Source of the DNA: an uncultured Methanosarcinales archaeon | GTDB lineage: Archaea; Nanobdellota; Nanobdellia; Woesearchaeales; GW2011-AR4 | Assembly (NCBI GenBank): GCA_964469645.1 | Contig: CAYXZV010000003.1 | Coordinates: forward strand, 8,538 to 72,537 | Direction of reading: 5' to 3' | DNA: 64,000 nucleotides | Shown here: positions 1-64,000 of the stretch, in pieces | How the letters are laid out: every line of letters begins with the position of its first letter | Numbering within the stretch: position 1 is the first letter of the stretch | The notes under the pieces: model-generated | Seen by the model: the letters and a program-made list of their open reading frames with translations, nothing else | Told to the model about the DNA's origin: nothing | The model's database searches: none | Program-made: the position numbers and the translations under genes

Positions 1-488
1 GTATGTAATTTACTGTAATCCAAAAAAAGACAGAATGGTTGCTTATTTTTTATTTGTAACAAAATCTCTGAATGTCGTTTTACAAGATCGTCCTTAAACT
101 CATTATGAGATCTTACCTTATCAAATCCTTGAGTTGGGATTATACTCTCATAGATCAAATCACATTCCGTATGATATCCCTGTTCTTTGAAATACTGCGC
201 CAAAGTGAAGCACTTTTTTTTGTCAAAACTATAACTCTTGTAGTATCCATTGACCCCATTGTCATTTCCATTCATACCAGAAAATACTGCATGCAAAGAC
301 GCTATGGTATAAGGTGCATAAGTTATCAAATTAGGGAAAAACACGCTATCCTTTTTCAGTTCTTGGTAATAATCAACCTTAGATATAGCATCATACCTAG
401 CTCCGTCTATCATTATCATAATTATATTTGGTTTTTTCCCAGAAAATTTACTTGAAAGTTTTCCAAAGAATTTTGGTGCTTTAAACAT
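1..488 (-). CDS. Alkaline-phosphatase-superfamily (phosphodiesterase/sulfatase-like) protein, N-terminal part; the gene runs off the window edge
   Basis: Manual minus-strand translation from ATG at 488-486 gives MFKAPKFFGKLSSKFSGKKPNIIMIMIDGARYDAIS...APYTIASLHAVFSG. The IDGxRxD metal-binding motif and Thr/Ser-containing nucleophile loop are typical of the AP superfamily. It overlaps the stop of the upstream gene by 8 nt. It is absent from the ORF track because it has no stop inside the window. Confidence 0.5.
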   Translation of the reverse strand, partial: MFKAPKFFGKLSSKFSGKKPNIIMIMIDGARYDAISKVDYYQELKKDSVFFPNLITYAPYTIASLHAVFSGMNGNDNGVNGYYKSYSFDKKKCFTLAQYFKEQGYHTECDLIYESIIPTQGFDKVRSHNEFKDDLVKRHSEILLQIKNKQPFCLFLDYSKLH

Positions 489-1806
489 TTTTATTTTCCA
501 TATAACCGAGCTTTCTCAGCAATTTTTTTGATCTTTCTGTTAAATCTACATCCTCATCACCTTTTGAATGATTCATCCATTCAAATAATTTCCCCCTTAA
601 CTCTTTGGCCACTCCAAGCTCTTTGTTTATTAGGTTTACATTCTCCTTTGGGTCTTCTTTTAAATTATATAATTCATAGATGTCATTTTCTGGGTGGGGG
701 ATATAAATAAGCTTCCATTCGTTAGTTCTTATCATCCTCCACTTGCCTTTTATTCCAGGAAAAAATGTCCTGTTGTTTTGTTTAAACTCCATCTTCCCAT
801 TTTCTGCAAACAGGTATTTCCTATCATCTTCACCCTCATTTATTATAGGGACTAAGCTCTTTCCATCAACCTTTTCTATTAAAGGTATATCTAAAATGTC
901 TAAGATAGTAGGCATGATATCTATCGTCTGAACTTGAGTTTCTATTTTTTTTCCTTGTATCTTAGGGGCATGAATTATCAAAGGTATTCTTATTCCTTCT
1001 TCATATAAGCACAGACTATGCTGGAAAGAAAGGCCATGCTCTCCAAGACCCTCTCCATGATCTGCAGTTATAATAATCGAAGTTTTATCCTTTAATTTTA
1101 GTTCTTCGATGTATTTGATTATATAACTCACTTGCATATCTATAAACTTTATTAAGCCGTCATACTGGGCTATTGCGTTATGAACTTTCTCTTTCGGAAG
1201 ATTAATGTTAAAAACTATATCCCCCTTCTTGTCGCTCCAATCATCAAATACGCTTTCTCCTTTATAGCCGGGATTAAACATCTCATCAAAAGGTTTTGGT
1301 GGTTCATAAGGAGTATGCAAGTCGGCATAGTGCAGATATAGGAAGAATTTTTTATGCTTATTTTTTTTAATTTGGCTTTTTGCAAAATCAGTTAATTCTT
1401 CTGCCCTGGTTACTTCTTTCTTGTGAATTAATCTTTTTATTTTATTTTTTATTCTCCATTGCAATGAAGAAAACTCATCAAAACCTTTTTCAATTCCGCT
1501 ATCCATAGAATCTATATCGTAACCTATCGTCCTATAACCATGTGCTTGCAAAATTTCTGCTAAAGTTGTAATTTTTGGATTTAGTTTATGCCTAAGAATA
1601 AACCTAAGCCCATGTGAATGGGGGTATAAACCAGTCATCATTGAAGCTACGGAAGGTGTTGAACTAGGTATTGCAGTAATAGAATTAGTAAAAAAAGCAC
1701 TTTCATTTGCAATTCTATCAATATTTGGACTGGTATCCCTATTATAACCACTTTTTCCTAAATGGTCAAAACGTAATGCATCTACTACAATAAAGATAAC
1801 GTTCAT
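481..1806 (-). CDS. Sulfatase-family (AP superfamily) protein with a non-canonical active-site motif
   Basis: 441 aa. N-terminus IFIVVDALRFDHLG...SSTPSVASMMTG aligns to the sulfatase signature CxPSRxxxxTG, but with Cys replaced by Ser and Arg by Val. A C-terminal HGEGLGEHG metal-binding motif is present. Confidence 0.65.
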   Translation of the reverse strand: MNVIFIVVDALRFDHLGKSGYNRDTSPNIDRIANESAFFTNSITAIPSSTPSVASMMTGLYPHSHGLRFILRHKLNPKITTLAEILQAHGYRTIGYDIDSMDSGIEKGFDEFSSLQWRIKNKIKRLIHKKEVTRAEELTDFAKSQIKKNKHKKFFLYLHYADLHTPYEPPKPFDEMFNPGYKGESVFDDWSDKKGDIVFNINLPKEKVHNAIAQYDGLIKFIDMQVSYIIKYIEELKLKDKTSIIITADHGEGLGEHGLSFQHSLCLYEEGIRIPLIIHAPKIQGKKIETQVQTIDIMPTILDILDIPLIEKVDGKSLVPIINEGEDDRKYLFAENGKMEFKQNNRTFFPGIKGKWRMIRTNEWKLIYIPHPENDIYELYNLKEDPKENVNLINKELGVAKELRGKLFEWMNHSKGDEDVDLTERSKKLLRKLGYMENKNV

Positions 1807-1908
1807 TGTCGACTAATGGAACCATAATCAGTTTAAATACCTTTTTATGTTCATACTATATTCGATTTGAGAAAGGTTTAAATAAAAAAAGCCATTAAAA
1901 AATTCACT

Positions 1909-2778
1909 ATGACAGACAATAAAATCACCTATAAGGAGATTAAAGCAAAACAGGGAAAAAATTTGAAATCGATCTATTATAATATATACAGAAGGTTCTC
2001 CACACCCTTCACATATGTTTTTGTCAAACTAGGATTTTCTCCAAGTGCGGTATCTATATTAAATTTATTTCCTGCCTTAATTGGATACTTTTTTTTAGCT
2101 ACTGGAAATTATTTTTTGATGGGAATAGGGCTTTTATTTTTCATCCTATACAAAATATGGGATTGTTCAGATGGGGAAGTTGCAAGGATCCAGAATCCAA
2201 AAGCTATGGATCCAAAGCACAAAAAGGTAGAAGGGATGTATTTTGATGCAGTCGCACATTTCATAGAGCCAATTTTTTTTGGAGCTGGATTAGGTGTTGG
2301 GCTTTATAAGTTATACAACACCGAGATGTATATCACTTTTGGAATTTTTTTAGCGGTTATATTTACATTAGAGTATGCATTAAGAGAGTTGGTAAGATCT
2401 TACTTCAGGAAGGGCATTATAGAAAAAAAAATAAAATTGAAAAAAGAATTGAAATATATTCAAAAAGAATTGAATGGAAGAATGGTCAAAGGACATTCTT
2501 GGCAAGAACAAAATATCATCTTTAAAATATTCGGCTTTTATCCTCCTGGACTGATATACAGCAGGGAATATATTGATCCCATGCTGGTATTTGCTATTAT
2601 TATAGAATTTGTATCTGGCAAATTTATTAACATCCCATTCGATATATTTGGGCAGGCAATCGGCATATTATCAATATACCTTTTTGTTGTCGGTATTGTA
2701 AAACTAACAGGAATTATCAGCTTTATCACAAAAATGGTAAAGAATAAATACCTCACTAATTTTCTGAATGAATTATGA
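1909..2778 (+). CDS. CDP-alcohol phosphatidyltransferase family membrane protein
   Basis: 289 aa polytopic membrane protein. DCSDGEVAR...G...D...A matches the D-x2-DG-x2-AR...G-x3-D core of CDP-alcohol phosphatidyltransferases. It overlaps the next gene by 11 nt. Confidence 0.55.
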   Translation: MTDNKITYKEIKAKQGKNLKSIYYNIYRRFSTPFTYVFVKLGFSPSAVSILNLFPALIGYFFLATGNYFLMGIGLLFFILYKIWDCSDGEVARIQNPKAMDPKHKKVEGMYFDAVAHFIEPIFFGAGLGVGLYKLYNTEMYITFGIFLAVIFTLEYALRELVRSYFRKGIIEKKIKLKKELKYIQKELNGRMVKGHSWQEQNIIFKIFGFYPPGLIYSREYIDPMLVFAIIIEFVSGKFINIPFDIFGQAIGILSIYLFVVGIVKLTGIISFITKMVKNKYLTNFLNEL

Positions 2779-2812
2779 AGTTAGGACGATCTGCAAGATA
2801 AATTCAATAAAA

Positions 2813-3883
2813 ATGACATATTACCATGAAGCAGGACTGATAGACAGCACAGACGACATCCAGTTTAAAGTATATAGCAGCACACACCCTAAAGGATTTA
2901 TCATAGCAAAGCCTAAGTATGTTCCTGCAGATTTACTTTCTTTAACGGGACTGAAAAAAAGATTCTTATTCAGTAAATGTATGTTTCGGTTCAATTTATT
3001 CAACAAAAAAGAGGTAGTAGAAAAAAACCTGGATGCCATACGAAGCAAGTTCCCATATTATATCTATGAATGTAAAAAGCATCAAAACTGGTTTTTAGGC
3101 GTACCCGAGAAAAAGGTAAAGAAATTCTACGACACTAAGAAAGGCTTGCAAGAATTGCTTAAAGTTCCTGAGGAGGACCTAGATGATTACCTGAAAGCCG
3201 TGAGAAAATTGGTTGACATTCTTGTTGAAGCCGGAATTCCAACTGAAAATCTAGGAATAAGCCATTCAACTTTATTGGGAAACTACACTCCCGGAGAATC
3301 TGATATTGATATGCTAATTTTTGGGATGGATAATGGGTGGAAAGCAATCAAGCATCTGGAAAAATACAAAAATCCATCTCTAAAATGGAAATCAAAGGAA
3401 GACTGGGCTACATATTACCAAAAAAGAGTTGTATCTAAGGTGTACACAGAAGAGGAATATGTAGCAAACATGGTCAGGAAAAAAGATGACGGGTTCATTG
3501 ACGGCAATGTTTTCTCTTTGTTCTGTATTGAAAATAAGGATGAATCGTGGTATGATTGGGAAGCACAACATGAACCATTAGGAACAGTAAAGATAAATGC
3601 GAAGGTAAAGGATGCATATCATTCCATTGTAAGACCCGGATACTATGAACTTGAAGAAACAAAAATACTGGAAGGTCATGAAGATGTACCAATAAAGCGC
3701 ATTGTAACATGGGCAAGGCCTTTTAGCTTACAGGCAAAAGAAAATGAACGTATAGAAGCCTGCGGACTTCTGGAAAAAGTCAAGTCAAAAGAAGGTGAAT
3801 TTTATCAAGTGGTAATAGGATACTTTGATACTTACACAACTGACAGGGGTGAAAAAGAGTACTTAAAAGCTCTCATAAGCTAG
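2813..3883 (+). CDS. Pol-beta-superfamily nucleotidyltransferase-domain protein (paralog A), function unknown
   Basis: Central NTase motif LGISHSTLLGNYTPGESDIDMLIFG (G-x-x-x-G...[DE]hDh). A ~150-aa N-terminal domain (HPKGFIIAKPKYVPADL) precedes it. The start is moved to ATG 2813 (MTYYHEAG) because the alignment with the downstream paralog begins there; the track start is 2768. Confidence 0.5.
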   Translation: MTYYHEAGLIDSTDDIQFKVYSSTHPKGFIIAKPKYVPADLLSLTGLKKRFLFSKCMFRFNLFNKKEVVEKNLDAIRSKFPYYIYECKKHQNWFLGVPEKKVKKFYDTKKGLQELLKVPEEDLDDYLKAVRKLVDILVEAGIPTENLGISHSTLLGNYTPGESDIDMLIFGMDNGWKAIKHLEKYKNPSLKWKSKEDWATYYQKRVVSKVYTEEEYVANMVRKKDDGFIDGNVFSLFCIENKDESWYDWEAQHEPLGTVKINAKVKDAYHSIVRPGYYELEETKILEGHEDVPIKRIVTWARPFSLQAKENERIEACGLLEKVKSKEGEFYQVVIGYFDTYTTDRGEKEYLKALIS

Positions 3884-3884
3884 A

Positions 3885-4973
3885 ATGCACTACTATGAAT
3901 CATCTATGATCACAACCAAGGATGGGCTCATTTGTCAAGTTTATGGTAATGAACATCCCAAAGGTAGGATTTTGGTTAAACCAAAATATATCCCTACAGA
4001 CAAAATATCTAGCGATGCACTGCCCTATAGGTTTATTTCCGGAAGGAAAATGAATAGGTTAGATCTTTGGATAGATAAAGATAAACTTAAGGAGTACCTA
4101 ACTGCTTTTACAAAGGAATATCCTGATTATGTTTTTAAGAGTGAAGTTCATGATAAAAGTCCACTTTTTTTCGCTGTTCCTGAAGAAGATATCGAAAAGG
4201 CATATTCTCCCAATAAAGGTTTAGCCGAACTTATGAGTATTCCAATCAAGGATTTAGATGACCACCTAAGAGCACTAGTAGAATTTGTATCATTTCTTCT
4301 CAAGAGCGGTATCAAACTGAAAGATTTAGGCATTACATATTCGACATTGATGGGTCATTATTCCCCAAATATGTCCGATATAAACATTGTAGTATATGGC
4401 AAAGAAAAATTCTGGGAATTGATGAAATTTCTGGAGAAAAATAAAGATAAGGATCTAAAATGGAAAACTTACGAAGAATGGGAAAACTTCTACAAAAAAA
4501 GGAACAGGCATATGATACATAAAAAAGAGATATATATAGAGAATATGTATAGGAAAAAATCTGAAGGCTTCTTTAAAGATACCTTGTTTGTCATATTTGC
4601 GGTGGAGAATGAAGATGAAACATGGTTTAAATGGGGGGAAGAAGGATACAAGCAAGTAGGAGTAGCCAAATTTGAGGGTTTGGTTACTGACAACAAAAAC
4701 TCCGTTGTCAGACCCGGTTGTTATGAAATTTCAGATACAAAATTTGTTGATGGAGACGAATCATGCAGGAATCTGCAAATAAGCAAGATCGTATTCTATT
4801 CCAGAGATTATTGCATGCTTGCTTATCCAGATGAAAAGATTGAAGCTAGTGGAGTTATTGAGGAAGTTACTCCAAAATCAGGTGAGAGATATTACCGGTT
4901 AGTTATTGGGTACTTTGATTCTTATTTGACTGAAAGACGAGATGAAGAATACATAAAAGTTATTGAGGACTAA
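3885..4973 (+). CDS. Pol-beta-superfamily nucleotidyltransferase-domain protein (paralog B), possibly catalytically altered
   Basis: It shares the paralog-A architecture (MHYYESS...HPKGRILVKPKYIPTD; YSTLMGHYSPNMSDINIVVYG). The second Asp of the catalytic dyad is Asn (DIN instead of DID). It begins 1 nt after the paralog-A stop. Confidence 0.5.
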   Translation: MHYYESSMITTKDGLICQVYGNEHPKGRILVKPKYIPTDKISSDALPYRFISGRKMNRLDLWIDKDKLKEYLTAFTKEYPDYVFKSEVHDKSPLFFAVPEEDIEKAYSPNKGLAELMSIPIKDLDDHLRALVEFVSFLLKSGIKLKDLGITYSTLMGHYSPNMSDINIVVYGKEKFWELMKFLEKNKDKDLKWKTYEEWENFYKKRNRHMIHKKEIYIENMYRKKSEGFFKDTLFVIFAVENEDETWFKWGEEGYKQVGVAKFEGLVTDNKNSVVRPGCYEISDTKFVDGDESCRNLQISKIVFYSRDYCMLAYPDEKIEASGVIEEVTPKSGERYYRLVIGYFDSYLTERRDEEYIKVIED

Positions 4974-4974
4974 G

Positions 4975-5580
4975 ATGGAAGAAACTGATAAATTATTTGG
5001 AGAAGATGTAAGTTTTAAGGATAATTGTAATCTATGTAATGAACAGAAGTATGAAGTCGGAGAAAAAACGGAGTATGGAGTAATAATCTATAAAATTGGC
5101 AGTCAAAAAAATGGCTGGTTTGCTACTTTATCTCCTAAAACCGGTGGAAACGCTAAAGATTTTACAATACAACTAATGCCATTTTCTCATCTAACTCATT
5201 TTTCTCAAATTGAGTCGCACAAAGGATTAGCAGAAAGTTATGGGATTGCATTCTCCAAGCTATCCATGGCTATGACAAGAATTATGATTGAAAATGAAGG
5301 GTTGAAATCTACTACTAAAGAAAAAAAGTTATCAGTGCCAATAGCAACTTATGGGAAATCAACGACGTGGAAAGAAAAAAAAGAGCATTTGCACATTAAG
5401 ATTTTCCCGTTTAGAGGAAACATTGGCCAACCATACACGGTTGACAGCTCCTTTGGAAGGAAAGAAATATTTAAGGATAAAACAGGGGAGTTTGTGAAGA
5501 TGAACCCTGTCAAAAAAGTAATGATTGGGGAAGAAAGGTTTGAAAAGCTGGTAAAAGACCTTATATCTCTGTTAAAATGA
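4975..5580 (+). CDS. HIT-superfamily-like nucleotide hydrolase/transferase (divergent triad HLHIK)
   Basis: N-terminal CNLC zinc-knuckle-like motif, then WFATLSPKTGGNAKDFTIQLMP (Hint/Fhit-like nucleotide-binding strand), then C-terminal HLHIKIFP resembling the HxHxHxx histidine triad with the third His replaced by Lys. The track start 4963 is a TTG; ATG 4975 (MEETDK) is preferred. Confidence 0.4.
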   Translation: MEETDKLFGEDVSFKDNCNLCNEQKYEVGEKTEYGVIIYKIGSQKNGWFATLSPKTGGNAKDFTIQLMPFSHLTHFSQIESHKGLAESYGIAFSKLSMAMTRIMIENEGLKSTTKEKKLSVPIATYGKSTTWKEKKEHLHIKIFPFRGNIGQPYTVDSSFGRKEIFKDKTGEFVKMNPVKKVMIGEERFEKLVKDLISLLK

Positions 5581-6446
5581 TAGACTTGCAAAACCATACT
5601 GTGGCTTCTGATGGTGAACTAACTCCTGAAGAGCTTATCGACCTTGCTGTAGAAAAGAAATTAAGTGCAATTGCGATAACAGATCATGATTCTATAGCAT
5701 CTGTAGAAAAAGCAGTTGAATATTCTAAAGGCAAGGGTATAGAAGTGGTACCAGGAATAGAACTAAGCTGTGATGACCCTCTGTTTAGCTATGATAAGGT
5801 AGATGTTTTAGGTCTTTTTATAGATTTCAATAATCAGAAACTTATCGATTTGATAAAACACATAAACGACAAAAGGGAAGAGAATAAAAAATTAATAATT
5901 GAGAAGCTAAAAGGTCTTGGATATGAGGTAGAATATGAAGATGTCAAAAAAACTGTTGGTGGAACATTCGGAAGGCCGCATATTGCAAAATATCTTCTAA
6001 AGAAATATCCTGATAAATTCAGTTCTGTCAGGGATGTTTTTGATGAATTATTAGGAGTCGGGAAAAAGGCTTTTGTAGGCACTATAGGCAGAGTTTCAAT
6101 AAAAGATGGTATAAAAACAATACAAGAAGCAGGAGGGGTAGCTATTTTAGCACATCCTGGAGTCTATCCCAAGGAGGATTCTATCAAACTAATAGATTTT
6201 TTTGTGGAGAATGGTGGTGATGGAATGGAAACATATTACCCTTACCATATAATATGTCCTGAAAAGAATATTGATGAAAGTGGCAATCAAGATCTGATAA
6301 ATTTTTACAAAGGTATTGCAAAATCAAAGAAAATACTCGAGAGCGGCGGTAATGATCATCACGATAAGGGTAGAGCTACTATGGGCAAGGTAGCTGTACC
6401 AGAAAAGGTTTTGGAGAATCTAAAAAACAAAATACCGGTTTCTTAA
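5577..6446 (+). CDS. PHP-domain metal-dependent phosphoesterase
   Basis: LQNHTVASDGELTPEELIDLAVEKKLSAIAITDHDSIASV is the PHP (polymerase/histidinol-phosphatase) N-terminal His motif. ATGA start/stop overlap with the upstream gene. Confidence 0.7.
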   Translation: MIDLQNHTVASDGELTPEELIDLAVEKKLSAIAITDHDSIASVEKAVEYSKGKGIEVVPGIELSCDDPLFSYDKVDVLGLFIDFNNQKLIDLIKHINDKREENKKLIIEKLKGLGYEVEYEDVKKTVGGTFGRPHIAKYLLKKYPDKFSSVRDVFDELLGVGKKAFVGTIGRVSIKDGIKTIQEAGGVAILAHPGVYPKEDSIKLIDFFVENGGDGMETYYPYHIICPEKNIDESGNQDLINFYKGIAKSKKILESGGNDHHDKGRATMGKVAVPEKVLENLKNKIPVS

Positions 6447-6447
6447 A

Positions 6448-6981
6448 ATGGCAAAACAAGGATGGACTTTATGGTTTACAGGTCTGCATGGTTCTGGGAA
6501 ATCGACAATAGCTGAAAAACTTGTCAACATACTGAAGGGAAAAAACATTCAGGTAATCCTTCTCGATGGTGACGAAATGAGGAAAACAATATCAGCAGAC
6601 TTAGGCTATTCTAAAGAAGAGAGGAACGAACATATGAAACGTGTAGCGAACCTTTGCAAAGAAAAATCCCAGGAAGGGGCATTTACAATAGCTTCTGTAG
6701 CTTCTCCAACAGAACAATCCAGGGAATACGCAAGAAAAGTTTTGGATAAAATTCTCATAGTATATGTAAAATGCCCTTTGGAAGTATGCCAAAAAAGGGA
6801 TGTCAAGGGTCATTATAAAAAAGCCAAAGAAAATGAAAAGGGTTTTGAGAACTTTATGAAAATTTCTTCGAATTTTGAAGAGCCAAAGAATCCAGATATA
6901 GTGCTTGAAACAGACAAGGAAAGTGTGGATGAATCAGTAGACAATCTATTGAGTAAATTAAAGGAAAAAGGCATAGTTTAA
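6448..6981 (+). CDS. cysC: Adenylylsulfate (APS) kinase
   Basis: P-loop GWTLWFTGLHGSGKSTIA, LLDGDEMRKTISADLGYSKEERNEHMKRV, CPLEVCQKRDVKGHYKKA and FEEPKNPDIVLETD all match conserved APS-kinase blocks. Confidence 0.8.
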   Translation: MAKQGWTLWFTGLHGSGKSTIAEKLVNILKGKNIQVILLDGDEMRKTISADLGYSKEERNEHMKRVANLCKEKSQEGAFTIASVASPTEQSREYARKVLDKILIVYVKCPLEVCQKRDVKGHYKKAKENEKGFENFMKISSNFEEPKNPDIVLETDKESVDESVDNLLSKLKEKGIV

Positions 6982-7019
6982 TGTCAAAAAACACAAGGAA
7001 TTTAGAATCAGCAAGGCAA

Positions 7020-9053
7020 TTATGTCTTAAATATTACTGCTCCTTGGCTCTGGAATATCGGCCTGAATAATCCTGATTCTGCAAGCTCCTGTAGTTTAGT
7101 ATTAGTTTCATCTGCACCGTATTTCTGTGCATACCTTCCATCTATTACCAGATATTCATAATCCCTAGATTTTAGAAAAGAATGAATTTCTTCTGCTGTT
7201 TGATTTGCTCCTGTTGTCTTAAATTCCTTTATATCGTCGCACCAAAAACATATGAATTTGTCCATCCCTATTGTAGGGCCATCTACAACAAAGCTGAAAA
7301 CCTTAGTATTTGCGGGTATATTATCTCTAATCCACAAATATGCTCCAATCTCTTCTCCAGATGTCCAGAATCCTCCTGGTGGCCATATTGCCGTGTTTAC
7401 TGCTATTTTCTGCTGTGTTGAAGTAAAGTATACTCCTGTCAGCAAGAGTATTAATACAACGAGTTTGCCTATATTTCCAACAGATTTTCTTGTCAAGTGC
7501 ATTAGCGAAAAAGCACCTTCTGTTGCTAAAATACAGACTGGTATAGCAAGCACCATCCAGGACCTAAAAGGAGACAATTTGAACTGGAAAGGAGCTGCAT
7601 TGACTGCATAAAAAAGAAAAATGAACCAAGCAACAGTGATGATGAGGTATCGATCCTTAAAATCTTTAGTTGTAAAATTAGCAACAACCAAAACAGATAA
7701 TACAATGATGCTGAAAATTGAAATGATGAGCAGGAAGAGCTGGTCAGAAACAAAAACACTAAACGGTATATCTTGCTTTTCGCCATCAACCCACACGGCC
7801 TTAGTGTATGTAGAAAAGAATAAAAAAACCATAGCAGAGGTTAAAATAAAGAAAGAAGTCAGAATAATAATTTTGTTTTTCTTTAAAGAATCTTTATATT
7901 TAAAAAGAATATAAACCAAAGCAATAACAAGAAGTATAGACAAAACAATTCCAATGCCTATGGGATTATTTATAGCATTCTGCTTTTGTGCAAAAAAGAA
8001 ATCACTAAAGGTATAAACTCTATCTCCAGTACCACCTACACTTAATGCAGCAGCTCCAGTTCCTACTTGGATACCCAAACCTTTCAGAGTTCCAGAAAGA
8101 CTGTATTTCATAATCATAGGGATCCACCAAAATGCAAAAGAAAGAATTAGCCCAAAAATACCTGCAAGGGCATGATTAACTAATATTTTCTTTTCTAAGA
8201 TCATCTTTATCAAAGCATATGATACAAAAAGCAATCCAAAGTAGGTGCTATGAGTAGGAGATGAAGTTAAAGCCGCAACCATCACCAAGCCGGTTAAAAT
8301 CCACCATTTTTTATCATGTTTTATCCTCTCAAAAGCGTAAAAGACAACAAAATAGAGCGGAACTGACAGAGATATCGCCCATATGAAATGTGACATAAAA
8401 GCAGGAATAGAGAATAGGGCAAAAGCTGCAAATAACGCCTTGTTTCTGCTTCCACTGAATTCCTTAACAAAGAAATAAAAGAATATTACGCTTAAGGAGA
8501 CGATCAGTGCATTGAAGAATTTAAGAGTCCAGTAAATAGAATCGTTAGTTTGGTGCAATATACCCATTACAACGGCATACGCCGGCGGATAGGGAGTCAT
8601 ATACCTTATAGGCCTGGCTATATCAGAAAATGCATTCTTTTCTACAGAATAAAATTTTGCAGTCTGAGAATGCCCCCAAGGATCATCATCCTCCAAATAA
8701 GGGTAATTAAATGCACCAGTTCCATAAACATAAAAGCTGGCTGCAAAAATAGCCAGCATGCCAAAAATGCTTATGTCTGTCTTGGTTAGCTTAAAGGAAA
8801 AATAAAATTTACTATAGTTCCTAAACAAATAGTATGTTGGGTATATCAAACTCAATGCCAGGATTATCCTCCAATCAGCAGGTATCTTCATTATATTGAG
8901 AACAAGGGCCAAAAATGGCAGCAAAGCGAGGCCAAAACCAAATCTCATTAAATTCCTTTCAAGAAAGTTCTCAGAATTTTTTACAAATGAGGAAATAGTG
9001 AACCCTAATCCATAGCAATATACAAAGAATAACAAGATAGTGACCATGCTCAT
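7020..9053 (-). CDS. GT-C-fold polytopic membrane glycosyltransferase (ArnT/PMT/AglB-like) with a C-terminal soluble domain
   Basis: 677 aa, about 13 predicted TM segments, an acidic loop YLEDDDPWGH after the first TM hairpin, and a ~150-aa C-terminal extracytoplasmic domain. No WWDYG motif. Confidence 0.45.
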   Translation of the reverse strand: MSMVTILLFFVYCYGLGFTISSFVKNSENFLERNLMRFGFGLALLPFLALVLNIMKIPADWRIILALSLIYPTYYLFRNYSKFYFSFKLTKTDISIFGMLAIFAASFYVYGTGAFNYPYLEDDDPWGHSQTAKFYSVEKNAFSDIARPIRYMTPYPPAYAVVMGILHQTNDSIYWTLKFFNALIVSLSVIFFYFFVKEFSGSRNKALFAAFALFSIPAFMSHFIWAISLSVPLYFVVFYAFERIKHDKKWWILTGLVMVAALTSSPTHSTYFGLLFVSYALIKMILEKKILVNHALAGIFGLILSFAFWWIPMIMKYSLSGTLKGLGIQVGTGAAALSVGGTGDRVYTFSDFFFAQKQNAINNPIGIGIVLSILLVIALVYILFKYKDSLKKNKIIILTSFFILTSAMVFLFFSTYTKAVWVDGEKQDIPFSVFVSDQLFLLIISIFSIIVLSVLVVANFTTKDFKDRYLIITVAWFIFLFYAVNAAPFQFKLSPFRSWMVLAIPVCILATEGAFSLMHLTRKSVGNIGKLVVLILLLTGVYFTSTQQKIAVNTAIWPPGGFWTSGEEIGAYLWIRDNIPANTKVFSFVVDGPTIGMDKFICFWCDDIKEFKTTGANQTAEEIHSFLKSRDYEYLVIDGRYAQKYGADETNTKLQELAESGLFRPIFQSQGAVIFKT

Positions 9054-9074
9054 GATCTAAGCTAAAAAACTTTA

Positions 9075-9087
9075 TTTTAAAAAGGTT
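9075..9087 (-). promoter_or_regulatory. BRE/TATA box (AACCTTTTTAAAA on minus strand) for the GT-C gene, about 27 nt upstream of its start at 9053
   Basis: Same AACCTTTTTAAA motif as at 14015, 32504, 32682, 39682 and 61531. The spacing implies a leaderless transcript. Confidence 0.5.
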
Positions 9088-9110
9088 GTTGTTTTTAAAG
9101 TGAAATAGTA

Positions 9111-9147
9111 AATTAGAAACATATTTAAATTGATATCTGTTAGTTTT
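9111..9147 (+). promoter_or_regulatory. Repeated promoter element AATTAGAAACATATTTAAAT-N-GTTAGTTT upstream of the glycosyltransferase-like gene at 9176
   Basis: About 80% identical to 16921-16956, upstream of the GT2 gene at 16962. Contains TATA-like ATATTTAAA. Confidence 0.45.
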
Positions 9148-9175
9148 ACCTATACAAATTGTGGCATGATTTATA

Positions 9176-10255
9176 ATGAATAAAGGACGATTATTAATCA
9201 TAGCTGAAAAGGAACGAGAGGTATACCATAGATTTTCAGTTATATTAAATAAGCATATGACCGTTAATGAGTTTTATATAGTGCAGAATCCTGATAAGCC
9301 GCCATTTCTCTTATCACGATGGATAAAAGTAATTAAATACTTTAATGGGACTTTTAGAACTCTCAACCCAGATAAAGTGTTGGTTTGCGGTGGCTCTTTA
9401 ATTTCAGTATGGCTTTTTGTTTTTTTGATTAAGTTGTTTAAGAAGAAAACAGAAATAATCTTTTTTAGATACGATATTGAAAATTTTAGGTTATTTCCAA
9501 AAGGTTTTATAAAAAAATTTATACGTTACTTAATTATTGTTTTAGAAAAATTTTGCTTTCTTTCATCACATAAATTCATTCATAAAGGCTTTTATGATGA
9601 ATTAAAGATGTTAAAATTCTATAATAAAATTAAAAATAAGCCACATTACTTGTTCAGAGACATGCTGGATAAATCATTAATCCAGAAATTTGGCCCAAGT
9701 AAAAAGCTGTCAAAAAGTGATAAAGAGATTCATGTCGTTTATGTTGGAGGTCTTAATGTTGATGATGGTCCCGATATGCCGTCTTTTTGGAAATTCATTC
9801 CGAAAATTACTGATCAGAAAATTCACTTCCATGTTTATTCAAGGCAACCTCGACATATTATAAACAAACTTAAAGAAACAGAAAAAAATAACAAATATTT
9901 TCATTATGAAGGTTTCGTGAACCATAGAGAGCTTATTAAAAAAATGGGGATGTATGACTTTTCAATAAGCATTGTTGATTACAAAAACACCCCCGTCGCT
10001 TGGCAAAAAAGTGCTTTTGGATTTAAGATTCTTGACTCAATAATGGCCGGAATTTTATATATAGCTCCGAACAATCTTACTGCTACTGCACAATTTTTAG
10101 AAAAGAACAAAGTAGGGATGTGTTATGATTATTCAAATTGGTATAAAATTAAACATCATATATCTAAGATTAAAGTGAAAAGTTATCAGAAAAATTTTGA
10201 AAAGTACATCTCCAACTATAATGAAAATGGGCTGATTGATTTTATACTAAACTAA
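9176..10255 (+). CDS. Putative glycosyltransferase (GT-B-like C-terminal domain), function uncertain
   Basis: 359 aa. The C-terminal half (HVVYVGGLNV...FKILDSIMAGILYIAPNN) resembles the GT4-type nucleotide-sugar-binding domain. It sits inside the glycan island. Confidence 0.3.
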   Translation: MNKGRLLIIAEKEREVYHRFSVILNKHMTVNEFYIVQNPDKPPFLLSRWIKVIKYFNGTFRTLNPDKVLVCGGSLISVWLFVFLIKLFKKKTEIIFFRYDIENFRLFPKGFIKKFIRYLIIVLEKFCFLSSHKFIHKGFYDELKMLKFYNKIKNKPHYLFRDMLDKSLIQKFGPSKKLSKSDKEIHVVYVGGLNVDDGPDMPSFWKFIPKITDQKIHFHVYSRQPRHIINKLKETEKNNKYFHYEGFVNHRELIKKMGMYDFSISIVDYKNTPVAWQKSAFGFKILDSIMAGILYIAPNNLTATAQFLEKNKVGMCYDYSNWYKIKHHISKIKVKSYQKNFEKYISNYNENGLIDFILN

Positions 10256-10275
10256 AAAGATCATTCAAGATAACA

Positions 10276-11220
10276 TTACAAACCTTTTGCGTCCAATTGT
10301 TTCTTAATTCGTTGCAAACCTTCGTCAATGTTTATTTTCGGTTCCCATTTGTTTGCTTCTTTTATAGCGCTTATATCTAATAAAAAACTTAAATCGTCCT
10401 TATTTACAGTTTCGAGTACAACGATCTCTTTTTGTGGATTAAAAAGTTTCTTAATCTTCTCAGCAAGGTTCTTTAATGATATTTTTTCATCACCACCTAT
10501 ATTAAATGTCTTACCATAACACGATTCATTTTTGATGGTAAGTAAAAGAACATCAATAAAATCATCGATATAAACAAAATCCTTATATCTATCAGGATCG
10601 TGATCGATTTTAATTGTATCGTGTAACGCTGAATAAATGAGCGCGTCAACAGTGTTTTTTTTAAGAGGAACACATTCAATACAACCATATACATTGCTTA
10701 TTCTCAAGCAGATTGTCTTCAATCCAAAACGTTGGTTAAAGAACTGGTAATACTTTTCTGACATTAGCTTAGCAAAACCGTAAACACTTGTCAGTTCTAA
10801 CATCGCATCTTCTTTAATGGGGAGTTTACAGTTTTTTGAATATTCAAGCCTAGAGCCAAAGTGAACTAAAATCGTATTCAAATCGTTTTCTTGACAGTAT
10901 TGAAGGAGTTTGAAGTTAAGTGTGACAATGTTTTGTTGGTAAGTTAAGTCATTTTTTTCAGCATGAATTAAATTTAATATAATATCTGTTTTATTTAGAT
11001 GCTCCTGTAAAGGCTCAAAATCTACAAGTGGGTCAAACGAGACAACATTTGCTATCTTATAGAGTTCAGGGTACTTAGCATGTTTATCTGATCCGTGCTC
11101 CGCATTTCTAGCAACAACAGTAACTTGTGCTCCGAGATTAACTAGTCTTTTAACAAGACTAGGTCCAACGTAACCAAAACCACCCAAAATTAAAATTTGC
11201 TTATCTACATAATATTTCAT
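10276..11220 (-). CDS. NAD-dependent epimerase/dehydratase (extended SDR)
   Basis: N-terminal Rossmann motif ILILGGFGYVGPSLVKRL. 314 aa. Confidence 0.65.
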   Translation of the reverse strand: MKYYVDKQILILGGFGYVGPSLVKRLVNLGAQVTVVARNAEHGSDKHAKYPELYKIANVVSFDPLVDFEPLQEHLNKTDIILNLIHAEKNDLTYQQNIVTLNFKLLQYCQENDLNTILVHFGSRLEYSKNCKLPIKEDAMLELTSVYGFAKLMSEKYYQFFNQRFGLKTICLRISNVYGCIECVPLKKNTVDALIYSALHDTIKIDHDPDRYKDFVYIDDFIDVLLLTIKNESCYGKTFNIGGDEKISLKNLAEKIKKLFNPQKEIVVLETVNKDDLSFLLDISAIKEANKWEPKINIDEGLQRIKKQLDAKGL

Positions 11221-11273
11221 CGTCTGTCAGAACACTAACCAACTTATAAAGATATCCATTTGTATGTCTAAAC

Positions 11274-12281
11274 TTATCCTAAACCAAGCTGCTTCATTCG
11301 TTTTATATTATGGTATATTGGATTGTTTACACCATCTTTGATTAAACCAGCATTATAGGCCTCAATGATACTTTTAATTCCATCTTCCACTGTAAACTTA
11401 GGTTTAAACCCAAGAACCTTTGCAATTTTATCTGAGTTAATATTGAAAGATCTGTTATCGTTGCTTTCAAAATACTCAAAAGTAATATCAGGGCCGCATA
11501 TTTTCTTAACAAGATTTGCTATTTCAGTTATAGAAAGATTCTGATATCCTGCATTGAACGACTGATGGTTAATTTTTTCCTTAGGCGCTTTCAGCATGAG
11601 CCCATATACTCTAACTATATCCTTGATATTGATATTTGGACGACACTGTTTTCCGCCAAATATTTTAATTTTTTTATTAACTAATGCGTTTATAGTGAGT
11701 ATATTCACAACTACATCCAATCTTAGCCTAGTAGCATAACCACATACAGTGGCAGACCTCACTGCCACCCATTCAAAATCATCCTTCAAGTTTCGCAATA
11801 CTTTCTCGCATTCAGCCTTGTACTTGGAATAATCTGTAATTGGCTCAAGAGAATCTTCCTCAACAACCTTTTCCTTATCCTTAATCCCATATACACTTGA
11901 TGTGCTTGCATACACCAGTCTTTTGATCTTATTGACTTTCATAGCTTCAACAACGTTAAAGAAAGCGTCATAATTTATTGATTTTCCAAGTTCTGGGTTC
12001 ATCTCAAAGCTAGGATCATTAGAAATGCACGCGAGATGTATCATCGCATCACATCCTTTAGAAGCTTCCACAAGTTTTTCTTTGTCTCTTATATCTCCTT
12101 TAATCTCAATCAATTTAGAATCGTTAATGTCCTTAAAAACCTCTCCGTAAGTGTAAAGGTCATAAACCACAACTTCATAACCTTTCTTTAGTAGATCAGG
12201 AACTAATGCAGATCCTACATAACCTGCGCCTCCTGTAATAAGTACTTTCTTTATTCCATTGCTATTAATTTCCATTTTCAT
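11274..12281 (-). CDS. NAD-dependent nucleotide-sugar epimerase/dehydratase (extended SDR)
   Basis: [29 protein letters not shown]. 335 aa. It overlaps the next gene by 17 nt. Confidence 0.7.
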   Translation of the reverse strand: MKMEINSNGIKKVLITGGAGYVGSALVPDLLKKGYEVVVYDLYTYGEVFKDINDSKLIEIKGDIRDKEKLVEASKGCDAMIHLACISNDPSFEMNPELGKSINYDAFFNVVEAMKVNKIKRLVYASTSSVYGIKDKEKVVEEDSLEPITDYSKYKAECEKVLRNLKDDFEWVAVRSATVCGYATRLRLDVVVNILTINALVNKKIKIFGGKQCRPNINIKDIVRVYGLMLKAPKEKINHQSFNAGYQNLSITEIANLVKKICGPDITFEYFESNDNRSFNINSDKIAKVLGFKPKFTVEDGIKSIIEAYNAGLIKDGVNNPIYHNIKRMKQLGLG

Positions 12282-13266
12282 CTCCTAAATACTTAAACCA
12301 TTTTTCGGTTGCTTTTTTGATGGATTTTTTATCCCAAAGAGGAGCATCTTTCCAATAATCAATATTATCCAGCATGATCTTTACACCCTCTTCAAAAGAA
12401 ACTTCAGGCTTCCATTTAAGAATTTTACTGGCTTTTGTAATATCTGCATGCGTAATATCTGGCTCCCCTGGTCTTTTAGGAATTTGTACTGTAGGACCTC
12501 CAATTAGTTTTGCAAGGTAATTGACTGATTGAGGGTTTTGAGTTCCAATATTTATTATCTCTCCATTTACATCAGACTCAGCAGCAATTAAATTTGCTTT
12601 AGTCGTATCAGTTACATAGATAAAATCCCGAGTCTGAGTGCCGTCACCAACAATAGTTAGCGGCTTATTTTCGAGCTTTTGCTTTAAGAACACCTTAAAG
12701 ACTGCTCCATAAGTGTTATTAGTCCTTGCCCTTGTACCATAGACATTAAAGTACCTCAAAGAGATGACTGGAAGTTTATAAAGTTTATTCCAAAATAATG
12801 CATACTGTTCTGAAATATACTTTGTAAAGGCATAAGGATATTGTGGCCTTACCTCTGCCGTTTCCGGAGTAGGGTATTTGTCTGGTATCCCATAACATGA
12901 AGATGATGCGCTAAATACTAATTTTTTTATGTTATGCTTTCTGGAAGCTTCCAAAACTCTTATAGTTCCAGTAACATTTGCATTATGGTATTTGGTGGGC
13001 TCTTCAATTGAAGGCACAATATCGGCCAATGCTGCCATATGAAAAACATAATCAGTATCTTTGAATAAAGAGTCATCGAATTCTTTAGAAATATCAATCT
13101 CATAAAATTTATATTTGGGATCGTCTTTAAAGATATCCACATTATCTTTCTGTCCATTGGAAAAATCATCAATACCTGTAACCTCATAGCCCTTATCCAG
13201 CAGAAGCTCTGCCATATGACTTCCAATGAATCCTGCACAACCTGTCACAATAGCTTTTTTATCCAT
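12265..13266 (-). CDS. NAD-dependent nucleotide-sugar epimerase/dehydratase (UDP-glucose 4-epimerase / ADP-heptose 6-epimerase-like)
   Basis: AIVTGCAGFIGSHMAELLLDKGYEVTGIDDFSNG. 333 aa. It lies next to the heptose genes, so it is a candidate HldD. Confidence 0.7.
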   Translation of the reverse strand: MDKKAIVTGCAGFIGSHMAELLLDKGYEVTGIDDFSNGQKDNVDIFKDDPKYKFYEIDISKEFDDSLFKDTDYVFHMAALADIVPSIEEPTKYHNANVTGTIRVLEASRKHNIKKLVFSASSSCYGIPDKYPTPETAEVRPQYPYAFTKYISEQYALFWNKLYKLPVISLRYFNVYGTRARTNNTYGAVFKVFLKQKLENKPLTIVGDGTQTRDFIYVTDTTKANLIAAESDVNGEIINIGTQNPQSVNYLAKLIGGPTVQIPKRPGEPDITHADITKASKILKWKPEVSFEEGVKIMLDNIDYWKDAPLWDKKSIKKATEKWFKYLGDENGN

Positions 13267-13393
13267 GCCCTAATTGGGTAATTATGTCCATTCTTAAATC
13301 TTTTCATAAACCAGGATGTATCAATAATTCATAAAGTATTTAAAAGCTCCAGAGTTTTTTACACTGGAAAATGCATCAGAATAAGAGAGTGCA

Positions 13394-14005
13394 ATGTTAA
13401 TGATGGACAACAAGCAATATATTAAAAAATATTTTTCCGATATGAAGGAAGTGATTGAAAAGCTGTCAATGGATGACATAGATAAGGTCATAGACATTCT
13501 TTTTGAAGCGTGGAAAAACGGAAATAAAGTATATACTATGGGCAATGGAGGTTCAGCTTCCACAGCCACTCATCTTGCAGCAGACCTGGCTAAATCCGCT
13601 ATAGTTAAGGGCAAGAAAAGGTTTAAGGTTATTGGATTGACCGACAACATACCATTAATGAGCGCTTGGACTAACGACAATGGTTTTGAAAACCTGTTTA
13701 CGGGACAGCTTGAAAACCTTATTGAGCCGGGAGATGTCCTTATAGGATTCTCTGTTCATGGTGGGGCAGGTTCCGGCAATGCCGGCGCATGGTCTCAAAA
13801 CCTTCTGAAAGCCATGAAATTTACCAAAGAAAAAGGTGGGAAAAATATAGGGTTTTCGGGTTTTGACGGAGGTTTATTTAAAGAATTCGCTGATGCGTGT
13901 GTAGTTGTTCCGATAAACTCCACCCCTCAAGTAGAGGCATTTCATGTTGTTCTTCACCACCTCATCGTCTTTGGCCTTAAGGAAAAAATCAAGGATGAAG
14001 GATAA
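13394..14005 (+). CDS. gmhA: SIS-domain sedoheptulose-7-phosphate isomerase (phosphoheptose isomerase)
   Basis: VYTMGNGGSASTATHLAADLAK...DVLIGFSVHGGAG is the GmhA SIS motif set. Confidence 0.75.
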   Translation: MLMMDNKQYIKKYFSDMKEVIEKLSMDDIDKVIDILFEAWKNGNKVYTMGNGGSASTATHLAADLAKSAIVKGKKRFKVIGLTDNIPLMSAWTNDNGFENLFTGQLENLIEPGDVLIGFSVHGGAGSGNAGAWSQNLLKAMKFTKEKGGKNIGFSGFDGGLFKEFADACVVVPINSTPQVEAFHVVLHHLIVFGLKEKIKDEG

Positions 14006-14014
14006 TAAAATAAT

Positions 14015-14026
14015 AACCTTTTTAAA
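14015..14026 (+). promoter_or_regulatory. BRE/TATA box AACCTTTTTAAA upstream of the transaldolase gene
   Basis: Recurrent motif; ATG at 14087. Confidence 0.4.
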
Positions 14027-14086
14027 TCAATAGACGTTGTTTTTATAGATGACTAACTTAAAAATAAAAATTTATCTTGGGGAAAA

Positions 14087-14734
14087 ATGGAAATTTTTGT
14101 AGATACTGCTTCTTTAGAAGACTTAAAAGAACTTTTAAGTTGGGGTATAGTATCTGGATGTACTACAAACCCAAAAATCTGTGCTGAAGAAGGTGCAGAT
14201 TTTGAGACTAGAATGAAAGAGATACTTTCATTAGTCAAGGGACCGGTGAGTATAGAAGTTACAACAAATGATTATGATTTAATGGTAGAAGAAGCAAAAA
14301 AATACGCTTCATGGAGTAAAAATGCTGTAATAAAGGTTCCAATGAATGTTCCTGGCCTAAAGGCTGTAAAAACTCTAAAAGAGAATGGTATAAAAACAAA
14401 TGTGACTGCATGTATGTCAGCAAAACAGGCAATTCTTCCTGCGCTGGCAGGGGCTGATTATGTAAGCCTTTTCTGGGCAAGAATAGAGGATATGGGTTAT
14501 AATGCTCAAACTATTGCTGAAGAAACTGTTAAGGTTTTCAAGGATAACAATGTAAAGTCAAAAATAATACTTGGTAGTTTTAGGCAGATCTCCCACATAA
14601 ACCGGGCAATGTTGACTGGTGCGCAAGTTCTTACAATACCCCCAAAAATATTAAAAGAGATGGTAAGCAATCCAAGAACTACAGAAACTATACAAGAATT
14701 TTTAGATTATTGGGAGAAATTTAAAGATAAATAA
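14087..14734 (+). CDS. tal: Transaldolase / fructose-6-phosphate aldolase family (short archaeal type)
   Basis: MEIFVDTASLEDLKELLSWGIVSGCTTNPKI and a 215-aa length are typical of MipB/FSA-type transaldolases. It is the likely source of sedoheptulose-7-P for the adjacent heptose pathway. Confidence 0.8.
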   Translation: MEIFVDTASLEDLKELLSWGIVSGCTTNPKICAEEGADFETRMKEILSLVKGPVSIEVTTNDYDLMVEEAKKYASWSKNAVIKVPMNVPGLKAVKTLKENGIKTNVTACMSAKQAILPALAGADYVSLFWARIEDMGYNAQTIAEETVKVFKDNNVKSKIILGSFRQISHINRAMLTGAQVLTIPPKILKEMVSNPRTTETIQEFLDYWEKFKDK

Positions 14735-14754
14735 GGTTTAGAAAACTTCTCAAA

Positions 14755-15798
14755 ATGGAAAATCAGGGATTAGACGAAATAAAAAAGAAATATCCTATAG
14801 AACGTGTAAAGGAGATAATATCACAATTTAAAAATATTAAGACACTTGTAATAGGAGATACAATAATTGATGAGTATCATTTTACACGTAGCAAGGGCAG
14901 GGCAACTAAAGATCCGATCCTTTCTGTAGATTACGTAAGGCATGAAGCTTATGCTGGAGGTATTCTGGCAATTGCAAACCATATTAGTGGATTTGTAGAT
15001 GAAGTCGCGTGTGTTACCCTCCTTGGAGACCATGAAGACAAAAAAGACCTTATCATGAAATCTCTGAACAAGAATGTTTCTTTAAAATTCTTTGTTAAGA
15101 AGAACACTCCAACAACTATAAAAAAGAGGTATTTGAATATTACTCATAATGAAAAACTATTCAAAGTGGAGCACATCAATGATGTTCCAATTTCCGGGCA
15201 TCTTGAACAGGAATTCATAGATTATTTGGAACAAGAATTGCCTAAATATGATATGGTTTTCGTTGGAGACTTCGGCCACGGACTAATTACAAGCAAGATT
15301 ATAAAGGTTTTAGAAGAAAAATCAAAATATTTGGCTGTCAATGTACAATCCAATAGCACCAATCTCGGATTCAACTATGTAACCAAATATAATTCTCCAA
15401 CTTTCCTTACTATGGATGTCCAGGAACTAAGATATGCAGTGGAAGATCGATTCAGTGATGTTCCTGCACTTATGAATAATCTGCATAAGACAACTGGTTT
15501 CAACAAATTCCTAGTCACCATGAGTAAAGATGGTTCAGGCTATTTCAATTCTGGAAAGCAGGGTTTTTTTCCCGCATTTGTTATGAAACCGCAAGATACT
15601 GTAGGGGCTGGAGACGCTGTTTTTTCTATAATACCTTTATTTGATTACCATAATTGTGGTGATGTCATACCTTTCATAGCAAACTGCATTGGAGGTATTG
15701 CTGTCTCCTATATGGGAAATAAGAACTCTGTAACAAAAAAGAGCTTATTGGACTTTATTGAAGAAGTATATAACGGAAATAAGAAAATCAATAACTAA
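14755..15798 (+). CDS. PfkB-family sugar kinase, heptose-7-phosphate 1-kinase (HldE domain I / RfaE-I-like)
   Basis: PfkB signature near the C-terminus (DTVGAGDAVFS) and N-terminal LVIGDTIIDEY typical of RfaE domain I. Confidence 0.6.
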   Translation: MENQGLDEIKKKYPIERVKEIISQFKNIKTLVIGDTIIDEYHFTRSKGRATKDPILSVDYVRHEAYAGGILAIANHISGFVDEVACVTLLGDHEDKKDLIMKSLNKNVSLKFFVKKNTPTTIKKRYLNITHNEKLFKVEHINDVPISGHLEQEFIDYLEQELPKYDMVFVGDFGHGLITSKIIKVLEEKSKYLAVNVQSNSTNLGFNYVTKYNSPTFLTMDVQELRYAVEDRFSDVPALMNNLHKTTGFNKFLVTMSKDGSGYFNSGKQGFFPAFVMKPQDTVGAGDAVFSIIPLFDYHNCGDVIPFIANCIGGIAVSYMGNKNSVTKKSLLDFIEEVYNGNKKINN

Positions 15799-16856
15799 AT
15801 ATCATCAAATTCTTTTTTCAATGCGCTGTAATTCTTACCTGTGACATCTATGAATTTGACTTTGAGGTTTCTAGCCAGACCGGCATCATCTTGATTATTA
15901 CCGATAATAACAATCTTGTCAAAATTCTTTATATTTTTGTTAAGTTCCTGCAGGGCTTCCATCAGCATATCCTGGCTTGGTTTTCTTCTAGATTTTTCTT
16001 TAACAAATTCTGGCACAAATTTAACATCTTTCATGGAGTCTGCATAGGTTGCATCAACATCAGGGCAAAACTTCCAATTATCTATTATAATGCCTCTCTT
16101 CCTCAATAAATCATCAATATAATCGTTCACTGATTTAAATGTTGCAACATCAAAATATCCGCGCGCAACTCCTTGCTGGTTACTCATAACAACTTTTACC
16201 GTATCATAAATTGTTTGTATGTACATAACGAAATCAAGAACATCATCTTTCAGTACTACCTGATTACGCCAATTTTTATCTTTTCCAAGATATAGCACAT
16301 CCTCTATAAGGGTCCCATCACGGTCAATCCCCAAAAGTATCTTTTCACGCTTGACATGGTCTTGTATATGTTTTATTATCTCTGTTGAAGAAAGTTTTTG
16401 ATCTGTAGTATATTTTATCTCTCCTCCTACTTCTTTTATTGCTTTCCTATCTGACGTTATGCCTGGAGTATTTTTATTTGCATAATCCGGTCCTTTAATA
16501 AATACATTAGGTTTTATCAGATATATAACTTTATCTGCAGTCAGATAGTTACTGATAAAAACATAATCAACTGTTTTTATTTGGCTAACAGAATATGCCC
16601 TCATCTGTTCATCAAAAACAGGTTTTCTTTTTTTTCTTTTTTCTACGTATTTATCAGATGTTATTCCAACTACAAGAACATCGCAATATTTTTTTGCGCT
16701 AATAAAATGAGCAACGTGTCCAGGATGTAAGAGATCAAAAGCTCCAACACATAATCCGATTATTTTATTATCTTTCTTCAAATTAGAAATAACAGTAATT
16801 AATGCTTCCTCCGTTAAGAAATTGGGAGAATTGTAACTACCTTTTACCTGAGTCAT
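15795..16856 (-). CDS. Bifunctional heptose-1-phosphate adenylyltransferase (HldE domain II, HxGH cytidylyltransferase fold) fused to a GmhB-like HAD phosphatase
   Basis: N-terminus LCVGAFDLLHPGHVAHF (HxGH nucleotidyltransferase). C-terminal half has HAD motifs LGIDRDGTLI, SNQQG, KPSQDML and IGNNQDD as in D,D-heptose-1,7-bisphosphate phosphatase. Confidence 0.6.
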   Translation of the reverse strand: MTQVKGSYNSPNFLTEEALITVISNLKKDNKIIGLCVGAFDLLHPGHVAHFISAKKYCDVLVVGITSDKYVEKRKKRKPVFDEQMRAYSVSQIKTVDYVFISNYLTADKVIYLIKPNVFIKGPDYANKNTPGITSDRKAIKEVGGEIKYTTDQKLSSTEIIKHIQDHVKREKILLGIDRDGTLIEDVLYLGKDKNWRNQVVLKDDVLDFVMYIQTIYDTVKVVMSNQQGVARGYFDVATFKSVNDYIDDLLRKRGIIIDNWKFCPDVDATYADSMKDVKFVPEFVKEKSRRKPSQDMLMEALQELNKNIKNFDKIVIIGNNQDDAGLARNLKVKFIDVTGKNYSALKKEFDDI

Positions 16857-16920
16857 AGGCAGTAAATAACTCGGGAGGTTATAAAAATATTACTGTTTTA
16901 GTAAATGGGCTTATGAGTAA

Positions 16921-16956
16921 GATTAGAAACATATTTAAATCGACATGGGTTAGTTT
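16921..16956 (+). promoter_or_regulatory. Second copy of promoter element GATTAGAAACATATTTAAAT-N-GTTAGTTT, about 27 nt upstream of the ATG at 16962
   Basis: Near-identical to 9111-9147. Confidence 0.45.
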
Positions 16957-16961
16957 CTTGC

Positions 16962-17846
16962 ATGGAAATAGTAGTAACAATACCTGCATATAACGAGGAA
17001 GACACCATAGGTAGAGTAATCAGTAATATTAACGAAGTGATGAAAAGCAATAGGTACAGCTACAAAATCCTTGTCACCGATGATGGCAGCAAAGATAAGA
17101 CCGCAGAAGTGGCAAAAAAAGCAGGTGCCGTAGTTTACTCTCACCCAAAAAATTACGGGCTGGCTGAGACATTTACAACAGAAGTAGAGGAAGCCCTTAA
17201 ATTAGGTGCTGATGTGATTGTACACATAGATGCTGATACTCAATACAAGCCAGAAGAGATACCTAAGCTAATTAATGAAATAGACAAGGGATATGATCTT
17301 GTCTTAGGCAGCAGGTTTAAAGGTACTATTGAGAGTATGCCCTTCATAAAAAAAGCTGGTAACAGGGCTTTCTCAAGGGTCATCTCCAATATAACTGGAA
17401 TAGAGATTTCTGATGCTCAAACCGGATTTAGGGCTTTTACTAAGGAGGTTGCTGAAAGGATAAAAATTACTTCTGGGCACACTTACACACAAGAGCAGAT
17501 TATAAGGGCTGTAAAGGAAAAATTCAGGATAAAAGAAGTTCCAGTGTATTTTGCAAAAAGAAAGGATAAAAGTAGGCTCATATCCAACCCGTTCGAATAT
17601 GCAATAAGGGCATGGATTAATATTATAAGGATTTACAGGGATTACGAACCGCTTAAATTTTTTGGTGTAATGGGGACATTGATATTCCTTACGGGATTTA
17701 TTCTAGGGCTTTATCTGACCTACATTCAGATATTTGGAGAAGGTGTCAACAGGCATTTGGGATTGATGACGTTGGACATACTTGTTCTAAGTATTGGATT
17801 ACAGATAATAATATTCGGATTTATTGCTGACATGCTCAGAAAATAA
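16962..17846 (+). CDS. GT2 glycosyltransferase, dolichyl-phosphate mannose/glucose synthase-like
   Basis: VVTIPAYNEEDTIGRVI...LVTDDGSKDKTAEVAK...DADTQ (DxD), with a C-terminal TM anchor. Confidence 0.75.
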   Translation: MEIVVTIPAYNEEDTIGRVISNINEVMKSNRYSYKILVTDDGSKDKTAEVAKKAGAVVYSHPKNYGLAETFTTEVEEALKLGADVIVHIDADTQYKPEEIPKLINEIDKGYDLVLGSRFKGTIESMPFIKKAGNRAFSRVISNITGIEISDAQTGFRAFTKEVAERIKITSGHTYTQEQIIRAVKEKFRIKEVPVYFAKRKDKSRLISNPFEYAIRAWINIIRIYRDYEPLKFFGVMGTLIFLTGFILGLYLTYIQIFGEGVNRHLGLMTLDILVLSIGLQIIIFGFIADMLRK

Positions 17847-17849
17847 ATA

Positions 17850-18905
17850 TTATTTTTTGATCCTCTTATAAGCTTCTCTTAATGTAACAAATTCTACATC
17901 ATCATGTTTTTTTGCAAATGATATGAATGAGTCTAAATCTCTCAATGCCTGCACATATTTACCATCTTTGGTTGTAGCTTCTGAGCTATGTGTCATGACG
18001 ACAAAAGGGAAGGGTTTTTTTGATCTGTCTGCTTTCTTGTAATATTCTGCAAATGCTTTGTTAAGCAAAACAAAATATATTGGGTCAGCTCTCATCTTTG
18101 AACCAAAAAAATCAAATGTTGCTATTGGTATTTCAGTAATATCTGAGTTATTGTGTTTTGTTTCTTGGTAGTTGGTTGTGCTAAGTTTCCAATGGTAATG
18201 GCCGTTTACCTTGCTCCAGTCATATTTCATTGTATCACCAGTATGCCCTTTGATGCCAGGAATTGCAGAGCTGTCAATCTTAAAACCGACCTTATCTAAT
18301 GCTTTCGCCCCTCCGGAATCCAAGGCCCAATTACCCCATCTAAAGCTTATAAGGTCTTTGGCAACAGTTTTCCCAAGGTTTTCTTTTATCAATTCTTTTC
18401 CGGCTTTTATAATCCTTAATTTCTCTTCATAATTGTAAAAAAAGGCGCTTGTCGCACCATATTTTTTTGAAAGCTTCTTTTGTATTGAAAAATCAGAGTC
18501 AGCGTGTGAATGCAGCCCAATCTCATGCCCTTTCTTAATTACATTTTTAAGTTCCTTAGTTATTTGATTGTAGGCCTTTCCTTCAGCTGAAAAACACTGC
18601 GTAGAAAGAAAAAAAGTTGTCTTGATCCCATGTTTATCGAAAACTTTCATAAGGTTTCTTATACCATAATAATAGCCTTGAAACGCAGCAGGATTTTCTA
18701 TTTGCCATACTCTTCTTTCACTTGACTCGACATATCCTGATTCTGTATCTGTAGTTATTACAACAAGAAAGGGGTATTTTTTTGGAAGCTTGCCAGGAAG
18801 GTTTCTTACTTTTACTCCAACCGATAAAATTCGTAAGATTATCCTTCCAAAGAAACTGGAAAAAAATCTATACCATAGTAATCGCATTTTTAGGGCTGTT
18901 TTCAT
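17850..18905 (-). CDS. Polysaccharide deacetylase (CE4) family protein
   Basis: GHEIGLHSH matches CE4 motif 2 (GHEIGxH[ST]xxH). 351 aa with an N-terminal hydrophobic segment. Confidence 0.5.
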   Translation of the reverse strand: MKTALKMRLLWYRFFSSFFGRIILRILSVGVKVRNLPGKLPKKYPFLVVITTDTESGYVESSERRVWQIENPAAFQGYYYGIRNLMKVFDKHGIKTTFFLSTQCFSAEGKAYNQITKELKNVIKKGHEIGLHSHADSDFSIQKKLSKKYGATSAFFYNYEEKLRIIKAGKELIKENLGKTVAKDLISFRWGNWALDSGGAKALDKVGFKIDSSAIPGIKGHTGDTMKYDWSKVNGHYHWKLSTTNYQETKHNNSDITEIPIATFDFFGSKMRADPIYFVLLNKAFAEYYKKADRSKKPFPFVVMTHSSEATTKDGKYVQALRDLDSFISFAKKHDDVEFVTLREAYKRIKK

Positions 18906-20146
18906 TTTAGTAAATTCTTATATATTTTCATGAAATCTTTTGATATTTTTCCCCATGAATAATTTTTCTTCGCAAATTCAGCAGCATTCTTTCCAAGCTT
19001 TGCTGATATTTTTTTGTTCTTTAATATTTCAGCAACTGCATTGGATAATTCCAGACTATTTTTTTGTTTGATTAAAATTCCATTGTAATTGTTTTTTATC
19101 ACAAAAGGTATTCCTCCAACATTAGTCCCGATAACTGCACATCCGGATGCCATTGCCTCCAATAATGTCAAACCAAGGGCTTCTGTACCAGTCTTAGTGG
19201 AAAGTGAGGGCATAATAAAGATATCTGCAAAGTTGTAGTACTTTACAACAGCTGACACAGGCAAAGAGCCGAGAAATTCTACATATTCTTCTATTTTATT
19301 TTCTCGTAATCTTTCCCGCAAAACTTTTTCATAAGGGCCTTCTCCTATTATCAATAATTTTATCTTGGAATCGTATTTTATTATATCTGGCATTGCATCA
19401 ATAATGTATTGCAATCCTTTTTGATCGCTCAACCTTCCGACAAAAAGCAATATTTTATTTTTTACATATTTTTTGGGCTTTGGTGTTTTTTTATTCTTAA
19501 ATATATTAACATCCACCCCCATAGGGATCACTTCAATCTTTTTTGAAAATTCTGGGAATCTTTTTACCAGCTCATTTTTTGTTGCTTTGCTGTTTGTTGT
19601 TATAATATCTGAATCTTTGATTACAGAGTATTGTAATTTTTTGAAGAATATATTTTTCAATGGAAATAAATCACTGCCGTGTACACTAACCAATAATTTT
19701 ACCTTAAGAAATCTCTTAAGAAAAACTCCTACAAATCCCTGAGGTAAAATCCAATGCGCATGTACCATATTAATATGTTTATCTTTTATTATTTTATAGG
19801 ATGCTAGAAATTCGGATATTATAAGCAAAGGCATCTGCATCTTGGCCAAAAGGCTTTTCTGCATATTTGGTATTATTCCGCCACCATAACATAATTTCTG
19901 TAAGCTTTCTGGTTTAAAGTAAGCAAATCGTACAACCTCTAGCTTACCAATATTTTCTTTCTTTGCAGCTCCTTTATGATGCGGAGCAAGGACAATAAGG
20001 TTATATTTAGAAGCCAGCCTTTCTGATAGCTCATATACAAACCTTGGGCTAGAATCATTCTTCCATCTAGGAAATGTAGTTGCAGTAACAAGAACCTTAT
20101 TTTTCATATGGTCAGATATTGGACTTCTATATAAATATGTTTTCAA
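18902..20146 (-). CDS. GT4 family glycosyltransferase
   Basis: FVGRLSDQKGLQYIIDAM...EALGLTLLEAMASGCAVIGTNVGGIP is the GT4 EX7E region. Confidence 0.8.
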   Translation of the reverse strand: MKTYLYRSPISDHMKNKVLVTATTFPRWKNDSSPRFVYELSERLASKYNLIVLAPHHKGAAKKENIGKLEVVRFAYFKPESLQKLCYGGGIIPNMQKSLLAKMQMPLLIISEFLASYKIIKDKHINMVHAHWILPQGFVGVFLKRFLKVKLLVSVHGSDLFPLKNIFFKKLQYSVIKDSDIITTNSKATKNELVKRFPEFSKKIEVIPMGVDVNIFKNKKTPKPKKYVKNKILLFVGRLSDQKGLQYIIDAMPDIIKYDSKIKLLIIGEGPYEKVLRERLRENKIEEYVEFLGSLPVSAVVKYYNFADIFIMPSLSTKTGTEALGLTLLEAMASGCAVIGTNVGGIPFVIKNNYNGILIKQKNSLELSNAVAEILKNKKISAKLGKNAAEFAKKNYSWGKISKDFMKIYKNLLK

Positions 20147-20250
20147 AAAGCTTTTTAAATGCAGTTAAGTAACCCCAGAGGGTGGAAGGGGTAATATTAT
20201 GTGTGGGCAAGGAACACAAGATTTTACTTACAAAAGTAAAAATTTCAACC
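20123..20250 (+). repeat. Degenerate duplicate of the rfbF-like promoter plus 5' coding end (pseudogene remnant)
   Basis: 20123-20158 (ACTTCTATATAAATATGTTTTCAAAAAGCTTTTTAAA) is near-identical to 24019-24057. The following ~60 nt (GGTGGAAGGGGTAATATTATGTGTGGGCAAGG) parallels ATGGAAGTTGTGATATTATGTGGGGGCAAAGG at 24079 and translates to VEGVILCVGK versus MEVVILCGGK. Confidence 0.6.
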
Positions 20251-20400
20251 GCAGCAAGCTGAGAGGCATTTGGAATTTTTACTCTAGAAATTGGACATAG
20301 ATAACCATAGCGAAGCTGTGGGGTATAAACCCCAATTTCCGCTGAATCAAAAATATACAAAAAAAACATTTATATAATACTTATTTTATTGGGTTTCAAC

Positions 20401-20601
20401 ATGCAATTCGAAGGGCACAAATCAATTGAAAAATTTGGGGAGAAAATTGGATTCATTTTTTCATACTTCTTATTCACCACAATATTATTTGGAATCATTA
20501 TGTTCCTAAATAAATTACATGGAATGACATATTTACATATTATGGGGATTTCTTTATTGATTATATTTACAGGAATTTTGATTAAGAGGTTTCTACAATG
20601 A
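20401..20601 (+). CDS. Small 2-TM membrane protein (hypothetical)
   Basis: The track start 20389 is TTG. ATG 20401 (MQFEGHKS...) lies about 29 nt after a TATA-like ACATTTATATAATAC. There is an ATGA overlap with the next gene. Confidence 0.35.
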   Translation: MQFEGHKSIEKFGEKIGFIFSYFLFTTILFGIIMFLNKLHGMTYLHIMGISLLIIFTGILIKRFLQ

Positions 20602-20849
20602 ATTCATCAAAACAGTTTTTCAGGGGTTTTAGAAAAGGTATGAATAATTTTGGACAAAATATTGCAATAATAATTAATTCAGCTTTACTGTTTATTGTAT
20701 ATTTAATTGGTATTGGTTTCACATCAATTATTGCAAAGATTTTTAGAAAACATTTTCTTGAAACAAAAATATCAAAAACAAAAACTACATACTGGTCTGA
20801 TTTAAATCTAAAGAATAAACCCATTAAGGAATACTATAGGCAATTTTGA
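20598..20849 (+). CDS. Small membrane protein, possibly SxtJ-like partner of carbamoyltransferases
   Basis: 83 aa, basic N-terminus, one or two TM segments, C-terminal ...YWSDLNLKNKPIKEYYRQF. Its position immediately upstream of a NodU/SxtI-type carbamoyltransferase mirrors bacterial SxtJ/SxtK-carbamoyltransferase modules (recollection, not a verified match). Confidence 0.3.
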   Translation: MNSSKQFFRGFRKGMNNFGQNIAIIINSALLFIVYLIGIGFTSIIAKIFRKHFLETKISKTKTTYWSDLNLKNKPIKEYYRQF

Positions 20850-20860
20850 GAGGATAAAAA

Positions 20861-22621
20861 ATGTACATATTGGGGGTTAGCTGCTATTATCACGATTCGT
20901 CAGCCGCATTATTAAAAGATGGCATTATTGTAGCTGCTGCTCAAGAGGAGAGATTTACAAGAAAAAAGCATGACACTTCTTTTCCAATTAATTCCATAAA
21001 GTACTGTCTTAAAAGCCAGAATATAAAAATCGAGGATATAGGACACATAGGATTCTACGAAAAACCTTTTCTTAAGTTTGAAAGGGTCTTGCACCAGCAT
21101 TTAGAGATGTTTCCGAAAAGTTTCAAGACTTTCTTAAGTTCCATACCTTCTTGGATTAATGAAAAATTAAGGGTAATGAGGGCCATCAGAAAGAAACTTG
21201 GGTACAAGGGAGATGTGATGTTTATAGAGCACCATCTTGCTCATGCTGCAAGCTCATTCTTAATAAGTCCTTTTAAAGAAGCTGCAATATTGACCGTAGA
21301 TGGAGTTGGGGAATGGACAACAACTGCATATGGTTATGGAAAAGGAAATGATATTGATCTCATGAAAGAAATTAGGTTTCCTAGTTCTATTGGATTGCTT
21401 TATTCCACTATAACAGCATATCTGGGTTTTAGCGTAAATAATTCAGAATACAAGGTTATGGGATTAAGTCCTTATGGTAACATGGACAAGAACAAAAATG
21501 AATATTACAAGAGATTAAAGGAAGTCATAGATGTTAAAGAAGACGGGAGCTTTATGTTTGACATGAGCTATTTTGTTTATCATTACGCGGATAGGATGCC
21601 TTCAAGTAAGCTTTGTAGACTTTTAGGCGGACCAGTAAGAAATCCAGAATCAGAAGTAACACAAAGACACAAAGATATTGCAGCAGCATTGCAGATGATA
21701 ACTGAAGAAATTCTGACTAAAATACTTAACCATATACATAGAATAACAAAATGCGAAAATATCGTTCTTGCCGGTGGAGTTGCATTAAATAGTGTGTACA
21801 ATGGAAAGATTTTAAGAAATACACCATTTAGAAAAATATGGATACAACCTGATGCAGGAGACGGAGGTACTAGCATAGGAGTTGTCTCTTATATTTACAA
21901 TACAATATTAGGAAACAAAAGGAATTACATTTTTGATGATGCGTACCTAGGACCAAAATATTCAGGACAAGAAATAAGATCATTTTTGGAAAAAAGTAAC
22001 ATAAAATATTCTGAATTTAAGGATGATAAAGAACTGATTGAGAAAACTGCAAAGCTCATTTATGACAATAATGTTATTGGATGGTTCCACATGGGAATGG
22101 AATGGGGACCTAGAGCTTTAGGAGCAAGAAGCATATTATCCAATCCCTGTAACCCAAAAATGCAGGACATACTAAATCAAAAAGTTAAGCACCGGGAAAA
22201 ATTCAGGCCTTTTGCTCCTGTTGTTTGTGAGGATGACGCTCTAAAATATTTTGATTGTGATATACCAATTCCAGAACCGACAGATTTCATGCTTATGGTC
22301 TATCCTATTAAAAAAGAATGGCATGAAAAAATTCCTGCCGTAACTCATGTTGACGGCTCTGGAAGGTTACAGACAATAAGAAGACATCAAAATCTCTTAT
22401 ATTATGATCTTGTTAAGGAATTCGGAAAATTATCAGGGATTCCAATCTTAATAAATACTTCATTTAATATAAGAGGAGAACCTATTGTCTGTACACCTTA
22501 TGATGCATATAAATGTATGATGGGAACCGGTATTGATTATTTAGTAATTGGCAAGTTTTTAATAAAAAGAGGCGACAACTTAGAAGATATGTGGGATAGT
22601 GAGAGAAATGCAAAAGATTAA
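20861..22621 (+). CDS. Carbamoyltransferase, NodU/CmcH/SxtI family
   Basis: MYILGVSCYYHDSSAALLKDGIIVAAAQEERFTRKKHD is the hallmark N-terminus of NodU-family O-carbamoyltransferases. 586 aa. Confidence 0.85.
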   Translation: MYILGVSCYYHDSSAALLKDGIIVAAAQEERFTRKKHDTSFPINSIKYCLKSQNIKIEDIGHIGFYEKPFLKFERVLHQHLEMFPKSFKTFLSSIPSWINEKLRVMRAIRKKLGYKGDVMFIEHHLAHAASSFLISPFKEAAILTVDGVGEWTTTAYGYGKGNDIDLMKEIRFPSSIGLLYSTITAYLGFSVNNSEYKVMGLSPYGNMDKNKNEYYKRLKEVIDVKEDGSFMFDMSYFVYHYADRMPSSKLCRLLGGPVRNPESEVTQRHKDIAAALQMITEEILTKILNHIHRITKCENIVLAGGVALNSVYNGKILRNTPFRKIWIQPDAGDGGTSIGVVSYIYNTILGNKRNYIFDDAYLGPKYSGQEIRSFLEKSNIKYSEFKDDKELIEKTAKLIYDNNVIGWFHMGMEWGPRALGARSILSNPCNPKMQDILNQKVKHREKFRPFAPVVCEDDALKYFDCDIPIPEPTDFMLMVYPIKKEWHEKIPAVTHVDGSGRLQTIRRHQNLLYYDLVKEFGKLSGIPILINTSFNIRGEPIVCTPYDAYKCMMGTGIDYLVIGKFLIKRGDNLEDMWDSERNAKD

Positions 22622-23810
22622 ACCTTTACTAATAAATATTTTAGTCTTAATAATTATATTATTTTTAATTTTTTTTATATTGGAAGTATCATTAAGAATT
22701 TTTTATCCTCAGCTTACTGTGTCTAGAGCAGAAAAAATATCTCCTAAAATTTTTGAAGAAAGTGATTATACTGGTTGGAAACTTAAACCAAATACAAATG
22801 ATAGGCTTATCTCAACTATTGGGAATGAATTTAATGTCCCAGTTAGCATTAATTCTAATGGGCTAAGGGATGATGAAATTAATCCCAAAGAGATTAGCAT
22901 GAAAACCATAATCGGTGCTATTGGTGACTCCTTTACATTTGGCTCTGGAATAAGATTAGAAGATACATACCATCAAAAGCTGGAGAAAATGCTAAATAAA
23001 TACTCAGACGATGTTAGAGTAATCAGTATGGGACGTGCTGATGGTGCTTTAACTACAGATGTACAATATTTATACCTCAAAAAGAAAGGGTTGAAATTCA
23101 ATCCAAAAATGATAATTGTGGGTTATTTTGTTGGAAATGATATTACAGATATTGGTAAGAAAACTACTTGGATATCTACCGATGATAATGACAACCCAAC
23201 AAATATTACTACCACTTATACTTATATTGATGAAGAGGGAAGATATAGAAGAAATTATGACATAAGCACAGAGGGTAGAAGTTTATTTTACAAACTTAAC
23301 AGATTTATGTCTGATTGGTCTCATCTCCATATGTTCTTAAAAAGGTTTTATATCGGAGCTACTATAAGTAAACCAGAGTCAGATCATGTTTATGTGCATC
23401 CTGAAGACTACCTAAAAAAATTCAACATCTCAAAAAAAATGCTAGTTGAGATAAATAAGATACTGCAAGCCAATAACGTAACGTTAGTTGTCATGCTAAT
23501 ACCTGCAAAAGTACAAGTTGACGATAAAGCTTGGAAAGCTTATGAAGAGTATCATGATAAAAATTCTTATAGATTCAATCCTCAAAATGAGATAATGAGA
23601 TTCTGTAATGAAGAAAATATAAAATGTTTAGACTTATTGCCAGATTTTATAGGAAAACAGGGGTTATACTTCAAAATAGATAACCATTGGAATGAAAAAG
23701 GCCATGAATTGGCTGCTGGAAAACTATATGAGTATCTTATAAATGAGTATCCATATGCGAAAGGAATATATAATATGCCAATTCGACAGGGTTTAGTAGA
23801 GAATGGCTAA
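22608..23810 (+). CDS. Membrane-anchored SGNH/GDSL-like hydrolase (paralog 1)
   Basis: N-terminal TM, then IGAIGDSFTFGSGI (GDSxxxG block I). The track start 22599 is GTG, so ATG 22608 is used. It overlaps the carbamoyltransferase stop. Confidence 0.55.
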   Translation: MQKIKPLLINILVLIIILFLIFFILEVSLRIFYPQLTVSRAEKISPKIFEESDYTGWKLKPNTNDRLISTIGNEFNVPVSINSNGLRDDEINPKEISMKTIIGAIGDSFTFGSGIRLEDTYHQKLEKMLNKYSDDVRVISMGRADGALTTDVQYLYLKKKGLKFNPKMIIVGYFVGNDITDIGKKTTWISTDDNDNPTNITTTYTYIDEEGRYRRNYDISTEGRSLFYKLNRFMSDWSHLHMFLKRFYIGATISKPESDHVYVHPEDYLKKFNISKKMLVEINKILQANNVTLVVMLIPAKVQVDDKAWKAYEEYHDKNSYRFNPQNEIMRFCNEENIKCLDLLPDFIGKQGLYFKIDNHWNEKGHELAAGKLYEYLINEYPYAKGIYNMPIRQGLVENG

Positions 23811-23964
23811 TAACAAATCTTTATTAGGAGAGGTCTGGGACTTTTTAAGAGTCAGGAAAGCGTGGTGGCTTGCACCAATAATTATTATGCTAATTTTAGC
23901 AGGGGTATTGATCATAGCGGGTCAAAGTAGTGCTTTGTCGCCATTTATTTATGCACTATTTTAA
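23803..23964 (+). CDS. Small membrane protein, DUF5989/SxtK-like (53 aa)
   Basis: Not in the ORF track (<60 aa). Manual translation gives MANNKSLLGEVWDFLRVRKAWWLAPIIIMLILAGVLIIAGQSSALSPFIYALF. The pattern W-x-FL-x-RKxWWL-PII....APFIY-LF is what I recall for the DUF5989 small proteins found next to bacterial carbamoyltransferases. It overlaps the SGNH stop by 8 nt. Confidence 0.5.
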   Translation: MANNKSLLGEVWDFLRVRKAWWLAPIIIMLILAGVLIIAGQSSALSPFIYALF

Positions 23965-24018
23965 AGCTGATAAATATATCTTTTTTTATTAAGTTATTTT
24001 CCACACAGTCAAATATTC

Positions 24019-24057
24019 TACTTCTATATGAATATGTTTTCAAAAAGCTTTTTAAAC
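24019..24057 (+). promoter_or_regulatory. Promoter of the rfbF-like gene (TATA-like AAAAAGCTTTTTAAA, about 27 nt upstream of ATG 24079)
   Basis: The sequence is duplicated at 20123-20158. Confidence 0.45.
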
Positions 24058-24078
24058 ACTATGAGGTAACCATAGAGC

Positions 24079-24771
24079 ATGGAAGTTGTGATATTATGTG
24101 GGGGCAAAGGGACCAGATTAAGTGAATATACCGTGTCGATACCAAAGCCTATGATAGAAGTAGGCAAAAAGCCGATATTGATGCATCTCATGGAATTTTA
24201 TGCCAGTTATGGACATAAAGACTTTATTTTATGCCTAGGGTATAAAGGGGAAAAAATAAAGGAGTTTTTTAAAGACAAGAAGGATTGGAATATTGAATTT
24301 GTTGATACAGGTGAAGATTCAAACAAGGCAGAGAGATTGATGAAAGTAAAGGACAAAATAAAGGATGATACTTTCCTAGTCTCTTATGGTGATGATCTCA
24401 GTGATGTAAATGTTAATAAAGTAATAGAATTTCACAAAGAAAAAAATAAGATCGTGACACTAACAGCAGTTCCATTAATCTCTCCATTCGGAATATTAGA
24501 ATTAAATAAAAATCTTGAAGTTACTGAGTTTAAGGAGAAACCGACACTGAAGGAGCTTATGAATGGTGGCTTTTACGTAATGAAAAAAGAGATTTTTGAC
24601 CACATTAAACCTGGACTTGATTTAGAAAAAGAGATTTTTGAAGAACTTGCAAAACAAAATCAAATTGCAGCATTTAAGCACGAAGGCTTCTGGAAATCGA
24701 TGAATACATTAAAGGATGCTATAGAATTAAATGAATTGCATGATAAAGGTGACACACCGTGGATAAGATAA
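24079..24771 (+). CDS. rfbF: Glucose-1-phosphate cytidylyltransferase-like sugar nucleotidyltransferase
   Basis: MEVVILCGGKGTRLSEYTVSIPKPMIEVGKKPILMHLMEFYASYGHKDFILCLGYKG is a close match to RfbF/DdhA N-termini. Confidence 0.75.
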   Translation: MEVVILCGGKGTRLSEYTVSIPKPMIEVGKKPILMHLMEFYASYGHKDFILCLGYKGEKIKEFFKDKKDWNIEFVDTGEDSNKAERLMKVKDKIKDDTFLVSYGDDLSDVNVNKVIEFHKEKNKIVTLTAVPLISPFGILELNKNLEVTEFKEKPTLKELMNGGFYVMKKEIFDHIKPGLDLEKEIFEELAKQNQIAAFKHEGFWKSMNTLKDAIELNELHDKGDTPWIR

Positions 24772-25733
24772 GCTGGAAAAATACAAATGTTTTGGTAACA
24801 GGAGCTGATGGCTTTATTGGAAGCCATATAGCCAAAGCGTTGGTTGAGAAAGGAGCGCGGGTAGTAACTATTGCAAGAGACATAAAAAAAACCAATAATA
24901 TGGACATTCTGGATTTGAAAGATAAAATTGACATAGTTCGTGGCGATATTATAAATTTAGAAGATTGTGAAAGGGCAATTAATGAGTATGACATTGAATT
25001 CTGCTTCCACATTGCTGCCCAAGCAATTGTTGGTCCTGCAAATAGAAGTCCATTATCTACGTTCGGCTCAAACATCAAAGGAACATGGAATATATTAGAA
25101 ACATGCAGGACTTCAAAAACAATTAAAGGAATTATTATTGCTTCATCAGATAAAGCATATGGGCAGCAAAAAAAGCTTCCATACACAGAAGATTCTCCAT
25201 TAAATGGTTATTTCCCTTATGACGCGTCAAAAGCTTGTGCCGAAATAATAGCAAGATCGTATTTCATGACTTACAATCTGCCATTGGCTATAACAAGAAA
25301 TGCTAATACTTACGGTCCTGCAGACATGAACATGAGCAGGATTATCCCTGATGTCATTACCAGATTAGTCAAAGATGAACAGCCGATTATCAGGAGTGAT
25401 GGTAACCCTGAAAGGGACTACTTATACATAAAAGATTCTGTAAACGCTTATTTAATTCTCGCAGAAAACTTACATAGGAAAGAAGTAGTTGGACAAGCCT
25501 TTAATTTTGGCACTGGAAAGCCAATTAGTGTGCTTGACCTTTACAAAAAGATGATAAAAATAGTAGGAAAGGATGTAAAGCCTAAAATACTTGGACAAGC
25601 AAAGAACGAGATTGACAGGCAATATCTTGATTCAAGTAAAGCCAAAAAGGTTCTTGGTTGGGAACCAGAATACGACATTGACTCTGGATTAAAAGAAACG
25701 ATTGAATGGTATAAAAAATATTTTTCAAAATGA
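24759..25733 (+). CDS. rfbG: CDP-glucose 4,6-dehydratase-like SDR
   Basis: WKNTNVLVTGADGFIGSHIAKALVEKGARV, with a GTG start overlapping the rfbF stop. 324 aa. Confidence 0.7.
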   Translation: MDKISWKNTNVLVTGADGFIGSHIAKALVEKGARVVTIARDIKKTNNMDILDLKDKIDIVRGDIINLEDCERAINEYDIEFCFHIAAQAIVGPANRSPLSTFGSNIKGTWNILETCRTSKTIKGIIIASSDKAYGQQKKLPYTEDSPLNGYFPYDASKACAEIIARSYFMTYNLPLAITRNANTYGPADMNMSRIIPDVITRLVKDEQPIIRSDGNPERDYLYIKDSVNAYLILAENLHRKEVVGQAFNFGTGKPISVLDLYKKMIKIVGKDVKPKILGQAKNEIDRQYLDSSKAKKVLGWEPEYDIDSGLKETIEWYKKYFSK

Positions 25734-26818
25734 GAGTTCTAGTTATCATGAAGAGATTTGGAGCAAATAAAGACATGGTTATGCAGAACTTTGGAAGGCA
25801 GGTAAGGCTTTTTGAATCACTTTCAAAATTAGGCCGCAAAATAGATTTTCTTTGTCCAGATTATAAAAAATTTGAAAACAAAGACATAAAAAGAAACAAA
25901 ATAAATTTCTACATAAGACCCTATTCACCATTAAATCATTTTCAATTCATAAAAATATTAAAAAACTTGATTAAAAAAAATAAATATGATTTTATTGTTA
26001 GTACAACTGATCCATTGATTGGAATTCTTGGCTATAGATACTCAAAAAAGTTTGATGTTAAGCATATCTATGATATGCAGGATGAGTATAGCTCCTATGA
26101 TGCCTATAAAATACCTTTCATAAAAAATCTTGACAAAAAAGCAGTCAAAAATTCTGATATTGTCATTACTGTGAGTGATTCGTTAAATAAATACGTTAAA
26201 AAAAATAGGAAAAAACCTACGTACACCATACAAAACGGCATTGATTTAGGATTATTCAAAAAAATAGATAAAAGTAGTGCGAGAAAAATATTAAAGCTTC
26301 CAAAAGGGAGGATCATAGTTTATACGGGTGAAATAAGCAGGTTCAAAGGAGTTGATATTCTGATTCATGCATTCAATAAGATAAGACAAAAATATCCTAA
26401 TACCTACCTATTGCTCAGCGGGAAAATTAATAAAAATATTAACATAAAACAGAAGAACATAATATTCAGAGAATTTCCAAAAAGGGAAGAACTTGCTTTA
26501 GGGATTAATGCTGCTGATGTTGCAGTTGTGCCTAACCCAAAGAATAAATTCACAGAATATTGCTTTCCTTACAAACTCTGTGAATATATGGCTTGCAACG
26601 TACCAATTGTAGCGACAAACGTTGGTGATGTGTCAGTTTTGTTGAAAAAAAATCATGGAAGCTTATGTAAACCAAATGACGTCGAAGATTTAAGTGAAAA
26701 AATAATTGCAGCGCTTAAGAGAAAAAGAAAAGTTAATTATAGAAATGACTTAAGGCAGTTTACTTGGAAAAAACTTTCAAAAAAACTTGATAAGATTATT
26801 AGAGAGATACAAAAATAA
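25730..26818 (+). CDS. GT4 (GT-B) glycosyltransferase
   Basis: 362 aa. C-terminal nucleotide-sugar-binding region VYTGEISRFKGVDILIHAF...CEYMACNVPIVATNVGD. ATGA overlap with rfbG. Confidence 0.65.
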   Translation: MRVLVIMKRFGANKDMVMQNFGRQVRLFESLSKLGRKIDFLCPDYKKFENKDIKRNKINFYIRPYSPLNHFQFIKILKNLIKKNKYDFIVSTTDPLIGILGYRYSKKFDVKHIYDMQDEYSSYDAYKIPFIKNLDKKAVKNSDIVITVSDSLNKYVKKNRKKPTYTIQNGIDLGLFKKIDKSSARKILKLPKGRIIVYTGEISRFKGVDILIHAFNKIRQKYPNTYLLLSGKINKNINIKQKNIIFREFPKREELALGINAADVAVVPNPKNKFTEYCFPYKLCEYMACNVPIVATNVGDVSVLLKKNHGSLCKPNDVEDLSEKIIAALKRKRKVNYRNDLRQFTWKKLSKKLDKIIREIQK

Positions 26819-26854
26819 AGAGGATAAAATAAGCTGACGAAATTCTAAGTTATT

Positions 26855-27910
26855 TTAATCATCCACATACTTAGTAAGTTCATTACCAACCAAAGTTGCA
26901 AATAATTTGTTCCCTCTTTCATTAAAATGTGAGTCATATTTAAAATATAAATCACTCATACTTAAATCTCTCATTTCTTTTGTTACATCTATGTAAGTGA
27001 TATTAAGAGATGTAGCTATGTCTTTTAATATTTTATTTGGCTTATCGATATCTGCATCTATATCAAAACTCCTATAGAATTCCTCTTGATGGATCTGTCT
27101 TTTATCTGGGACATAAACAATTAATAATTTGGAATTATCAACTACTTTCTTAAATTCTTTAAATAAAGCTGCCGTCTTTACCCATTCACTACTTTCTTTA
27201 GTTTGATCTTTTAAAAAAATCCTGTATTCTGTAGATTCTCTATTTTCACTTTCATCAAAATATGCTTTAAGATTAGAAAAAGATTCTCTCATTAACCTTG
27301 CTGTTTTAGTACTGTATAATTTAGCATATACATATAATTCTCTGTTTGTGAGAGAATCGTAACGGTACTTTTGTATTAGATTTCCATAAGCAACTTTTCT
27401 GTCGGTAACACCATTATTGTCGTCATTATCATTTAAATAATAGAAAATAATTACAATTTCAGGATTATAATTCCAGCCTTTTGTTATAAAATAATGCAGT
27501 TGATTATCTTGACCGTAAGCTGGAACTCCAGCTTTGATAACATCTACTCCTAATTGCCGTTCTATAATACTCAGAAAAGTATCGTTTATTTCAACGCCAT
27601 GCCCAAATGCAAGAGAATCTCCTAATGCTAGAATCCTAAAATCGTCACTGGTTACGCTATGTTCGTAATCCCTCAGACCCTCAGAATTGATTCTAATGTT
27701 TACATCATAATCTCCAACCATCCTGCCCTCAAAATTTGGAGTCAATTTGATATCCAATGGAGTTTCAGCATTCTCAAATAATCCTTCAGGATAGGTATAA
27801 TAAAATGTAAATTTTGGAAATAGATTTAGAAATAATTCTAGAAGTATAAACATAAAAATTACTACAAAAATGCTCAACATTATGTTGGTAATTAGCTTAT
27901 TGCGTACCAT
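26855..27910 (-). CDS. Membrane-anchored SGNH/GDSL-like hydrolase (paralog 2)
   Basis: Same architecture as 22608-23810: N-terminal TM, LEL(F/S)LxxFP, NSEGLRD, then ILALGDSLAFGHGV. Confidence 0.5.
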   Translation of the reverse strand: MVRNKLITNIMLSIFVVIFMFILLELFLNLFPKFTFYYTYPEGLFENAETPLDIKLTPNFEGRMVGDYDVNIRINSEGLRDYEHSVTSDDFRILALGDSLAFGHGVEINDTFLSIIERQLGVDVIKAGVPAYGQDNQLHYFITKGWNYNPEIVIIFYYLNDNDDNNGVTDRKVAYGNLIQKYRYDSLTNRELYVYAKLYSTKTARLMRESFSNLKAYFDESENRESTEYRIFLKDQTKESSEWVKTAALFKEFKKVVDNSKLLIVYVPDKRQIHQEEFYRSFDIDADIDKPNKILKDIATSLNITYIDVTKEMRDLSMSDLYFKYDSHFNERGNKLFATLVGNELTKYVDD

Positions 27911-27923
27911 AATAACCTCTAAT

Positions 27924-29462
27924 CTATCTAAGTAACCTTTTTATGACAGTTAATTCTATTCCTATTTTTCTTTCAACGGCTTCTAATACTACCAAATCTT
28001 CTTCTGAAAAGGACTTGAACACAACAAGTAAAATAAGATACAACACCATGAACATCAAAATTCCTGCAATGAAAAAATATGTGCTAAATAAATCCAATAA
28101 TCCAAATGTATAAAAAACTACTATGAATGAAATAATTCCTGAAGATAAATACTTTAGATAAAGTAGACGGTTATAACCAAATTTAAGAATTCTCTTGAAT
28201 ACAAAAAGTTTTGTTAAACTTAGTATTATCAGAGAAAGGGTTGTAGCAATAGCTGCACCAACTATACCATAAAGAGGAATTAATATTATGTTAAGAATGA
28301 TGTTTCCAACTAATGCGAATGTAGTTGAAATTCCCAAAAATTTTGTTTTTTTGAACGTTCTTAATCCTTGCTCTGACAATCCGAATAAAGTTGCAAAAAA
28401 GTAGCCCATAATCAGTATTACAAGAGGTACAGAAGCCTCTAGATAATTTTGCCCAAAAGTGATAGAAAGGGTTCTGGTTGGAAATGCTAATACAAATATA
28501 AAAATTGGCAATACTAAAATGAATATCCAACGAGAAGCTACTTCAAAAATTTTTCTTATTGATGCTTTTGCCCTTTTCGCATACAATTCAGATATTATGG
28601 GGTAAAATATATCACCAAACGATAGCCAGAATATCATAAGAGCTGAAGCTATTATGAATGCTGCATTATATATTCCTACATCTACTTCAGACTTAAAAAT
28701 TCCTATAAATATAGTATCAGTCCATACTAGAGCCGCTCCAAGAAATCCAGTTATCATCAATGGAAATGAAAAAGAAATAAGTTGCTTAAAATTAAATTTA
28801 GGCTTTAATTCCTTTTTTAGAATATTTTTTAATTTAGACTTTAGAAGAAGAGTTGCTGCTACTGAAGATATAATTAAGGAAATTACATAAGCCCAACTAA
28901 GCGTAAACAAAGATGCAGAAACATAGATAACAAGAATGATAAAGATAAGATTAAGCATCTTCTCAAAGACACTTTCTGATATTATCACATATTCTGGTTT
29001 CTTAAATGCATAAAAATAATATTTTAATAACTGGGTAAGAACACTGAAGGGTATTCCTATTGAGAATATCTTGATGATAGTATCAAGGCCTTGTATTTTA
29101 AATAGATTATTCCCTATATATGCTGAAGAGCTATACAAGAATATTAGTATTATAATGCTAAACGCTATTGTTATAACGAAGCTAGAAATTAATATCCCTT
29201 TTACTTGATCATATTGTTTTTTAGCAAGATGATGATTTATGAATTTACCGATACTTTGGTGCATGCCTGCAAGGCCCAATAACCATGCAAAGTTTAGTAT
29301 AGTTATTCCCAAAGTAAGCAGTCCATAATCCCCAGGTCCTAAATAGCGGGCTGCTAATACCTTATAAAAAAGAACAGCAATAGAGGATAAAACAATACCT
29401 AGGAATATTATAAAACCTCCTTTGGCAACTTTCTTTATAGCATAATCTTCTAATTCATCCAT
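27924..29462 (-). CDS. Polysaccharide flippase (Wzx/MOP superfamily)
   Basis: 512 aa with about 14 TM segments and a Wzx-like hydrophobic pattern, inside the glycan cluster. Confidence 0.7.
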   Translation of the reverse strand: MDELEDYAIKKVAKGGFIIFLGIVLSSIAVLFYKVLAARYLGPGDYGLLTLGITILNFAWLLGLAGMHQSIGKFINHHLAKKQYDQVKGILISSFVITIAFSIIILIFLYSSSAYIGNNLFKIQGLDTIIKIFSIGIPFSVLTQLLKYYFYAFKKPEYVIISESVFEKMLNLIFIILVIYVSASLFTLSWAYVISLIISSVAATLLLKSKLKNILKKELKPKFNFKQLISFSFPLMITGFLGAALVWTDTIFIGIFKSEVDVGIYNAAFIIASALMIFWLSFGDIFYPIISELYAKRAKASIRKIFEVASRWIFILVLPIFIFVLAFPTRTLSITFGQNYLEASVPLVILIMGYFFATLFGLSEQGLRTFKKTKFLGISTTFALVGNIILNIILIPLYGIVGAAIATTLSLIILSLTKLFVFKRILKFGYNRLLYLKYLSSGIISFIVVFYTFGLLDLFSTYFFIAGILMFMVLYLILLVVFKSFSEEDLVVLEAVERKIGIELTVIKRLLR

Positions 29463-29513
29463 ATAATCAAAAAATTTATCAAATTTTAAATATTTATTTT
29501 ATTCGTGAAACGA

Positions 29514-30443
29514 TTAATTATTTTTGAACCATTCAACAGTTTTTGTAAGTCCTTCTTTCAAATCTACTTTAGGGTACCATTTGAGCTCTTTCTTTGCCTT
29601 ACTTATATCAGGACATCTTACACGAGGATCGTCTACAGGCAACTTTTTAGACACGATCTCACTCTTACTATTCGCAAGTTCTTTGATGATCTCTGCAAAC
29701 TCATTTATTGTATGTTCATCAGGATTTCCAAGATTCACAGGATCATTTATATTGGAAATCATCAACTTATACACCCCCTCTACCATATCGCTTATATAGC
29801 AAAAACTCCTTGTTTGTTTTCCGGCCCCATAGACTGTAATAGGCTTGTTGCTTAATGATTGGCTTATAAAATTTGGTACAACTCTTCCATCATCTTTCCT
29901 CATTCTTGGGCCATAAGTATTGAATATTCTGGCTATCCTTACATCCACTTTATGTATTGTATGGTAGGCCATAACAAGCGCTTCTGCAAATCTTTTCGCT
30001 TCATCATAACAGCCCCTGGGGCCAACAGGATTAACATTACCCCAATAGCTTTCCGGCTGTGGATTGACTAATGGATCTCCATAAACTTCAGATGTGGACG
30101 CTAAAACATACTTTGCTTTCTTAGCCAAAGCTAAACCTAGAGTGTTATGTGTCCCAAGACTCCCCACTTTCAGTGTCTGTATAGGGATTTTCTGGTAGTC
30201 TACAGGACTCGCAGGGCTTGCAAAATGCATGACATAATCTATATCTTCATCGATATCTATGTGCTTTGATACATCGTGATCAACCAATTTAAAGTTTTTA
30301 TTTCCTGTCAGATGTTCTACATTTTTCTTATTCCCAGTTATAAAATTATCAATGCAAATAACTTTAAACCCTTTTTTTATGAGGAACTCACATAAATGGC
30401 TTCCAATAAAGCCTGCCCCTCCAGTTATAAGTACGGTCTTCAT
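29514..30443 (-). CDS. uxs: UDP-glucuronate decarboxylase (UDP-xylose synthase)
   Basis: [45 protein letters not shown] and 309 aa match UXS1-type enzymes. Confidence 0.8.
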
Positions 30444-30444
30444 A

Positions 30445-31176
30445 TTATCCTTTGAAATTCTTGTCTGCCTTTTCCAGCTGCTCTAAGCTCCCTACATCAT
30501 ACCATGTCTTATCAGTTATATGTGCATAAACCGTTTGCCTGGTATGTAGCCATGCTATGAAATCCCCGGTCTTATCTGCATTGTTTCCCTGATCTATATA
30601 TTTTTTGATTAAATCTAATGTTTTTCTTGGAAAAATGTATACTCCTGTTGAAATAAGTGTTGATTTTGGGCTTGAAGGTTTTTCCTCAAAACCAACAACA
30701 ACATTTTTCTCAGCTGAGACAACCCCATACTGCTTTGCCAGTTCGGAATCTTTTACATCATGCAGTACGACAAGATTAGACTCTGTTTTTTTGAATATAT
30801 CTGCAACGTCCTTCAACGAAAATTCGAAAAGATTGTCTCCCGCTATAACAATTAGGTCATCATCTATGTTTTTTGTGTTTATTGCATAGTTGACATCGCC
30901 CAAAGCCCCTAGCCTATCTTCATTGCTTTTGGTTCCATCATTTATTACTTCTATTGCTTTTTTGGCATCAAAATTATGAAGCCAATCCAAAAAATCTTGT
31001 GAAAATTTATCGTTTGTAACAATGTAGATGTTATCAACATGATCCAGCTCTTCCACCTTGGAGATTATATGCTCTACCATCACCTTTCCGGCAACTTTAA
31101 GCAAAGGTTTTGGTGTGTTTTTTGTCAATGGGTACAGTCTTGTAGCATAACCTGCTGCCAGTATGATACATTTCAT
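30445..31176 (-). CDS. Sugar-1-phosphate nucleotidyltransferase (short RmlA/GalU-like)
   Basis: [31 protein letters not shown] is the G-x-G-T-R-L nucleotidyltransferase motif. 243 aa. Confidence 0.7.
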
Positions 31177-32478
31177 CTACACCACATCTTTCCTTCCCAC
31201 ACTTATATAAGTAAATCCTTCTTTTTTAAGATCTTCGGGATCATAGATATTTCTTCCATCAATAATCACTGGGCTTGTTAACAATGATTTGATTTTTTTA
31301 ATGTCCAGTTCCTTAAACTCTTTCCATTCAGTCAGTATAAGAAGAACGTCTGCATCTTTTGAAACTTCATAAGGGTCATTGCAGAATTCTATATCATCAA
31401 GAATTTCTTTTGCCTTTTCCATTGCCTCGGGATCATAAGCCTTTATTTTTCCTCCTTCTTTCTGCAGCTCTTTGATTATATAAACACTGGGAGCAAATCT
31501 CATATCATCTGTATTTGGTTTAAAGGCCAATCCGAGAATTCCAATAGTTTTTCCGTTAATGTTTTTCAGGGTTTTTTTTACTTTGTCCATGAAGTTTCTC
31601 TTTTGTTCTTCATTAATCTCATTAGTTGCTTTTAGAAGCTTGTAATCATAGCCATATTTCTCGGCTATCTTAATGAATGCCTGGGAATCTTTTGGAAAGC
31701 ATGAACCCCCATAACCTATACCTGCATTCAGAAATCCTTTTGCTATCCTTTTATCGTAACCCATCCCCTCTGCTACTTTTCCTACATCAGCTCCGGATAT
31801 ATCACATATCCTGGCTACAGAATTGATAAAAGAGATTTTAGTTGCTAAAAATGCGTTGGATGCGTGTTTGATGAGTTCTGCGCTTCTTATATCTGTAATT
31901 ATCAATGGTGCCTTCATAGGGCTATAAATGCTCTTCATGACTTCTATCGCTTTTTTACTGTCTGCCCCGATAACAACCCTATCCGGATCCAGTGTATCTT
32001 TTATTGCAGTGCCTTCCCTCAAAAATTCTGGATTGCTTACAACATCAAAATCAACATCCTCCTTTACATTTTCCAGGATTATTTTTTTAACATCATCTCC
32101 TGTCTCGACAGGAACAGTGCTCTTGTGCACAATAACCTTATAGGATGTCATGTTTTGTGCTATCTCTCTTGCAACATTCTCAACATATTTTAGTTCAACC
32201 TCCCAATTATCCTTCGGAGGGGTTCCAACACAGATAAAAATAACATCACCATGGTTAATGACTTCCTTATTGTCGCAAGTAAACTTCAATCTCTTTTCTT
32301 TCAAATTCCTATCAACTATTTCTTTAAGTCCTGGCTCGAATATTGGCATTATTCCATTATTGAGGTTATCTATCTTTTCCTTATCTATATCTGCAGCAAT
32401 GACATCATTTCCCAACTCTGCAAGTACAGCTGCTGTCGCTAATCCCACATATCCAACCCCAATTACCGAAATCTTCAT
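31177..32478 (-). CDS. ugd: UDP-glucose 6-dehydrogenase
   Basis: MKISVIGVGYVGLATAAVLAELGNDVIAADID...GGSCFPKD (catalytic Cys block). 433 aa. Confidence 0.85.
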   Translation of the reverse strand: MKISVIGVGYVGLATAAVLAELGNDVIAADIDKEKIDNLNNGIMPIFEPGLKEIVDRNLKEKRLKFTCDNKEVINHGDVIFICVGTPPKDNWEVELKYVENVAREIAQNMTSYKVIVHKSTVPVETGDDVKKIILENVKEDVDFDVVSNPEFLREGTAIKDTLDPDRVVIGADSKKAIEVMKSIYSPMKAPLIITDIRSAELIKHASNAFLATKISFINSVARICDISGADVGKVAEGMGYDKRIAKGFLNAGIGYGGSCFPKDSQAFIKIAEKYGYDYKLLKATNEINEEQKRNFMDKVKKTLKNINGKTIGILGLAFKPNTDDMRFAPSVYIIKELQKEGGKIKAYDPEAMEKAKEILDDIEFCNDPYEVSKDADVLLILTEWKEFKELDIKKIKSLLTSPVIIDGRNIYDPEDLKKEGFTYISVGRKDVV

Positions 32479-32496
32479 TTTATATTCTGGAAAGAA

Positions 32497-32517
32497 ATTG
32501 GTTTTAAAAAGGTTACC
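32497..32517 (-). promoter_or_regulatory. BRE/TATA element (GTAACCTTTTTAAAACCAAT on minus strand), about 27 nt upstream of the ugd start codon
   Basis: Exact copy of the element in front of the 5S rRNA (32676-32696). It implies a leaderless ugd transcript. Confidence 0.55.
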
Positions 32518-32545
32518 ATAAATAGTATGTTTCAGAATAAAAAAA

Positions 32546-32661
32546 GGTGGACAGCTTTCCTAGTTTCCCATGCAAAAGCACAGTACACCTAGAAACGGAA
32601 GCTCATTTAACTTCGGAGTTCGGAATGGGATCCGGTGAACCAAGCCCCTATGGCCGTCCAA
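32546..32661 (-). rRNA. rrf: 5S ribosomal RNA (about 111-116 nt), stand-alone
   Basis: The minus-strand sequence GGACGGCCATAGGGGCTTGGTTCACCGGATCCCATTCCGAACTCCGAAGTTAAATGAGCTTCCGTTTCTAGGTGTACTGTGCTTTTGCATGGGAAACTAGGAAAGCTGTCC has the 5S loop C core (CCCAUUCCGAAC-CGGAAGUUAAG-like). The 5' GGACGGC pairs with the 3' GCUGUCC as helix I. It is followed by a T7 tract, an archaeal terminator. The upstream TATA is centred about 26 nt from the 5' end. Confidence 0.8.
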
Positions 32662-32675
32662 GAATAAGTAATATT

Positions 32676-32696
32676 ATTGGTTTTAAAAAGGTTACG
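32676..32696 (-). promoter_or_regulatory. 5S rRNA promoter (GTAACCTTTTTAAAACCAAT on minus strand)
   Basis: TATA centre is about 26 nt upstream of the inferred 5S 5' end at about 32659. Confidence 0.55.
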
Positions 32697-32745
32697 GTCT
32701 CAACTCAATGGAAATGTTTTTAATAAAGAATGTAATACTACCAAC

Positions 32746-32994
32746 ATGACTCAAGATTTAACTCATGCGTTAAACATACTCACAACTCTTAGAAAAGCAA
32801 ATTTGAGTACTTCTACAATTGAGAAAGTAATTGAGGGTTTACCAATGGGAACACAAGAAAAACGTAACATGTCAATTATTAATACTGGTTGTAGACCGCC
32901 ACATAAATCAGATTATTTCCAAAAAACTGACTTAATTGATTTATACCTTACAAATCCACATGAAGTTCAATTAGATAGGATTAACTATAATTAA
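32746..32994 (+). CDS. Hypothetical small protein (weak call)
   Basis: The track ORF 32677-32994 overlaps the 5S promoter; the internal ATG 32746 (MTQDLTHALNIL...) is more plausible. No recognisable domain. Confidence 0.2.
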   Translation: MTQDLTHALNILTTLRKANLSTSTIEKVIEGLPMGTQEKRNMSIINTGCRPPHKSDYFQKTDLIDLYLTNPHEVQLDRINYN

Positions 32995-34124
32995 TCTATC
33001 TCAACAACAACCTTTTTCTCCTTAACATCAACATCCTTGACAACTTTATGCCCCTTCAACTTATCCTTAATCTCTTTCCAGGAATATTTTTTGCTTGCTT
33101 TATTTATCTCATCCAGGATTTCTTTAATCAGCTGATAATTATGGTAGATCAGCTCACCTTTCTCTTTACTTTCAGTTTCTTTTACTTTTAATCCTTTTAA
33201 TGTAGTTTCCTGTTCTCCTATAATCCACTTAAGCTCTTTAATTTTTTTAGTATAAGGGTTGTCTTTTTTCTTGGTTAGCTTCGACTCATAAGTAGAATAC
33301 TCCTGTAACGCTTCGCTGTAGCTCGCAAATTCTTTTTTTTCAAAGTTTTTGTACAATTCCAAATCTATCGGAACAGCATCTATAGGTTCTTTGTCTTTAT
33401 AGATTATTTGAGAATTTATTTTTTTATTGATTAGTTTTTTTATTGAGGAGATTATTTTTGGAATTTCTTTATTATTGATTTCTTTCGGTAATGTACTTTT
33501 CTCAATATCGCTCAACAAGCAAACCTCCTCGGAATAAACCCCCCCTAAACCCAGTTCTGTAGCAAAACTAGTTACAATCTTATCTTTTTTTGAGTTTTTT
33601 AACAAATCTGAAAGTTGATTCTTATTTATATCAAAAAGATTATATTCCATATTGGGATATTCATATTTCTCTTTTGGCAAAACAGAACGATCTTTGAACT
33701 TATGTCTGATTAGGCAGTCTAAAATGACACCATCATTGCATAAAATTACATTACCTTTTCCAAAAAACTCGAGATAAATCTGCCTCTCTTCACTCTTTGA
33801 CTTAAAAATTATTTTCAATATCCTTTCAGGTTCTATCTGATCAATAGAATCAAGGAATTTGCCCTCAAGATTCTTCCTAAGCAGCATGCAGAATCCTGAA
33901 GGAGTATCATCTGCAGACTTTTCTCCACTCAAAAAAATGCTTTTCCCAAGAATGATCTTCAATATTTTCTTGCCAACATTGCTTTTATGGACTTGTAAAT
34001 AAATTTCCTCCTTGCCGCTGTTATAAATTCTGTCAACTCTTGAATTTTTCACTATTTCGAGTTCTTTTGCCAAAAAGCTCAGTTCAAGTGAAGATAACTG
34101 TTTCATAGTCCAATCTCCTTGCAC
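32991..34124 (-). CDS. NFACT-N (FbpA/Tae2/RqcH N-terminal-like) domain protein
   Basis: N-terminus LSSLELSFLAKELEIVKNSRVDRIYNSGKEEIYLQVHK resembles the NFACT-N domain of archaeal RqcH/NEMF homologs. 377 aa is shorter than full-length NEMF. Confidence 0.5.
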   Translation of the reverse strand: MQGDWTMKQLSSLELSFLAKELEIVKNSRVDRIYNSGKEEIYLQVHKSNVGKKILKIILGKSIFLSGEKSADDTPSGFCMLLRKNLEGKFLDSIDQIEPERILKIIFKSKSEERQIYLEFFGKGNVILCNDGVILDCLIRHKFKDRSVLPKEKYEYPNMEYNLFDINKNQLSDLLKNSKKDKIVTSFATELGLGGVYSEEVCLLSDIEKSTLPKEINNKEIPKIISSIKKLINKKINSQIIYKDKEPIDAVPIDLELYKNFEKKEFASYSEALQEYSTYESKLTKKKDNPYTKKIKELKWIIGEQETTLKGLKVKETESKEKGELIYHNYQLIKEILDEINKASKKYSWKEIKDKLKGHKVVKDVDVKEKKVVVEID

Positions 34125-34588
34125 ACTCTACCAATATTTATGCCTTTTGTCGTATCCACAACAATGACCCTATGTCCTTTCTCTTTGCTTTCATTTAAGC
34201 AAACATCAAATATCTCCGAGTCTAGGTTTTCTCTAACTTTATCCTTGGAATATTTTTTATTTTTTAGCCTTTTTTCCAGTTCCTTTAAGTCGCATTTAAC
34301 AACTATACAGACATCCACATGCCTCTTTGGAAGATAATGTGAAAGATGGGAGTCTATTATCATCCCATTTTCCGCTTTATGATCGTGTATTTCCTTTATT
34401 AGTGCAACATTCAGTTTTCTGACATCAATAATCTTAGTTTTTCTCTTTTCATCATAACCTTCAGAGATGTCATATTTTCTCACTATTTCGTTTACATCCA
34501 AATAATGGAAATGTAGCTTTTTAGCTAACTTTTTTGCTAATGTACTCTTTCCAGTTCCTGGAGTTCCAGTAACAATTATTGTTCTCAT
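34103..34588 (-). CDS. Putative adenylate kinase / NTPase of the AK6/Fap7 family
   Basis: MRTIIVTGTPGTGKSTLAKKLAKKLHFHYLDVNEIV; 161 aa. Typical archaeal Fap7-like P-loop kinase. Confidence 0.65.
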   Translation of the reverse strand: MRTIIVTGTPGTGKSTLAKKLAKKLHFHYLDVNEIVRKYDISEGYDEKRKTKIIDVRKLNVALIKEIHDHKAENGMIIDSHLSHYLPKRHVDVCIVVKCDLKELEKRLKNKKYSKDKVRENLDSEIFDVCLNESKEKGHRVIVVDTTKGINIGRVCKEIGL

Positions 34589-34682
34589 ATGATATTATCA
34601 ACAAACCTCCTTTTTTAAACATTCTTCTATTTTGACAGTAAAAAGAAAAATATTTTAAATTGAATAAGATTAATTTCAGTAT

Positions 34683-35084
34683 ATGCAGGAGACAATTACC
34701 ATCTCAACCTCAAAAAAACAGGAATTGATAGACCTTACCGATAAAGTTAATTCTATTGTAAAGGAATCAAAAGTAAAGGAAGGAATATGCACCATTTATG
34801 CAATGCACGCAACCGCAGCTATAATAATTAATGAGAATGCTGATCCAAACATATGCCTTGATTTATTAGAAGCTCTGAACAATCTTATACCGACAGGAAA
34901 GTGGCGCCATGACAAGTTAGATGGAAATGCTGATGCCCATATAAAGTCATCCATATTAGGACCTCAAGAGACCATACCTATAAAAAATAATGAATTGCAA
35001 CTGGGAACATGGCAGAGCCCAATGCTTGTAGAGCTGGATGGGCCAAGAAAAAGAAATATAATTGTCCAGGTTATTGGTGATTAA
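34683..35084 (+). CDS. YjbQ/UPF0047 family protein (secondary thiamine-phosphate synthase-like)
   Basis: GICTIYAMHATAAIIINENADPNICLD...RHDKLDGNADAHIKSSILG is conserved across the YjbQ family. Confidence 0.75.
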   Translation: MQETITISTSKKQELIDLTDKVNSIVKESKVKEGICTIYAMHATAAIIINENADPNICLDLLEALNNLIPTGKWRHDKLDGNADAHIKSSILGPQETIPIKNNELQLGTWQSPMLVELDGPRKRNIIVQVIGD

Positions 35085-35540
35085 ATGAAATGTGATATGT
35101 GCAGTGCTACGGGAAAATTATACAAGACAATAGTAGAAGGAGCAGAGCTTAGTTTATGCCATGAATGCAGCAAATTCGGAAAGGTAGTAGGGATTATAGA
35201 GCAAAAGACAGATAATATCCCTGCTACTGTTGGAATTAAACAACCTCAAGAAGAGATAATTGAAATTGTGGTTGATGATTATGCTGAAAAAATAAGGAAA
35301 AAAAGAGAAAGCTCGGGTTTAAACCAGAAAGAGTTTGCAAGAAAGATAAATGAAAAGGAATCGATAGTGCAAAAAATGGAATCGGGACATTTTGAACCTT
35401 CATTGCAGCTTGCAAAAAAAATAGGGAATCTCCTTAAGATAAGGTTGACAGAAGAGCATAAGGAAGAGCACGAAAAGCAAGAACGTTCAAAAACAGGTTC
35501 TCTTACAATAGGGGATCTTATAAAGATAAAGAAGAAATAA
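35085..35540 (+). CDS. Archaeal MBF1-like transcription factor (zinc ribbon + XRE-type HTH)
   Basis: N-terminal CDMC...CHEC zinc ribbon, then HTH region SSGLNQKEFARKINEKESIVQKMESG. Confidence 0.7.
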   Translation: MKCDMCSATGKLYKTIVEGAELSLCHECSKFGKVVGIIEQKTDNIPATVGIKQPQEEIIEIVVDDYAEKIRKKRESSGLNQKEFARKINEKESIVQKMESGHFEPSLQLAKKIGNLLKIRLTEEHKEEHEKQERSKTGSLTIGDLIKIKKK

Positions 35541-35583
35541 TATAAACCTTTATAAACGCAAATAACAATAAATAACAATTAAA

Positions 35584-36822
35584 ATGGAAGTAGGTTATGC
35601 AGCTCTGGTACATTTTGTATGGTTTTTGTCTACTTACTTCATCGTGGTTTTTCTGCTGATATTATTAAAAACTAAGAATAATCTCTATGATTCCCCTGTT
35701 CTTGATGATAATGAACAGCTGCCAAAAGTAAGCATAATTATTTCCGCTTACAATGAAGAGGAAAAGATTTCTGATTCTATAGAATCTCTAAAATCGATTG
35801 ATTACCCGAAAAAATTGTATGAAGTCATAGTTGTAAATGATGGCAGTGAAGATAAAACACGAGAAGTCATGCTCAAATATGCCCATGAAGATAATATTAC
35901 TTTTGTTGACAACAAAAAGAACAAAGGAAAAGCTGCCTGCCTCAATCAGGGAATAGAGATAGCAAAAGGTGACTACATTGCGTGCATGGATGCCGATTCA
36001 GTTGTTGCAGAAGATATATTAAAAAAGACAATCCCTTACTTTAAGGACAAAAAGATGGGGTCTGTCACAGTTTCCGTCCTTGTGAAGCAGACCAATAACT
36101 TTTTGCAGAAGATAATACAGATTGAATATATGCTTGGCCTTTCTCTTTTCTTAAGGGTATTTTCATCTTTCAACTGTGTTCACGTAACACCGGGACCGTT
36201 TTCTATCTATAGGAAGTCTCTTCTTGACAAAATCGGTTATTTTGATGTCAATAACATAACAGAAGACTTGGAAATAGCATATAGAATCCACAAATCAGGT
36301 TACAAGATAGCTAATTGTATGAATACTTGCGTCAAGACTATAACGCCTGGAAACTTAAAGTCGCTATACAGGCAGAGGAAAAGGTGGTATTCCGGAGCAA
36401 TAATGACCTTTTGGCAACACAAGGACATAATGCTGACAAAGAAAGCAGGATTGTTCGGTTATTTTGTGCCTTTTAACTATACCTTGATACTTTCTGGTTT
36501 GGGACTTTTCATATTATCCACATATCTTTTAGTATCCAACATAGCGAGAAATCTTTCTTTATACTCCTTTACAAATTATAATTTTTTCTCTAGTTTTCTG
36601 TTCGAATTTGATCTCTTAGGAACAAGCGTATTGTCTATTTTTGTTTTGTCTAGCATAGTCAGTGTAGTTATATTGATTACAGTAGGACTAAAAGCAATAA
36701 GAAATAATACTCGAAGGAGGATTTCAATTTATTTTGGGTATTTCCTGCTCTTTTTTATGTACCAGTTTTTCTGGCTCACATCCTTTTTTCTGGTATTGTT
36801 CAGGAGAAAAGTAAGGTGGTAG
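35584..36822 (+). CDS. Processive family-2 glycosyltransferase (cellulose/chitin/hyaluronan-synthase-like), polytopic
   Basis: N-terminal TM; GT2 core ISAYNEE...VVNDGSEDKT...MDADS (DxD); conserved YRQRKRWYSG (Q-x-x-R-W motif of processive beta-glycan synthases); C-terminal multi-TM region. Confidence 0.7.
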   Translation: MEVGYAALVHFVWFLSTYFIVVFLLILLKTKNNLYDSPVLDDNEQLPKVSIIISAYNEEEKISDSIESLKSIDYPKKLYEVIVVNDGSEDKTREVMLKYAHEDNITFVDNKKNKGKAACLNQGIEIAKGDYIACMDADSVVAEDILKKTIPYFKDKKMGSVTVSVLVKQTNNFLQKIIQIEYMLGLSLFLRVFSSFNCVHVTPGPFSIYRKSLLDKIGYFDVNNITEDLEIAYRIHKSGYKIANCMNTCVKTITPGNLKSLYRQRKRWYSGAIMTFWQHKDIMLTKKAGLFGYFVPFNYTLILSGLGLFILSTYLLVSNIARNLSLYSFTNYNFFSSFLFEFDLLGTSVLSIFVLSSIVSVVILITVGLKAIRNNTRRRISIYFGYFLLFFMYQFFWLTSFFLVLFRRKVRW

Positions 36823-37496
36823 CCAATAAAGGGGTTTTTGTTGTAGCAGCTATAATAACTATAGTACTGTTAATCTCAATTTACTCCTTTAACTTATTCC
36901 TAAATACTCAAAGGGAACGTGCCATTATAGAAAGGATGGAGCAGGTCCTTGACGAATACCAGGAACTACAGGCCTTATCTTTGATGTCCGAAGTCTTCGG
37001 AAAGGAAATGACATGCATCTCATTAGAAAAAAGGTTGGCGCATATGGACAAGACTTTATGGGATACAGGAATAAAGATTGACATGTACAGGGAAGCTACA
37101 GAGAAATTTATTACAGACCCCTTTTATCTAGATCAGAAGAAGAAATTCAACAGGAACGAAATTATTTACTTGTCTATGCTGGAGAATATGAAGCAATGGT
37201 GCACATTTAACCAGACAACTATCCTTTATTTTTACAAGAAAAAAGAGGATTGTGCTGAATGTGATGCACAGTCTTTTGTTTTGACTGACCTAAATAAGGA
37301 TATAGACCAGGAGATAGCTATTTTTTCTTTTGACTCTAATTTAAAGCTCCCATCTGTAGATACTCTTGAATTATTCTATGGAATTGACTCTTTTCCATGT
37401 ATTGTGGTGGAAAACAAGACTTATTGTGGGCTGCATGACAAAGATGCGTTGATTGATTTGATTTGTGAACATGATGATATTTCGCTGTGTTCTTAA
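36816..37496 (+). CDS. Membrane-anchored protein with a CxxC motif (possible thioredoxin-like fold)
   Basis: GTG start overlapping the GT2 stop. N-terminal TM. DCAECDAQSFVL (CxxC) and a later FPCIVV (cis-Pro-like) suggest a thioredoxin-like domain. Weak. Confidence 0.3.
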   Translation: MVANKGVFVVAAIITIVLLISIYSFNLFLNTQRERAIIERMEQVLDEYQELQALSLMSEVFGKEMTCISLEKRLAHMDKTLWDTGIKIDMYREATEKFITDPFYLDQKKKFNRNEIIYLSMLENMKQWCTFNQTTILYFYKKKEDCAECDAQSFVLTDLNKDIDQEIAIFSFDSNLKLPSVDTLELFYGIDSFPCIVVENKTYCGLHDKDALIDLICEHDDISLCS

Positions 37497-37534
37497 GAAA
37501 GAGTTAAAAAAAGAGCAGTATTCCAGACTATAAT

Positions 37535-38914
37535 ATGAAGTTAAAAAATCATAAGATATTTCTATTAGTTTTCTTTGTATTTTTCATTGTAAAATTATTC
37601 TCTTTGTTTGTTGCTCATGACATATGGTGGGATTCTTCTGTATACATTGGAATGGGAAAGTATATCTATTCATTTAGCGAAGTGGGTTTATGGGAATCTT
37701 CCAGACCCTTGGTATGGCCTCTGATTTTAGGGTTTTTCTGGAAGATTGGAATAGATGTTATTTTCTTTGGGAAATTATCTATGATGTTATTCAGTTTAGG
37801 GGTATTATTCTTAACTTACCTTATTGCTCTTGATATTTTCAATAAAAAAGTTGCAATTATTTCTTCCTTATTCCTTGTTCTATCTTCTACATTCTTTCTT
37901 TTTGGAAATATCCTACATACAGAGATTCCTTCCACATTCTTTGCTTTGCTCGGGTTTTATTTATTCATGAAGAAAAAATATAATTTTTCGGGTTTGTTTT
38001 TAGGCATAGCTTTCATGACAAGATTTTTTCAGGTTTTTATATTTATTGCATTATCTTTGATATTATTTTATTTATTTATGAAGAAAAAAGTGCCTTACAA
38101 GGTATTGTTTTATTTCTCGTTGTTTTTTTTGATTCCAGTAGTTCCATACTTAATTTTAAATTATTTCCTGTATAATGATATCTTCTATCCATTTGTATTG
38201 CAAGCTTTCATGTCGAAGAATACTGGTTGGATATTTTTCCAGCCATTTTGGTTTTATTTTGTCAATCTTGTAAGAGAGAACATTTTGGTTTTATTCTCCG
38301 TTATAGGTTTATTATTCGTTTTCAAAAAACCAGATTTTAGAAAAACGTCTATTACTGTTGCATTCTTATTCATTTTTGTCCCATATACTTTAGTTGCTCA
38401 TAAAGAGATGAGATTACTGGTTCCTGCATTGCCTTTCTTGTACATTTTAACGAGTTATGGAATGCTTTATTTCATTAATTTATTTAAAAAGAATGGGACA
38501 TTGATTTTATCTTTATTGTTGTTTAGTTTTCTGATTCTTAGTACACCAAACATAAAATTCAACACATACGAAGATAGCCTAGATCAATTCTATGATTATA
38601 TCGGGACTGAAAAAATAGATGATGAGCTTTGGATATCAAATCCAGCATTTATTACATTTTCCAACGAGAGAGCAGATAAGTTAATATATTTTCCTCTTTA
38701 TAATTCAGAAAAGGTTGATGAATTGATTCTCAATATTGATGATGCAAAACATATTTTAATCAATACTTGTGATTTATTGCCTTGTCCCCCTTCAGATACT
38801 GCTTGCAATCAAAAACATGATGATTTCATTGATTTGCTTAAAGAAAATTTTAAGCTGAGGTTATATGACGGGCACGGTTCTTGTGAATATTACATCTTTA
38901 CTTCAGAGAATTAG
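37535..38914 (+). CDS. GT-C-fold membrane glycosyltransferase (ArnT/PMT-like)
   Basis: 459 aa with about 11 TM segments, an acidic first loop AHDIWWDSSVY, and a short C-terminal soluble domain. Confidence 0.45.
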   Translation: MKLKNHKIFLLVFFVFFIVKLFSLFVAHDIWWDSSVYIGMGKYIYSFSEVGLWESSRPLVWPLILGFFWKIGIDVIFFGKLSMMLFSLGVLFLTYLIALDIFNKKVAIISSLFLVLSSTFFLFGNILHTEIPSTFFALLGFYLFMKKKYNFSGLFLGIAFMTRFFQVFIFIALSLILFYLFMKKKVPYKVLFYFSLFFLIPVVPYLILNYFLYNDIFYPFVLQAFMSKNTGWIFFQPFWFYFVNLVRENILVLFSVIGLLFVFKKPDFRKTSITVAFLFIFVPYTLVAHKEMRLLVPALPFLYILTSYGMLYFINLFKKNGTLILSLLLFSFLILSTPNIKFNTYEDSLDQFYDYIGTEKIDDELWISNPAFITFSNERADKLIYFPLYNSEKVDELILNIDDAKHILINTCDLLPCPPSDTACNQKHDDFIDLLKENFKLRLYDGHGSCEYYIFTSEN

Positions 38915-38950
38915 AAAAAGATTAATAATCAATCATATTACCACAAAAAT

Positions 38951-39664
38951 ATGGAAAAAATACCAACTGGCAGCAGGATTCTGGACAAATTACTGGATGG
39001 CGGCTATGAGAGAGATGTGATTACAACCATTTATGGTCCTGCCGGTGCTGGAAAGACAAATTTGTGCCTCTTATGTGCTACAAATACTGCCAGAAATAGA
39101 AAAAAAGTTGTTTACATTGATACAGAAAATAATTTTTCTATTGAACGGTTCAAGCAGATATGTGAATCTATAAGCCAAAATTATGCAAAGCTTCTGAATA
39201 ACATTGTCTTCTTAAGGCCTGCAACCTTTGATGAGCAGAAAAAAACTTTTGAGAAGCTGAAAGATATTGTAAACAACAAAGTCGGTTTGATTGTATTTGA
39301 TTCTGTTGCAATGCTTTACCGCTTAGAGTTAGGGAAAAATGAGGATGTCTATGAAGTAAACAGGGCTTTAGGTGCTCAGCTTGCTTATCTGAAAGAGATA
39401 GCTTCCAAAAAACACATTCCGGTCTTAATCACGAACCAGGTTTATGCAGATTTCGAAGACAAAGACAAGATAAATATTGTAGGTGGAGACTTATTGAAAT
39501 ACGGCAGCAAATGCCTTTTAGAGCTACAAACAACCCCTTCCGGAAACCGTAGAGTAATAATAAAGAAGCACCGACATTTACCGGCAGAAAAAGAAATAAC
39601 CTTTAAAATAGTAGAAGGAGGCATTCTAGGGACGAAAGAAGGTCGTGGTTTCAAATTGTTCTGA
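38951..39664 (+). CDS. radB: DNA repair and recombination protein RadB
   Basis: TGSRILDKLLDGGYERDVITTIYGPAGAGKTNLCL (Walker A). The ~237-aa length is typical of the short archaeal RadA paralog RadB. Confidence 0.8.
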   Translation: MEKIPTGSRILDKLLDGGYERDVITTIYGPAGAGKTNLCLLCATNTARNRKKVVYIDTENNFSIERFKQICESISQNYAKLLNNIVFLRPATFDEQKKTFEKLKDIVNNKVGLIVFDSVAMLYRLELGKNEDVYEVNRALGAQLAYLKEIASKKHIPVLITNQVYADFEDKDKINIVGGDLLKYGSKCLLELQTTPSGNRRVIIKKHRHLPAEKEITFKIVEGGILGTKEGRGFKLF

Positions 39665-39681
39665 AAAACTCCATTTTCCAT

Positions 39682-39693
39682 AACCTTTTTAAA
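39682..39693 (+). promoter_or_regulatory. BRE/TATA box AACCTTTTTAAA upstream of the carboxyltransferase gene
   Basis: Recurrent motif; ATG at 39737. Confidence 0.4.
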
Positions 39694-39736
39694 GCGATAT
39701 AGCTAACTTCTTAGTCGTTAAGGGTGGTTAAATAAC

Positions 39737-41236
39737 ATGGGAAATAACTCACAGTTAGATAAAGAAGCAATCAAAAAACAGCATCAAAAAGGCAAATTAA
39801 CAGCCAGAGAACGTATAGAAGCACTGTTAGATAAGAATTCTTTTACAGAGATAAATGCAGATATGGAGCTTACAAGCACAAACTACGATTTACAAGATAA
39901 AAAACAGCCTGGAGATGGGGTAATTACCGGCTATGGTAAGATAAACGAAAAACCAGTCTGCATTTATGCCCAGGATTTCATGTTCATGGGCGGCTCTATG
40001 GGAGAAATCCATAACAAAAAGATAGCCTTAATACAGGAGCATGCACTAGAGATAGGAGTTCCGATCATTGGTTTATTCGACTCAGGAGGAGCAAGGATCC
40101 AGGAGGGCATTAGCTCTTTAGATATTGGTGGAAAGATATTCAAGAACAATACTCTAGCTTCAGGAGTAATACCTCAGATCTCAGTCATCCTGGGACCATG
40201 CGCAGGCATTGCAGTATACAGCCCAGCTTTAACAGATTTCATCTTCATGACAAAGAAGATAAGCTACATGTTCATAACTGGCCCTGATGTAATAAAGACC
40301 ATAACCGGAGAAAAGATTGATTTTGAAGGTCTGGGAGGTTCAACAGCACATAATGAAAAGAGTGGAGTAGCAACTTTCATAACAGAGAACGAAAAGGAAT
40401 GTTTTGAAACAATTAAACTTCTATTAAGCTACTTGCCACAAAACAATATGGAAAATCCTCCGGTAATAAATACAAGCGACAGCAAAGAAAGATCAAACAC
40501 AAAACTAAAGGACATAATACCAAAAGACAGAAAGAAATCTTATGATGCAAAGCAGGTAATAGAAGAAATAGTAGACAAAAGCACTTTCTTAGAGGTACAG
40601 CCTTTATACGCGCAAAATGCAGTAGTAGGATTAGCAAGATTAAACAACCAATCTGTAGGAATAGTCGCTAACCAAACAAAAGTATTGGCTGGCTGCTTAG
40701 ATATTAACAGCTCAGACAAAATAGCAAGGTTTGTACGTTTTTGCGACGCTTTCAATATCCCAATAATAAATTTAGTAGACGTTACAGGATACTTACCAGG
40801 TGTCAACCAGGAGCATAATGGAATAATAAGGCACGGTGCAAAGGTTCTTTACGCTTACTCTGAAGCAACAGTGCCAAAAATAAGTTTAGTGATGAGAAAA
40901 GCTTACGGTGGAGCATATATTGCCCTAGTAAGCAAAGATATGGGCTTTGACAAGGTTATAGCATGGCCGGATGCAGAAATAGCTGTGATGGGCCCTGAAC
41001 AAGCAGTAGATATTATCCACAGGAAAGAACTAAAAGCAAATAGCAAAATAAAAAACCAAAAAGTAAAGGAATACACAGAAAAATTCCTTAATCCGCATGA
41101 AGCTGCAAAGCACGGCAAAGTAGACATAATAACAGAAAAAAAGGACACGAGGAAAACATTAATCAATTGCTTGGAAATGCTAATTACAAAGAGGGAAAGA
41201 AGACCGGCAAAAAAGCACGGAAACATCCCTTTGTAA
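39737..41236 (+). CDS. Acyl-CoA carboxylase carboxyltransferase subunit (PccB/AccD-like)
   Basis: LTARERIEALLDKNSFTEI...GYGKINEKPVCIYAQDFMFMGGSMGE...GGARIQEG is the hallmark of biotin-dependent carboxyltransferases. 499 aa. Confidence 0.8.
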   Translation: MGNNSQLDKEAIKKQHQKGKLTARERIEALLDKNSFTEINADMELTSTNYDLQDKKQPGDGVITGYGKINEKPVCIYAQDFMFMGGSMGEIHNKKIALIQEHALEIGVPIIGLFDSGGARIQEGISSLDIGGKIFKNNTLASGVIPQISVILGPCAGIAVYSPALTDFIFMTKKISYMFITGPDVIKTITGEKIDFEGLGGSTAHNEKSGVATFITENEKECFETIKLLLSYLPQNNMENPPVINTSDSKERSNTKLKDIIPKDRKKSYDAKQVIEEIVDKSTFLEVQPLYAQNAVVGLARLNNQSVGIVANQTKVLAGCLDINSSDKIARFVRFCDAFNIPIINLVDVTGYLPGVNQEHNGIIRHGAKVLYAYSEATVPKISLVMRKAYGGAYIALVSKDMGFDKVIAWPDAEIAVMGPEQAVDIIHRKELKANSKIKNQKVKEYTEKFLNPHEAAKHGKVDIITEKKDTRKTLINCLEMLITKRERRPAKKHGNIPL

Positions 41237-41237
41237 A

Positions 41238-41627
41238 ATGGAAGATATTACAATTAAGGTAGACGGCAAGGACTATGATGTCAAGGTTGAAGAAACAGAT
41301 GATGGAAAAATATTAGTCCATTGCAACGGAGATGTCTACGAAGTTGAGTCGACGCAAGACAAAGAAGCATCCATCTTCAACAGGGTAAAAAAAGAGAAAA
41401 TAGAAGACTCCGGAAAGTCAGTCATAACAGCGCCATTGCCAGGAACAATCTACGAAATCAAAGTAAAAAAAGGAGATAAGGTACAACAAGGCCAATCATT
41501 GATAAAATTAATAGCAATGAAGATGGAAAACGATATAACGGCGAAAAAGGCAGGGATAGTAAAAGAAATAAAAACAAAAAAAGATGAAAGTGTAAGTAAA
41601 GATGATATATTGATAATAATTGAATAA
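41238..41627 (+). CDS. Biotin carboxyl carrier protein
   Basis: C-terminal biotinyl domain with AMKM (IAMKMENDI). 129 aa. Confidence 0.75.
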   Translation: MEDITIKVDGKDYDVKVEETDDGKILVHCNGDVYEVESTQDKEASIFNRVKKEKIEDSGKSVITAPLPGTIYEIKVKKGDKVQQGQSLIKLIAMKMENDITAKKAGIVKEIKTKKDESVSKDDILIIIE

Positions 41628-41645
41628 GACCAAGGGGGAGATTAA

Positions 41646-42233
41646 ATGGCAAAGAAAAAAACAATTAAATCAAAAACTGTGAGGGGGGAAACAGTACCAG
41701 GTTCAAACCTGAAACCATTGATTTTTGCAGCATTGTTTGCAGCATTAACTGCAGCAGTAGCACCGTTCAAGATACCATTAGGCTTTACACCGGTGCCAAT
41801 TACATTGCAGACATTAGTGGTCTTAATGTCCGGAGCGATGCTAGGCCCCTATTATGGTGCCTTATCAATGATTCTTTATGTAGTTGTAGGCGCTCTGGGA
41901 TTGCCTGTATTTGCCGGAGGAGGCTCAGGAATAGGAGCAGTACTAGGACCGACAGGAGGGTATCTGATAAGCTATTTCGTAGCAGCGTATGCAATAGGCA
42001 AGATATTGCAATTAAGAAAGCAGCCAAAATTCCTGGATTATGTGTTTGCCATGGTTATAGGGACAATAATAATCTACGTCCTGGGAGCAGGATGGGGCAT
42101 GGTCGTCACAGGTCTTGGAGTAGCAGCAATATTAGCTGGATGGGTATTACCATTCGTAATTGGAGACACAATAAAGCTATTGGCAGCAGCATACATAGCT
42201 AAAAATGTCGACATAAAGAAATATATGCGATGA
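41646..42233 (+). CDS. bioY: BioY biotin ECF-transporter S component
   Basis: 195 aa, 6 TM, with the BioY-like pattern AALTAAVAPFKIPLGFTPVPITLQTLVVLMSG. Confidence 0.75.
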   Translation: MAKKKTIKSKTVRGETVPGSNLKPLIFAALFAALTAAVAPFKIPLGFTPVPITLQTLVVLMSGAMLGPYYGALSMILYVVVGALGLPVFAGGGSGIGAVLGPTGGYLISYFVAAYAIGKILQLRKQPKFLDYVFAMVIGTIIIYVLGAGWGMVVTGLGVAAILAGWVLPFVIGDTIKLLAAAYIAKNVDIKKYMR

Positions 42234-42955
42234 CTCAAAAACTTTTTTTATTTGATATTTTTTCTTATAGCTGCATGAATTGCTTAAGGTCATTAGAGTA
42301 CATTAAACAAATAAATGACAAATACAAGAGATATGGCCTAAAAACAATCCTGATACACCCTCCCGAATGGGAGTTTGAGAAAGACAGCAGCAATATCCTA
42401 AAAGCAGCAAAAAAATACAAAATAAAGATTCCAATACTGATTGACAATAACAAAAAACTGGTCAAGAAGCTAAAAATAAATTTCTGGCCAACTCAGGTAT
42501 TGATAAACAACAACAAAACAGCATACAAACACGTTGGAGAAGGAAATTATAAGATATTAGAAAACAAAATAAGAGGTGTACTGGGAGATAAATCAAAAAG
42601 ATTATTTGAGAAAGAACCAAAATATACCAAATTCCAAACATTGTACACAGGTAAGAAGAAGCAAAGAAAAGGTAGTATTATCAAAAAAGGTAATTGGAAG
42701 CAAAACAATGAATCTTTGCAGGGAAAAGGATCATTGACAATAAAAACAAAAGGAAAGATAGTAAGTTTCGTAGCGAGATCATTAATTAATAAAACAGCAG
42801 ATATTAAGATTAGAATAAATAACAAATCAATTAAAAATTTAAAGATTAATGAACCAAGATTATATAAAATAATTGAATTAAAAAGCAATGAAGAAAAAAC
42901 ATTGAACCTAGAAACCAAACAAAAAATAACAGTTTATTCATTTGCGTTCCAATGA
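42230..42955 (+). CDS. Thioredoxin-like (TlpA/redoxin-type) protein
   Basis: FDIFSYSCMNCL (CxxC) and ...INFWPTQVLI (cis-Pro region) fit a redoxin fold, followed by a Lys-rich tail. It is inserted between bioY and the ECF ATPase with overlapping stops. Confidence 0.45.
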   Translation: MTQKLFLFDIFSYSCMNCLRSLEYIKQINDKYKRYGLKTILIHPPEWEFEKDSSNILKAAKKYKIKIPILIDNNKKLVKKLKINFWPTQVLINNNKTAYKHVGEGNYKILENKIRGVLGDKSKRLFEKEPKYTKFQTLYTGKKKQRKGSIIKKGNWKQNNESLQGKGSLTIKTKGKIVSFVARSLINKTADIKIRINNKSIKNLKINEPRLYKIIELKSNEEKTLNLETKQKITVYSFAFQ

Positions 42956-43650
42956 TCAAGATAAAAGACCTATATTTCAAGTATGAAGATGAATTAGTAC
43001 TTAATAATATAAATCTAAAACTAGAAGATTTAAGTTACACTGCAGTCATAGGGGCAAACGGTTCCGGAAAAACAACTTTAGCAAAACATCTTAATGCTCT
43101 GCTCCTGCCAACAAAAGGATCTGTAATTATAGACAACATAGATACAAAAAAAGACCAGTTCAATATAAGAAAAAACGTTGGTTTTGTGTTCCAGAATCCT
43201 GAAGATCAATTAGTTCATTCTATCGTCGAGGAAGACGTGGCATATGGGTTAGAAAATTTAGGCATGGAAACAAATTTAATGAAAAATAGGGTTAAAAATA
43301 TTCTAAAACTATTAAATATTGAATATTTGGCAAAAAAGAACGTAAACATGATTTCTGCAGGGCAAAAACAGCTTACAGCACTAGCTGGAGTCTTAGTGAT
43401 GGAACCAAAATATATTGTCTTTGACGAACCGACAACAACATTAGACAACAAAAACAAGAGAAACATCATGGATACAATAACTAAACTGAACAAAAAGAAC
43501 AAAATTGGGATTATTCTTGTTACAAATATCTTAGATGACATAAAATACGCTGAAAATGTTGTCGTTATGAGTAAAGGAAAGATAATTTTTAATGATAAAA
43601 GATCAAAACTGAATAAATTTATACTAAAAAAGGCTGGTTTGGATGTTTAA
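42952..43650 (+). CDS. ECF-transporter ATPase (EcfA/CbiO/BioM-like)
   Basis: Walker A GANGSGKTTLAK, ABC signature SAGQKQ, Walker B IVFDEPTTTLD. Confidence 0.8.
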   Translation: MIKIKDLYFKYEDELVLNNINLKLEDLSYTAVIGANGSGKTTLAKHLNALLLPTKGSVIIDNIDTKKDQFNIRKNVGFVFQNPEDQLVHSIVEEDVAYGLENLGMETNLMKNRVKNILKLLNIEYLAKKNVNMISAGQKQLTALAGVLVMEPKYIVFDEPTTTLDNKNKRNIMDTITKLNKKNKIGIILVTNILDDIKYAENVVVMSKGKIIFNDKRSKLNKFILKKAGLDV

Positions 43651-44368
43651 GAAGCTAACATTTGGGCAATATACTTACAAGAGCACAATAATGCATAGAT
43701 TAGACCCAAGAATAAAGATTATAGCAGTTGTTTTGTTGAGTGCACTTGCATTTTTGCTAGACTCATATTACAAGTTCGGTATTTTTTCTTTATTTATACT
43801 CTCATTAATACTTTTGTCAAAAATAAATTTCTCTGCTTTGATAAGAAATCTAAGGCCATTCTTCTTTATTTTTTTCTTTATACTGCTAATGTACATTTTC
43901 TTCTCAAGAAACGAAATAGACCAGGGAATAAGAACAATATGGAAATTCATATTATTCATTACAATAGCATCCATCCTGACGTTTACAACAACCATAAACA
44001 ACATGGTCACTGCAATTGAAAAACTCCTAAATCCGTTAAAAATAATAAACATTAATTCTAAAACTATTGCTTTACTAATAGCTTTAACAATAAGATTTAT
44101 ACCTTCATTATTCTTATATGCTGACAGGATAAGGGATGCGAGGCTGGCAAGGCTAGGAAACTTAAAGAAGCCAAAGCACATAAAACTCTTATTCCTGCCA
44201 TTGATGGATAAGGTATTCAAAACAGCTTCCAATCTAAGTGATGCAATGCTTGCAAGAAATTATTCAGAAAAAAGAGCAGCTTATTTTAATGTGATACATC
44301 TAAAGAATTATGATCATGTTTCTTTCGTTTTATTATTAATTTTCATAGTTTTTATTTGGATAGTATAA
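43643..44368 (+). CDS. ECF-transporter T component (EcfT/CbiQ/BioN-like)
   Basis: 241 aa polytopic protein with an ARLARLGN-type conserved loop (DRIRDARLARLGN). It overlaps the ATPase gene. Confidence 0.65.
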   Translation: MFKKLTFGQYTYKSTIMHRLDPRIKIIAVVLLSALAFLLDSYYKFGIFSLFILSLILLSKINFSALIRNLRPFFFIFFFILLMYIFFSRNEIDQGIRTIWKFILFITIASILTFTTTINNMVTAIEKLLNPLKIININSKTIALLIALTIRFIPSLFLYADRIRDARLARLGNLKKPKHIKLLFLPLMDKVFKTASNLSDAMLARNYSEKRAAYFNVIHLKNYDHVSFVLLLIFIVFIWIV

Positions 44369-44385
44369 GAAATAGTATACCTTAT

Positions 44386-44613
44386 CTATTGCCTGGCAGT
44401 CTTCTGGCCGAACAATATGCCCGTCAAGACATTCAAAGCCCATGCCTGCAGCACATTTATAGTGTAAATATCTCCAAAAACAAAGTTCCACAACAAAGCA
44501 ACTGGAAAAGCCAGAACCAAACCAACTATACCACTAATTAACACAACCAAGGCTATTGTATAAGCCATTTCCAGCATTCTTTTTAAGAATGGTACTTCGT
44601 CTAAAAATGTCAT
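44386..44613 (-). CDS. Small 2-TM membrane protein (hypothetical)
   Basis: 75 aa with two clear hydrophobic helices. It is the only plausible ORF in the intergenic gap. Confidence 0.3.
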   Translation of the reverse strand: MTFLDEVPFLKRMLEMAYTIALVVLISGIVGLVLAFPVALLWNFVFGDIYTINVLQAWALNVLTGILFGQKTARQ

Positions 44614-44708
44614 TTATATCTGTTCTTAGTAATATTATCCTCTTTTTAAACATTTTGATTAACAACCATTTCAATAATTTTAAATATAAACTGTATTTAA
44701 GCTAAACC

Positions 44709-45353
44709 ATGAAGCGAAAACATAGCCGAAGGATAATAAAAAAACGTTTCCAGGTTGCTATTTTCGGCTCTGCAAGGATAAAAAGAGGAGACTCAAGATA
44801 TAAGCTCATTTATACACTGGCAAAGATGTTGGCACAGGAAGGGATAGATATAGTAACAGGTGGAGGTCCAGGGTTAATGGATGCTGCCTCCAGAGGGCAT
44901 CACGCAGGAAGAAAAAACAAGAAAACATATAGTGTAGGCCTTACAATACACCTACCAAAAGAACAAAAAGAGAGCTATCATTTGGATGTCAAAAAAGATT
45001 TCAACAAATTCTCAAAAAGGCTGGATAAGTTCATAAACTTATCGGATGCAGTAATTGTTGCGCCAGGGGGCGTAGGAACGACCTTGGAAATGATGTATGT
45101 CTGGCAGCTGGTGCAGGTAAAACACTCTTGCGAAATACCCATTATCTTGTTCGGAAAGATGTGGGAAGGTTTTGTAGATTGGATCAAGAAAGGACCATTG
45201 AAAAATAAATTCCTGGACAAAAAAGAGTTAGAACTCCTATACCACACAAGGAACTGTTCTGAAGCGATGAAAGTAATAAATCTAGCATATAAGGAATACA
45301 AAAAAGGTAGAAAGAACATATGCCTAAACATTAAAAAGTACAAGGTCAAATGA
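44709..45353 (+). CDS. LOG-family (TIGR00730) nucleotide-binding protein
   Basis: VAIFGSARI...IVTGGGPGLMDAASRG...VIVAPGGVGTTLEM matches the LOG motifs. Confidence 0.8.
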   Translation: MKRKHSRRIIKKRFQVAIFGSARIKRGDSRYKLIYTLAKMLAQEGIDIVTGGGPGLMDAASRGHHAGRKNKKTYSVGLTIHLPKEQKESYHLDVKKDFNKFSKRLDKFINLSDAVIVAPGGVGTTLEMMYVWQLVQVKHSCEIPIILFGKMWEGFVDWIKKGPLKNKFLDKKELELLYHTRNCSEAMKVINLAYKEYKKGRKNICLNIKKYKVK

Positions 45354-45748
45354 AAAACACAACAGAGGTACGTGTTTATTATGCAGACACCGATCATGGC
45401 AGCGTAGTTTATTATGCAAACTACCTAAAGTGGTTCGAGATAGGGAGAACAGAAGTTTTGAGGAAATTGGGTTTTAATTATTCATATTATGAAAAGAAGA
45501 ATATCATTGCTCCAGTGGTAGAGGTAAAGTGCAATTACAATGAACCTGCAAAATACAATGATCTCATTATAATAAAGACAGCGGTGGAAAAGATAGGCAA
45601 CAGCAGTATTAAGTTCAGTTACAAAATAATAAGGAAGGAGGATAAAAAACTATTGGCAGAAGGATATACTATAAATGTTTTTGTTGACATGAAAACAAAA
45701 AAATCAACTAGCATACCTGAAGAGTTAAGGAAAGCATTAAAAAAATAA
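45350..45748 (+). CDS. YbgC/4HBT-family acyl-CoA thioesterase (hotdog fold)
   Basis: VRVYYADTDHGSVVYYANYLKWFEIGRTE has the catalytic Asp context of YbgC-like thioesterases. Confidence 0.7.
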   Translation: MKNTTEVRVYYADTDHGSVVYYANYLKWFEIGRTEVLRKLGFNYSYYEKKNIIAPVVEVKCNYNEPAKYNDLIIIKTAVEKIGNSSIKFSYKIIRKEDKKLLAEGYTINVFVDMKTKKSTSIPEELRKALKK

Positions 45749-46546
45749 TTAGGATTTTTCTAATTTGTAAATCACAACTTTTGCATCTGAATATACTTTT
45801 TCAAAACCCACTATTGGTTGTAACTTCAAAATTTTATACATAATTGATTTATTATTTACATAATAAATGTTTTCAACAATATCATATTCCACTCCGCTAA
45901 TGTTATAGATGATTCTGGATTTACCATACTCACTATTAGTTACCAATAAATATTGAGAATTGTAATTTTGCATTAGATTTATTGCTTTGATAGGATCGGT
46001 TGTAGTTAAAATTAATCCAACATTAATAATATCTTCATGGTTACTCAATTCCCCTGCTTCTTCGGTATTGAATTTTTTACCTGCATGAACACTTGCAACC
46101 GTAGTCAAAATATCTTGTGACGGATTATATGCAATCACATCTCTTTTTCCAATGCCTCTTACCATATGTCCATAATCCCACCATGTTGTAATTATTGCGT
46201 CCTTAGATGAATTTTCTTTTATCCAATCCATAGAACTTCTGAATTCTGGCATATATGCTCCGGTGAAGGTATAGTCGTCCCACACATATCTTACTTGGTT
46301 CTTATACCCATCTTCAGAAATTACCTTCGTCGTACTATCGACAGTTTCATTACCGCACCATATCTCAGCATACATTCTTTCTAATTGTATTGAATTCGAT
46401 TTTGGATTTTCTATTGCAACATCTTCAGCCCATGATTTAATCCATCTTTGACAAGCCTGCACTTCTTCTTTAGAGATAACCTCTTTTTGACACCCTACAT
46501 TAAAGATTATTAAAAACAGAATTAAAATTAGATATAAATCTTTCAT
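45749..46546 (-). CDS. Secreted/lipid-anchored protein with an STT3/AglB C-terminal (WWDYG) domain-like region
   Basis: Signal peptide with a lipobox-like LIIFNVGC. The internal ITTWWDYGHMVRGIGKRDVIAYNPS and ...ASVHAGKKFNTEEAGELSNHEDIINVGLIL parallel the STT3/AglB segments WWDYGYxI...R-x-hhh-D/N and ...[23 protein letters not shown]. Only 265 aa, with no TM core. Confidence 0.5.
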   Translation of the reverse strand: MKDLYLILILFLIIFNVGCQKEVISKEEVQACQRWIKSWAEDVAIENPKSNSIQLERMYAEIWCGNETVDSTTKVISEDGYKNQVRYVWDDYTFTGAYMPEFRSSMDWIKENSSKDAIITTWWDYGHMVRGIGKRDVIAYNPSQDILTTVASVHAGKKFNTEEAGELSNHEDIINVGLILTTTDPIKAINLMQNYNSQYLLVTNSEYGKSRIIYNISGVEYDIVENIYYVNNKSIMYKILKLQPIVGFEKVYSDAKVVIYKLEKS

Positions 46547-46590
46547 ACTAATTATTCAGTTTATCCAATATATAAACATTCCTATACAAA

Positions 46591-47319
46591 TTAAACCACA
46601 AATATGTCTCCTTCGACTATTTTCTTAAGTTTACCATTACTTAACTTTAGCATCAGATTACAATCACTATCTACATCAACAGCCTCCCCAACATAAGTTC
46701 CGGATAAAGTTTTAGCTCTTATTTTCCTCCCAAGAGTATGTGAATATTTCTTCCAGATTTTTATTATTTCAGTATATTTTTTATTAGTGTAATATTTATA
46801 CAATGAATTGAATTCTTTTATTATTGCTTTTGAAAGTTTTTTGATATCATAATTCTTATTGGTTTCTAATTTTAATGAAGTTGTTTTTTTGATGAGGTTT
46901 TTTCCAAATTTCTTTTGATTAACATTAACTCCAATTCCAATTAATGCATAATTATTATTTTTATTTGTAATTGTCTCTGTCAAAATGCCACAAACCTTTT
47001 TATCATCTATTAAAACGTCGTTTGGCCATTTTACCTGAGCATTTAATTTTGTGATTTTCTTTATTGTTTTGGCAACACTTACTGCAGCAATAAATGTAAG
47101 GTATCTCACATTATCCAAATCATCTTCTTTCAAAGCAATAGTCATGTACAATCCCCCCAATTCAGAACTCCATCCACGATTGAACTTCCCGCGGCCTTTT
47201 TTCTGCTTCTCTGCAACCACTACAATATTATATTTGCCCCCCTTAATTAGAATCTTAGCCTTGTCGTTAGTTGAAGAAAGGGTATTGAAATGATAGAATT
47301 CAAAAACATTATCATTCAT
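46591..47319 (-). CDS. birA: Biotin--[acetyl-CoA-carboxylase] ligase
   Basis: GRGKFNRGWSSELGGLYMTIAL is the BirA GRGRxGRxW-type biotin-binding loop. 242 aa with no N-terminal HTH. Confidence 0.75.
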   Translation of the reverse strand: MNDNVFEFYHFNTLSSTNDKAKILIKGGKYNIVVVAEKQKKGRGKFNRGWSSELGGLYMTIALKEDDLDNVRYLTFIAAVSVAKTIKKITKLNAQVKWPNDVLIDDKKVCGILTETITNKNNNYALIGIGVNVNQKKFGKNLIKKTTSLKLETNKNYDIKKLSKAIIKEFNSLYKYYTNKKYTEIIKIWKKYSHTLGRKIRAKTLSGTYVGEAVDVDSDCNLMLKLSNGKLKKIVEGDIFVV

Positions 47320-49216
47320 TTTGCATTAATTCTTGCCTACCTGCCATAACCCAAGGATTTGGTTTATTTCCATTATGATTGCTTTTTTTCTCCATATACT
47401 TAGCTACGGCAGTTGTGATGATGATTTTCTTTTGTCCGTTCGTCAGTCCTTTCTTATGCAAGCAGTATTTCTTAACAGAACTAAGGATGTCATTTTTTTC
47501 TATGAAAGCCGTCGTAAATCTGCCTCTGACAAAGTTTTTGTTATTCAGAACAGCAAGGTGGAAAGGTATTGTTGTTTCAACTCCCTTGATAATATATTCT
47601 TTAAGGGCTCCTTTCATCCTAGCTATTGCTTCATGCCTATTAGCACCGTAGCATATAAGTAATGACAGTAACGAATCGTAATCTGGTAGCACTTTGTAGC
47701 CCTGATGACATATACTGTTGACCCTGATGCCAGGTCCTCCAGGAGGAAGATAATTATTTATAGCTCCTATAGATGGAGAAAAGTTATTTATCGGGTCTTC
47801 TGCATTAATCCTACATTCTATCGCCCATCCTTCCAATTTGATATGATCTTGATTAAATGCAAGCTTCGCACCGGAAGCTAGCTTAATCTGCTCCTTGACC
47901 AGATCGACACCAGTCACCATTTCAGTGACACCATGCTCAACCTGTATCCTCGTATTCACCTCTATGAAATAGAAGTTTTTATTCTTATCCAGCAAGAATT
48001 CCACTGTACCAGCACCTTCATATTTTGCAGCTGATACTGCCTTTACAGCAGCGTCTCCCATTTTCTCCCTTAACTCATCATTCAAGGCGGGACTCGGACT
48101 TTCTTCCACAAGCTTCTGATGCTTTCTCTGTACACTGCAATCCCTTTCCCCGAGATGGACAACCTTGCCATACTGGTCAGCTAATATCTGGAACTCTATG
48201 TGTTTTGGATTCTCAAGGTATTTTTCCATATATAGTCTTTTGTCTCCAAAGGACAATAATGCTTCTGCCTGTGCACTTTCATACGCTTTCTCCAATTCTT
48301 CTACTTCCCTTATAATCCTCATCCCTTTTCCACCGCCACCTGCAGCAGCCTTAATTATGATCGGAAATCCTAATTTGCTTGCTAACTTAAGCGCATGCTT
48401 CTTGCTTTTTAATGACTTCATTATCCCACCTATAACAGGGACTTTTGCCTTAAGCACGGTTTTCTTTGCTCTTACTTTATCTCCGAGAAGTTCTATTGTC
48501 CTTGATGAGGGTCCTATAAACTTAATTTTGTTCCTCTCACATAGCTTGGCAAACTTAACATTCTCCGCTAAAAACCCGTAACCAGGGTGTATTGCATCCG
48601 ATTTCGTTTTTTTAGCGATACTTATAATTTTGTTAATATCAAGATAACTTATAGCTGGTCCGATGTAACATGCCTTGTCTGCAAACTTTACTGCTAGAGT
48701 GTCCTTATCTGGCTTAGAATATACTAGCACAGTCTCTATGCCCAACTCGCGGCATGCCCTTATGACTCTCAAGGCAATCTCTCCACGATTGGCAATAAGA
48801 ACTCTCTTAAACTTTTTTTCCTTGGATAGTACGGTATACTCTTTCTCAGAAAAGTTTGCAACGCTAAGCCCTTTAGCAAGCATGTCAATAAACGTCTGAG
48901 AAGACTTGCTGCCAACTATTCTCTTCAGTTCAGATCGATTTATATTAGGAATCTTACCGATAACGCTGGAAGTTATAGTATCCCCGAGTTCAGCCAAATT
49001 TGTTTTTTTAAAAATCTTTTTTCTCTTGTCTACTTCCACTATATTGCTTTTTACTAGGTCTTCAACCTCATTGTAGACTAAAGGGGCTGTCTTTTTTGCG
49101 TGTTTAAACGCCTTTTTAAAGATATTATAAGAATATTCAGCAGGTGTCAAACTTTTGTTTAGGGCTGAAACTAACTTCTTCTTGATTCCAAATATGCCTT
49201 TCTTCCTTCTTGTCAT
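47312..49216 (-). CDS. accC: Biotin carboxylase (AccC/PycA-type ATP-grasp) with an uncertain N-terminal extension
   Basis: The core starts at KRVLIANRGEIALRVIRACRELGIETV and includes the ATP-grasp and C-terminal BC domains. The first ~110 aa of the track ORF are Lys-rich and unlike AccC, so the true start may be the internal Met (MLAKGL). Confidence 0.8.
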   Translation of the reverse strand: MTRRKKGIFGIKKKLVSALNKSLTPAEYSYNIFKKAFKHAKKTAPLVYNEVEDLVKSNIVEVDKRKKIFKKTNLAELGDTITSSVIGKIPNINRSELKRIVGSKSSQTFIDMLAKGLSVANFSEKEYTVLSKEKKFKRVLIANRGEIALRVIRACRELGIETVLVYSKPDKDTLAVKFADKACYIGPAISYLDINKIISIAKKTKSDAIHPGYGFLAENVKFAKLCERNKIKFIGPSSRTIELLGDKVRAKKTVLKAKVPVIGGIMKSLKSKKHALKLASKLGFPIIIKAAAGGGGKGMRIIREVEELEKAYESAQAEALLSFGDKRLYMEKYLENPKHIEFQILADQYGKVVHLGERDCSVQRKHQKLVEESPSPALNDELREKMGDAAVKAVSAAKYEGAGTVEFLLDKNKNFYFIEVNTRIQVEHGVTEMVTGVDLVKEQIKLASGAKLAFNQDHIKLEGWAIECRINAEDPINNFSPSIGAINNYLPPGGPGIRVNSICHQGYKVLPDYDSLLSLLICYGANRHEAIARMKGALKEYIIKGVETTIPFHLAVLNNKNFVRGRFTTAFIEKNDILSSVKKYCLHKKGLTNGQKKIIITTAVAKYMEKKSNHNGNKPNPWVMAGRQELMQNE

Positions 49217-49275
49217 AATCTAATGTATTGCTTTTCGTTTTATAAATATTTGCATGTATCAGAAGAAGAAAGATA

Positions 49276-52059
49276 CTACTCTTTCTCGCCAAGAGATCCA
49301 ATAACATCCCCTAACTTGTCAAAATTAGCTCCAAAAACAACCCAATCTCCCTTATTCATCGCATCAAGGATTGCATCATAATAATCATTTGCTTCTTTAA
49401 TTAAATCTTCTTCTGATTTATCCACACTTGCATCTCCTACAATTTCCACAGTCCTTGATGTTGACGATCCAAAAAGTTTTTGCAGACCTGTAGCCAGGTC
49501 TTTTTCCATAATAACTCTTTCCCCATCAGAAACAATTACTCTCTTTAATTCAGGTAGTTGTCCTTTCTCAGCCTGCAGATATAGTGGCTCTATGTAAAGC
49601 AAACTATTTTCAATAGGTATCACAAGTAGGTTTCCTCTAGTTACTCTGGAACCCTGCTGGCCCCATAAAGTGAGCTGCTGGGATATTTCAGAATCCTGAT
49701 CAATCCTTGCTTCTATCTGTAAAGGGCCATAAACCAGCTTATCCTTCGGAAATTTGAAAAGCAATAATTTGCCATAATCCTCCCCATCAGACCTTGCAGC
49801 AAACCAAGCATTCATATTGTCTTTCTTAAGGGGAGTAAATGTAGTCATCAAAACAAACTCTTCTTTTCTTTCTCCGGGTAATTTCATTATTATATAATAG
49901 GGCTCAACTTCTATCTGCTGACCAGTTCCATAAATCTCACTAGGTATCTCCCATGCATCTTCCTTGTTATAGAAGACAGTTGGATCCTCCATATGGTATG
50001 TGCTGTAGATTGAAGATTGCACTTTGAAAAGGTCTTCCGGATATCTTATGTGTTCTTTCAGAGATTCTGGAAATTCATCAAAACTCTTGAATTGTCCAGG
50101 AAATATATTTGCATACACTTTCATCAAAGGATCCTTTTCATCGATAATATAATAGGTAACATCTCCATTGTATGCATCGACAACGATCTTAACTGAATTC
50201 CTGATATAATTTATCCTTCCGAACTTTTGAGAGTAGGGGAAATTACCTGTAACAGTATAAGCATCCTGGATCCACAATAACTTGCCTTCATTGATGACTA
50301 TGTAAGGGTCATCATCAAGAAGAAGGAATGGTGTTATCTTTGATATCCTCTCCTGGATATTTCTTAGAAACATCATTCTACTCTCTGAAGTTATATCAGA
50401 CGATAAAAGGATCTTAATATCTGCAAATCTTACTGCCATGAAAAGTTTTTTGACAAAAGAGTCCAACACTACACCGCCAGCACCGTCATAGTTTATGTAT
50501 TCGTTAGTGTTTCCTTTTGGAAAATCGAATTCGTCCGTATTAGTGTTTACAAGAATAAAATCATTCTCATTTTCGCCATAATAAATCCTTGGCTGGTCTA
50601 TTTTAAGGTCATTTCCTGCAACGGTATATGATGGAGGGATGTCCTTAACAAGATAATTCGGGAGACCTTGATCAGTAACTTTGTTTACTGGACTTACAAC
50701 AACTCCAAATCCATGGCTATAGACCATATGCAGATTTACCCATGTCTTCGCATTATCAGCTATCTGGTTCTGGTCAAGTTCACGTGGAGCAAGCATGACC
50801 TGGGTATATTTTCCGTTAATACTATACCTATCTATATCAATTCCCGATAGATCATAATAAAGCCTTATCTCTTGAGTCTGCTTATATGTCTGTGTTAATG
50901 GCCTGTAATCAAGGATCCTTACGTTGTCTATAGTCTCACTTGACTTATCAATAACATTGGCATCCAGGGTCTGCTCAACATCAAAATCTCTCTCTTCGAC
51001 ATCCAGACCGTACGCAATCTTTGTAAATTTTATGTTATTCTCAAGGTAAGGCTTCTCTAAGTTGATCTCATTCGGGCTTACCTTAAGCGACTGCACAATC
51101 TGTGGTATAATTGATTGACCAACAACGACGAAAGCCACATACAAAACCAAAACAAAAATGACAAGGTGTCTTTTCCCTATCTTCTGTGATTTCGAAAAGA
51201 AAAAAATCCATATATAAAAAAGAATCGCGACAAAAATAGCAAAGACCATCAGGAACTTTACCACAGGTATAAAAATAACAACATCTGTATAGCCGGCACC
51301 TACAACTATTCCGCTCTCTGAGTACATAACAAGAAATCTCTCAAGGTAATGCCTGGCCGCAAGTAGAAGAAATATAAGCGAGAAAAGTATAGCCATATGA
51401 GTCATAGCGGATTTCTTAACCTTCGAGATTTCCTGCCAAAAATTGAATGATTTGTAGACTGTGTTAGTATTTGGATCAACCTGAGGGGTAAAAAAAGAGA
51501 TTATGATGTTATAGAGATAATATAGAAGCACAACTATTGTTGTAATTATAACAGCCGCAAATACAAACCTCCACAAAACAAGAAAGAATGGAAGAGAAAA
51601 AACATAGAAAGCCACATCTTTTCCGAGTATTGGATCCTGAAGACCAAATGGAACCTGGTTTAGGTATTGTAGGAATGTAAGCCATGCTGCTGATGCCGAG
51701 AGTCCTTGAAACAGCGACAGCAGGGCAATTATTGAGATTCCTATTTTAAAAGATATCTTGGATACTTGAAACTTGGAAGCTATCCATAAGTTTATCGCTG
51801 CAAATATGAAGAAAGACAATGCTGCTACAATAAAAAAGATTATTTTTGCAAATAAGCTTATGGTAAATATTTCTTTGAATTCTAAAGCGGAAAACCAAAG
51901 ATAATCAGTATAAAGGGCCACAATACCTGAGATTGAGAACACAAGAAGTACTACAATGAATAAGAATACATATTGCAGATAGCTTCTTATATTAGACATA
52001 CAAGCGAGTACAACCTTCATATTTTTAAAAGTTACTGAAAAAACAGCATTATTTTTCAA
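49276..52059 (-). CDS. Large polytopic membrane protein, UPF0182-like
   Basis: 927 aa. N-terminal ~300 aa has about 7 TM segments and is followed by a very large soluble region. Size and topology match the UPF0182 family (recollection; no motif check possible). Confidence 0.4.
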   Translation of the reverse strand: MKNNAVFSVTFKNMKVVLACMSNIRSYLQYVFLFIVVLLVFSISGIVALYTDYLWFSALEFKEIFTISLFAKIIFFIVAALSFFIFAAINLWIASKFQVSKISFKIGISIIALLSLFQGLSASAAWLTFLQYLNQVPFGLQDPILGKDVAFYVFSLPFFLVLWRFVFAAVIITTIVVLLYYLYNIIISFFTPQVDPNTNTVYKSFNFWQEISKVKKSAMTHMAILFSLIFLLLAARHYLERFLVMYSESGIVVGAGYTDVVIFIPVVKFLMVFAIFVAILFYIWIFFFSKSQKIGKRHLVIFVLVLYVAFVVVGQSIIPQIVQSLKVSPNEINLEKPYLENNIKFTKIAYGLDVEERDFDVEQTLDANVIDKSSETIDNVRILDYRPLTQTYKQTQEIRLYYDLSGIDIDRYSINGKYTQVMLAPRELDQNQIADNAKTWVNLHMVYSHGFGVVVSPVNKVTDQGLPNYLVKDIPPSYTVAGNDLKIDQPRIYYGENENDFILVNTNTDEFDFPKGNTNEYINYDGAGGVVLDSFVKKLFMAVRFADIKILLSSDITSESRMMFLRNIQERISKITPFLLLDDDPYIVINEGKLLWIQDAYTVTGNFPYSQKFGRINYIRNSVKIVVDAYNGDVTYYIIDEKDPLMKVYANIFPGQFKSFDEFPESLKEHIRYPEDLFKVQSSIYSTYHMEDPTVFYNKEDAWEIPSEIYGTGQQIEVEPYYIIMKLPGERKEEFVLMTTFTPLKKDNMNAWFAARSDGEDYGKLLLFKFPKDKLVYGPLQIEARIDQDSEISQQLTLWGQQGSRVTRGNLLVIPIENSLLYIEPLYLQAEKGQLPELKRVIVSDGERVIMEKDLATGLQKLFGSSTSRTVEIVGDASVDKSEEDLIKEANDYYDAILDAMNKGDWVVFGANFDKLGDVIGSLGEKE

Positions 52060-52095
52060 CGAAAGGTTTTTAAACGCCTTGGAATTAGTTTAGAC

Positions 52096-52593
52096 GTGAA
52101 TTCAATAGACAAACTTAAGGACGGGAAAGGAGAAATAGACATAAAGGGCATTAAAAAAACAATACCATATGAAAACCCTTTCTTGTTCATTGATCGTGTT
52201 TTAAAGATAGATAAAAAGAACATTGTCGCAATAAAAAGAGTGAAAGGAGATGAGAGTTTCCTCAAAGGTCATTTCAAGGATTTCCCCATAATGCCAGGAG
52301 CTTTAATTATTGAGGGTCTGGGCCAAGCAGCAACAATGCTCATCAGGTATAACATACCACATCATCAAGAAAAAGATATTTTAGCCTATAAGGTAACTGG
52401 CACTAAATTTTTCAGACCGACCTTCCCTGGCCACACTTTAAGATTTGAAGTGAAACTGCTATTGATGTTCAAGAAGATTGCCTTTGTGAAAGGAAAGGTT
52501 TTTAGGAAAGATAAATTGGTAGCAAAAGTAAATATGGCCTTAGCTATTGTCAGTAAAAAACAGTTTAGGGGAAGATACAGTAGGAAAAAGTGA
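52096..52593 (+). CDS. fabZ: 3-hydroxyacyl-thioester dehydratase, FabZ-like hotdog
   Basis: IPYENPFLFIDRVLKID...ESFLKGHFKDFPIMPGALIIEGLGQAATML matches the FabZ core (PhRyPfLLvDrV...GHFP..P.mPGvL..EalaQ). GTG start. Confidence 0.7.
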   Translation: MNSIDKLKDGKGEIDIKGIKKTIPYENPFLFIDRVLKIDKKNIVAIKRVKGDESFLKGHFKDFPIMPGALIIEGLGQAATMLIRYNIPHHQEKDILAYKVTGTKFFRPTFPGHTLRFEVKLLLMFKKIAFVKGKVFRKDKLVAKVNMALAIVSKKQFRGRYSRKK

Positions 52594-52620
52594 TTGATGT
52601 AAATTCTTAAAGGTGTAAAA

Positions 52621-53748
52621 ATGTATGTAAAAGGAGTAGGTATGACAAAATTCGCTGCCCATAGTGCAAGTAGTCAGGAGCTTTGCTACGAAGCTGTTAT
52701 GGAAGCCCTGGAAGATGCTAATATGTCTATATCTGATATAGACGAGATAATATTGTCAAAGGGAGACTCGGTAAAGGATGGGGAAAGGCAAAGGCTTTTC
52801 CCAGGAGTCTTGAGTAGCATATTGGGGGAAGAAAACATACCCATCATCAGGGTTACGGCTGCATGCAGTGGTGGTGGCAGTGCTTTCTGGGATGCGATGC
52901 ACTCAGACAAGAGGAACATACTAGTGCTCGGGATAGAAAAGTTAAGCAAAGGACTTACTAAATACACCACAGATAATTTTATGATGGCTGCCGAGAGGGT
53001 ATATGAACAACTGGAAGGCCTTAATTTTCCTGCTCAAAATGCTTTAATCGCTCAGCAATATATGATGAAATATGGCGCAACTTCAGATGATCTCGCGTTA
53101 GTAGCGTTGAAAAATCACGAAAATGCATATAACAATCCAAAAGCGAGGTTCTATGGCAAAAAAGTCACTTTGGATATGATAAAAAAGTCACCTGTTATTG
53201 CTTCTCCATTGAGATTGTTTGATTGTAGCATATCTGTAGACGGTGCTGCAGCGGCTATAATAAGTAAAGAAGAAAGTGATATCAAAATAATCGGTTCATC
53301 CCTATATGCGGGTAGATTGTCTCCTTTTGAGAGTATTGATATGACAACTTGGGATGCTGCTGTTCTTGCAGCAAAAGCTGCTTATAATGAAGCAGGAATA
53401 ACCCATGAAGATGTTGATTTTATTGAATTGCATGATGCATTTACACCAGTAGAGCTTATATCTTATGAGGATCTGGGATTTGCAAAGAAAGGTGAAGGAA
53501 GAAAACTGATTAAAAAGGGAACGACAAAAATCAATGGCGCGCTTCCTGTAAACACTTCTGGTGGATTGAAGGCTAAGGGTCATCCTGTAAGTGCAACCGG
53601 GATTTCTCAAATTTATGAGATTGTTAATCAGATGAGAAGCAAATGTGGTAAAAGGCAGATAGATAGGAACAAAATCGGGCTTGCCCACAATGTAGGAGGA
53701 GCAGGTAGTACTGCTACAGTTAATATATTCAAGAACATAGGTGGTTAA
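52621..53748 (+). CDS. Thiolase-like (archaeal acetyl-CoA acetyltransferase / SCP-x-type) protein, paralog 1
   Basis: MYVKGVGMTKF... with active-site Cys context ITAACSGGGSAF. 375 aa. Confidence 0.75.
   Translation: MYVKGVGMTKFAAHSASSQELCYEAVMEALEDANMSISDIDEIILSKGDSVKDGERQRLFPGVLSSILGEENIPIIRVTAACSGGGSAFWDAMHSDKRNILVLGIEKLSKGLTKYTTDNFMMAAERVYEQLEGLNFPAQNALIAQQYMMKYGATSDDLALVALKNHENAYNNPKARFYGKKVTLDMIKKSPVIASPLRLFDCSISVDGAAAAIISKEESDIKIIGSSLYAGRLSPFESIDMTTWDAAVLAAKAAYNEAGITHEDVDFIELHDAFTPVELISYEDLGFAKKGEGRKLIKKGTTKINGALPVNTSGGLKAKGHPVSATGISQIYEIVNQMRSKCGKRQIDRNKIGLAHNVGGAGSTATVNIFKNIGG
53001..53280 (+). repeat. Gene-conversion tract shared with the paralogous thiolase at 55627-55905
   Basis: About 280 bp at >95% nucleotide identity, including a ~145-bp perfectly identical core (CAGCAATATATGATGAAATATGGCGCAACTTCAGATGATCTCGCG...). 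The flanking gene sequence is strongly diverged. Confidence 0.7.
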
Positions 53749-55217
53749 TGATGATTACAAGATGGATTTGTGAGAAGGATAATAAAAAATGGATTTATCC
53801 AGTTAAGAAGTGCATACACTGTAAAGGTCCCATAAAAAAACAAACAAGTAGAACAGCAAAGGTCATAGGCATAACTAAGGTAAATGTTCCTTCTCCTATG
53901 CACCCAATAATACCTTACAACGTCATTCTTCTTGAGGACGAGTATGGAAACAGGATGCCAAAAAAAACAATGAAGGACTATAAAATTGGCAGCATATATT
54001 CAATTGAAGCTGCGAAAACCAATTCTGCAGTCATAATAACAAAAATAAAATATGATCTTAAAGAAGCTCTCAAAGAATCATTAAGTTTGTTGAATTCCTT
54101 TGATATCAGCAAAGAAGACAAGGTTTTGATAAAGCCCTGCATCATAGAACCTGCATATCCATACCAGGCAGTGAACACCAATCCAGAAGTATTGGATGGG
54201 ATTATAAAACTGCTAAAAGATAAGGGAGTTTCTGACATAGTCTTAGGAGAACAGGCTATGGCTGGAAACGATGTAAATGCAGCTGCAAAAAAATCAGGTA
54301 TTCTTGTCATATGCAAAAATAATGAAATCCCTTTAGTAGACATTGGAAAATCAGAATACATAGAAAAGACAGAAAATGGAATGAAGTTTAATGTTGCGAA
54401 AGAGATTATGGAGAGAAAGATCATTAATGTTCCTGTAATGAAGACAAATTCTCAAATAGGCATATCAGGTGCAATAGAAAACATGTTGAGGGTTGTTGAC
54501 CAGAAAACCCAGATGGAAATGTTTGCAGGAGACATAGAAAAAACCTTGCCTAAGCTGATAAAAGTGCTGCCTAAGTTTATAACAATAGGTGATGCTACTA
54601 TCGGTATGCAGGGCCAGGGTCCGACATTGCTGGGAGAACCGGCTTTCATGAACATGTTGTTCATAAGTAAAGATCCTGTCGCTCTTGATAGTGTGTTTTG
54701 CGAAGCAGGTATGTTTTCAAAACCCAAATACGTAAATGAAGCATCCAGTATAGGAGCTGGTAATGGAAATGTAAAAGAATTAGAGATAGTTGGTGATGAG
54801 TTGGAACCGATTAAATATCACCTAAAAGTTCCGGATAAGGAAGCAACTGCACATCCAAGAATCAAGCTTATTGATGGTAAATCAGATCCTATAACATTCA
54901 ACACCATACTAAAAACAAGTTCAAAGCTTGTCGGACTATCGGGATATGAAGTAAACATAGCTATTGGGAAATTTCTAACAGAAGATATGGTGAAAGGAAA
55001 AGAAAGGCTGATAGCGTATGGAAGCGATGCCATAAACAGGTTAAGAGAACTGAATGTAGAACCTATAGCAGAGATTCAAGAAGACATTGACAACATAGAA
55101 AAATTGATGTTGGTGAAAGGAATATTAGAAAACCCTGACAAAAAAAGCATAAATGTGAAGGATAAAGTAAAATCGAAACTCACCAGCATTGGCGCTAAGA
55201 TAAAAAACGCATTCTGA
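53748..55217 (+). CDS. DUF35 (Zn-ribbon + OB-fold, thiolase-associated) fused to a DUF362-like domain
   Basis: N-terminus CEKDNKKWIYPVKKCIHCKG (rubredoxin-like Zn ribbon) plus an OB-like segment. A ~350-aa domain follows, starting VLIKPCIIEP, reminiscent of the DUF362 VLIKPN motif. ATG overlaps the thiolase stop. Confidence 0.45.
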   Translation: MMITRWICEKDNKKWIYPVKKCIHCKGPIKKQTSRTAKVIGITKVNVPSPMHPIIPYNVILLEDEYGNRMPKKTMKDYKIGSIYSIEAAKTNSAVIITKIKYDLKEALKESLSLLNSFDISKEDKVLIKPCIIEPAYPYQAVNTNPEVLDGIIKLLKDKGVSDIVLGEQAMAGNDVNAAAKKSGILVICKNNEIPLVDIGKSEYIEKTENGMKFNVAKEIMERKIINVPVMKTNSQIGISGAIENMLRVVDQKTQMEMFAGDIEKTLPKLIKVLPKFITIGDATIGMQGQGPTLLGEPAFMNMLFISKDPVALDSVFCEAGMFSKPKYVNEASSIGAGNGNVKELEIVGDELEPIKYHLKVPDKEATAHPRIKLIDGKSDPITFNTILKTSSKLVGLSGYEVNIAIGKFLTEDMVKGKERLIAYGSDAINRLRELNVEPIAEIQEDIDNIEKLMLVKGILENPDKKSINVKDKVKSKLTSIGAKIKNAF

Positions 55218-55230
55218 CTTTTGAGGCACT

Positions 55231-56370
55231 ATGGCAGTTTATATTAAAGGTGTGGGGATGACGAAATTCGGTGTAGACAGGAAGAGTTCTTACGAGAGAG
55301 TATGTGAAGTTGTTAACGAATCACTTGAATCAGCAGATATGGAATTCAAAGATATAGATGTAATCTTTGCATCGAATTCAGAATCTGAAAGGAATGAGGA
55401 AAGGCAAAAGCACCAAGGTCCTATGCTAAGCACTTTATTCCAGAGAAAGATGCCAATACTGAATGTGCCTGCTGGCTGTGCGGGTGGGGGTGTTGCCTTA
55501 TGGAATTCCATCAATTACCTCAAATCTTCAACATGTAAAAATATTATGGTTATTGGGTATGACAGCGTAGTATCATTGACTTCAGAACTTCTTACAGATG
55601 AGATACTTATGGGTACTGAACACTTATATGAACAAACAGAAGGCCTTATTTTTCCTGCTCAAAATGCGCTTGTTGCGCAGCAATATATGATGAAATATGG
55701 CGCAACTTCAGATGATCTCGCGTTAGTAGCGTTGAAAAATCACGAAAATGCATATAACAATCCAAAAGCGAGGTTCTATGGCAAAAAAGTCACTTTGGAT
55801 ATGATAAAAAAGTCACCTGTTATCGCTTCTCCATTAAGATTGTTTGATTGTAGCATATCTGTAAATGGTGCTGCAGCGGCTATAATAAGCAAAGAAGAAA
55901 GTGATGTTAAGATAGTTGGAGCCGGGATGTGTACTTCCAGTTTGTCGCCGATGGAAAGAGAAGATATGACTTCAATGAATGCTACAATAAATGCTGCAAA
56001 GACTGCTTATGAACAAGCAGGAATAAGGCCAGAAGATCTGGATATAGCAGAACTGCATGACGCATTCACACCATTAGAGCTTCTATCCTATGACGACCTG
56101 GGTTTTTGCAGCAAAGGACAAGGCCCAGAGTTGATAAGAAGTGGAAAAACAAAGATCAATGGCGCACTTCCTGTCAATACTTCTGGTGGATTAAAGGCAA
56201 AAGGTCATCCTATCAGCCCTACAGGCCTGTCTCAGATATATGAGATTGTAAAACAGATGAAGAATGAGTGCGGAAAAAATCAGATAAGTAAACCGAAATA
56301 CGGTCTTGCACAGAATATTGGTGGTGTAGGTACAATGGTTGCAGTGCACATATTAAAGAATCTTAATTAA
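55231..56370 (+). CDS. Thiolase-like protein, paralog 2
   Basis: MAVYIKGVGMTKF...NVPAGCAGGG. 379 aa. Shares the conversion tract at 55627-55905. Confidence 0.75.
   Translation: MAVYIKGVGMTKFGVDRKSSYERVCEVVNESLESADMEFKDIDVIFASNSESERNEERQKHQGPMLSTLFQRKMPILNVPAGCAGGGVALWNSINYLKSSTCKNIMVIGYDSVVSLTSELLTDEILMGTEHLYEQTEGLIFPAQNALVAQQYMMKYGATSDDLALVALKNHENAYNNPKARFYGKKVTLDMIKKSPVIASPLRLFDCSISVNGAAAAIISKEESDVKIVGAGMCTSSLSPMEREDMTSMNATINAAKTAYEQAGIRPEDLDIAELHDAFTPLELLSYDDLGFCSKGQGPELIRSGKTKINGALPVNTSGGLKAKGHPISPTGLSQIYEIVKQMKNECGKNQISKPKYGLAQNIGGVGTMVAVHILKNLN
55627..55905 (+). repeat. Gene-conversion tract (copy 2)
   Basis: See 53001-53280. Confidence 0.7.
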
Positions 56371-57127
56371 TCTTTTTCTTTCTTAGAAATCCTTTTAGTA
56401 TCTCACTGTTTTCTTTAGTTCTTGAACATTTAATATATGACTCAGCTTCAAAATCATCCTGTAAGTCTTTAAGGTAGTCGCTATTGACTGATTTTTTTGT
56501 GAGTTCCAATGCCTTCACCGGTTTTTTTGCTATCTCTGAAACTAAATCGCCCAAAAAAGAATCTATTTTATCCTCTGCAACCAGGAAATCTACTAAACCC
56601 CACTCAAGAGCTGTTTTGCTGTCTATCACTCTTCCTGTAAAAAGCATATATTTTGCCTTTCCAAGCCCGATTAGTCTTGGTAATCTTTTTGTGCCACCAA
56701 GTGGAGCCACTGTTCCAAGAGATGTTTCAGGGTGTATAAACTTTGCAGAAGGAAGTGCTATCCTCATATCACAAGCCATTGCCAGTTCATTCCCTCCACC
56801 CACTGCATGTCCATTAATAACTGCTATGACTGCTTGAGGCAGATTTTCTATCTTAGAAAAAACACTCTGAACAAAATTCATTTGCTCTTTTGCTTTTTGT
56901 AAGCTAAGGCTACCCACTTGTTTTTCCCATGATATGTCTCCTCCTGCACAAAAAGATTTACCAGAACCTTTTATTATTATGACTTTCAAGTCGCTTTTTT
57001 TTATTTTGTCAAGAAGTTTATCCAGCTCATTAATCATGCTTAAATCAAAACAATTCAGCTTTTCGGGATTCTTGATAGTAATAGTTCCTGCATGTTCTTT
57101 GCTATCAAAGAGTATTGTACCTTTCAT
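56363..57127 (-). CDS. Enoyl-CoA hydratase/isomerase (crotonase) family
   Basis: FCAGGDISW...AVINGHAVGGGNELAMACD and catalytic Glu context GGTKRLPRLIG. 254 aa. Confidence 0.8.
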   Translation of the reverse strand: MKGTILFDSKEHAGTITIKNPEKLNCFDLSMINELDKLLDKIKKSDLKVIIIKGSGKSFCAGGDISWEKQVGSLSLQKAKEQMNFVQSVFSKIENLPQAVIAVINGHAVGGGNELAMACDMRIALPSAKFIHPETSLGTVAPLGGTKRLPRLIGLGKAKYMLFTGRVIDSKTALEWGLVDFLVAEDKIDSFLGDLVSEIAKKPVKALELTKKSVNSDYLKDLQDDFEAESYIKCSRTKENSEILKGFLRKKKIN

Positions 57128-57131
57128 TTTG

Positions 57132-58532
57132 TTATGATTTTGGGTTTAATATATGTATAGCTTTCCCCATTGTTGCTTCTGCAGCTTCCATTAAGCTCTC
57201 GCTCAACGTAGGGTGGGGGTGTATTGTCAGAGCCAAATCATCCAAAGTAGCTCCCATCTTTATCGCTAAAGACGCTTCACTTATGAGGTCTGATGCATCA
57301 TTGCCTATAATCTGGACACCTATTATCTTACTGCTTTTTTCATCTGCAATTATTTTGACAAATCCTTCTGTTTCGTTTTTCGTCATTGCTCTGCTTGAGA
57401 CTCTAAAAGGGAACTTTCCTGTTTTTACCTTTATGCCTTTATCTTTTGCTTCTTCCTCACTTAATCCTACGATAGCTATCTCGGGGTCAGTGAATATCAC
57501 AGCTGGAACAACTGCATTTTCATAACTCTCTTTGTATCCTGCAATTACTTCTGCAACGGATTTTCCCTGGCTGGATGCCTTATGAGCCAGCATTGGCCCT
57601 ACAGAAACGTCACCTATTGCATATATACTTCCATCATCTGTTCTCAAATTCCCATCTACTTTGACAAATCCTTTATCATCCAATTTTACCTTCGTATTTT
57701 CAAGACCAATCTCATCAGCTATTGGTTTTCTCCCGACAGCAACTAAAACATTATCAGCATCCAACAATATTTTCCCTTTATCTTTTGAGCTTATACCTAC
57801 CTTGCCGTCTTCAAACTTCTCTGCTTTTGAATTAAGATGTATTTTCACGTCAATTTTTTCAAGATTTTTTTGCAGAACATCCACTATGCTTCTATCAAAT
57901 CCTGGCAGAATCTGGCTTGTCATCTCAACAACATGAACCTTGCTCCCAAGTTTTGCATAAACAGTTCCAAGCTCAAGACCTATATAACCTCCTCCAACTA
58001 CTACCAAATTCTTAGGAATATCATCAAGATACAAAGCATCTGTTGAACTTATTATCTTCTTTCCATCGAATTTGAAGTTTGGAAGCTCAATTGGCTTGGA
58101 GCCTACTGCAATTATCGCATTCTTAAAATCCACATAAGAATTTCCATTAGTTATTTTCAATCTGTTGGAACTTTCAAAAAAACCTGTTCCTTTAATAACA
58201 TTTATCTTATTTTGTTTGCATAACAGCTCTATGCCTTTATTAAGCTTAGAGATTATCTTGTTTTTCCATTCCTGCATCTTAGCAAAATCCACAGAGACAT
58301 TATCTGCATTTATTCCCATATCAGAAGATTTCTTTATCTTGTCAAAAAGTTCTGATGCGTATATCATTGCTTTTGATGGAATGCAACCATAATTAAGGCA
58401 TATTCCTCCTAACTTGCCCTTATCTACTAAGACTACTTTTTTGCCTAGCTGAGCCAATCTTATAGCAGCCACATATCCGCCAGGACCTGCGCCTATTACA
58501 ACAACTTCAGTTTTTATTGAATTATCTGTCAT
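57132..58532 (-). CDS. lpd: Dihydrolipoyl dehydrogenase
   Basis: VVVIGAGPGGYVAAIRLAQLGKK...GGICLNYGCIPSK (redox-active CxxxxC), with an HPHPTLSE C-terminal interface motif. Confidence 0.85.
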   Translation of the reverse strand: MTDNSIKTEVVVIGAGPGGYVAAIRLAQLGKKVVLVDKGKLGGICLNYGCIPSKAMIYASELFDKIKKSSDMGINADNVSVDFAKMQEWKNKIISKLNKGIELLCKQNKINVIKGTGFFESSNRLKITNGNSYVDFKNAIIAVGSKPIELPNFKFDGKKIISSTDALYLDDIPKNLVVVGGGYIGLELGTVYAKLGSKVHVVEMTSQILPGFDRSIVDVLQKNLEKIDVKIHLNSKAEKFEDGKVGISSKDKGKILLDADNVLVAVGRKPIADEIGLENTKVKLDDKGFVKVDGNLRTDDGSIYAIGDVSVGPMLAHKASSQGKSVAEVIAGYKESYENAVVPAVIFTDPEIAIVGLSEEEAKDKGIKVKTGKFPFRVSSRAMTKNETEGFVKIIADEKSSKIIGVQIIGNDASDLISEASLAIKMGATLDDLALTIHPHPTLSESLMEAAEATMGKAIHILNPKS

Positions 58533-58639
58533 TTTATTCTTACATAGGTTCTGTTATCTATTAATAAATCTAACGTTTTGGTTAGGATAAAAGGATAAGA
58601 TTTAAAAAGCGGATATTGTTACAGTTTTAAGTGGGGGCA

Positions 58640-59617
58640 ATGGATACGAATTTACAACAGCCAAAATCGTGGAAACCAGACAGACCAGTATCTAAAGGTG
58701 CTACAACATTTCATGATGCGGTTATAGATGCTTCTTGGAATCATCTTTGTCTTGGTAAACTCATAGAAGTCGCAAGCCCAAATATCCACGACAACGATAT
58801 AGTAGTCGATTTTGGTTGTGGTACGGGCACATCTTCCATCATAATTCTGGAAAAGTTAAAGACCGACATTAGGTTATGGCTGGTTGATAATTCCCCTGCA
58901 TGGTTAGGAAAAGCCTATGAATTTCTTAGCCAGCATCAAAATGTAGATTTTTTTCTGTTAGAAAAGAAGGGTAAAGGGTATTCAACTCTCGCAGAAACTG
59001 TAGGTAAGGAAACTGTAAATCATGTACTATCTGCAAATACTGTACACTTGATACCAAACCTCAAAGAAACCTATAAAGGTATTGCGGACGCATTAAAAAT
59101 CAAAGGGACATTTGTCTTTAACACAGGCAATGTTACAAGAGAAGGAAGAAAAGAAGGTGTCTTAATGCTAGACTCTACAGTGTACAGGGTTCACGACATA
59201 GCTATGGATATTATACGCAATGACTCAAGATTTGAGAAGTACCGGAAGGATCTTGACAAGACTATAGAAGCTTATACTCCATTAAGAAAATTTGTCTTTC
59301 CGGACCCAAGACCAATACAAGAGCACCTGGATGCATTAAAAGAAGCAGGATTTGATTGCTCAGAACCAATATACCAATGCTTTAGGCTTAAGTATAGTGA
59401 CTGGATCAATTTCTTAAGAATTCGAAGGCTGCAGATAGGAATACTTCCAGAGGTAGGTGGTAAGGACGCGACACCTGAAGAAGAGAAAGATAGAGATGAC
59501 TTAATTGTTATGTCCGCAAAAAAACTGTTCAAAGAACTGGAAGAACAAAATCCATTTGCAGATGACAAAACTTACCTTGGCGAATGGACTTATGTGTCTG
59601 CAACAAAAAACCCTTAA
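58640..59617 (+). CDS. Class I SAM-dependent methyltransferase
   Basis: Motif I VVDFGCGTGTSS. The track start 58631 is GTG, so ATG 58640 is used. GC content is visibly higher than in neighbouring genes. Confidence 0.6.
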   Translation: MDTNLQQPKSWKPDRPVSKGATTFHDAVIDASWNHLCLGKLIEVASPNIHDNDIVVDFGCGTGTSSIIILEKLKTDIRLWLVDNSPAWLGKAYEFLSQHQNVDFFLLEKKGKGYSTLAETVGKETVNHVLSANTVHLIPNLKETYKGIADALKIKGTFVFNTGNVTREGRKEGVLMLDSTVYRVHDIAMDIIRNDSRFEKYRKDLDKTIEAYTPLRKFVFPDPRPIQEHLDALKEAGFDCSEPIYQCFRLKYSDWINFLRIRRLQIGILPEVGGKDATPEEEKDRDDLIVMSAKKLFKELEEQNPFADDKTYLGEWTYVSATKNP

Positions 59618-59625
59618 TTTTAAAG

Positions 59626-60360
59626 ATGTTAAAAGGAAAAACTGCATTAGTTACAGGAGCCTCAAGAGGCATAGGTAATGCAATTGCCCTAGCATTAGCT
59701 AAAGAGGGCGCAAATGTTATTATTAATTATTCCAGTAATAGTAAAAAAGCAGAAGAGCTAGCTGGAAAAATTAACAAACTGGGTTCTAAGGCTATTACAT
59801 TAAAAGCTGATGTCTCGGATTTTGATGAAGTCGGGAGAATGGTAGATGATATCAAAAAAGTCTTCAATAAGGTTGACATACTTGTCAACAATGCAGGTAT
59901 TGTCAGGGACAGGACATTAAACAATATGACTATAGATGAATGGAATAGTGTAATAAATACCAACTTAAATGGTATTTTTAATGTGACTAAACAAGTCTTG
60001 CCTTTGATAGGGAACGGAGGAAGAATCATCAATATATCCTCCATTATAGCTCAATATGGTAACTTTGGACAGTGCAATTATGCAGCTGCAAAAGCCGGCA
60101 TTATTGGTTTCACAAAATCCTTGGCAAAGGAATTAGGCAAGAAAGGCGTAACTGTAAATGCCGTTGCTCCAGGATTCGTAAAAACAGATATTACAAAAGA
60201 TATACCCTTCTTTAAGAGGAAAATACTAAAGTACATGATACCTTTAAAGGATGAAGGCCAACCAGAGGACATAGCAAATGCTGTTGTATTTCTAGCCTCA
60301 GAAAAATCGAGATACATAACTGGCTCAGTAATAAATGTTGATGGCGGGCTTGCTTTCTGA
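59626..60360 (+). CDS. fabG: 3-oxoacyl-[ACP] reductase (SDR)
   Basis: MLKGKTALVTGASRGIGNAIA...NAG...YAAAKAG (YxxxK) is classic FabG. The track start 59584 overlaps the MTase by 34 nt in another frame; the canonical N-terminus begins at ATG 59626. Confidence 0.8.
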   Translation: MLKGKTALVTGASRGIGNAIALALAKEGANVIINYSSNSKKAEELAGKINKLGSKAITLKADVSDFDEVGRMVDDIKKVFNKVDILVNNAGIVRDRTLNNMTIDEWNSVINTNLNGIFNVTKQVLPLIGNGGRIINISSIIAQYGNFGQCNYAAAKAGIIGFTKSLAKELGKKGVTVNAVAPGFVKTDITKDIPFFKRKILKYMIPLKDEGQPEDIANAVVFLASEKSRYITGSVINVDGGLAF

Positions 60361-60364
60361 TTTT

Positions 60365-60474
60365 GTACGTTCCCGTACAACAGGGTATTGGGATGCTTTC
60401 AGCATCCGAGACTGATGTCTCGGGTGATTGAGCGTAGCGAACATCACCCTATACGCTAGTGTGCAGGCATGCAC
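60365..60474 (+). ncRNA. Candidate structured RNA or DNA element: five consecutive perfect hairpins, GC-rich
   Basis: GTACG-TTCC-CGTAC; GGATGC-TTTCA-GCATCC (or CCGAGAC-TGAT-GTCTCGG); GGGTGAT-N14-ATCACCC; GTGCA-GGCA-TGCAC. An outer AGGGT/ACCCT pairing gives a cloverleaf-like shape, but the stem and loop sizes do not fit tRNA. Local GC is about 50% against a background of about 30%. Confidence 0.3.
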
Positions 60475-60573
60475 AAAAACCATTAGATTTATATATGACT
60501 CCCGCATCCTCAGGGGTGAGTTTTCTTAGGAATTTCTTAAGAAACTTAACAAATATATGAGGTAAAAATAAAT

Positions 60574-60930
60574 ATGTACAACCAAGATAGAAACTTTGGG
60601 CAAAGTAACGCTCCAGTTAATGTTGGAGATGAGATAGACGTAAAAATAGAGGCTGTGGGTGAAAAAGGAGACGGTATTGCAAAGAAAGACGGCTTTGTTT
60701 TATTTGTCCCAAACACAAAAGAAGGGCAGGATGTGAAGATAAGGGTGACAAAAGTCCTGCGAAAAGTGGGCTTTGCAGAAGTTGTTGGTGAAGCTGAAGC
60801 AACTCCTCAACAAGAAAGCGCGCCGGCAGAATCAAGTTCTGAACCAGCACAGGAATCAGAGCAACCTGCAGTTGAAGAACCCCAAGTAGAAGATAGCGAA
60901 GATTTCGGGGAAGAAGAAAAGAAAGAGTAA
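60574..60930 (+). CDS. Small TRAM-domain protein with an acidic C-terminal tail
   Basis: VNVGDEIDVKIEAVGEKGDGIAKKDGFVLFVPNTKEGQDVKIRVTKVLRKVGFAEVV is a TRAM beta-barrel (as in stand-alone archaeal TRAM proteins). The tail is rich in E, S, P and Q. GC content is elevated. Confidence 0.7.
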   Translation: MYNQDRNFGQSNAPVNVGDEIDVKIEAVGEKGDGIAKKDGFVLFVPNTKEGQDVKIRVTKVLRKVGFAEVVGEAEATPQQESAPAESSSEPAQESEQPAVEEPQVEDSEDFGEEEKKE

Positions 60931-60990
60931 ATTTACTTCTTTTTGTTTTTTTAAATTAGTTTTAAATAGTTGTAAGTATAAATTATCACA

Positions 60991-61527
60991 ATGAGATTGT
61001 TCATAGCTATTGAAATCCCTGAAGATATAAAAGAATATATGGTTGAAGTACAAAGAAACATAGATAACAATCAAAATAAGGTCAGATTTGTTAATAAGGA
61101 CAGAATTCACTTGACACTAAAATTTCTTGGAGAAGTACAACTCAATGATTTAGAAAACATCAAAACCAACCTTAAAAAGATAACCTTTAGTCCTTTCTCA
61201 GTTAATTTAGAGAAAATTGGTGTTTTCCCAGATGAAAACTACATAAAAGTAATTTGGATTGGTTTAAAGCCAGAAGAACCTATATTGAAGCTACAAAAGG
61301 ATATTGACGAAAAGCTTGAAGAATTTTTCAAGAAAGAAAAAGACTTCAGACCACACTTAACTTTAGCAAGGGTAAAATACATAGAAGACAAAGAAAATTT
61401 TGTCAACAAATTAAAAAATATGAAAATCGAAAATAAAAAAATAAACATAACCAATTTCAAACTGGTAAAAAGCACTTTGACTCCAGAAGGTCCTGTTTAT
61501 GAGGATCTGGAAGTGTTTGGGAAATAA
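60991..61527 (+). CDS. thpR: RNA 2',3'-cyclic phosphodiesterase / 2'-5' RNA ligase (2H family)
   Basis: Two H-x-T-x motifs: HLTLKFLGE and HLTLARV. 178 aa. Confidence 0.75.
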   Translation: MRLFIAIEIPEDIKEYMVEVQRNIDNNQNKVRFVNKDRIHLTLKFLGEVQLNDLENIKTNLKKITFSPFSVNLEKIGVFPDENYIKVIWIGLKPEEPILKLQKDIDEKLEEFFKKEKDFRPHLTLARVKYIEDKENFVNKLKNMKIENKKINITNFKLVKSTLTPEGPVYEDLEVFGK

Positions 61528-61530
61528 GGA

Positions 61531-61542
61531 AACCTTTTTAAA
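61531..61542 (+). promoter_or_regulatory. BRE/TATA box AACCTTTTTAAA upstream of the uS2 gene
   Basis: Recurrent motif; ATG at 61629. Confidence 0.4.
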
Positions 61543-61628
61543 TTAAGATTATTTCCCATCCAATATTACCAAATCGCTGCATGAGGTAATAAAAACTGCA
61601 GTTCAATTCTGAACTTGCATTATATCCA

Positions 61629-62228
61629 ATGGTTGAAGAAAAATTTTTAGTACCGACAGACGAATATCTAAAGTCCGGGATACATATAGGTACAAAGTTC
61701 AAGACAAGGTACATGGAAAAATTCATCTACAAAACAAGGCCTGATGGGTTGTCAGTTCTTAACTTACAGAAAATAGATGAAAGAATAGGCATAGCTGCGA
61801 AATTTATGGCGCAATATGCTCCAGAAGATATGTTGGTCGTAGGGAGAAGAGAAAGTGCATGGAAACCGATAAAGATGTTTGGTAATCTTACCGGAACAAA
61901 AGTTTTTGCTGGTAGATATCCTCCAGGAATTCTAACCAATCCAAATCTTGATGAATACATAGAAGTTAAAGTGGTTTTGATCGTTGATGCAGGCCCCGAT
62001 AAGAATGTCGTTGAAGATGCAATAAAAGTAGGGATTCCGGTAGTGGCATTATGTGATACAAACAACCAGTCCAATAATATAGATCTTGTTGTTCCTAGCA
62101 ACAATAAAGGCAAGAAAAGCCTTGGGTTGTTTTTCTGGATTCTTACAAGGGAATACTTAAGGGCCCGTGGTGTTTTAAAGAAAAATGAAGATCTTAAGGA
62201 AAAGGTAGAGGACTTTACAGAAGAGTGA
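61629..62228 (+). CDS. rps2: 30S ribosomal protein S2 (uS2), archaeal/eukaryal type
   Basis: YLKSGIHIGTKFKT...DGLSVLNLQKIDERIGIAAKF...PIKMFGNLTGTKVFAGRYPPG...VDAGPDKNVVEDAIKVGIPVVALCDTNN matches the archaeal S2 / eukaryotic SA-p40 pattern. Confidence 0.85.
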   Translation: MVEEKFLVPTDEYLKSGIHIGTKFKTRYMEKFIYKTRPDGLSVLNLQKIDERIGIAAKFMAQYAPEDMLVVGRRESAWKPIKMFGNLTGTKVFAGRYPPGILTNPNLDEYIEVKVVLIVDAGPDKNVVEDAIKVGIPVVALCDTNNQSNNIDLVVPSNNKGKKSLGLFFWILTREYLRARGVLKKNEDLKEKVEDFTEE

Positions 62229-62249
62229 ATGCTCTAGATATTTCTTTAT

Positions 62250-63242
62250 TTAAACCATATTAAGGAGTTGATCTATTGCTTTTCTAAGGTCAACACCTTC
62301 ATAAAGCACCCCATATGCCTGAGAAATTAAAGGTATGTTTATTCCTTTTTTCATACAAATTTCATAAATTATTTTTGTGCTATTTATCCCTTCAGCCACC
62401 ATCCCATGCATTTCTTTTTTTATTTGATCTGTAGTTTTTCCACTTGCAAGCATCTCTCCAAAAAGCCTGTTTCTACTGTGATGGCTGTAACATGTAACAG
62501 CAAGATCACCAACTCCTGCAAGACCATAACAGGTAGCCTTTTTTGCTCCGAATTGTTTTGATATACTGCTTATTTCAGATAGGCCTAATGTAATTATGCT
62601 CGCTTTGGCATTATCCCCTAAATGTAGGCCATCACACACCCCTATTGCTAAGGCCACTATATTTTTTACAACGCCGCATATCTCTACCCCAGCCACATCA
62701 TCATGAGGGTATGATTTAAAATTAGTTGTACTGAAAATTTTGCACAGGGATTCTCTCACATCCTTGTGTTCTGAAGCTATAACTGTTGCTGTAGGCAACT
62801 TCTTTGAGACTTCTTCTGAATGGTTTGGTCCGGACAGGACAGCAATTTTTGCTTCTTTTGATAATTCTTCTTTCAGAACCTCAGATATTCTCTTCCCGGT
62901 AGACATTTCCATGCCTTTCACAGCATGAACAACAATAGCATCTTTATCTATAAGCTCAGAAAATGATTTTGCCACACCCCTAAGAAAAGGTGAAGGAACA
63001 ACGAAAATGATTATATTGCTGTCTTTAACAGAATCCTCTATCGAATTTGTTGCTATTACTGTTTTTGGTATTTCAACATTTTTTAGATATTTCTTATTTT
63101 CCCTTGTTTCATTTATTTCTTCAACGAGTTCCTTTCTTCTCGCCCATAAATGTACATCGTATCCTTTTCCCCCGAGCAATACAGCTAACGTAGTCCCCCA
63201 ACTTCCAGCTCCAATAACACTTATCTTCTTAGTCTCATTCAT
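62250..63242 (-). CDS. gpsA: NAD(P)H-dependent glycerol-3-phosphate dehydrogenase
   Basis: ISVIGAGSWGTTLAVLLGGKGYDVHLWAR...NVEIP is the GpsA N-terminal Rossmann pattern. 330 aa. Confidence 0.8.
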   Translation of the reverse strand: MNETKKISVIGAGSWGTTLAVLLGGKGYDVHLWARRKELVEEINETRENKKYLKNVEIPKTVIATNSIEDSVKDSNIIIFVVPSPFLRGVAKSFSELIDKDAIVVHAVKGMEMSTGKRISEVLKEELSKEAKIAVLSGPNHSEEVSKKLPTATVIASEHKDVRESLCKIFSTTNFKSYPHDDVAGVEICGVVKNIVALAIGVCDGLHLGDNAKASIITLGLSEISSISKQFGAKKATCYGLAGVGDLAVTCYSHHSRNRLFGEMLASGKTTDQIKKEMHGMVAEGINSTKIIYEICMKKGINIPLISQAYGVLYEGVDLRKAIDQLLNMV

Positions 63243-63243
63243 T

Positions 63244-63900
63244 TTAAAAATTGTATTTTTGATTCGACAATCTTGCTATTTCCTTCATTAGATCATTAGT
63301 TATCTTTCTTAATAAACTTCTAGTCACCTTCTTACCATAATACTCATCGAAATACATTAACTTGCCAATATTCATTGTTGCCTTTTTTAACTTTGGAATT
63401 TTTTTCCCTTTTGGTAATATCTTAAAGGTTCCTATAAAACCTATAGGCAGTACTGGAACTTTAGCAGCTAATGCGAGTCTTGCTGTTCCGGTTTTTCCTT
63501 CTTGGATTTTCCTTGTTAATGTTCTTGTGCCTTCCGGATAAATAAGGACAATAGCTCCTTTTCTTAGGTAAGAGAGGGCCGAATTTAAGGCTTCCTCTCC
63601 TTTATCTCTGTCTATAGGGATAAATGTTATGTATTTTGTCCACAGACTATGCCACGTGCTCTGAGTTAGAGTCTCAAAGTGTTCTTTTTTGGCGATAAAA
63701 TGTATTTTTCTGTTGATATGGGGTATAACTACACAACTCACAATGACATGGTCCATGTAACTGGAATGATTTGGGACTATTATGAATGGTTTATCGTTTT
63801 TCGGTAGATTTTCTAGTCCTGTAACTTCCTTGATCCATACAAGTTTAACAAATGGGGGTATTATGTGCCTAACTATTGGCGCAATCTTTCGTCTTTTCAT
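63244..63900 (-). CDS. plsC: 1-acyl-sn-glycerol-3-phosphate acyltransferase-like (PlsC family)
   Basis: HX4D motif VPNHSSYMDHV, the FIAKKE block and the IYPEGTRT block. It begins 1 nt after the gpsA stop. Confidence 0.7.
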   Translation of the reverse strand: MKRRKIAPIVRHIIPPFVKLVWIKEVTGLENLPKNDKPFIIVPNHSSYMDHVIVSCVVIPHINRKIHFIAKKEHFETLTQSTWHSLWTKYITFIPIDRDKGEEALNSALSYLRKGAIVLIYPEGTRTLTRKIQEGKTGTARLALAAKVPVLPIGFIGTFKILPKGKKIPKLKKATMNIGKLMYFDEYYGKKVTRSLLRKITNDLMKEIARLSNQKYNF

Positions 63901-64000
63901 CTTTCTAGTAATTGTACTTCTGCCCTATCAGCCCAGCTATTCTTCTCATTATTAGTCTTGTAGCTTTCTTAAGGGATTTATTATTTATTTCTTTGATATT

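Follow-up and report, generated by a model that had tools for sequence, protein, structure and literature searches.

A possible sulfation cassette of DPANN archaea in which two unclassified enzyme families apparently stand in for the usual sulfate-activating enzyme

Introduction

The PAPS pathway of bacteria and eukaryotes relies on a sulfate-activating enzyme (ATP sulfurylase), either Sat or CysDN, together with the APS kinase CysC and the pAp phosphatase CysQ, and its genes are clustered with those of sulfotransferases in the NodPQ/NodH and mycobacterial sulfation loci. The branch of HIT enzymes that comprises GalT and Ap4A phosphorylase also includes the ADP-sulfurylases, or APS:phosphate adenylyltransferases, and APS is degraded by known HIT enzymes.

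Here, we describe a six-gene operon of a tiny marine DPANN archaeon, found in a window (the whole stretch of DNA analyzed) of 64 kb. With a chance that we place a little short of even, this operon represents a single copy of a DPANN-wide cassette for the sulfation of surface glycans that supplies PAPS and recycles pAp, and in which a pair of nucleotidyltransferases (NTases) and a HIT-fold protein activate sulfate. Two unclassified enzyme families apparently take the place of the usual sulfate-activating enzyme.

Results

The ORF listing of the window gives six ORFs at 1909-6981, all arranged head-to-tail on the forward strand (Table 1). The junctions 3883/3885, 4973/4975 and 6446/6448 are 1-nt gaps and genes 4 and 5 overlap by 4 nt (5580/5577), an architecture that supports co-expression of the six genes as proposed in a previous sequence-only reading. 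That reading had described every junction as an overlap or a 1-nt gap, which holds elsewhere but probably not between genes 1 and 2: the family consensus of gene 2 starts with the residues encoded from 2813 (MTYYHE...), a start also used by one public gene call (L003), and the two genes are therefore probably 34 nt apart instead of overlapping by 11 nt. Public gene calls likewise start gene 4 at the ATG at 4975. Archaeal TATA-like boxes reading TTTAAATA are found 25-32 nt 5' of two divergent starts, one (1877-1884) preceding gene 1 and the other (1832-1839) preceding a sulfatase-like gene, suggesting a putative divergent promoter.

Table 1 Features of the operon and its immediate surroundings, with positions in the window.
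Feature	Position	Strand	Length	Remarks
Second AP-superfamily sulfatase-like gene, 3' part	1..488	-		Cut by window start; full copy on L002
AP-superfamily sulfatase-like gene, divergent from operon	481..1806	-	441 aa	PF00884 E 1.2e-55
Putative divergent promoter region	1832..1884	.		Two TTTAAATA TATA-like boxes; promoter role predicted
Gene 1, divergent CDP-alcohol phosphatidyltransferase-like polytopic membrane protein	1909..2778	+	289 aa	ATG at 1909; sub-cutoff NCBIfam match, partial motif
Gene 2, NTase-A, likely catalytic Pol-beta nucleotidyltransferase subunit	2813..3883	+	356 aa	ORF 2768-3883 (371 aa), internal ATG 2813; G-x-S...S-D-I-D kept
Gene 3, NTase-B, probably non-catalytic partner	3885..4973	+	362 aa	S-D-I-N, second catalytic Asp replaced by Asn
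Gene 4, HIT-fold protein	4975..5580	+	201 aa	ORF 4963-5580 from TTG; N-terminal CxxC, H-x-H-x-K replacing histidine triad
Gene 5, PHP phosphoesterase, RNase AM / 3',5'-bisphosphonucleotide phosphatase type	5577..6446	+	289 aa	PF02811 E 3.6e-13
Gene 6, adenylyl-sulfate (APS) kinase CysC	6448..6981	+	177 aa	TIGR00455, PF01583
Polytopic membrane protein, convergent	7020..9053	-	677 aa	Homologs in 10 loci

NTase-A, NTase-B and the HIT protein, together with a phosphohydrolase, were found to recur in 58 species-level DPANN loci, spanning MAGs of Woesearchaeota, Nanoarchaeota, Iainarchaeum and Aenigmatarchaeota. The gene order is the same in these 58 independent loci, and the arrangement is thus not due to chance. 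When members were counted over the 49 loci of at least 9 kb, the phosphohydrolase was present in 45, the HIT protein in 44 and AP-superfamily genes in 29. CysC was encoded within 10 kb in only 23 loci, as against the near-constant phosphohydrolase, an unexpected pattern if the operon simply synthesized PAPS, and one that counts against the cassette reading. Three types of fusion occur across the loci (NTase-B with HIT, AP-superfamily phosphodiesterase (PDE) with NTase-A, and PHP with CysC), the first two of which argue for a single complex. The PDE is fused to NTase-A in L043, L048 and L049, and in L032 and L054 the fusion also contains a middle domain with weak HD similarity; a PDE-HD-NTase-A fusion in L034 is suggested by an identically sized ORF.

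The surroundings of the module are dominated by glycan biosynthesis, and in the window itself glycan genes form an island that extends to approximately 32 kb. The most common neighbors are epimerases (30 loci), GT4 enzymes (27), Wzx flippases (27) and NTP-transferases (17), while canonical sulfotransferases (PF00685, PF13469, PF03567) are encoded beside it in nine separate loci (L001, L018, L020, L022, L036, L050, L058, L059 and L061); none were identified in the window. The sulfo-glycan pathway suggested from the sequence alone is thereby strengthened. Two AP-superfamily genes had correctly been placed upstream of the operon, the second being whole (383 aa; PF00884, SGSH_C) on a longer public contig, L002, directly upstream of the 441-aa one. 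The 441-aa protein has no signal peptide and a degenerate formylglycine motif (S-T-P-S-V for C/S-x-P-x-R). The convergent 677-aa membrane protein, which had no Pfam or NCBIfam match, may be a glycan-handling partner.

Gene 6 can be assigned as an APS kinase, as previously proposed: it scored 177 bits against TIGR00455, above the equivalog-domain cutoff of 138.7, matched PF01583 (E 1e-45) and shares 35% sequence identity with E. coli CysC, to which its P-loop, LDGD and KG-lid motifs could be aligned. Weak matches to KTI12 and PSTK were also found. The assignment of gene 5 as a PHP phosphoesterase was likewise upheld by PF02811; its NCBIfam matches to RNase RNM (E 2.5e-43, 148 vs cutoff 375) and nucleoside bisphosphate phosphatase (E 1.5e-38, 132 vs cutoff 400) fall far below the equivalog cutoffs, and it therefore represents a divergent COG0613 subfamily. 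Gene 5 is likely a pAp 3'-phosphatase. PHP and CysC form a single fusion protein in L019 and L024, and in the PHP-less loci L020 and L058 a CysQ-type Inositol_P domain is fused to CysC instead, in agreement with the link to PAPS/pAp chemistry drawn earlier. Other PHP-less loci encode an HD domain that resembles SpoT-type HD_4 weakly, with scores below threshold, and that either stands alone or forms part of a PDE-HD-NTase-A fusion protein. These swaps look like non-orthologous displacement by alternative phosphohydrolases, and the PHP and CysQ alternatives point to removal of a nucleotide 3'-phosphate.

The two NTases share 39% sequence identity and a Pol-beta fold, bearing out their description as Pol-beta paralogs. 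NTase-A retains the GS...DxD motif, with each of the two Asp residues conserved in 90% or more of 47 orthologs, and is likely the catalytic subunit, whereas NTase-B reads DxN and is probably non-catalytic since its second catalytic Asp is replaced. Neither NTase matched Pfam, NCBIfam or PDB sequences. The subunits are 59-81% identical among the homologs listed from several DPANN lineages. In NTase-B, the NTase domain lies between an N-terminal beta domain and an OB fold at the C terminus, and the structure search found no full-length PDB analogue of this three-domain architecture. The best Foldseek match of the NTase domain was the aminoglycoside NTase ANT(2''), while the OB fold resembles the nucleic-acid-binding OB folds of SSB, RPA and aaRS anticodon-binding domains, a likeness that speaks against the cassette reading. 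So do distant NTase-OB homologs in Caldarchaeales, Bathyarchaeia, Korarchaeota and Methanococcus voltae, as none of the cases examined was linked to sulfur genes.

The OB fold would suit RNA end modification or repair, or nucleotide second-messenger signaling, with the NTases acting on RNA 3' ends, PHP being an exonuclease similar to RNase AM, gene 6 phosphorylating polynucleotides or tRNA, and the HIT protein serving as a de-adenylase. RNase RNM as the top PHP match, the weak KTI12 and PSTK matches and the Caldarchaeales homologs, which adjoin SRP54, Pus10 and a ribosomal protein gene, fit such a role. We nevertheless consider it very improbable, and the RNA-modification alternative of the sequence-only reading is weakened, as the kinase passes the APS-kinase cutoff with its motifs aligned to those of CysC, PHP is interchangeable with CysQ, sulfotransferases and glycan genes make up the great majority of the neighbors, none of which is an RNA-processing gene, and no defense or RNA-repair family was matched in the Pfam and NCBIfam scans.

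The HIT protein had no Pfam, NCBIfam or PDB sequence match, and its hhalign comparison with E. coli GalT was not significant. The earlier HIT-like assignment instead gained support from structure comparison, which placed the fold nearest to Ap4A phosphorylase; the model is moderately confident (pLDDT 71), a further point against the cassette reading. Neither the NTases nor the HIT protein falls into a characterized housekeeping family, and their linkage is conserved, both of which run counter to the refutation that the sequence-only reading had set for itself. The Ap4A phosphorylase-like fold, and the degradation of APS by HIT enzymes, would also agree with a module that does not synthesize APS but controls or salvages the adenine nucleotides in the sulfation cycle. 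The HIT protein would then be an APS or PAPS phosphorylase or hydrolase (the ADP-sulfurylase direction), with pAp and AMP recycling left to the NTases and phosphohydrolase, and the small cell would be protected against the toxicity of pAp or APS. Although the phosphohydrolase is the most constant partner and HD, PHP and CysQ alternate at one position, we regard this as improbable: a degradative role accounts neither for two highly conserved NTase subunits nor for the complex-forming fusions, and leaves the pathway without an APS source.

Neither CysD nor CysN (tblastn) nor a Sat signature motif (motif check) turned up in approximately 1 Mb of loci and the 64-kb window, and the 120 nearest CysC homologs included no Sat fusion. 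As the search covered loci rather than whole genomes, a canonical Sat or CysDN may be encoded elsewhere.

Gene 1 scored 28.9 bits against the NCBIfam archaetidylinositol-phosphate synthase (cutoff 180), had no Pfam match, PF01066 included, and carries the motif DxxDGxxAR-x17-GxxxDxxxH; the earlier CDP-alcohol phosphatidyltransferase call thus stands for a divergent relative, but not for a canonical member. Relatives of this small membrane protein are encoded after CysC or PHP in 16 of the 49 loci, and gene 1 is the least conserved member. The lipid-headgroup step once proposed is therefore speculative. The surroundings indicate polysaccharide or glycan rather than lipid genes.

An elsewhere-encoded canonical sulfurylase could provide APS to a PAPS-linked cassette whose NTases and HIT protein make or transfer another group activated by a nucleotide (e.g. 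an adenylylated sugar or phospho-alcohol), to be installed on a glycan or lipid carrier by the AP-superfamily enzyme, the CDP-alcohol-transferase-like protein, or both. Pol-beta NTases normally adenylylate hydroxyl groups, and the ANT(2'') match, the PDE fusions, the frequent AP-superfamily genes and the 16 loci with gene 1 relatives all agree with this, as do a PEP mutase (phosphonate) gene cluster that includes cytidylyltransferases and lies a short way upstream on the contig, and distant Bathyarchaeia relatives near cofactor-biosynthesis-like genes (ATP-grasp, CitG, CofE-like). We find it unlikely, although less so than the preceding alternatives: the invariant partners are a nucleotide 3'-phosphatase, often with CysC and sulfotransferases, and not a sugar or alcohol pathway, no consistent acceptor gene was found, the PEP mutase cluster was seen on this contig only (the sole contig searched for it), and no sulfurylase was seen in any locus.

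Discussion

In the proposed sulfation cassette, sitting inside a surface-glycan biosynthesis island, three steps appear fairly secure: CysC would phosphorylate APS to PAPS, sulfotransferases encoded beside the module in other genomes would use PAPS, and the PHP enzyme would convert the by-product pAp to AMP by removing its 3'-phosphate. We infer that catalytic NTase-A, NTase-B with its degenerate active site and OB fold, and the HIT protein form a heteromeric complex, which the AP-superfamily (alkaline-phosphatase) enzyme would join in many genomes, and which would convert ATP and sulfate to APS by AMP transfer. This step was assigned to the complex because no other candidate gene is nearby; the complex would work like an ATP sulfurylase while being unrelated to Sat or CysDN. 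By analogy with GalT, Ap4A phosphorylase and ADP-sulfurylase enzymes, the HIT subunit may use His140 to carry the adenylyl group or to exchange it. Gene 1 would be an optional downstream membrane component acting on a lipid-linked acceptor. Against the cassette reading, three or four proteins would serve one nucleotidyl transfer, and the AP-superfamily partner has no assigned part in the scheme.

Compared to the known PAPS pathway, the cassette shares a bona fide CysC, a pAp-phosphatase-type enzyme (PHP in this operon and CysQ in some sister loci), sulfotransferases adjacent in sister loci and surrounding glycan biosynthesis genes. It differs in that none of the loci yielded a Sat or CysDN homolog, two OB-fold Pol-beta NTase paralogs and a HIT-fold protein being present instead, in a COG0613 phosphatase tied to the module more tightly than the kinase, and in additional, sometimes fused, AP-superfamily partners.

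The individual proteins also depart from their closest relatives. Like other Pol-beta small-molecule nucleotidyltransferases (e.g. aminoglycoside ANT), the module NTases have the Pol-beta fold and, in NTase-A, the hG[GS]...DxD signature, and pairing of a catalytic with a degenerate paralog is a known theme of the superfamily; however, no Pfam model covers their domain combination, and sulfate, the acceptor proposed here, is without precedent for the fold. The CxxC and conserved histidines of gene 4 are reminiscent of the GalT zinc site, and its H-x-H core likely contains the nucleotidyl-accepting histidine, as in the GalT/Ap4A phosphorylase/ADP-sulfurylase branch. Gene 4 differs from that branch by lacking detectable sequence similarity, by H-x-H-x-K in place of H-x-H-x-H or H-x-H-x-Q, by a long helical insertion in approximately 200 aa, and by the frequent NTase fusions of its family. 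Gene 5 finds its best NCBIfam matches, over the full length, in COG0613 enzymes (Cv1693 3',5'-bisphosphonucleotide phosphatase, E. coli YciV/RNase AM), and its genomic role is consistent with pAp hydrolysis; its scores are well below their equivalog cutoffs and its substrate is predicted. Finally, gene 1 resembles CDP-alcohol phosphatidyltransferases such as archaetidylinositol-phosphate synthase in being a small polytopic membrane protein with the first signature half, DxxDGxxAR, but has a spacer of 17 residues instead of 8 and His for the last Asp (DxxNGxxAR...E...H in sister loci), and is co-located with CysC, not with lipid genes.

Conservation and layout of the six-gene operon

The ORF listing of the window shows six successive reading frames on the plus strand between 1909 and 6981, encoding a CDP-alcohol-transferase-like membrane protein (gene 1), two paralogous nucleotidyltransferases (NTase-A and NTase-B, genes 2 and 3), a HIT-fold protein (gene 4), a PHP phosphoesterase (gene 5) and the APS kinase CysC (gene 6). 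Genes 2 to 6 follow one another with 1-nt gaps (3883/3885, 4973/4975, 6446/6448) or an ATGA overlap (5580/5577), and ATG 4975 is most likely the start of the HIT gene. Gene 2 has two candidate starts, of which ATG 2813 (MTYYHE...) is the start of the ortholog consensus and of one public gene call (L003, a public contig of the same locus); it gives a 34-nt spacer behind gene 1 as opposed to an 11-nt overlap. The near-abutting operon described in the sequence-only reading thus stands for the six frames and the junctions of genes 2 to 6, but not, with start 2813, for that between genes 1 and 2. The start codons at 1806 (-) and 1909 (+), which diverge, are each preceded at 25–32 nt by a TTTAAATA box, a pair that would be consistent with a divergent archaeal promoter region, and the gene downstream of the operon is convergent on the opposite strand. 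The G+C content of the window is ~34%, and ARAGORN found no tRNA gene over the 64 kb. Marine metagenome contigs (recorded as marine or Tara, at most 88 kb read) carry the identical locus, and close homologs all came from Woesearchaeota or Nanoarchaeota MAGs, which marks the host as a DPANN archaeon of marine origin. The 127-aa ORF at the left end of the window is almost certainly spurious.

A scan at one genome per species yielded 61 loci and exact look-ups a further 4; excluding duplicates and the distant Terraquivivens loci, 58 DPANN-type loci were retained (numbered L001 onwards). Loci were annotated using ORFs and phmmer, and the counts refer to the 49 loci for which 9 kb or more of sequence was available. 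The tandem NTase-A/NTase-B pair was present in every locus, HIT in 44/49, a phosphohydrolase right after HIT in 45/49, an AP-superfamily gene (PF01663 or PF00884) in 29/49, CysC in 23/49 and the gene 1-type membrane protein in 16/49. All six genes in the order of the window were also found in L007, L009–L012, L041 and L044, and the gene linkage noticed in the window is thus recurrent across DPANN, both as the complete set and as sub-blocks. NTase-B has 314 homolog clusters (59–81% identity as listed) and the HIT-like protein at least 330, with the named ones all being from DPANN archaea. Fusions of NTase-B with HIT (570–580 aa), of an AP-superfamily phosphodiesterase (PDE) with NTase-A (~820–850 aa) and of PDE, HD and NTase-A (~1090–1105 aa) tie the parts of the module together.

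In five distinct loci (L005, L033, L040, L049, L056), a PQ-loop/MtN3 (semiSWEET-like) membrane protein of ~89 aa is encoded directly upstream of NTase-A, and could be a small transporter tied to the module. One of these, L056 (JAGXBC010000002.1, 226 kb, labelled Patescibacteria group bacterium and binned as CPR), encodes sulfatase, PDE, NTase-A and NTase-B with ~50% identity to the window, to be explained by misbinning or by transfer across domains from one ultra-small lineage to another.

Coordinates of features in the window and in public loci with homologs
Sequence	Feature	Position	Strand	Remarks
Window	127-aa ORF	72-455	+	Antisense to truncated sulfatase-like gene
Window	AP-superfamily gene	481-1806	-	PF00884, E 1e-55
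Window	Six-gene operon	1909-6981	+
Window	Polytopic membrane protein, 677 aa	7020-9053	-	No Pfam/NCBIfam match
Window	359-aa protein	9176-10255	+	No Pfam/NCBIfam match
Window	Carbamoyltransferase and two AlgX/SGNH-like proteins	20861-22621, 22599-23810, 26855-27910
Window	Archaeal-type 5S rRNA, lone	32546-32661	-	One in window
L002 (public contig of the same locus)	Phosphonate-biosynthesis cluster	190-4314		Contig reaches ~5 kb past the window's left end
L005	PQ-loop/MtN3 protein	8541-8810
L011	Second PHP paralog	13169-14044		After CysC
L012	Second PHP paralog	13172-14047		After CysC
L015	Second PHP paralog	8570-9445		After CysC
L041	Second PHP paralog	4031-4900		After CysC
L018 (Woesearchaeota)	HIT-like gene in tandem duplicate	7303-8554		186 and 201 aa
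L064 (Candidatus Terraquivivens)	Tandem NTase-OB paralogs, then third Pol-beta protein	8970-12635		333, 347 and 550 aa
L071 (Bathyarchaeia/Korarchaeota)	Tandem Pol-beta genes, distant homologs	2934-8601
L072 (Bathyarchaeia/Korarchaeota)	Tandem Pol-beta genes, distant homologs	1-8982
L073 (Bathyarchaeia/Korarchaeota)	Tandem Pol-beta genes, distant homologs	3806-8630

APS kinase and the phosphohydrolase position

Gene 6 scored 177 bits against TIGR00455 (curated cutoff 138.7) and 155.9 bits against PF01583 (cutoff 21.1, E 1e-45), and shares 35% identity with E. coli CysC (BLASTP), with the P-loop GxxGxGKST, LDGD(N/E)xR and the KGxYKKA lid all aligning; its product is confidently predicted to be an APS kinase (adenylyl-sulfate kinase, CysC). 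Gene 5 contains a PHP domain (PF02811, 50.6 bits, cutoff 26.4), and its best full-length matches were RNase RNM/AM and the PHP-type 3',5'-bisphosphonucleotide phosphatase. The scores are below equivalog level (132.5 vs 400 for NF041577, 148.3 vs 375 for NF047791), and the protein is accordingly annotated by similarity as a relative of the PHP-type phosphatase/RNase AM (COG0613) family rather than an equivalog. Both PHP and CysC are ordinary members of their families.

The enzyme at the phosphohydrolase position varies between loci, PHP being the usual one. PHP is fused to CysC in L019 and L024 (469 aa), and in two PHP-less loci (L020, L058) CysC is instead fused to a CysQ-type Inositol_P domain, of which L058 has a further standalone copy. 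Elsewhere the position holds an HD domain, standalone in L018, L021, L022 and L059 and fused in L032 and L054 (confirmed) and L034 (inferred); its SpoT-type HD_4 similarity is sub-threshold and too weak to add anything to the argument for a 3'-phosphatase. Characterized members of PHP (COG0613) and CysQ strip the 3'-phosphoryl group of nucleoside 3',5'-bisphosphates, and the function common to the occupants would most simply be conversion of pAp to AMP. The PHP–CysC fusions and the replacement of PHP by CysQ–CysC are indirect evidence of pAp hydrolysis by PHP. A role of PHP as a pyrophosphatase was also considered, and is less likely than pAp phosphatase activity because CysQ-type domains substitute for it. 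Only some half of the loci have CysC near the module, but the phosphatase is almost universal and sometimes fused between PDE and NTase-A, which hints that removal of the 3'-phosphate is closer to the NTase reaction than mere clean-up.

Four loci encode a second PHP paralog after CysC (L011, L012, L015, L041). It outscores the module PHP on the pAp phosphatase and RNase RNM models, and the two proteins may have different substrates.

The NTase pair and the HIT-like protein

The NTases are 39% identical to each other and have no match in Pfam, NCBIfam or, by sequence, the PDB; comparison of the NTases and the HIT-like protein with PDB sequences gave nothing credible using either single sequences or profiles. 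The AlphaFold model of gene 3 (pLDDT 92) comprises an N-terminal beta domain, a nucleotidyltransferase domain with the Pol-beta fold and a C-terminal OB fold, and Foldseek comparison of the whole model to the PDB gave nothing at E<=1e-3. Among the 47 pairs of orthologs, G-x-[ST]...S-D-I-D is retained in the A family, and NTase-A matches the catalytic signature hG[GS]-x(9-13)-D-h-[DE]-h (as G-I-S-H-S...S-D-I-D) in at least 90% of orthologs. The B family instead reads S-D-I-N, the second catalytic Asp being gone in at least 90% of members, and gene 3 lacks the Pol-beta catalytic signature. The two thus resemble a catalytic subunit with a degenerate partner.

Gene 4 has the HIT alpha+beta fold, with C18-x-x-C21, H72, H75 and H138-L-H140-I-K142 being invariant. 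Neither the histidine triad H-phi-H-phi-H-phi-phi nor the GalT-branch H-x-H-x-Q is present, the third position being Lys, and the motif is a modified triad. No match to Pfam HIT, GalT, DcpS or NCBIfam was found, and alignment of the HIT profile to E. coli GalT (hhalign) was not significant (probability 0.6), with both CxxC motifs paired. The HIT-like gene is duplicated in tandem in L018. The profile and structure comparisons suggested by the sequence-only reading thus placed the NTases and the HIT-like protein in no Pfam or NCBIfam family, and no model or characterized member exists for the NTase-OB or the HIT-like family.

An exhaustive profile search returned 833 cluster representatives of the NTase-OB family at E<1e-3, of which 489 passed E<1e-10, with members outside DPANN in Bathyarchaeia, Korarchaeota, Caldarchaeales and Methanococcus voltae. 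In Bathyarchaeia and Korarchaeota the genes neighbor H4MPT C1-pathway and CODH/ACS genes, ATP-grasp ligases, CitG and a CofE-like ligase, which suggests a role in cofactor biosynthesis for the wider family; the distant homologs in L071–L073 are tandem Pol-beta genes. The Caldarchaeales context includes SRP54 and Pus10, and that in M. voltae is unrelated. The Terraquivivens locus L064 has a housekeeping context (SRP54, Pus10, DUF655, L10e) and no HIT, PHP or CysC. As these three were found at none of the non-DPANN loci examined, the DPANN clade appears to be a specialized subfamily.

Sulfotransferases and glycan context

Nine distinct loci (L001, L018, L020, L022, L036, L050, L058, L059, L061) have canonical PAPS-dependent sulfotransferases, from three Pfam families, adjoining the module. 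Sugar epimerases/dehydratases (30 loci) are the most frequent neighbors, followed by GT4 glycosyltransferases and Wzx-type flippases (27 each) and sugar-nucleotide NTP-transferases (17), with GT2, capsule-polymerase-like proteins, UDP-glucose dehydrogenase, DegT aminotransferase and NeuB also common. Within the window, too, a glycan island extends to ~32 kb (GT2, GT4, carbamoyltransferase, AlgX-like acyltransferases, deacetylase, Wzx, UDP-Glc dehydrogenase). The variable phosphohydrolase position, the sulfotransferases and the glycan neighbors all converge on the PAPS cycle. With CysC, the exchange of PHP for CysQ, the adjoining sulfotransferases and recurrence in 58 loci, the proposal of a novel sulfo/PAPS-linked pathway is partly supported: the novelty and the sulfo/PAPS link are upheld, and the module is conserved; of its "lipid or glycan" headgroup, the neighboring genes favor glycan and not lipid. 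RNA modification had been offered as an alternative. The OB fold resembles the nucleic-acid-binding type and gene 5 is related to RNase AM; set beside the sulfotransferase and glycan genes, this reading is unlikely.

The 677-aa membrane protein, a possible polymerase, ligase or transferase of glycans, has homologs in 10 module loci. The carbamoyltransferase and AlgX/SGNH-like genes suggest possible glycan carbamoylation and O-acetylation in the same island, and a carbamoyltransferase also adjoins the module in L058.

The AP-superfamily gene upstream of the operon reads S-T-P-S-V in translation, with no Arg, in place of the formylglycine motif C/S-x-P-x-R, and its product is probably an AP-superfamily enzyme rather than a classical sulfatase. 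Directly upstream of the two sulfatase-like genes, L002 carries a phosphonate-biosynthesis cluster (cytidylyltransferase–PEP mutase fusion, second cytidylyltransferase, TPP-dependent decarboxylase, Fe-alcohol dehydrogenase, NTP-transferase), and phosphonate and sulfate decorations may therefore occur in the same glycan island.

Gene 1 encodes a polytopic membrane protein, and its earlier assignment as a CDP-alcohol phosphatidyltransferase did not hold up well. It has no match to PF01066 at E<0.01, scores 28.9 bits against NF040950 (cutoff 180), and in place of D-x2-D-G-x2-A-R-x8-G-x3-D-x3-D carries D-x2-D-G-x2-A-R-x17-G-x3-D-x3-H, indicating at most a weak kinship. A bolder possibility is that gene 1-type proteins use APS/PAPS as an "NDP-X" analogue and act as membrane-embedded sulfotransferases.

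Candidates for the sulfate-activation step

A PAPS cycle requires APS synthesis. Across ~1 Mb of loci and the 64-kb window, no Sat signature motif was found (by motif check alone, in loci rather than whole genomes) and tblastn with E. coli CysD/CysN returned no homolog. None of the six operon proteins had a profile match to ATP sulfurylase (Sat PF01747, CysD/CysN), and a fusion to Sat was absent from all 120 of the closest CysC relatives. A canonical sulfurylase may be encoded elsewhere in the module-carrying genomes; within the cassette, NTase-A/B and HIT are the only conserved nucleotide-handling proteins left unassigned. ATP sulfurylase transfers AMP onto an oxyanion with release of PPi, chemistry that could in principle be feasible for a Pol-beta NTase. 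HIT enzymes of the GalT/Ap4A-phosphorylase branch swap AMP between phosphate and sulfate acceptors via a His-AMP intermediate, as do ADP-sulfurylase (APS:phosphate adenylyltransferase) and yeast Apa1/2, which form Ap4A from APS. With no sulfurylase found, no other candidate and plausible chemistry, we propose by elimination that the NTase pair and HIT, together with the AP-superfamily partner where present, would act as a non-homologous functional analogue of ATP sulfurylase.

That NTase-A, NTase-B and HIT, joined in many lineages by an AP-superfamily enzyme, form a third sulfate-adenylylating class unrelated to Sat and CysDN and the sole APS/PAPS route in DPANN is a tentative proposal that we regard as somewhat improbable, and a categorically new sulfate-activating enzyme in the cassette is likewise a realistic prospect, if less likely than not. 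To our knowledge, just two enzyme solutions to sulfate activation, a central reaction, exist, Sat and CysDN; a third, unrelated one would, if true, be a textbook-level addition, and would correct metabolic reconstructions in which DPANN archaea count as incapable of PAPS synthesis. The fusions, displacements and conservation make the hypothesis directly testable. Whatever the NTase/HIT step, two sizeable protein families without models are defined here, and genome-reduced, host-dependent DPANN archaea appear to keep a dedicated cell-surface sulfation cassette, which bears on host attachment and recognition.

Comparison with known sulfation loci

The literature searched on DPANN PAPS pathways and non-canonical ATP sulfurylases held no description of the module, which we rate as a PAPS sulfation pathway partly built from new enzyme families. 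Since no homology to Sat or CysDN was detected, the NTase pair and HIT may work like ATP sulfurylase rather than belong to its families, and the cassette as a whole works like the classical sulfation loci comprising Sat or CysDN, CysC, CysQ and a sulfotransferase.

Follow-up and report, generated by a model that had tools for sequence, protein, structure and literature searches.

The 64,000-nucleotide stretch of DNA analysed here (the window) carries at 45.3-64.0 kb, together with carboxyltransferase, BCCP and BioY genes at 39.7-42.2 kb, a conserved and vertically inherited group of genes that we interpret, with somewhat better than even confidence, as a putative acyl-glycerolipid supercluster. 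With CoA-bound acyl chains as starting material, a marine DPANN archaeon could use these genes to assemble glycerol-3-phosphate ester lipids of the bacterial style. GpsA, PlsC and fatty-acid genes of Woesearchaeota and DPANN have been published previously: fatty-acid and G3PDH genes lie together with those for MEP (PMC8204110), and ODZ DPANN carry FabG, FabI and FabZ (PMC10936187). Woesearchaeota subgroup J has Bcd/EtfAB and is without GGGPS and DGGGPS (PMC8421398). The cluster illustrates clearly, and in well-organised form, something reported before in outline, and is no new kind of system.

A preliminary description of the window had named a series of acyl-lipid genes at 45350-63900; Pfam and NCBIfam models recovered all of them at or near their assigned places. 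The core of the cluster is one operon combining gpsA with two anciently duplicated PlsC paralogs. On the minus strand, gpsA (62250..63242) encodes an NAD(P)H-dependent sn-glycerol-3-phosphate dehydrogenase with the Pfam domains NAD_Gly3P_dh_N, NAD_Gly3P_dh_C and GPD_NAD_C_bact, a score of 393 against a cut-off of 257 for NF000942 (NCBIfam), and the motifs GAGSWG, KN, GDLxxTC and SRNR. Its best PDB matches are bacterial (3k96 and, at 233 bits, Thermotoga 1z82), whereas the archaeal enzyme of Archaeoglobus, 1txg, is matched at only 99 bits. One nucleotide away on the same strand lies the gene for a 218-aa PlsC-family acyltransferase (63244..63900; PF01553, 97 bits), which keeps the NHSSYMD (HX4D) and PEGTR motifs and has T. 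maritima PlsC (5kym) as its best PDB match, while scoring under the NCBIfam cut-off of TIGR00530 (83 versus 103). These comparisons uphold both the immediate adjacency of the two genes and their predicted bacterial type, as first described. After a gap of 4 nt follows a gpsA-distal PlsC-family gene (63905..64000, minus strand; 215 aa), of which the window holds only the 3' end; it is complete (PF01553; HX4D and EGTR motifs kept) at L001:8691-9338, a locus 100% identical to window positions 52250-64000 that extends the sequence past the window end. This second paralog had been missed in the preliminary description. Proximal and distal acyltransferases are 47% identical. Proximal copies from five genomes group together (distances of 0.33-0.48) and apart from the distal copies (0.47-0.68), from which we infer that the duplication is old and that both copies have been retained.

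On the plus strand, a FabZ-like gene, two thiolase genes and an intervening DUF35::DUF362 gene form another operon. The predicted (R)-3-hydroxyacyl dehydratase (52096..52593; FabA/FabZ-like hotdog fold, PF07977, 72.5 bits) retains the catalytic His (GHF) and Glu (IIEGLGQ) and has bacterial FabZ proteins as its best PDB matches. To that extent the earlier label of a true FabZ-type enzyme stands, but its NF000582 score lies under the NCBIfam cut-off (104.7 versus 113). Thiolase 1 (52621..53748; Thiolase_C_1, Thiolase_N) is of the SCP2/archaeal type, keeps its Cys and His and scores 365 against 420 on PRK06064; its paralog, thiolase 2 (55231..56370; thiolase family match), is 62% identical to it, and the best PDB matches of the thiolases are 7yvy and 6esq. 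Overlapping the thiolase 1 gene by 1 nt, the gene between them (53748..55217) encodes a DUF35-like Zn-ribbon/OB domain fused to DUF362 (LarA-like fold; PF04015, residues 126-318), with a C-terminal helical region. In Foldseek searches with its AF2 model (pLDDT 86), the N-terminal ~100 aa matched the DUF35 thiolase partners 7pxp, 6ok1, 5m3k, 6esq and 9vbt, the fold thus resembling the scaffolds of known thiolase complexes; the whole model matched the LarA-like enzymes 9q3j/9q3k at a low TM-score of 0.35, a likeness that probably belongs to the central DUF362 region.

Further acyl genes surround these operons. A FabG-type 3-oxoacyl reductase (59584..60360, plus strand; TIGR01830, 301.3 against 297.75) has the motifs TGxxxGIG, NNAG and YxxxK and best matches FabG 2uvd in the PDB (261 bits). 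Its gene is coupled to that of a class I SAM methyltransferase (58631..59617, plus strand; Methyltransf_31/12/25) from a rare family, with 114 representatives at E<=1e-3 among 1.84 billion. On the minus strand lie, as a pair, a crotonase-family enoyl-CoA hydratase (56363..57127; ECH_1, 172.7 bits), which scores 195 against 394 on the short-chain enoyl-CoA hydratase model, and a dihydrolipoyl dehydrogenase (Lpd, 57132..58532; TIGR01350, 570 against 408.8) that is syntenic in the related loci L009 and L014. The cluster also has a YbgC/FadM-family acyl-CoA thioesterase (45350..45748, plus strand; 4HBT_2; TIGR00051, 113.6 against 68.7) and includes, as a conserved neighbour with an equivalent place in L014, a large UPF0182 protein (49276..52059, minus strand; PF03699, 922 bits).

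The preliminary description had also placed an acyl-CoA carboxylase with BirA in this range. BirA, a biotin-protein ligase of the catalytic type (46591..47319, minus strand; TIGR00121, 194.9 against 83.1), and the biotin carboxylase AccC (47312..49216, minus strand; TIGR00514, 659 against 626.5 over residues 136-577) do lie there, but the carboxyltransferase and BCCP lie outside it, at 39737..41627 on the plus strand (Carboxyl_trans, 608.8 bits; Biotin_lipoyl), beside the BioY biotin transporter component (41646..42233, plus strand; PF02632, 142 bits). AccC has an N-terminal extension of ~135 aa, and this long form is kept in L012 and L014 (622 and 633 aa). The carboxyltransferase is of the 12S/PccB type, unlike AccA/AccD, and scores 750 against 999 on the mmdA subfamily model. 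In L012 the series carboxyltransferase-BCCP-BioY-BirA-AccC stands beside FabZ.

Adjacency of the two acyltransferase (AT) genes and gpsA is found in six Woesearchaeal lineages: the window species, GCA_016180235.1, GCA_004196275.1, GCA_016187465.1, GCA_019322485.1 and JGI 3300076214, the last with a locus that stops inside the proximal AT, so that a second copy is not visible there. Since the arrangement recurs in five Woesearchaeal lineages other than that of the window, with GpsA 56-64% or the DUF362 protein 51-62% identical, the clustering of these genes is not due to chance. DUF35::DUF362 also has a thiolase on either side in L009/L011, L010 and L014; an SDR separates it from the second thiolase in L012. 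In relatives, Bcd/EtfAB or a FabK-like protein immediately precedes the acyltransferases: L010 has, all on one strand, the order thiolase-DUF362-thiolase-SDR-zf-ACAD-EtfB-EtfA-rSAM-AT-AT-GpsA, and the order in L013 is FabK-like-SDR-?-ACAD-EtfB-EtfA(Fd)-AT-AT-GpsA-DUF212-Dxr. The GC content of cluster genes equals that of neighbouring genes, with no compositional signal of recent transfer, and the cluster is now vertically inherited inside Woesearchaeota.

We think it somewhat more probable than not that the cluster makes glycerol-3-phosphate and acylates it twice from acyl-CoA, with CoA and not ACP carrying the chains while they are made or elongated. GpsA would convert DHAP to sn-glycerol-3-phosphate, and the two acyltransferase paralogs would acylate sn-1 and sn-2 in turn to yield a phosphatidic-acid-type ester lipid, one of them standing in for the missing PlsB/PlsY and both drawing on acyl-CoA rather than acyl-ACP. 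For chain growth on CoA, the thiolase pair, held by the DUF35 scaffold, may perform the condensation; FabG would then give the (R)-3-hydroxyacyl intermediate, whose dehydration would fall to the FabZ-like enzyme, and an enoyl-CoA reductase encoded elsewhere in the genome would close the cycle. Such a pathway would join archaeal condensation machinery to bacterial enzymes of reduction, dehydration and glycerol acylation, and differs from a transplanted bacterial FAS II. The earlier characterisation of a bacterial-style toolkit goes too far: it fits GpsA, PlsC, FabG and the FabZ-like enzyme; it does not fit the SCP2-type archaeal thiolases flanking the DUF35 fusion or the 12S/PccB carboxylase, and ACP, KAS, FabD and FabI were not found in the window, nor was any ACP homolog in 297 kb of related loci. 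Against the pathway, the PlsC and FabZ assignments fall under curated NCBIfam cut-offs, and the malonyl- or methylmalonyl-CoA product of the carboxylase would be unneeded by a thiolase-based cycle, in which that enzyme has no evident place. Coleman et al., moreover, judged a role of archaeal PlsC/PlsY in membrane synthesis unlikely (PMC6431249). Enoyl reductase, acyl-CoA synthetase, CdsA/CarS and convincing head-group enzymes were likewise not found within the window. The suggestion that a CDP-alcohol phosphatidyltransferase supplies head groups is not supported: the membrane protein concerned (1909..2778, plus strand) shows only a weak, partial signature (PF01066, 16.5 against 22 bits; archaetidylinositol-phosphate synthase model of NCBIfam, 28.9, E 9e-7, far below 180), and its DCSDGEVAR is followed by a long spacer and G-x3-D-x3-H, the last catalytic Asp being replaced by His, so that this identity is weakly supported.

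ACAD/ETF, crotonase and thiolase are equally classic parts of beta-oxidation, and the thiolases, crotonase, SDR and the relatives' ACAD/ETF might instead serve that process or short-chain acyl-CoA fermentation, with the carboxylase acting on propionyl-CoA, GpsA in glycerol-phosphate or redox metabolism, and the acyltransferases nearby only incidentally. The carboxyltransferase is of the propionyl-CoA-carboxylase/methylmalonyl-CoA type, CoA transferases occur close by in L012 and L013, Huang et al. take Bcd/EtfAB as fermentative redox balancing (PMC8421398), and G3PDH is not limited to lipid synthesis (PMC6431249). We nevertheless regard catabolism as unlikely: neither the window nor the syntenic blocks contain a gene for (S)-3-hydroxyacyl-CoA dehydrogenase (3HCDH), and the crotonase has no such partner in the window. 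FabG and FabZ, a stereochemically matched (R)-specific pair, are the ketoreductase and dehydratase types of synthesis. The packing of AT-AT-GpsA does not vary from lineage to lineage, and in two of them it lies on the same strand directly downstream of ACAD/Etf; moreover, the EtfA of L013 bears ferredoxin-type domains, a feature of bifurcating reductive Etf systems.

Salvage or remodelling is, in our estimation, quite unlikely as well. Fatty acids or lysolipids would then be acquired, either from the surroundings or from a host bacterium, the acyltransferases and GpsA would only re-esterify them, and thiolase, FabG, FabZ, crotonase and thioesterase would trim or adjust chain length with no de novo building. 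DPANN are usually host-dependent, and lipid scavenging is assumed in the literature (PMC11868695, PMC8421398): a Black Sea study takes these DPANN only to modify host lipids, being unable to make building blocks (PMC11868695). Public MAGs annotate the acyltransferases as lysophospholipid acyltransferases, and the presence of the YbgC thioesterase and the lack of ACP, KAS and enoyl reductase in the window point the same way. A dedicated GpsA in the acyltransferase operon, however, favours a de novo backbone; two conserved, non-redundant acyltransferase paralogs suit two sequential acylations of free G3P; relatives have the full four-step reductive set beside the acyltransferases; and neither acyl-CoA synthetase nor lipase was seen in the cluster.

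Very improbable, in turn, is a specialised acyl or polyketide-like product, such as a methyl-branched or otherwise modified lipid or pigment. Its synthesis would involve the thiolase complex, a FabZ/ApeI-like dehydratase, a FabG/FlxB-like reductase and the rare methyltransferase, and it would afterwards be linked to glycerol. The dehydratase has faint ApeI-like/ApeP-like matches and FabG reaches 257 bits on the flexirubin FlxB model, but FabG and FabZ models outscore the pigment models. Methyltransferase and FabG are fused in L012 (a 573-aa protein); the sole PDB match of the methyltransferase, DisA, is weak (E = 0.003), long proteins embedding its domain are concatenated unrelated enzymes and not PKSs, and KS, ACP and AT-domain genes are absent.

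The window itself comes from a woesearchaeotal DPANN archaeon of marine origin. That a contig from a bacterium, or a chimeric one, was mistaken for archaeal is scarcely credible, despite the bacterial-type GpsA, PlsC and FabZ and one PlsC homolog (P0203) labelled Flavobacteriales in a public MAG, and the mis-binning raised earlier as an alternative is refuted: uS2_euk_arch (248.5 against 211.5), RadB and aMBF1 on the same contig all exceed curated NCBIfam cut-offs, base composition is uniform, at least six datasets independently assembled identical sequence, and archaeal core gene synteny is kept in five other lineages. TRAM, LigT 2'-5' RNA ligase and uS2 genes (60574..62228, plus strand) anchor the cluster, adjoining gpsA in L009, L010, L012 and L014 too; RadA and RPA lie directly outside the window, and several independent assemblies have contigs with the cluster flanked by RadA/RPA and uS2. 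Tara is among the marine metagenomes that yielded identical contigs. Marine Group II origin was rejected, the closest named relatives being Woesearchaeota/Nanoarchaeota MAGs.

At the 3' end of the window, gpsA (62250-63242; assigned by Pfam and NCBIfam) is separated by 1 nt from a gene encoding a PF01553 (PlsC-family) acyltransferase (63244-63900; Pfam), and this gpsA-proximal copy lies 4 nt from a second, gpsA-distal PF01553 gene, encoding 215 residues, which occupies the last 96 nt of the window (63905-64000) and continues just beyond its end. GpsA has the complete two-domain architecture (PF01210, 190 bits; PF07479, 176 bits; PF20618 also matched) and exceeds the curated cut-offs of two family models (NF000942, 393 against 257 bits; NF000940, 321 against 202). 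Its translation carries the NAD-binding GxGxxG together with KN, GDLxxTC and SRNR, which we take, from GPD1/GpsA structures, to be substrate-site motifs. Among solved structures it comes closest to Thermotoga 1z82 (233 bits) and Coxiella 3k96, the archaeal Archaeoglobus 1txg scoring 99 bits, and the enzyme is, as judged from its sequence, of bacterial type. The proximal acyltransferase (PF01553, 97 bits; threshold 23) has Thermotoga PlsC as its best solved relative; the distal paralog is 47% identical to it, and both carry motif I, HX4D (NHSSYMD), and motif III, EGTR (YPEGTR). Their scores of 83.0 and 83.7 bits lie below the curated cut-off of 102.95 for TIGR00530 (1-acylglycerol-3-phosphate O-acyltransferase). 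The pairing of gpsA with a PlsC-type gene reported in the preliminary description stands as to adjacency, but the acyltransferases are classed here, from their motifs and family scores, as PlsC-family members whose exact acceptor is not assigned by the TIGR00530 model.

The acyltransferase-gpsA unit recurs in five other Woesearchaeal lineages, represented by GCA_016180235.1, GCA_004196275.1, GCA_016187465.1, GCA_019322485.1 and JGI 3300076214 (the fetched DNA of the last stops inside the first acyltransferase gene), and the AT-AT-gpsA array (AT, acyltransferase) is flanked on one side by uS2-LigT-TRAM and on the other usually by RadA/RPA. When 129 acyltransferases were compared by neighbour-joining, the gpsA-proximal copies of five genomes formed a group of their own (distances 0.33-0.48) to which the distal copies do not belong; the duplication is therefore older than these lineages, both copies having been kept, a pattern that two non-redundant steps would give. 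The bacterial counterparts retrieved in a scan of genome contigs with GpsA come from Proteocatella (45% identity) and Bdellovibrionales (29%). Since the Proteocatella gene, the closer of those retrieved, sits in the usual der-plsY-gpsA context, the archaeal operon was not taken over from such a bacterial arrangement. The G+C content of the acyltransferase and gpsA genes equals that of their neighbours, which is consistent with genes acquired long ago and since inherited vertically, and agrees with earlier phylogenies (PMC6431249).

On the same contig a FabA/FabZ-type hotdog protein (52096-52593) precedes a triad comprising thiolase 1 (52621-53748), a DUF35::DUF362 protein (53748-55217) and thiolase 2 (55231-56370); the hotdog protein and thiolases were assigned by Pfam and NCBIfam, and the central protein by Pfam and AlphaFold/Foldseek. 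The triad with the FabZ-like gene ahead of it is retained in the related loci L009/L011, L012 (with an extra SDR) and L014 (JGI 3300076214), and the same triad occurs in L010 (GCA_004196275.1), a locus that begins inside the first thiolase. The FabZ-like protein matches PF07977 (72.5 bits; threshold 23), and its active-site motifs are aligned by GHFKDFPIMPG, with the catalytic His, and IIEGLGQ, with the Glu of the dehydratase. It had been presented as a true FabZ-type dehydratase; the hotdog fold and catalytic residues bear this out, but the protein scores below both equivalog cut-offs (NF000582, 104.7 against 113; TIGR01750, 103.2 against 155), and no ACP was found to accompany it in the loci searched. 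Both thiolases are of the SCP2/archaeal type (Thiolase_C_1, 161 and 152 bits; best solved relatives 7yvy and Methanothermococcus 6esq), and alignment to 7yvy shows that each keeps the catalytic Cys (AAC(S/A)GGG) and His (GHP).

The AlphaFold model of the DUF362 protein (pLDDT 86; 84-92 over residues 1-100) reveals in its first ~100 residues a Zn-ribbon and OB fold like those of DUF35 scaffolds, and Foldseek matched this domain to BbsA, ChsH2-DUF35, PhlB, the DUF35 protein of 6esq and MucB (E 1e-4 to 4e-3; probability 1.00, target TM about 0.5). Pfam DUF35 models gave no match on the isolated N-terminal domain, so that the kinship is visible by structure only; one homolog is annotated by JGI as "DUF362/OB-fold protein". 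Searched as a whole, the model is matched best in Foldseek by LarA-like nickel-pincer enzymes, a resemblance that we attribute, on the predicted structure, to the DUF362 part of the fusion. The protein can be parsed into three parts (DUF35-like Zn-ribbon/OB, DUF362 with LarA-like fold, and a C-terminal helical region), and the 375-residue form in L010 is without the C-terminal part.

The two thiolase paralogs are 62% identical overall, and the segments 52969-53268 and 55594-55893 share 90% DNA identity, with only three protein differences in the central ~90 residues (FPAQNAL...ISKEESD); the tandem copies may have undergone gene conversion, or the segment may be under very strong constraint. 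A gene for a UPF0182 protein of 927 residues (49276-52059, minus strand; 922 bits) is divergent from the FabZ operon; it has the same place in L014 and is absent from L012.

Downstream of the triad, Pfam and NCBIfam identify a crotonase (56363-57127), a dihydrolipoyl dehydrogenase (57132-58532; Lpd, above its curated NCBIfam cut-off) and a FabG-type SDR (59584-60360), the last preceded by a class I methyltransferase (58631-59617). FabG narrowly exceeds the equivalog cut-off of TIGR01830 (301.3 against 297.75), acetoacetyl-CoA reductase models scoring nearly equally; the classical SDR motifs TGxxxGIG, NNAG and S...YxxxK are present, and the best PDB match is 2uvd (261 bits). The methyltransferase belongs to a rare family, of which 1.84 billion entries yielded 114 representatives at E<=1e-3, and its gene is always ahead of FabG, with one 573-residue fusion of the two in L012 (L012:14422-16143). 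It gave no match at the level of CMAS or BioC, and its single-sequence AF2 model (pLDDT 40.7) was unusable. A DisA match and the occurrence of homologous domains in proteins of 1-5 kaa raised the idea of a PKS-type C-methyltransferase, which was ruled out by Pfam content: the two informative long proteins proved to be concatenations of unrelated enzymes (AceK, PEPCK, TIM and others). In L014 the place of the methyltransferase-FabG pair is taken by an HMG-CoA synthase-thiolase-DUF35-MaoC-SDR block (L014:14923-18593) with a canonical archaeal HMG-CoA synthase (470 bits; cut-off 244); the slot between the triad and uS2 is therefore variable among lineages.

A biotin-dependent acyl-CoA carboxylase set is complete, comprising (i) the biotin carboxylase AccC (47312-49216; 659 against 626.5 bits), (ii) a 12S/PccB-type carboxyltransferase with BCCP (39737-41627, beside BioY; Carboxyl_trans 608.8 bits, Biotin_lipoyl 69.7 bits) and (iii) the biotin ligase BirA (46591-47319; 194.9 against 83.1). 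The carboxyltransferase scores 750 bits against the 999 required for the mmdA subfamily, and neither acetyl- nor propionyl-CoA is assigned as its substrate. The carboxylase with BirA had been placed within 45350-63900; this is correct for AccC and BirA, but the carboxyltransferase and BCCP lie upstream of that stretch. At its start is a YbgC/FadM thioesterase (45350-45748), above the curated NCBIfam cut-off. AccC carries a basic N-terminal extension of ~135 residues (1-135) without a family match; because the long form (622-634 residues) is kept in L012 and L014, the extension is probably real rather than a mis-called start. Immediately after the carboxyltransferase and BCCP genes, the stretch 41646-44368 encodes BioY and then a thioredoxin-like protein, an ABC ATPase and a CbiQ-type T component; this looks like a complete ECF-type biotin importer and fits biotin auxotrophy. 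Between the thioesterase and BirA, an ORF of 265 residues (45749-46546, minus strand) has a hydrophobic N-terminus ending in Cys, like a lipoprotein signal, and a faint AglB-core-like match without family assignment. The CxxxCxxxHxxM motif of the "nosZ-like" CuA protein, which Zhang et al. described next to fatty-acid genes, is absent from this and all other window ORFs.

Among the ~70 window ORFs scanned, Pfam revealed no ACP, KAS (FabH/FabF/FabB), FabD or FabI/K/L/V, and phmmer with an E. coli ACP query found no match either in the window or in 14 loci (297 kb altogether). Bacterial type II fatty-acid synthesis is thus not present as a system within the window, and the lack of a detected ACP points to acyl-CoA as donor. 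The beta-oxidation set is likewise incomplete, the window containing a hydratase and thiolases, with no ACAD and no 3HCDH match above the Pfam threshold. Additional reductive genes are found in relatives: L010 has on one strand thiolase-DUF362-thiolase-SDR-zf-ACAD-EtfB-EtfA-rSAM-AT-AT-GpsA, and L013 (GCA_019322485.1) has FabK-like-SDR-?-ACAD-EtfB-EtfA (with ferredoxin domains)-AT-AT-GpsA-DUF212-Dxr. Pfam and NCBIfam scans recovered all the genes listed between 45350 and 63900 in the preliminary description, whose observation is confirmed and whose interpretation is partly supported: a "bacterial-style" toolkit agrees with the bacterial best solved relatives of GpsA and the PlsC-family proteins, but not with thiolases of SCP2/archaeal type or with the lack of ACP, KAS, FabD and FabI.

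From the gene identities, motifs, operon packing, synteny and old duplication we infer, with moderate confidence, a pathway in which G3P is made and acylated twice from acyl-CoA, the chains being made or lengthened on CoA. GpsA would supply sn-G3P, and the two acyltransferase paralogs would carry out the first and second acylations, one standing in for PlsB/PlsY, with acyl-CoA as the presumed donor. Chain building or lengthening on CoA would begin with a condensation by the thiolases, held on the DUF35 scaffold, continue with reduction by FabG and dehydration by the FabZ-type enzyme, both (R)-specific, and end with an enoyl-CoA reduction of the Bcd/EtfAB type. The physical linkage of the acyl set to the G3P-acylation operon gives the acyl-CoA an obvious destination. 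A thiolase route has no evident use for the linked carboxylase, malonyl-CoA not being a thiolase substrate.

The crotonase, thiolases, ACAD/ETF genes and PccB-type carboxylase would also fit catabolism or fermentation. We judge such a role unlikely, however, as no gene for an (S)-3-hydroxyacyl-CoA dehydrogenase was found in the window or its syntenic counterparts, reductase and dehydratase are both of the biosynthetic (R)-type, and the AT-AT-gpsA link is invariant. If anything slightly less probable is a remodelling of scavenged host lipids, which is in keeping with the DPANN lifestyle and with the assumption made in the literature, but does not account for the dedicated GpsA or for the complete set of reductive enzymes encoded next to the acyltransferases. 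That the cluster makes a specialised polyketide-like product is very improbable, its main support having gone once the long proteins with the methyltransferase domain were found not to be PKSs. A bacterial contig mistaken for archaeal, an alternative raised at the outset, has a negligible probability and is excluded by the archaeal/eukaryotic-type uS2, RadB and aMBF1 (all above equivalog cut-offs) on the same, independently re-assembled contig.

The identity of the host is further indicated by the nearest named relatives. Those of GpsA share 55-66% identity with it, those of the acyltransferase 57-67% and those of the DUF362 protein 51-76%, and all are MAG proteins labelled "Candidatus Woesearchaeota archaeon" or "Nanoarchaeota archaeon"; the window therefore derives from a marine DPANN archaeon of the Woesearchaeota. 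An origin in Marine Group II, suggested by Tara provenance and the literature, was ruled out on the same basis, none of these relatives being from Thermoplasmatota. The exact GpsA protein occurs on contigs of Tara Oceans and other marine metagenome assemblies, and L001, a contig that is 100% identical to the window over 52250-64000, continues past its end. The window is AT-rich (GC 0.30-0.39) without a compositional break. One homolog of the window's PlsC-family protein (P0203; 60% identity) is labelled "Flavobacteriales bacterium" at NCBI yet belongs to the Woesearchaeal family, its source being probably a mis-binned contig in a public MAG. The sole Rfam match is a lone 5S rRNA gene (32546-32661, minus strand; 71 bits), with no 16S or 23S gene near it and no tRNA genes in the 64 kb.

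According to the lipid divide, archaeal membranes consist of G1P isoprenoid ethers and bacterial membranes of G3P acyl esters; this is a long-standing puzzle of early cell evolution and eukaryogenesis, on which natural exceptions are the main handle. Published Woesearchaeota and other DPANN MAGs represent the same lineage and hold the same gene families as the window. GpsA in Woesearchaeota was tabulated in 2016 (Yokobori, PMC5059525); PlsC/PlsY in DPANN bins were viewed as transfers from Bacteria, their membrane role being doubted (Coleman 2019, PMC6431249); a Woesearchaeal clade was described in which a bacterial MEP pathway is encoded close to G3PDH and to bacterial fatty-acid genes (Castelle 2021, PMC8204110); and FabG/FabI/FabZ in DPANN of oxygen-deficient zones were called ACP-pathway genes (Zhang 2024, PMC10936187), whereas no ACP was detected near any cluster examined here. 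In their sections on these genes, the four accounts offer presence/absence data or one sentence of context, and do not include the AT-AT-gpsA operon, the ancient acyltransferase duplication, the thiolase-DUF35::DUF362-thiolase triad, the methyltransferase-FabG coupling or the lack of ACP. Woesearchaeota subgroup J was reported to have the MEP pathway and Bcd/EtfAB, to be without GGGPS/DGGGPS, and was judged unable to make membrane lipids (Huang 2021, PMC8421398, in which the terms "fatty acid" and "glycerol-3-phosphate" are never used). Reports of 2022 and 2025 describe Woesearchaeia with Mss and Ger homologs. As the idea is already in the literature, the value of the present locus resides in architecture and testability rather than in discovery of the phenomenon; what is added is the operon architecture, the retained acyltransferase paralogs, a hybrid design that does without ACP and includes a DUF35::DUF362 scaffold, and the association of the methyltransferase with FabG.

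Marine Group II/III (Poseidoniales) offer a parallel as uncultured marine archaea with bacterial-type G3P/ester genes and a "mixed or bacterial-like membrane" hypothesis, having gpsA, plsC homologs and fatty-acid genes and no G1PDH according to the relevant passages of the reports (Villanueva 2017 via PMC6962369; Rinke 2019, PMC6461757). Unlike the host of the window, Marine Group II belongs to Thermoplasmatota and keeps GGGPS/DGGGPS, which subgroup J is reported to be without. Compared with the bacterial phosphatidic acid pathway (GpsA plus PlsB or PlsX/PlsY, plus PlsC), the window has the GpsA and PlsC-family motifs equally intact but lacks PlsB, PlsX and PlsY, with a second PlsC paralog in place of the first acyltransferase. 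PlsY/PlsC of bacteria were recently reported to use G1P as well as G3P (PMC13400652). As in known thiolase-DUF35 complexes (6esq; BbsAB, 7pxp; PhlABC, 5m3k; Ltp2-ChsH2, 6ok1; MucABC, 9vbt), SCP2-type thiolases adjoin a DUF35 module, known here from genes and a model; in contrast to those complexes, the DUF35 module forms one protein with a DUF362/LarA-like domain, encoded between the genes of two paralogous thiolases. No 6esq-type HMG-CoA synthase is found in the window, the canonical HMGCS-thiolase-DUF35 set being separate in L014. An ACP-independent route of archaeal fatty-acid synthesis is said to have been hypothesized by Dibrova et al. in 2014. The window resembles that hypothesis, and reverse beta-oxidation, in having a thiolase for KAS, FabG-type and hotdog enzymes for use on CoA esters, no ACP, and Bcd/EtfAB in relatives, but its dehydratase is FabZ-like rather than MaoC-like (MaoC occurs in L014).

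A more far-reaching proposition, which we consider rather improbable, is that a Woesearchaeal clade reported to be without GGGPS/DGGGPS builds its membrane mainly from bacterial-type G3P diacyl lipids of its own making, by means of an ACP-free hybrid synthase (a two-thiolase complex on the DUF35::LarA-like scaffold, FabG with its coupled methyltransferase, the FabZ-like dehydratase and Bcd/EtfAB) and a PlsB/PlsY-independent pair of PlsC proteins. If true, the lipid divide would have natural archaea on its bacterial side, and their acyl-chain synthesis would be of a previously undescribed kind. The three-gene AT-AT-gpsA operon among archaeal core genes, adjoined by a plausible ACP-free supply of acyl-CoA, provides a compact, conserved and cloneable test case. 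It bears on the usual assumption that host lipids are the sole supply of the abundant DPANN in oxygen-deficient waters, and on a possible archaeal source of fatty-acid biomarkers in those waters.

Several further features of the relatives and of the upstream part of the window merit description. L013 encodes a FabK-like protein of the NMO family (L013:2677-3606; 125.6 against 453 bits), which together with four CoA-transferase genes lies upstream of ACAD/Etf-AT-AT-GpsA; its MEP-pathway gene dxr, two genes past gpsA (dxr region, L013:11714-12844), matches the published co-location of MEP and fatty-acid genes. Between EtfA and the two acyltransferases, L010 encodes a 523-residue radical SAM protein with a B12-binding domain (L010:7102-8673) and weak matches to HpnJ/BchE-like and "lipid biosynthesis B12/rSAM" families, which may belong with the lipid-modifying enzymes of Mss/Tes-like type that have been described from Woesearchaeia.

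An upstream operon had been thought able to supply head-groups through a CDP-alcohol phosphatidyltransferase, a proposal on which we do not rely. The product of 1909-2778 has DCSDGEVAR, but the second half of the motif, G-x3-D-x3-H, follows after a long spacer and has the last Asp replaced by His; its family matches are weak (PF01066, 16.5 against 22; NF040950, 28.9, far below 180, E = 9e-7), and its operon partners are unknowns, a PHP protein and APS kinase. Over 481-6981, a sulfatase gene is divergent from this operon, in which four proteins without a significant Pfam match (the first being the weakly CDP-alcohol-transferase-like membrane protein) are followed by the PHP phosphoesterase and APS kinase; the region may constitute a PAPS-linked sulfation or phosphodiester-polymer module. 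A large glycan-biosynthesis island (10276-31176 and 35584-38914) encodes several NDP-sugar epimerases/dehydratases, a phosphoheptose-isomerase-like SIS protein, a transaldolase, a PfkB kinase and a cytidylyltransferase, perhaps representing a bacterial-style heptose route, along with a carbamoyltransferase, two SGNH/AlgX-like acyl-hydrolases, a Wzx-like flippase, UDP-glucose dehydrogenase, GT2/GT4 transferases and one PMT_2-like transferase.

Follow-up and report, generated by a model that had tools for sequence, protein, structure and literature searches.

A stand-alone, N-terminally anchored homolog of the oligosaccharyltransferase C-terminal core in a Woesearchaeales contig

The 64-kb stretch of DNA analysed here (the window) encodes an intact 265-residue protein that is separately encoded, anchored at its N-terminus, and built around a central-core domain of the oligosaccharyltransferase (OST) type. 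By alignment, both motifs of the OST Ser/Thr pocket are conserved in this protein, which is a member of a large family of such proteins. Each catalytic OST subunit (STT3, AglB, or PglB) is described as one polypeptide, in which a multi-spanning GT-C half is joined to a C-terminal WWDYG domain. The GT-C half, with about 13 transmembrane (TM) segments and two DXD-type acidic motifs, holds the metal-binding residues and the site for the lipid-linked glycan. In the protein described here the 13-TM catalytic domain is absent, and the family carries a signal peptide with a Cys, or a single anchor, instead. Since the GT-C half is missing, the protein could not transfer a glycan alone, and, judged from its sequence, glycan transfer by it is unlikely. 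We consider it an even call that the protein binds Asn-X-Ser/Thr-type segments without glycosylating them, and passes them on, or reports their binding, to a membrane partner. No description of stand-alone WWDYG proteins was found in the open-access literature or in curated databases. Measured against curated libraries and that literature, the free, tethered release of the OST core and its reuse in sensors are new, whereas the domain itself is well known.

The gene and its surroundings

An earlier note on this DNA had proposed a stand-alone WWDYG-domain protein that lacks a GT-C transmembrane core, and both points were confirmed. The open reading frame is a complete coding sequence with its own ATG (Table 1), the ORF list and hydropathy analysis place its single hydrophobic segment at the N-terminus, and no multi-spanning GT-C domain is present. 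It holds the sole WWDYG in the six-frame translation of the window, within residues 121-141, TWWDYGHMVRGIGKRDVIAYN. As for the proposed signal peptide with a lipobox-like Cys, the hydrophobic segment does end at Cys19, and the -1 and -2 positions of F-N-V-G-C19 fit the pattern [LVI][ASTVI][GAS]C, but the Asn at -3 is atypical, making the box imperfect.

Table 1. Features of the gene for the 265-residue protein and of its upstream flank (window coordinates)
Feature	Position	Strand	Basis
Complete coding sequence, 265 aa; stand-alone tethered homolog of the OST C-terminal core	45749..46546	minus	ORF list, ATG start
Residues 1-19; hydrophobic N-terminal signal/anchor ending in lipobox-like FNVGC19	46490..46546	minus	hydropathy script
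Residues 20-96; subfamily-specific two-helix extension (Cys32, Cys64), then family-wide beta-hairpin before the core	46259..46489	minus	AlphaFold2 secondary structure; 60-sequence alignment; profile alignment to STT3A residues 432-544
Residues 97-265; homolog of the CC (central core) unit found in the C-terminal domains of STT3/AglB/PglB	45752..46258	minus	
WWDYG motif, W122-G126	46169..46183	minus	invariant in 60-sequence alignment
DK-type motif, E206-Y-G-K209-S-R-I-I213; helix following the QYLLV strand	45908..45931	minus	
TTTATATA; candidate archaeal TATA box, 23-30 nt 5′ of the ATG	46569..46576	minus	sequence

The gene directly upstream, on the same strand, is of the biotin-protein-ligase type (BPL_LplA_LipB and BPL_C) and ends 44 nt before the ATG, and the convergent downstream gene encodes a 4HBT thioesterase. 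The octamer TTTATATA is not enriched in the AT-rich window (9 found versus 10.65 expected), and is weak evidence that the gene possibly has its own promoter. Across different marine samples, 12 metagenome contigs encode the identical protein, with unchanged neighbours. The proteins are present in two mesopelagic size fractions of Tara (0.1-0.22 µm and 0.22-1.6 µm), and all of those checked were singletons or belonged to two-member clusters at 90% identity. Together with the RadB gene, the 34.5% GC, and the Woesearchaeota and Nanoarchaeota names borne by homologs of the 677-residue protein described below, this occurrence suggests a marine DPANN host of the Woesearchaeota type.

These observations bear on whether the protein could be a non-functional remnant, either the 3′ piece of an aglB that was disrupted or a pseudogene in decay, a reading that we find barely conceivable. 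Although only the C-terminal third of an OST is present, no membrane-domain coding sequence lies upstream, and the gene is therefore not the tail of a frameshifted aglB. The start codon and signal/anchor segment, the unrelated upstream gene, the 12 contigs, and the same short architecture with invariant motifs in hundreds of relatives, with the compact predicted fold (pLDDT 93), refute this reading, including the broken-aglB origin that the earlier note had raised as a concern.

Homology to the OST C-terminal core

Searched as a single sequence, the protein matched the C-terminal domain of yeast Stt3 (PDB 2lgz; E=2.9e-6, residues 97-173), and further PDB matches were STT3 chains from human, yeast, and other sources. 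The PDB and Pfam matches are confined to residues 97-174 onward. Scores against family models fell below their cut-offs, with 16.4 bits (cut-off 27) for PF22627 AglB_core-like and 18 bits (cut-off 450) for TIGR04154 archaeo_STT3, and none of the local Pfam or NCBIfam models reached its cut-off on any family member tested. The Pfam models PF22627 and PF21436 (STT3-PglB_core) matched 25-26 of 60 family members at E<=0.01, and TIGR04154 matched 43 of the 60.

A profile built from the 60 relatives gave E=4.6e-17 against STT3A and 7e-10 against AfAglB-S2. The profile-STT3 alignment begins at the beta-hairpin, whose STT3 counterpart comes after the last TM helix, takes in WWDYG, and reaches the helix of the DK motif. 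An AlphaFold2 model computed from the 60-relative alignment is compact (mean pLDDT 93, pTM 0.84), and its only significant Foldseek matches in the PDB were STT3, AglB, PglB, and DPY19. By these comparisons the protein has an OST C-terminal globular domain with the central-core fold, its closest OST examples being the C-terminal domain from AglB-S2 of A. fulgidus (PDB 3vu0), yeast Stt3 (2lgz), and human STT3A/B. The likeness to STT3 thus extends well beyond the pentapeptide, as had been proposed, and the profile and fold statistics rule out a chance occurrence of WWDYG. Two STT3-like segments had been assigned initially; the WWDYG segment holds, but the second was slightly mis-registered, the counterpart of the STT3 segment lying at residues ~178-202 and not at 155-167.

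A family of stand-alone WWDYG proteins

Stand-alone ORFs of the same kind were found widely outside the window. When 1.84 billion cluster representatives were searched exhaustively with phmmer, 300 proteins scored below E=1e-3, of which 127 fell below 1e-10. E-values to members of the family ranged from 1e-49 to 1e-9. A peptide-pattern scan of JGI metagenomes yielded 214 confirmed relatives, and the best 80 loci are nearly all ORFs of 200-290 residues. Some family members carry Nanoarchaeota or Woesearchaeota labels.

A hydropathy and motif script was used to sort 165 sequences. A signal peptide with a terminal lipobox-like [ILFV][SA]GC, in the same place as that of the 265-residue protein, was present in one third (55/165), including canonical-looking boxes such as ISGC, LSGC, and FSGC. 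A single N-terminal hydrophobic segment was found in 68, no N-terminal hydrophobic segment in 26 (fragments or soluble proteins), and multiple TM segments in 16. An STT3-like TM domain was absent from all 165; in a 499-residue relative with nine TM segments (P0153), the STT3 match is restricted to the C-terminal part. The pattern WWDYGHM was matched twice in genomes, both times by ordinary full-length AglBs (866 and 1277 residues).

The family can be recognised by a length of ~200-290 residues, an N-terminal signal or anchor, a beta-hairpin, and WWDYG(H)(M)I..G...R, followed by PS..IL, D/ExxK after a Y..V strand, and a C-terminal Y.D...IY. All invariant and nearly invariant positions are present in the 265-residue protein. 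Unlike the C-terminal domains of OSTs, the family shows specific conservation of R135, P142-S143, Y252, and D254, and the 265-residue protein has a Cys-containing N-terminal extension. A few short members, such as P0154 and P0036, carry the JGI label “asparagine N-glycosylation enzyme membrane subunit Stt3”, a label that probably over-predicts OSTs in metagenome annotations.

Gene neighbourhoods were surveyed at the best 80 of the 214 metagenome loci (~60 non-redundant), where ORFs were called with a simple longest-ORF script, 125 genes at positions ±1 and ±2 were compared with Pfam, and the 25 commonest families were listed. Only GNAT (5), an HTH (3), and PIN (3) families recurred; no GT-C, STT3, or glycosyltransferase family was among the recurrent ones. 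No conserved operon partner emerged from this census. Adjacency to HTH regulators (L012, L016, L017, and three census loci; 3-5 of ~60 loci) was judged not clearly above chance. The neighbourhood of the closest homolog (P0002, 52% identity) is unrelated, and no synteny with it was found.

Conservation of the Ser/Thr pocket

In OSTs, the pocket that receives the +2 Ser/Thr of the sequon combines the WWDYG residues Trp-Trp-Asp with the second signature residue of the DK/MI motif, the DK motif being defined as DXXKXXX(M/I); isolated AglB C-terminal domains crystallise with this pocket pre-formed (PMC3703281). When 170 relatives were placed on the family HMM, the WWDYG columns held W in 165, W in 160, D in 157, Y in 155, and G in 160. 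The DK columns, which fall on the STT3 segment “DDINKFLWMVRI” in the profile-PDB alignment, held D in 120 or E in 23 (D/E in 143) and K in 92 or I in 34, with I/F/L/M four residues later. The 265-residue protein conforms to the DK pattern as E206-x-x-K209-x-x-x-I213, with Glu as the first signature residue. Overall identity among the ~170 relatives is roughly 25%, yet WWDYG and the DK-type motif are kept, a pattern which, at the level of the alignment, indicates selection on the pocket in the stand-alone family. The +2 sequon pocket would accordingly be formed, as in OSTs, by the WWD of WWDYG and the Lys and Ile of the DK-type motif.

The residue that follows WWDYG is also conserved, being H in 110 of the 170 relatives. 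In full OSTs this residue and nearby loops contact the donor sugar, a contact made in the PglB-LLO complex by the equivalent Tyr. Its conservation could mean that the domain still works within the transfer reaction, counter to a function in binding without glycosylation. It would also suit a lectin-like module that binds a reducing-end sugar or a dolichol-phosphate glycan rather than a peptide. However, OSTs have most of their donor-binding site in the TM domain, a part missing here, and the two best-conserved motifs of the family are those defining the Ser/Thr pocket; a lectin-like role is, in our estimate, very improbable. Sequon binding is the reading that we prefer, with the reservation that OST peptide binding normally also needs external loop 5 of the TM domain, so the free domain may bind weakly.

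An STT3-like GT-C protein in the same window

The earlier note had pointed to WWDYG-less GT-C proteins in the window as possible partners, among them a 677-residue protein (7020-9053, minus strand). This polytopic protein has no Pfam, NCBIfam, or PDB sequence match. Its 720 homologs (50-81% identity), named “hypothetical” or “GT39”, are from Woesearchaeota and Nanoarchaeota. In Foldseek searches, its AlphaFold model (pLDDT 89, pTM 0.91) matched yeast and human STT3 best (E ~1e-9 over 600-700 columns), followed by DPY19, PglB, and ArnT. On the evidence of the model, the protein is an STT3-like GT-C, and an invariant LEDDDxWxH is present in the first external loop of its family. This uncharacterised protein may be the main GT-C in these DPANN archaea.

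The 677-residue family presents the reverse case to that of the 265-residue protein, in that the catalytic half is present and the sequon pocket is absent. Residues 566-677 form an alpha/beta domain of its own, which resembles the OST core in its helix-strand-loop topology, the loop VFSF-VVDGPTIG standing where OSTs have WWDYG after the helix and strand. None of the 52 aligned homologs lacks this domain, which has FxNNGPxIG in the position of WWDYG, and shorter homologs (~605 residues) differ only by the loss of two TM helices (residues 393-465). The GT-C nature that the earlier note had suggested for this protein agrees with its predicted fold, but a partner without a C-terminal domain is ruled out by the model and the 52 homologs.

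A two-piece OST was weighed in this light. In it, the tethered WWDYG domain would dock on a WWDYG-less GT-C protein (the 677-residue protein, for example, or the PMT_2 protein encoded at 37535-38914) and provide sequon recognition in trans. Strict conservation of the pocket residues and of the residue after WWDYG is what such an arrangement would call for; the window also encodes the STT3-like GT-C, a very widespread protein in Woesearchaeota and Nanoarchaeota, lineages with which some family members are labelled; and no canonical aglB is found in the 64-kb window. Against it, the domain retained by the 677-residue protein and its 52 homologs lies at the WWDYG position, so that the site for a WWDYG domain acting in trans is occupied. 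The two genes are 37 kb apart, profile comparison (hhalign) of the stand-alone family with the 677-residue and the 459-residue PMT_2 proteins was insignificant, no GT-C, STT3, or glycosyltransferase gene recurred among the 125 flanking genes, and the closest homolog lies in an unrelated neighbourhood. The split or trans-acting subunit suggested by the earlier note thus gained nothing from these comparisons, and we regard it as unlikely, although the gene for a partner could lie anywhere in the genome.

Fusions and operons with signalling modules

About eight family representatives, of around 490 residues and including P0082, P0088, P0119, and P0134, combine a HAAS-like helical N-terminus, five TM segments, and the WWDYG domain. 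Four were compared with Pfam; three scored above the HAAS cut-off, and P0134 reached 22.6 bits (cut-off 27). A ninth such fusion was found at L082 (186-1667). Because the number of TM segments is odd, the WWDYG domain of these proteins would lie outside the cell. At a further locus (L012, 10001-11926), genes for PadR and a HAAS-4TM protein come after that of an anchored stand-alone member, and overlapping stops and starts join the three in an operon. HAAS-linked forms make up ~5% of the family representatives.

For membrane or envelope signals, the HAAS-PadR dyad has been put forward as another route besides two-component systems, with sensor domains fused to HAAS (PMC11237479). Of the features of this dyad, the roughly eight fused relatives have the HAAS-like part, and the one operon member has PadR and HAAS neighbours; the 265-residue protein, in contrast, lacks a HAAS domain, and neither a HAAS nor a PadR gene was found in the 64-kb window. 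A WWDYG domain in HAAS-5TM proteins and in a PadR operon would be a new type of sensor domain for the dyad.

Three other relatives (P0110, P0135, and P0087) have different fusions. In two, the WWDYG domain is N-terminal to an M50-like (site-2-protease-like) multi-TM region, and in one it is C-terminal to a metallo-beta-lactamase domain. The M50 matches are sub-threshold (20.5 and 23.2 bits versus 27.2), and suggest an M50-like membrane partner domain in some relatives. Taken with the HaoB similarity described below, the HAAS fusions, the L012 operon, and the M50-like and metallo-beta-lactamase fusions suggest that the free WWDYG domain is an extracytoplasmic binding or sensor module rather than an enzyme.

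Similarity to HaoB

HaoB, encoded by the conserved orf2 of the hao (hydroxylamine oxidoreductase) operon in ammonia oxidisers, is periplasmic, has a single anchor, and is of unknown function. It is bacterial and always adjoins haoA. The model TIGR04392 (haoB_nitrify) matched 41 of the 60 family members, with a best E of 1e-10 and scores of 15-37 bits versus a cut-off of 200; the match covers the WWDYG region (model positions ~88-223 of 320). Members that match include P0160, P0155, P0159, and P0161, and a precomputed PF27869 (HaoB_nitrify) assignment is present on several family members. HaoB is like the stand-alone family in being a short protein with similarity over the WWDYG region, and, on these profile matches, it probably contains a domain like the OST C-terminal core. 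No such HaoB-OST link was found in the open-access literature, and the similarity provides a hypothesis on the structure of HaoB.

HaoA and HaoB are co-expressed, and HaoB has been listed as an “unknown [HaoA]3-associated protein” (PMC3772326). By analogy, the 265-residue protein might be a dedicated assembly or maturation partner of one secreted protein, with the OST-derived fold serving as a protein-binding scaffold; the listing and the HaoB matches in the family are consistent with such a role. However, the 265-residue protein itself has no match to TIGR04392 even at E<=10, and no hao genes lie beside its gene, the neighbours being the ligase-type and thioesterase genes. The census and the comparison with P0002 revealed no conserved neighbour that could be the client, and the invariance of WWDYG favours a ligand with a conserved small motif over lineage-specific clients. 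A dedicated partner of this kind seems distinctly unlikely.

A proposed function for the free domain

Returning to the preferred reading, in which the protein binds sequon-type segments and does not glycosylate them, the following mechanism can be put forward. The 265-residue protein would sit on the outside of the cytoplasmic membrane, attached through a lipid-modified Cys19 or through an uncleaved N-terminal helix. As a non-catalytic reader, it would bind Asn-X-Ser/Thr-type (beta-hydroxy) segments that exported proteins expose at the cell surface, and the bound segments would be presented or reported to a membrane partner. In some relatives the partner would be hard-wired, as the HAAS-5TM transducer of the HAAS-PadR dyad. 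Peptide binding by the free domain, lipid anchoring, and the identity of any partner in the Woesearchaeales host are inferred.

A more general possibility, which we consider rather doubtful, is a machine of two parts in which the free WWDYG/DK domain, as a detachable head, reads sequons and docks on a membrane partner. Sequon reading would then take place away from the usual single-chain OST. If the partner is a WWDYG-less STT3-like GT-C, the machine would be a split or hetero-oligomeric glycosyltransferase; if it is a HAAS-type or S2P-type transducer, it would survey unglycosylated sequons at the archaeal cell surface. 

The family shows that the sequon-recognition half was set free repeatedly in evolution as a surface-tethered protein, and was wired to signalling modules as well. 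It suggests that archaea may monitor or chaperone N-X-S/T sites. The stand-alone proteins also provide a natural reagent of soluble size, with which sequon recognition could be studied apart from catalysis.

Other features of the window

A plus-strand cluster at 35584-38914 encodes a GT2 glycosyltransferase (412 residues), a 226-residue protein without a family match, and the PMT_2-type GT-C (459 residues), and is followed by a RadB gene (38951-39664). The GT2/PMT_2 cluster resembles the neighbourhood of AglD-like glycosyltransferases and arCOG00563 in archaeal glycosylation (PMC5898192).

The segments 39737-49216 and 52096-57127 are DPANN-like and unusually rich in acyl-CoA and biotin metabolism. 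They encode a carboxyltransferase, a BCCP, BioY with ECF components, the BPL/BirA-type ligase, thiolases, an enoyl-CoA hydratase, a FabA-like dehydratase, and a DUF362 protein, as well as a biotin carboxylase of 634 residues with an extra N-terminal stretch of ~135 residues. A hydrophobic ORF of 75 residues (44386-44613, minus strand), with no Pfam match on record, was also annotated as a gene, at the matching position, on those related contigs that are long enough to include it (seven loci). Between the two segments lies a UPF0182 membrane protein (49276-52059, minus strand; Pfam E=3.6e-277), a 927-residue ORF that is 914 residues long on related contigs. No rRNA was detected in the window other than a 5S rRNA gene at 32546-32661 (minus strand; Rfam, 71.2 bits), and ARAGORN reported no tRNA genes in the 64 kb. 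The GC content of the window is 34.5%.
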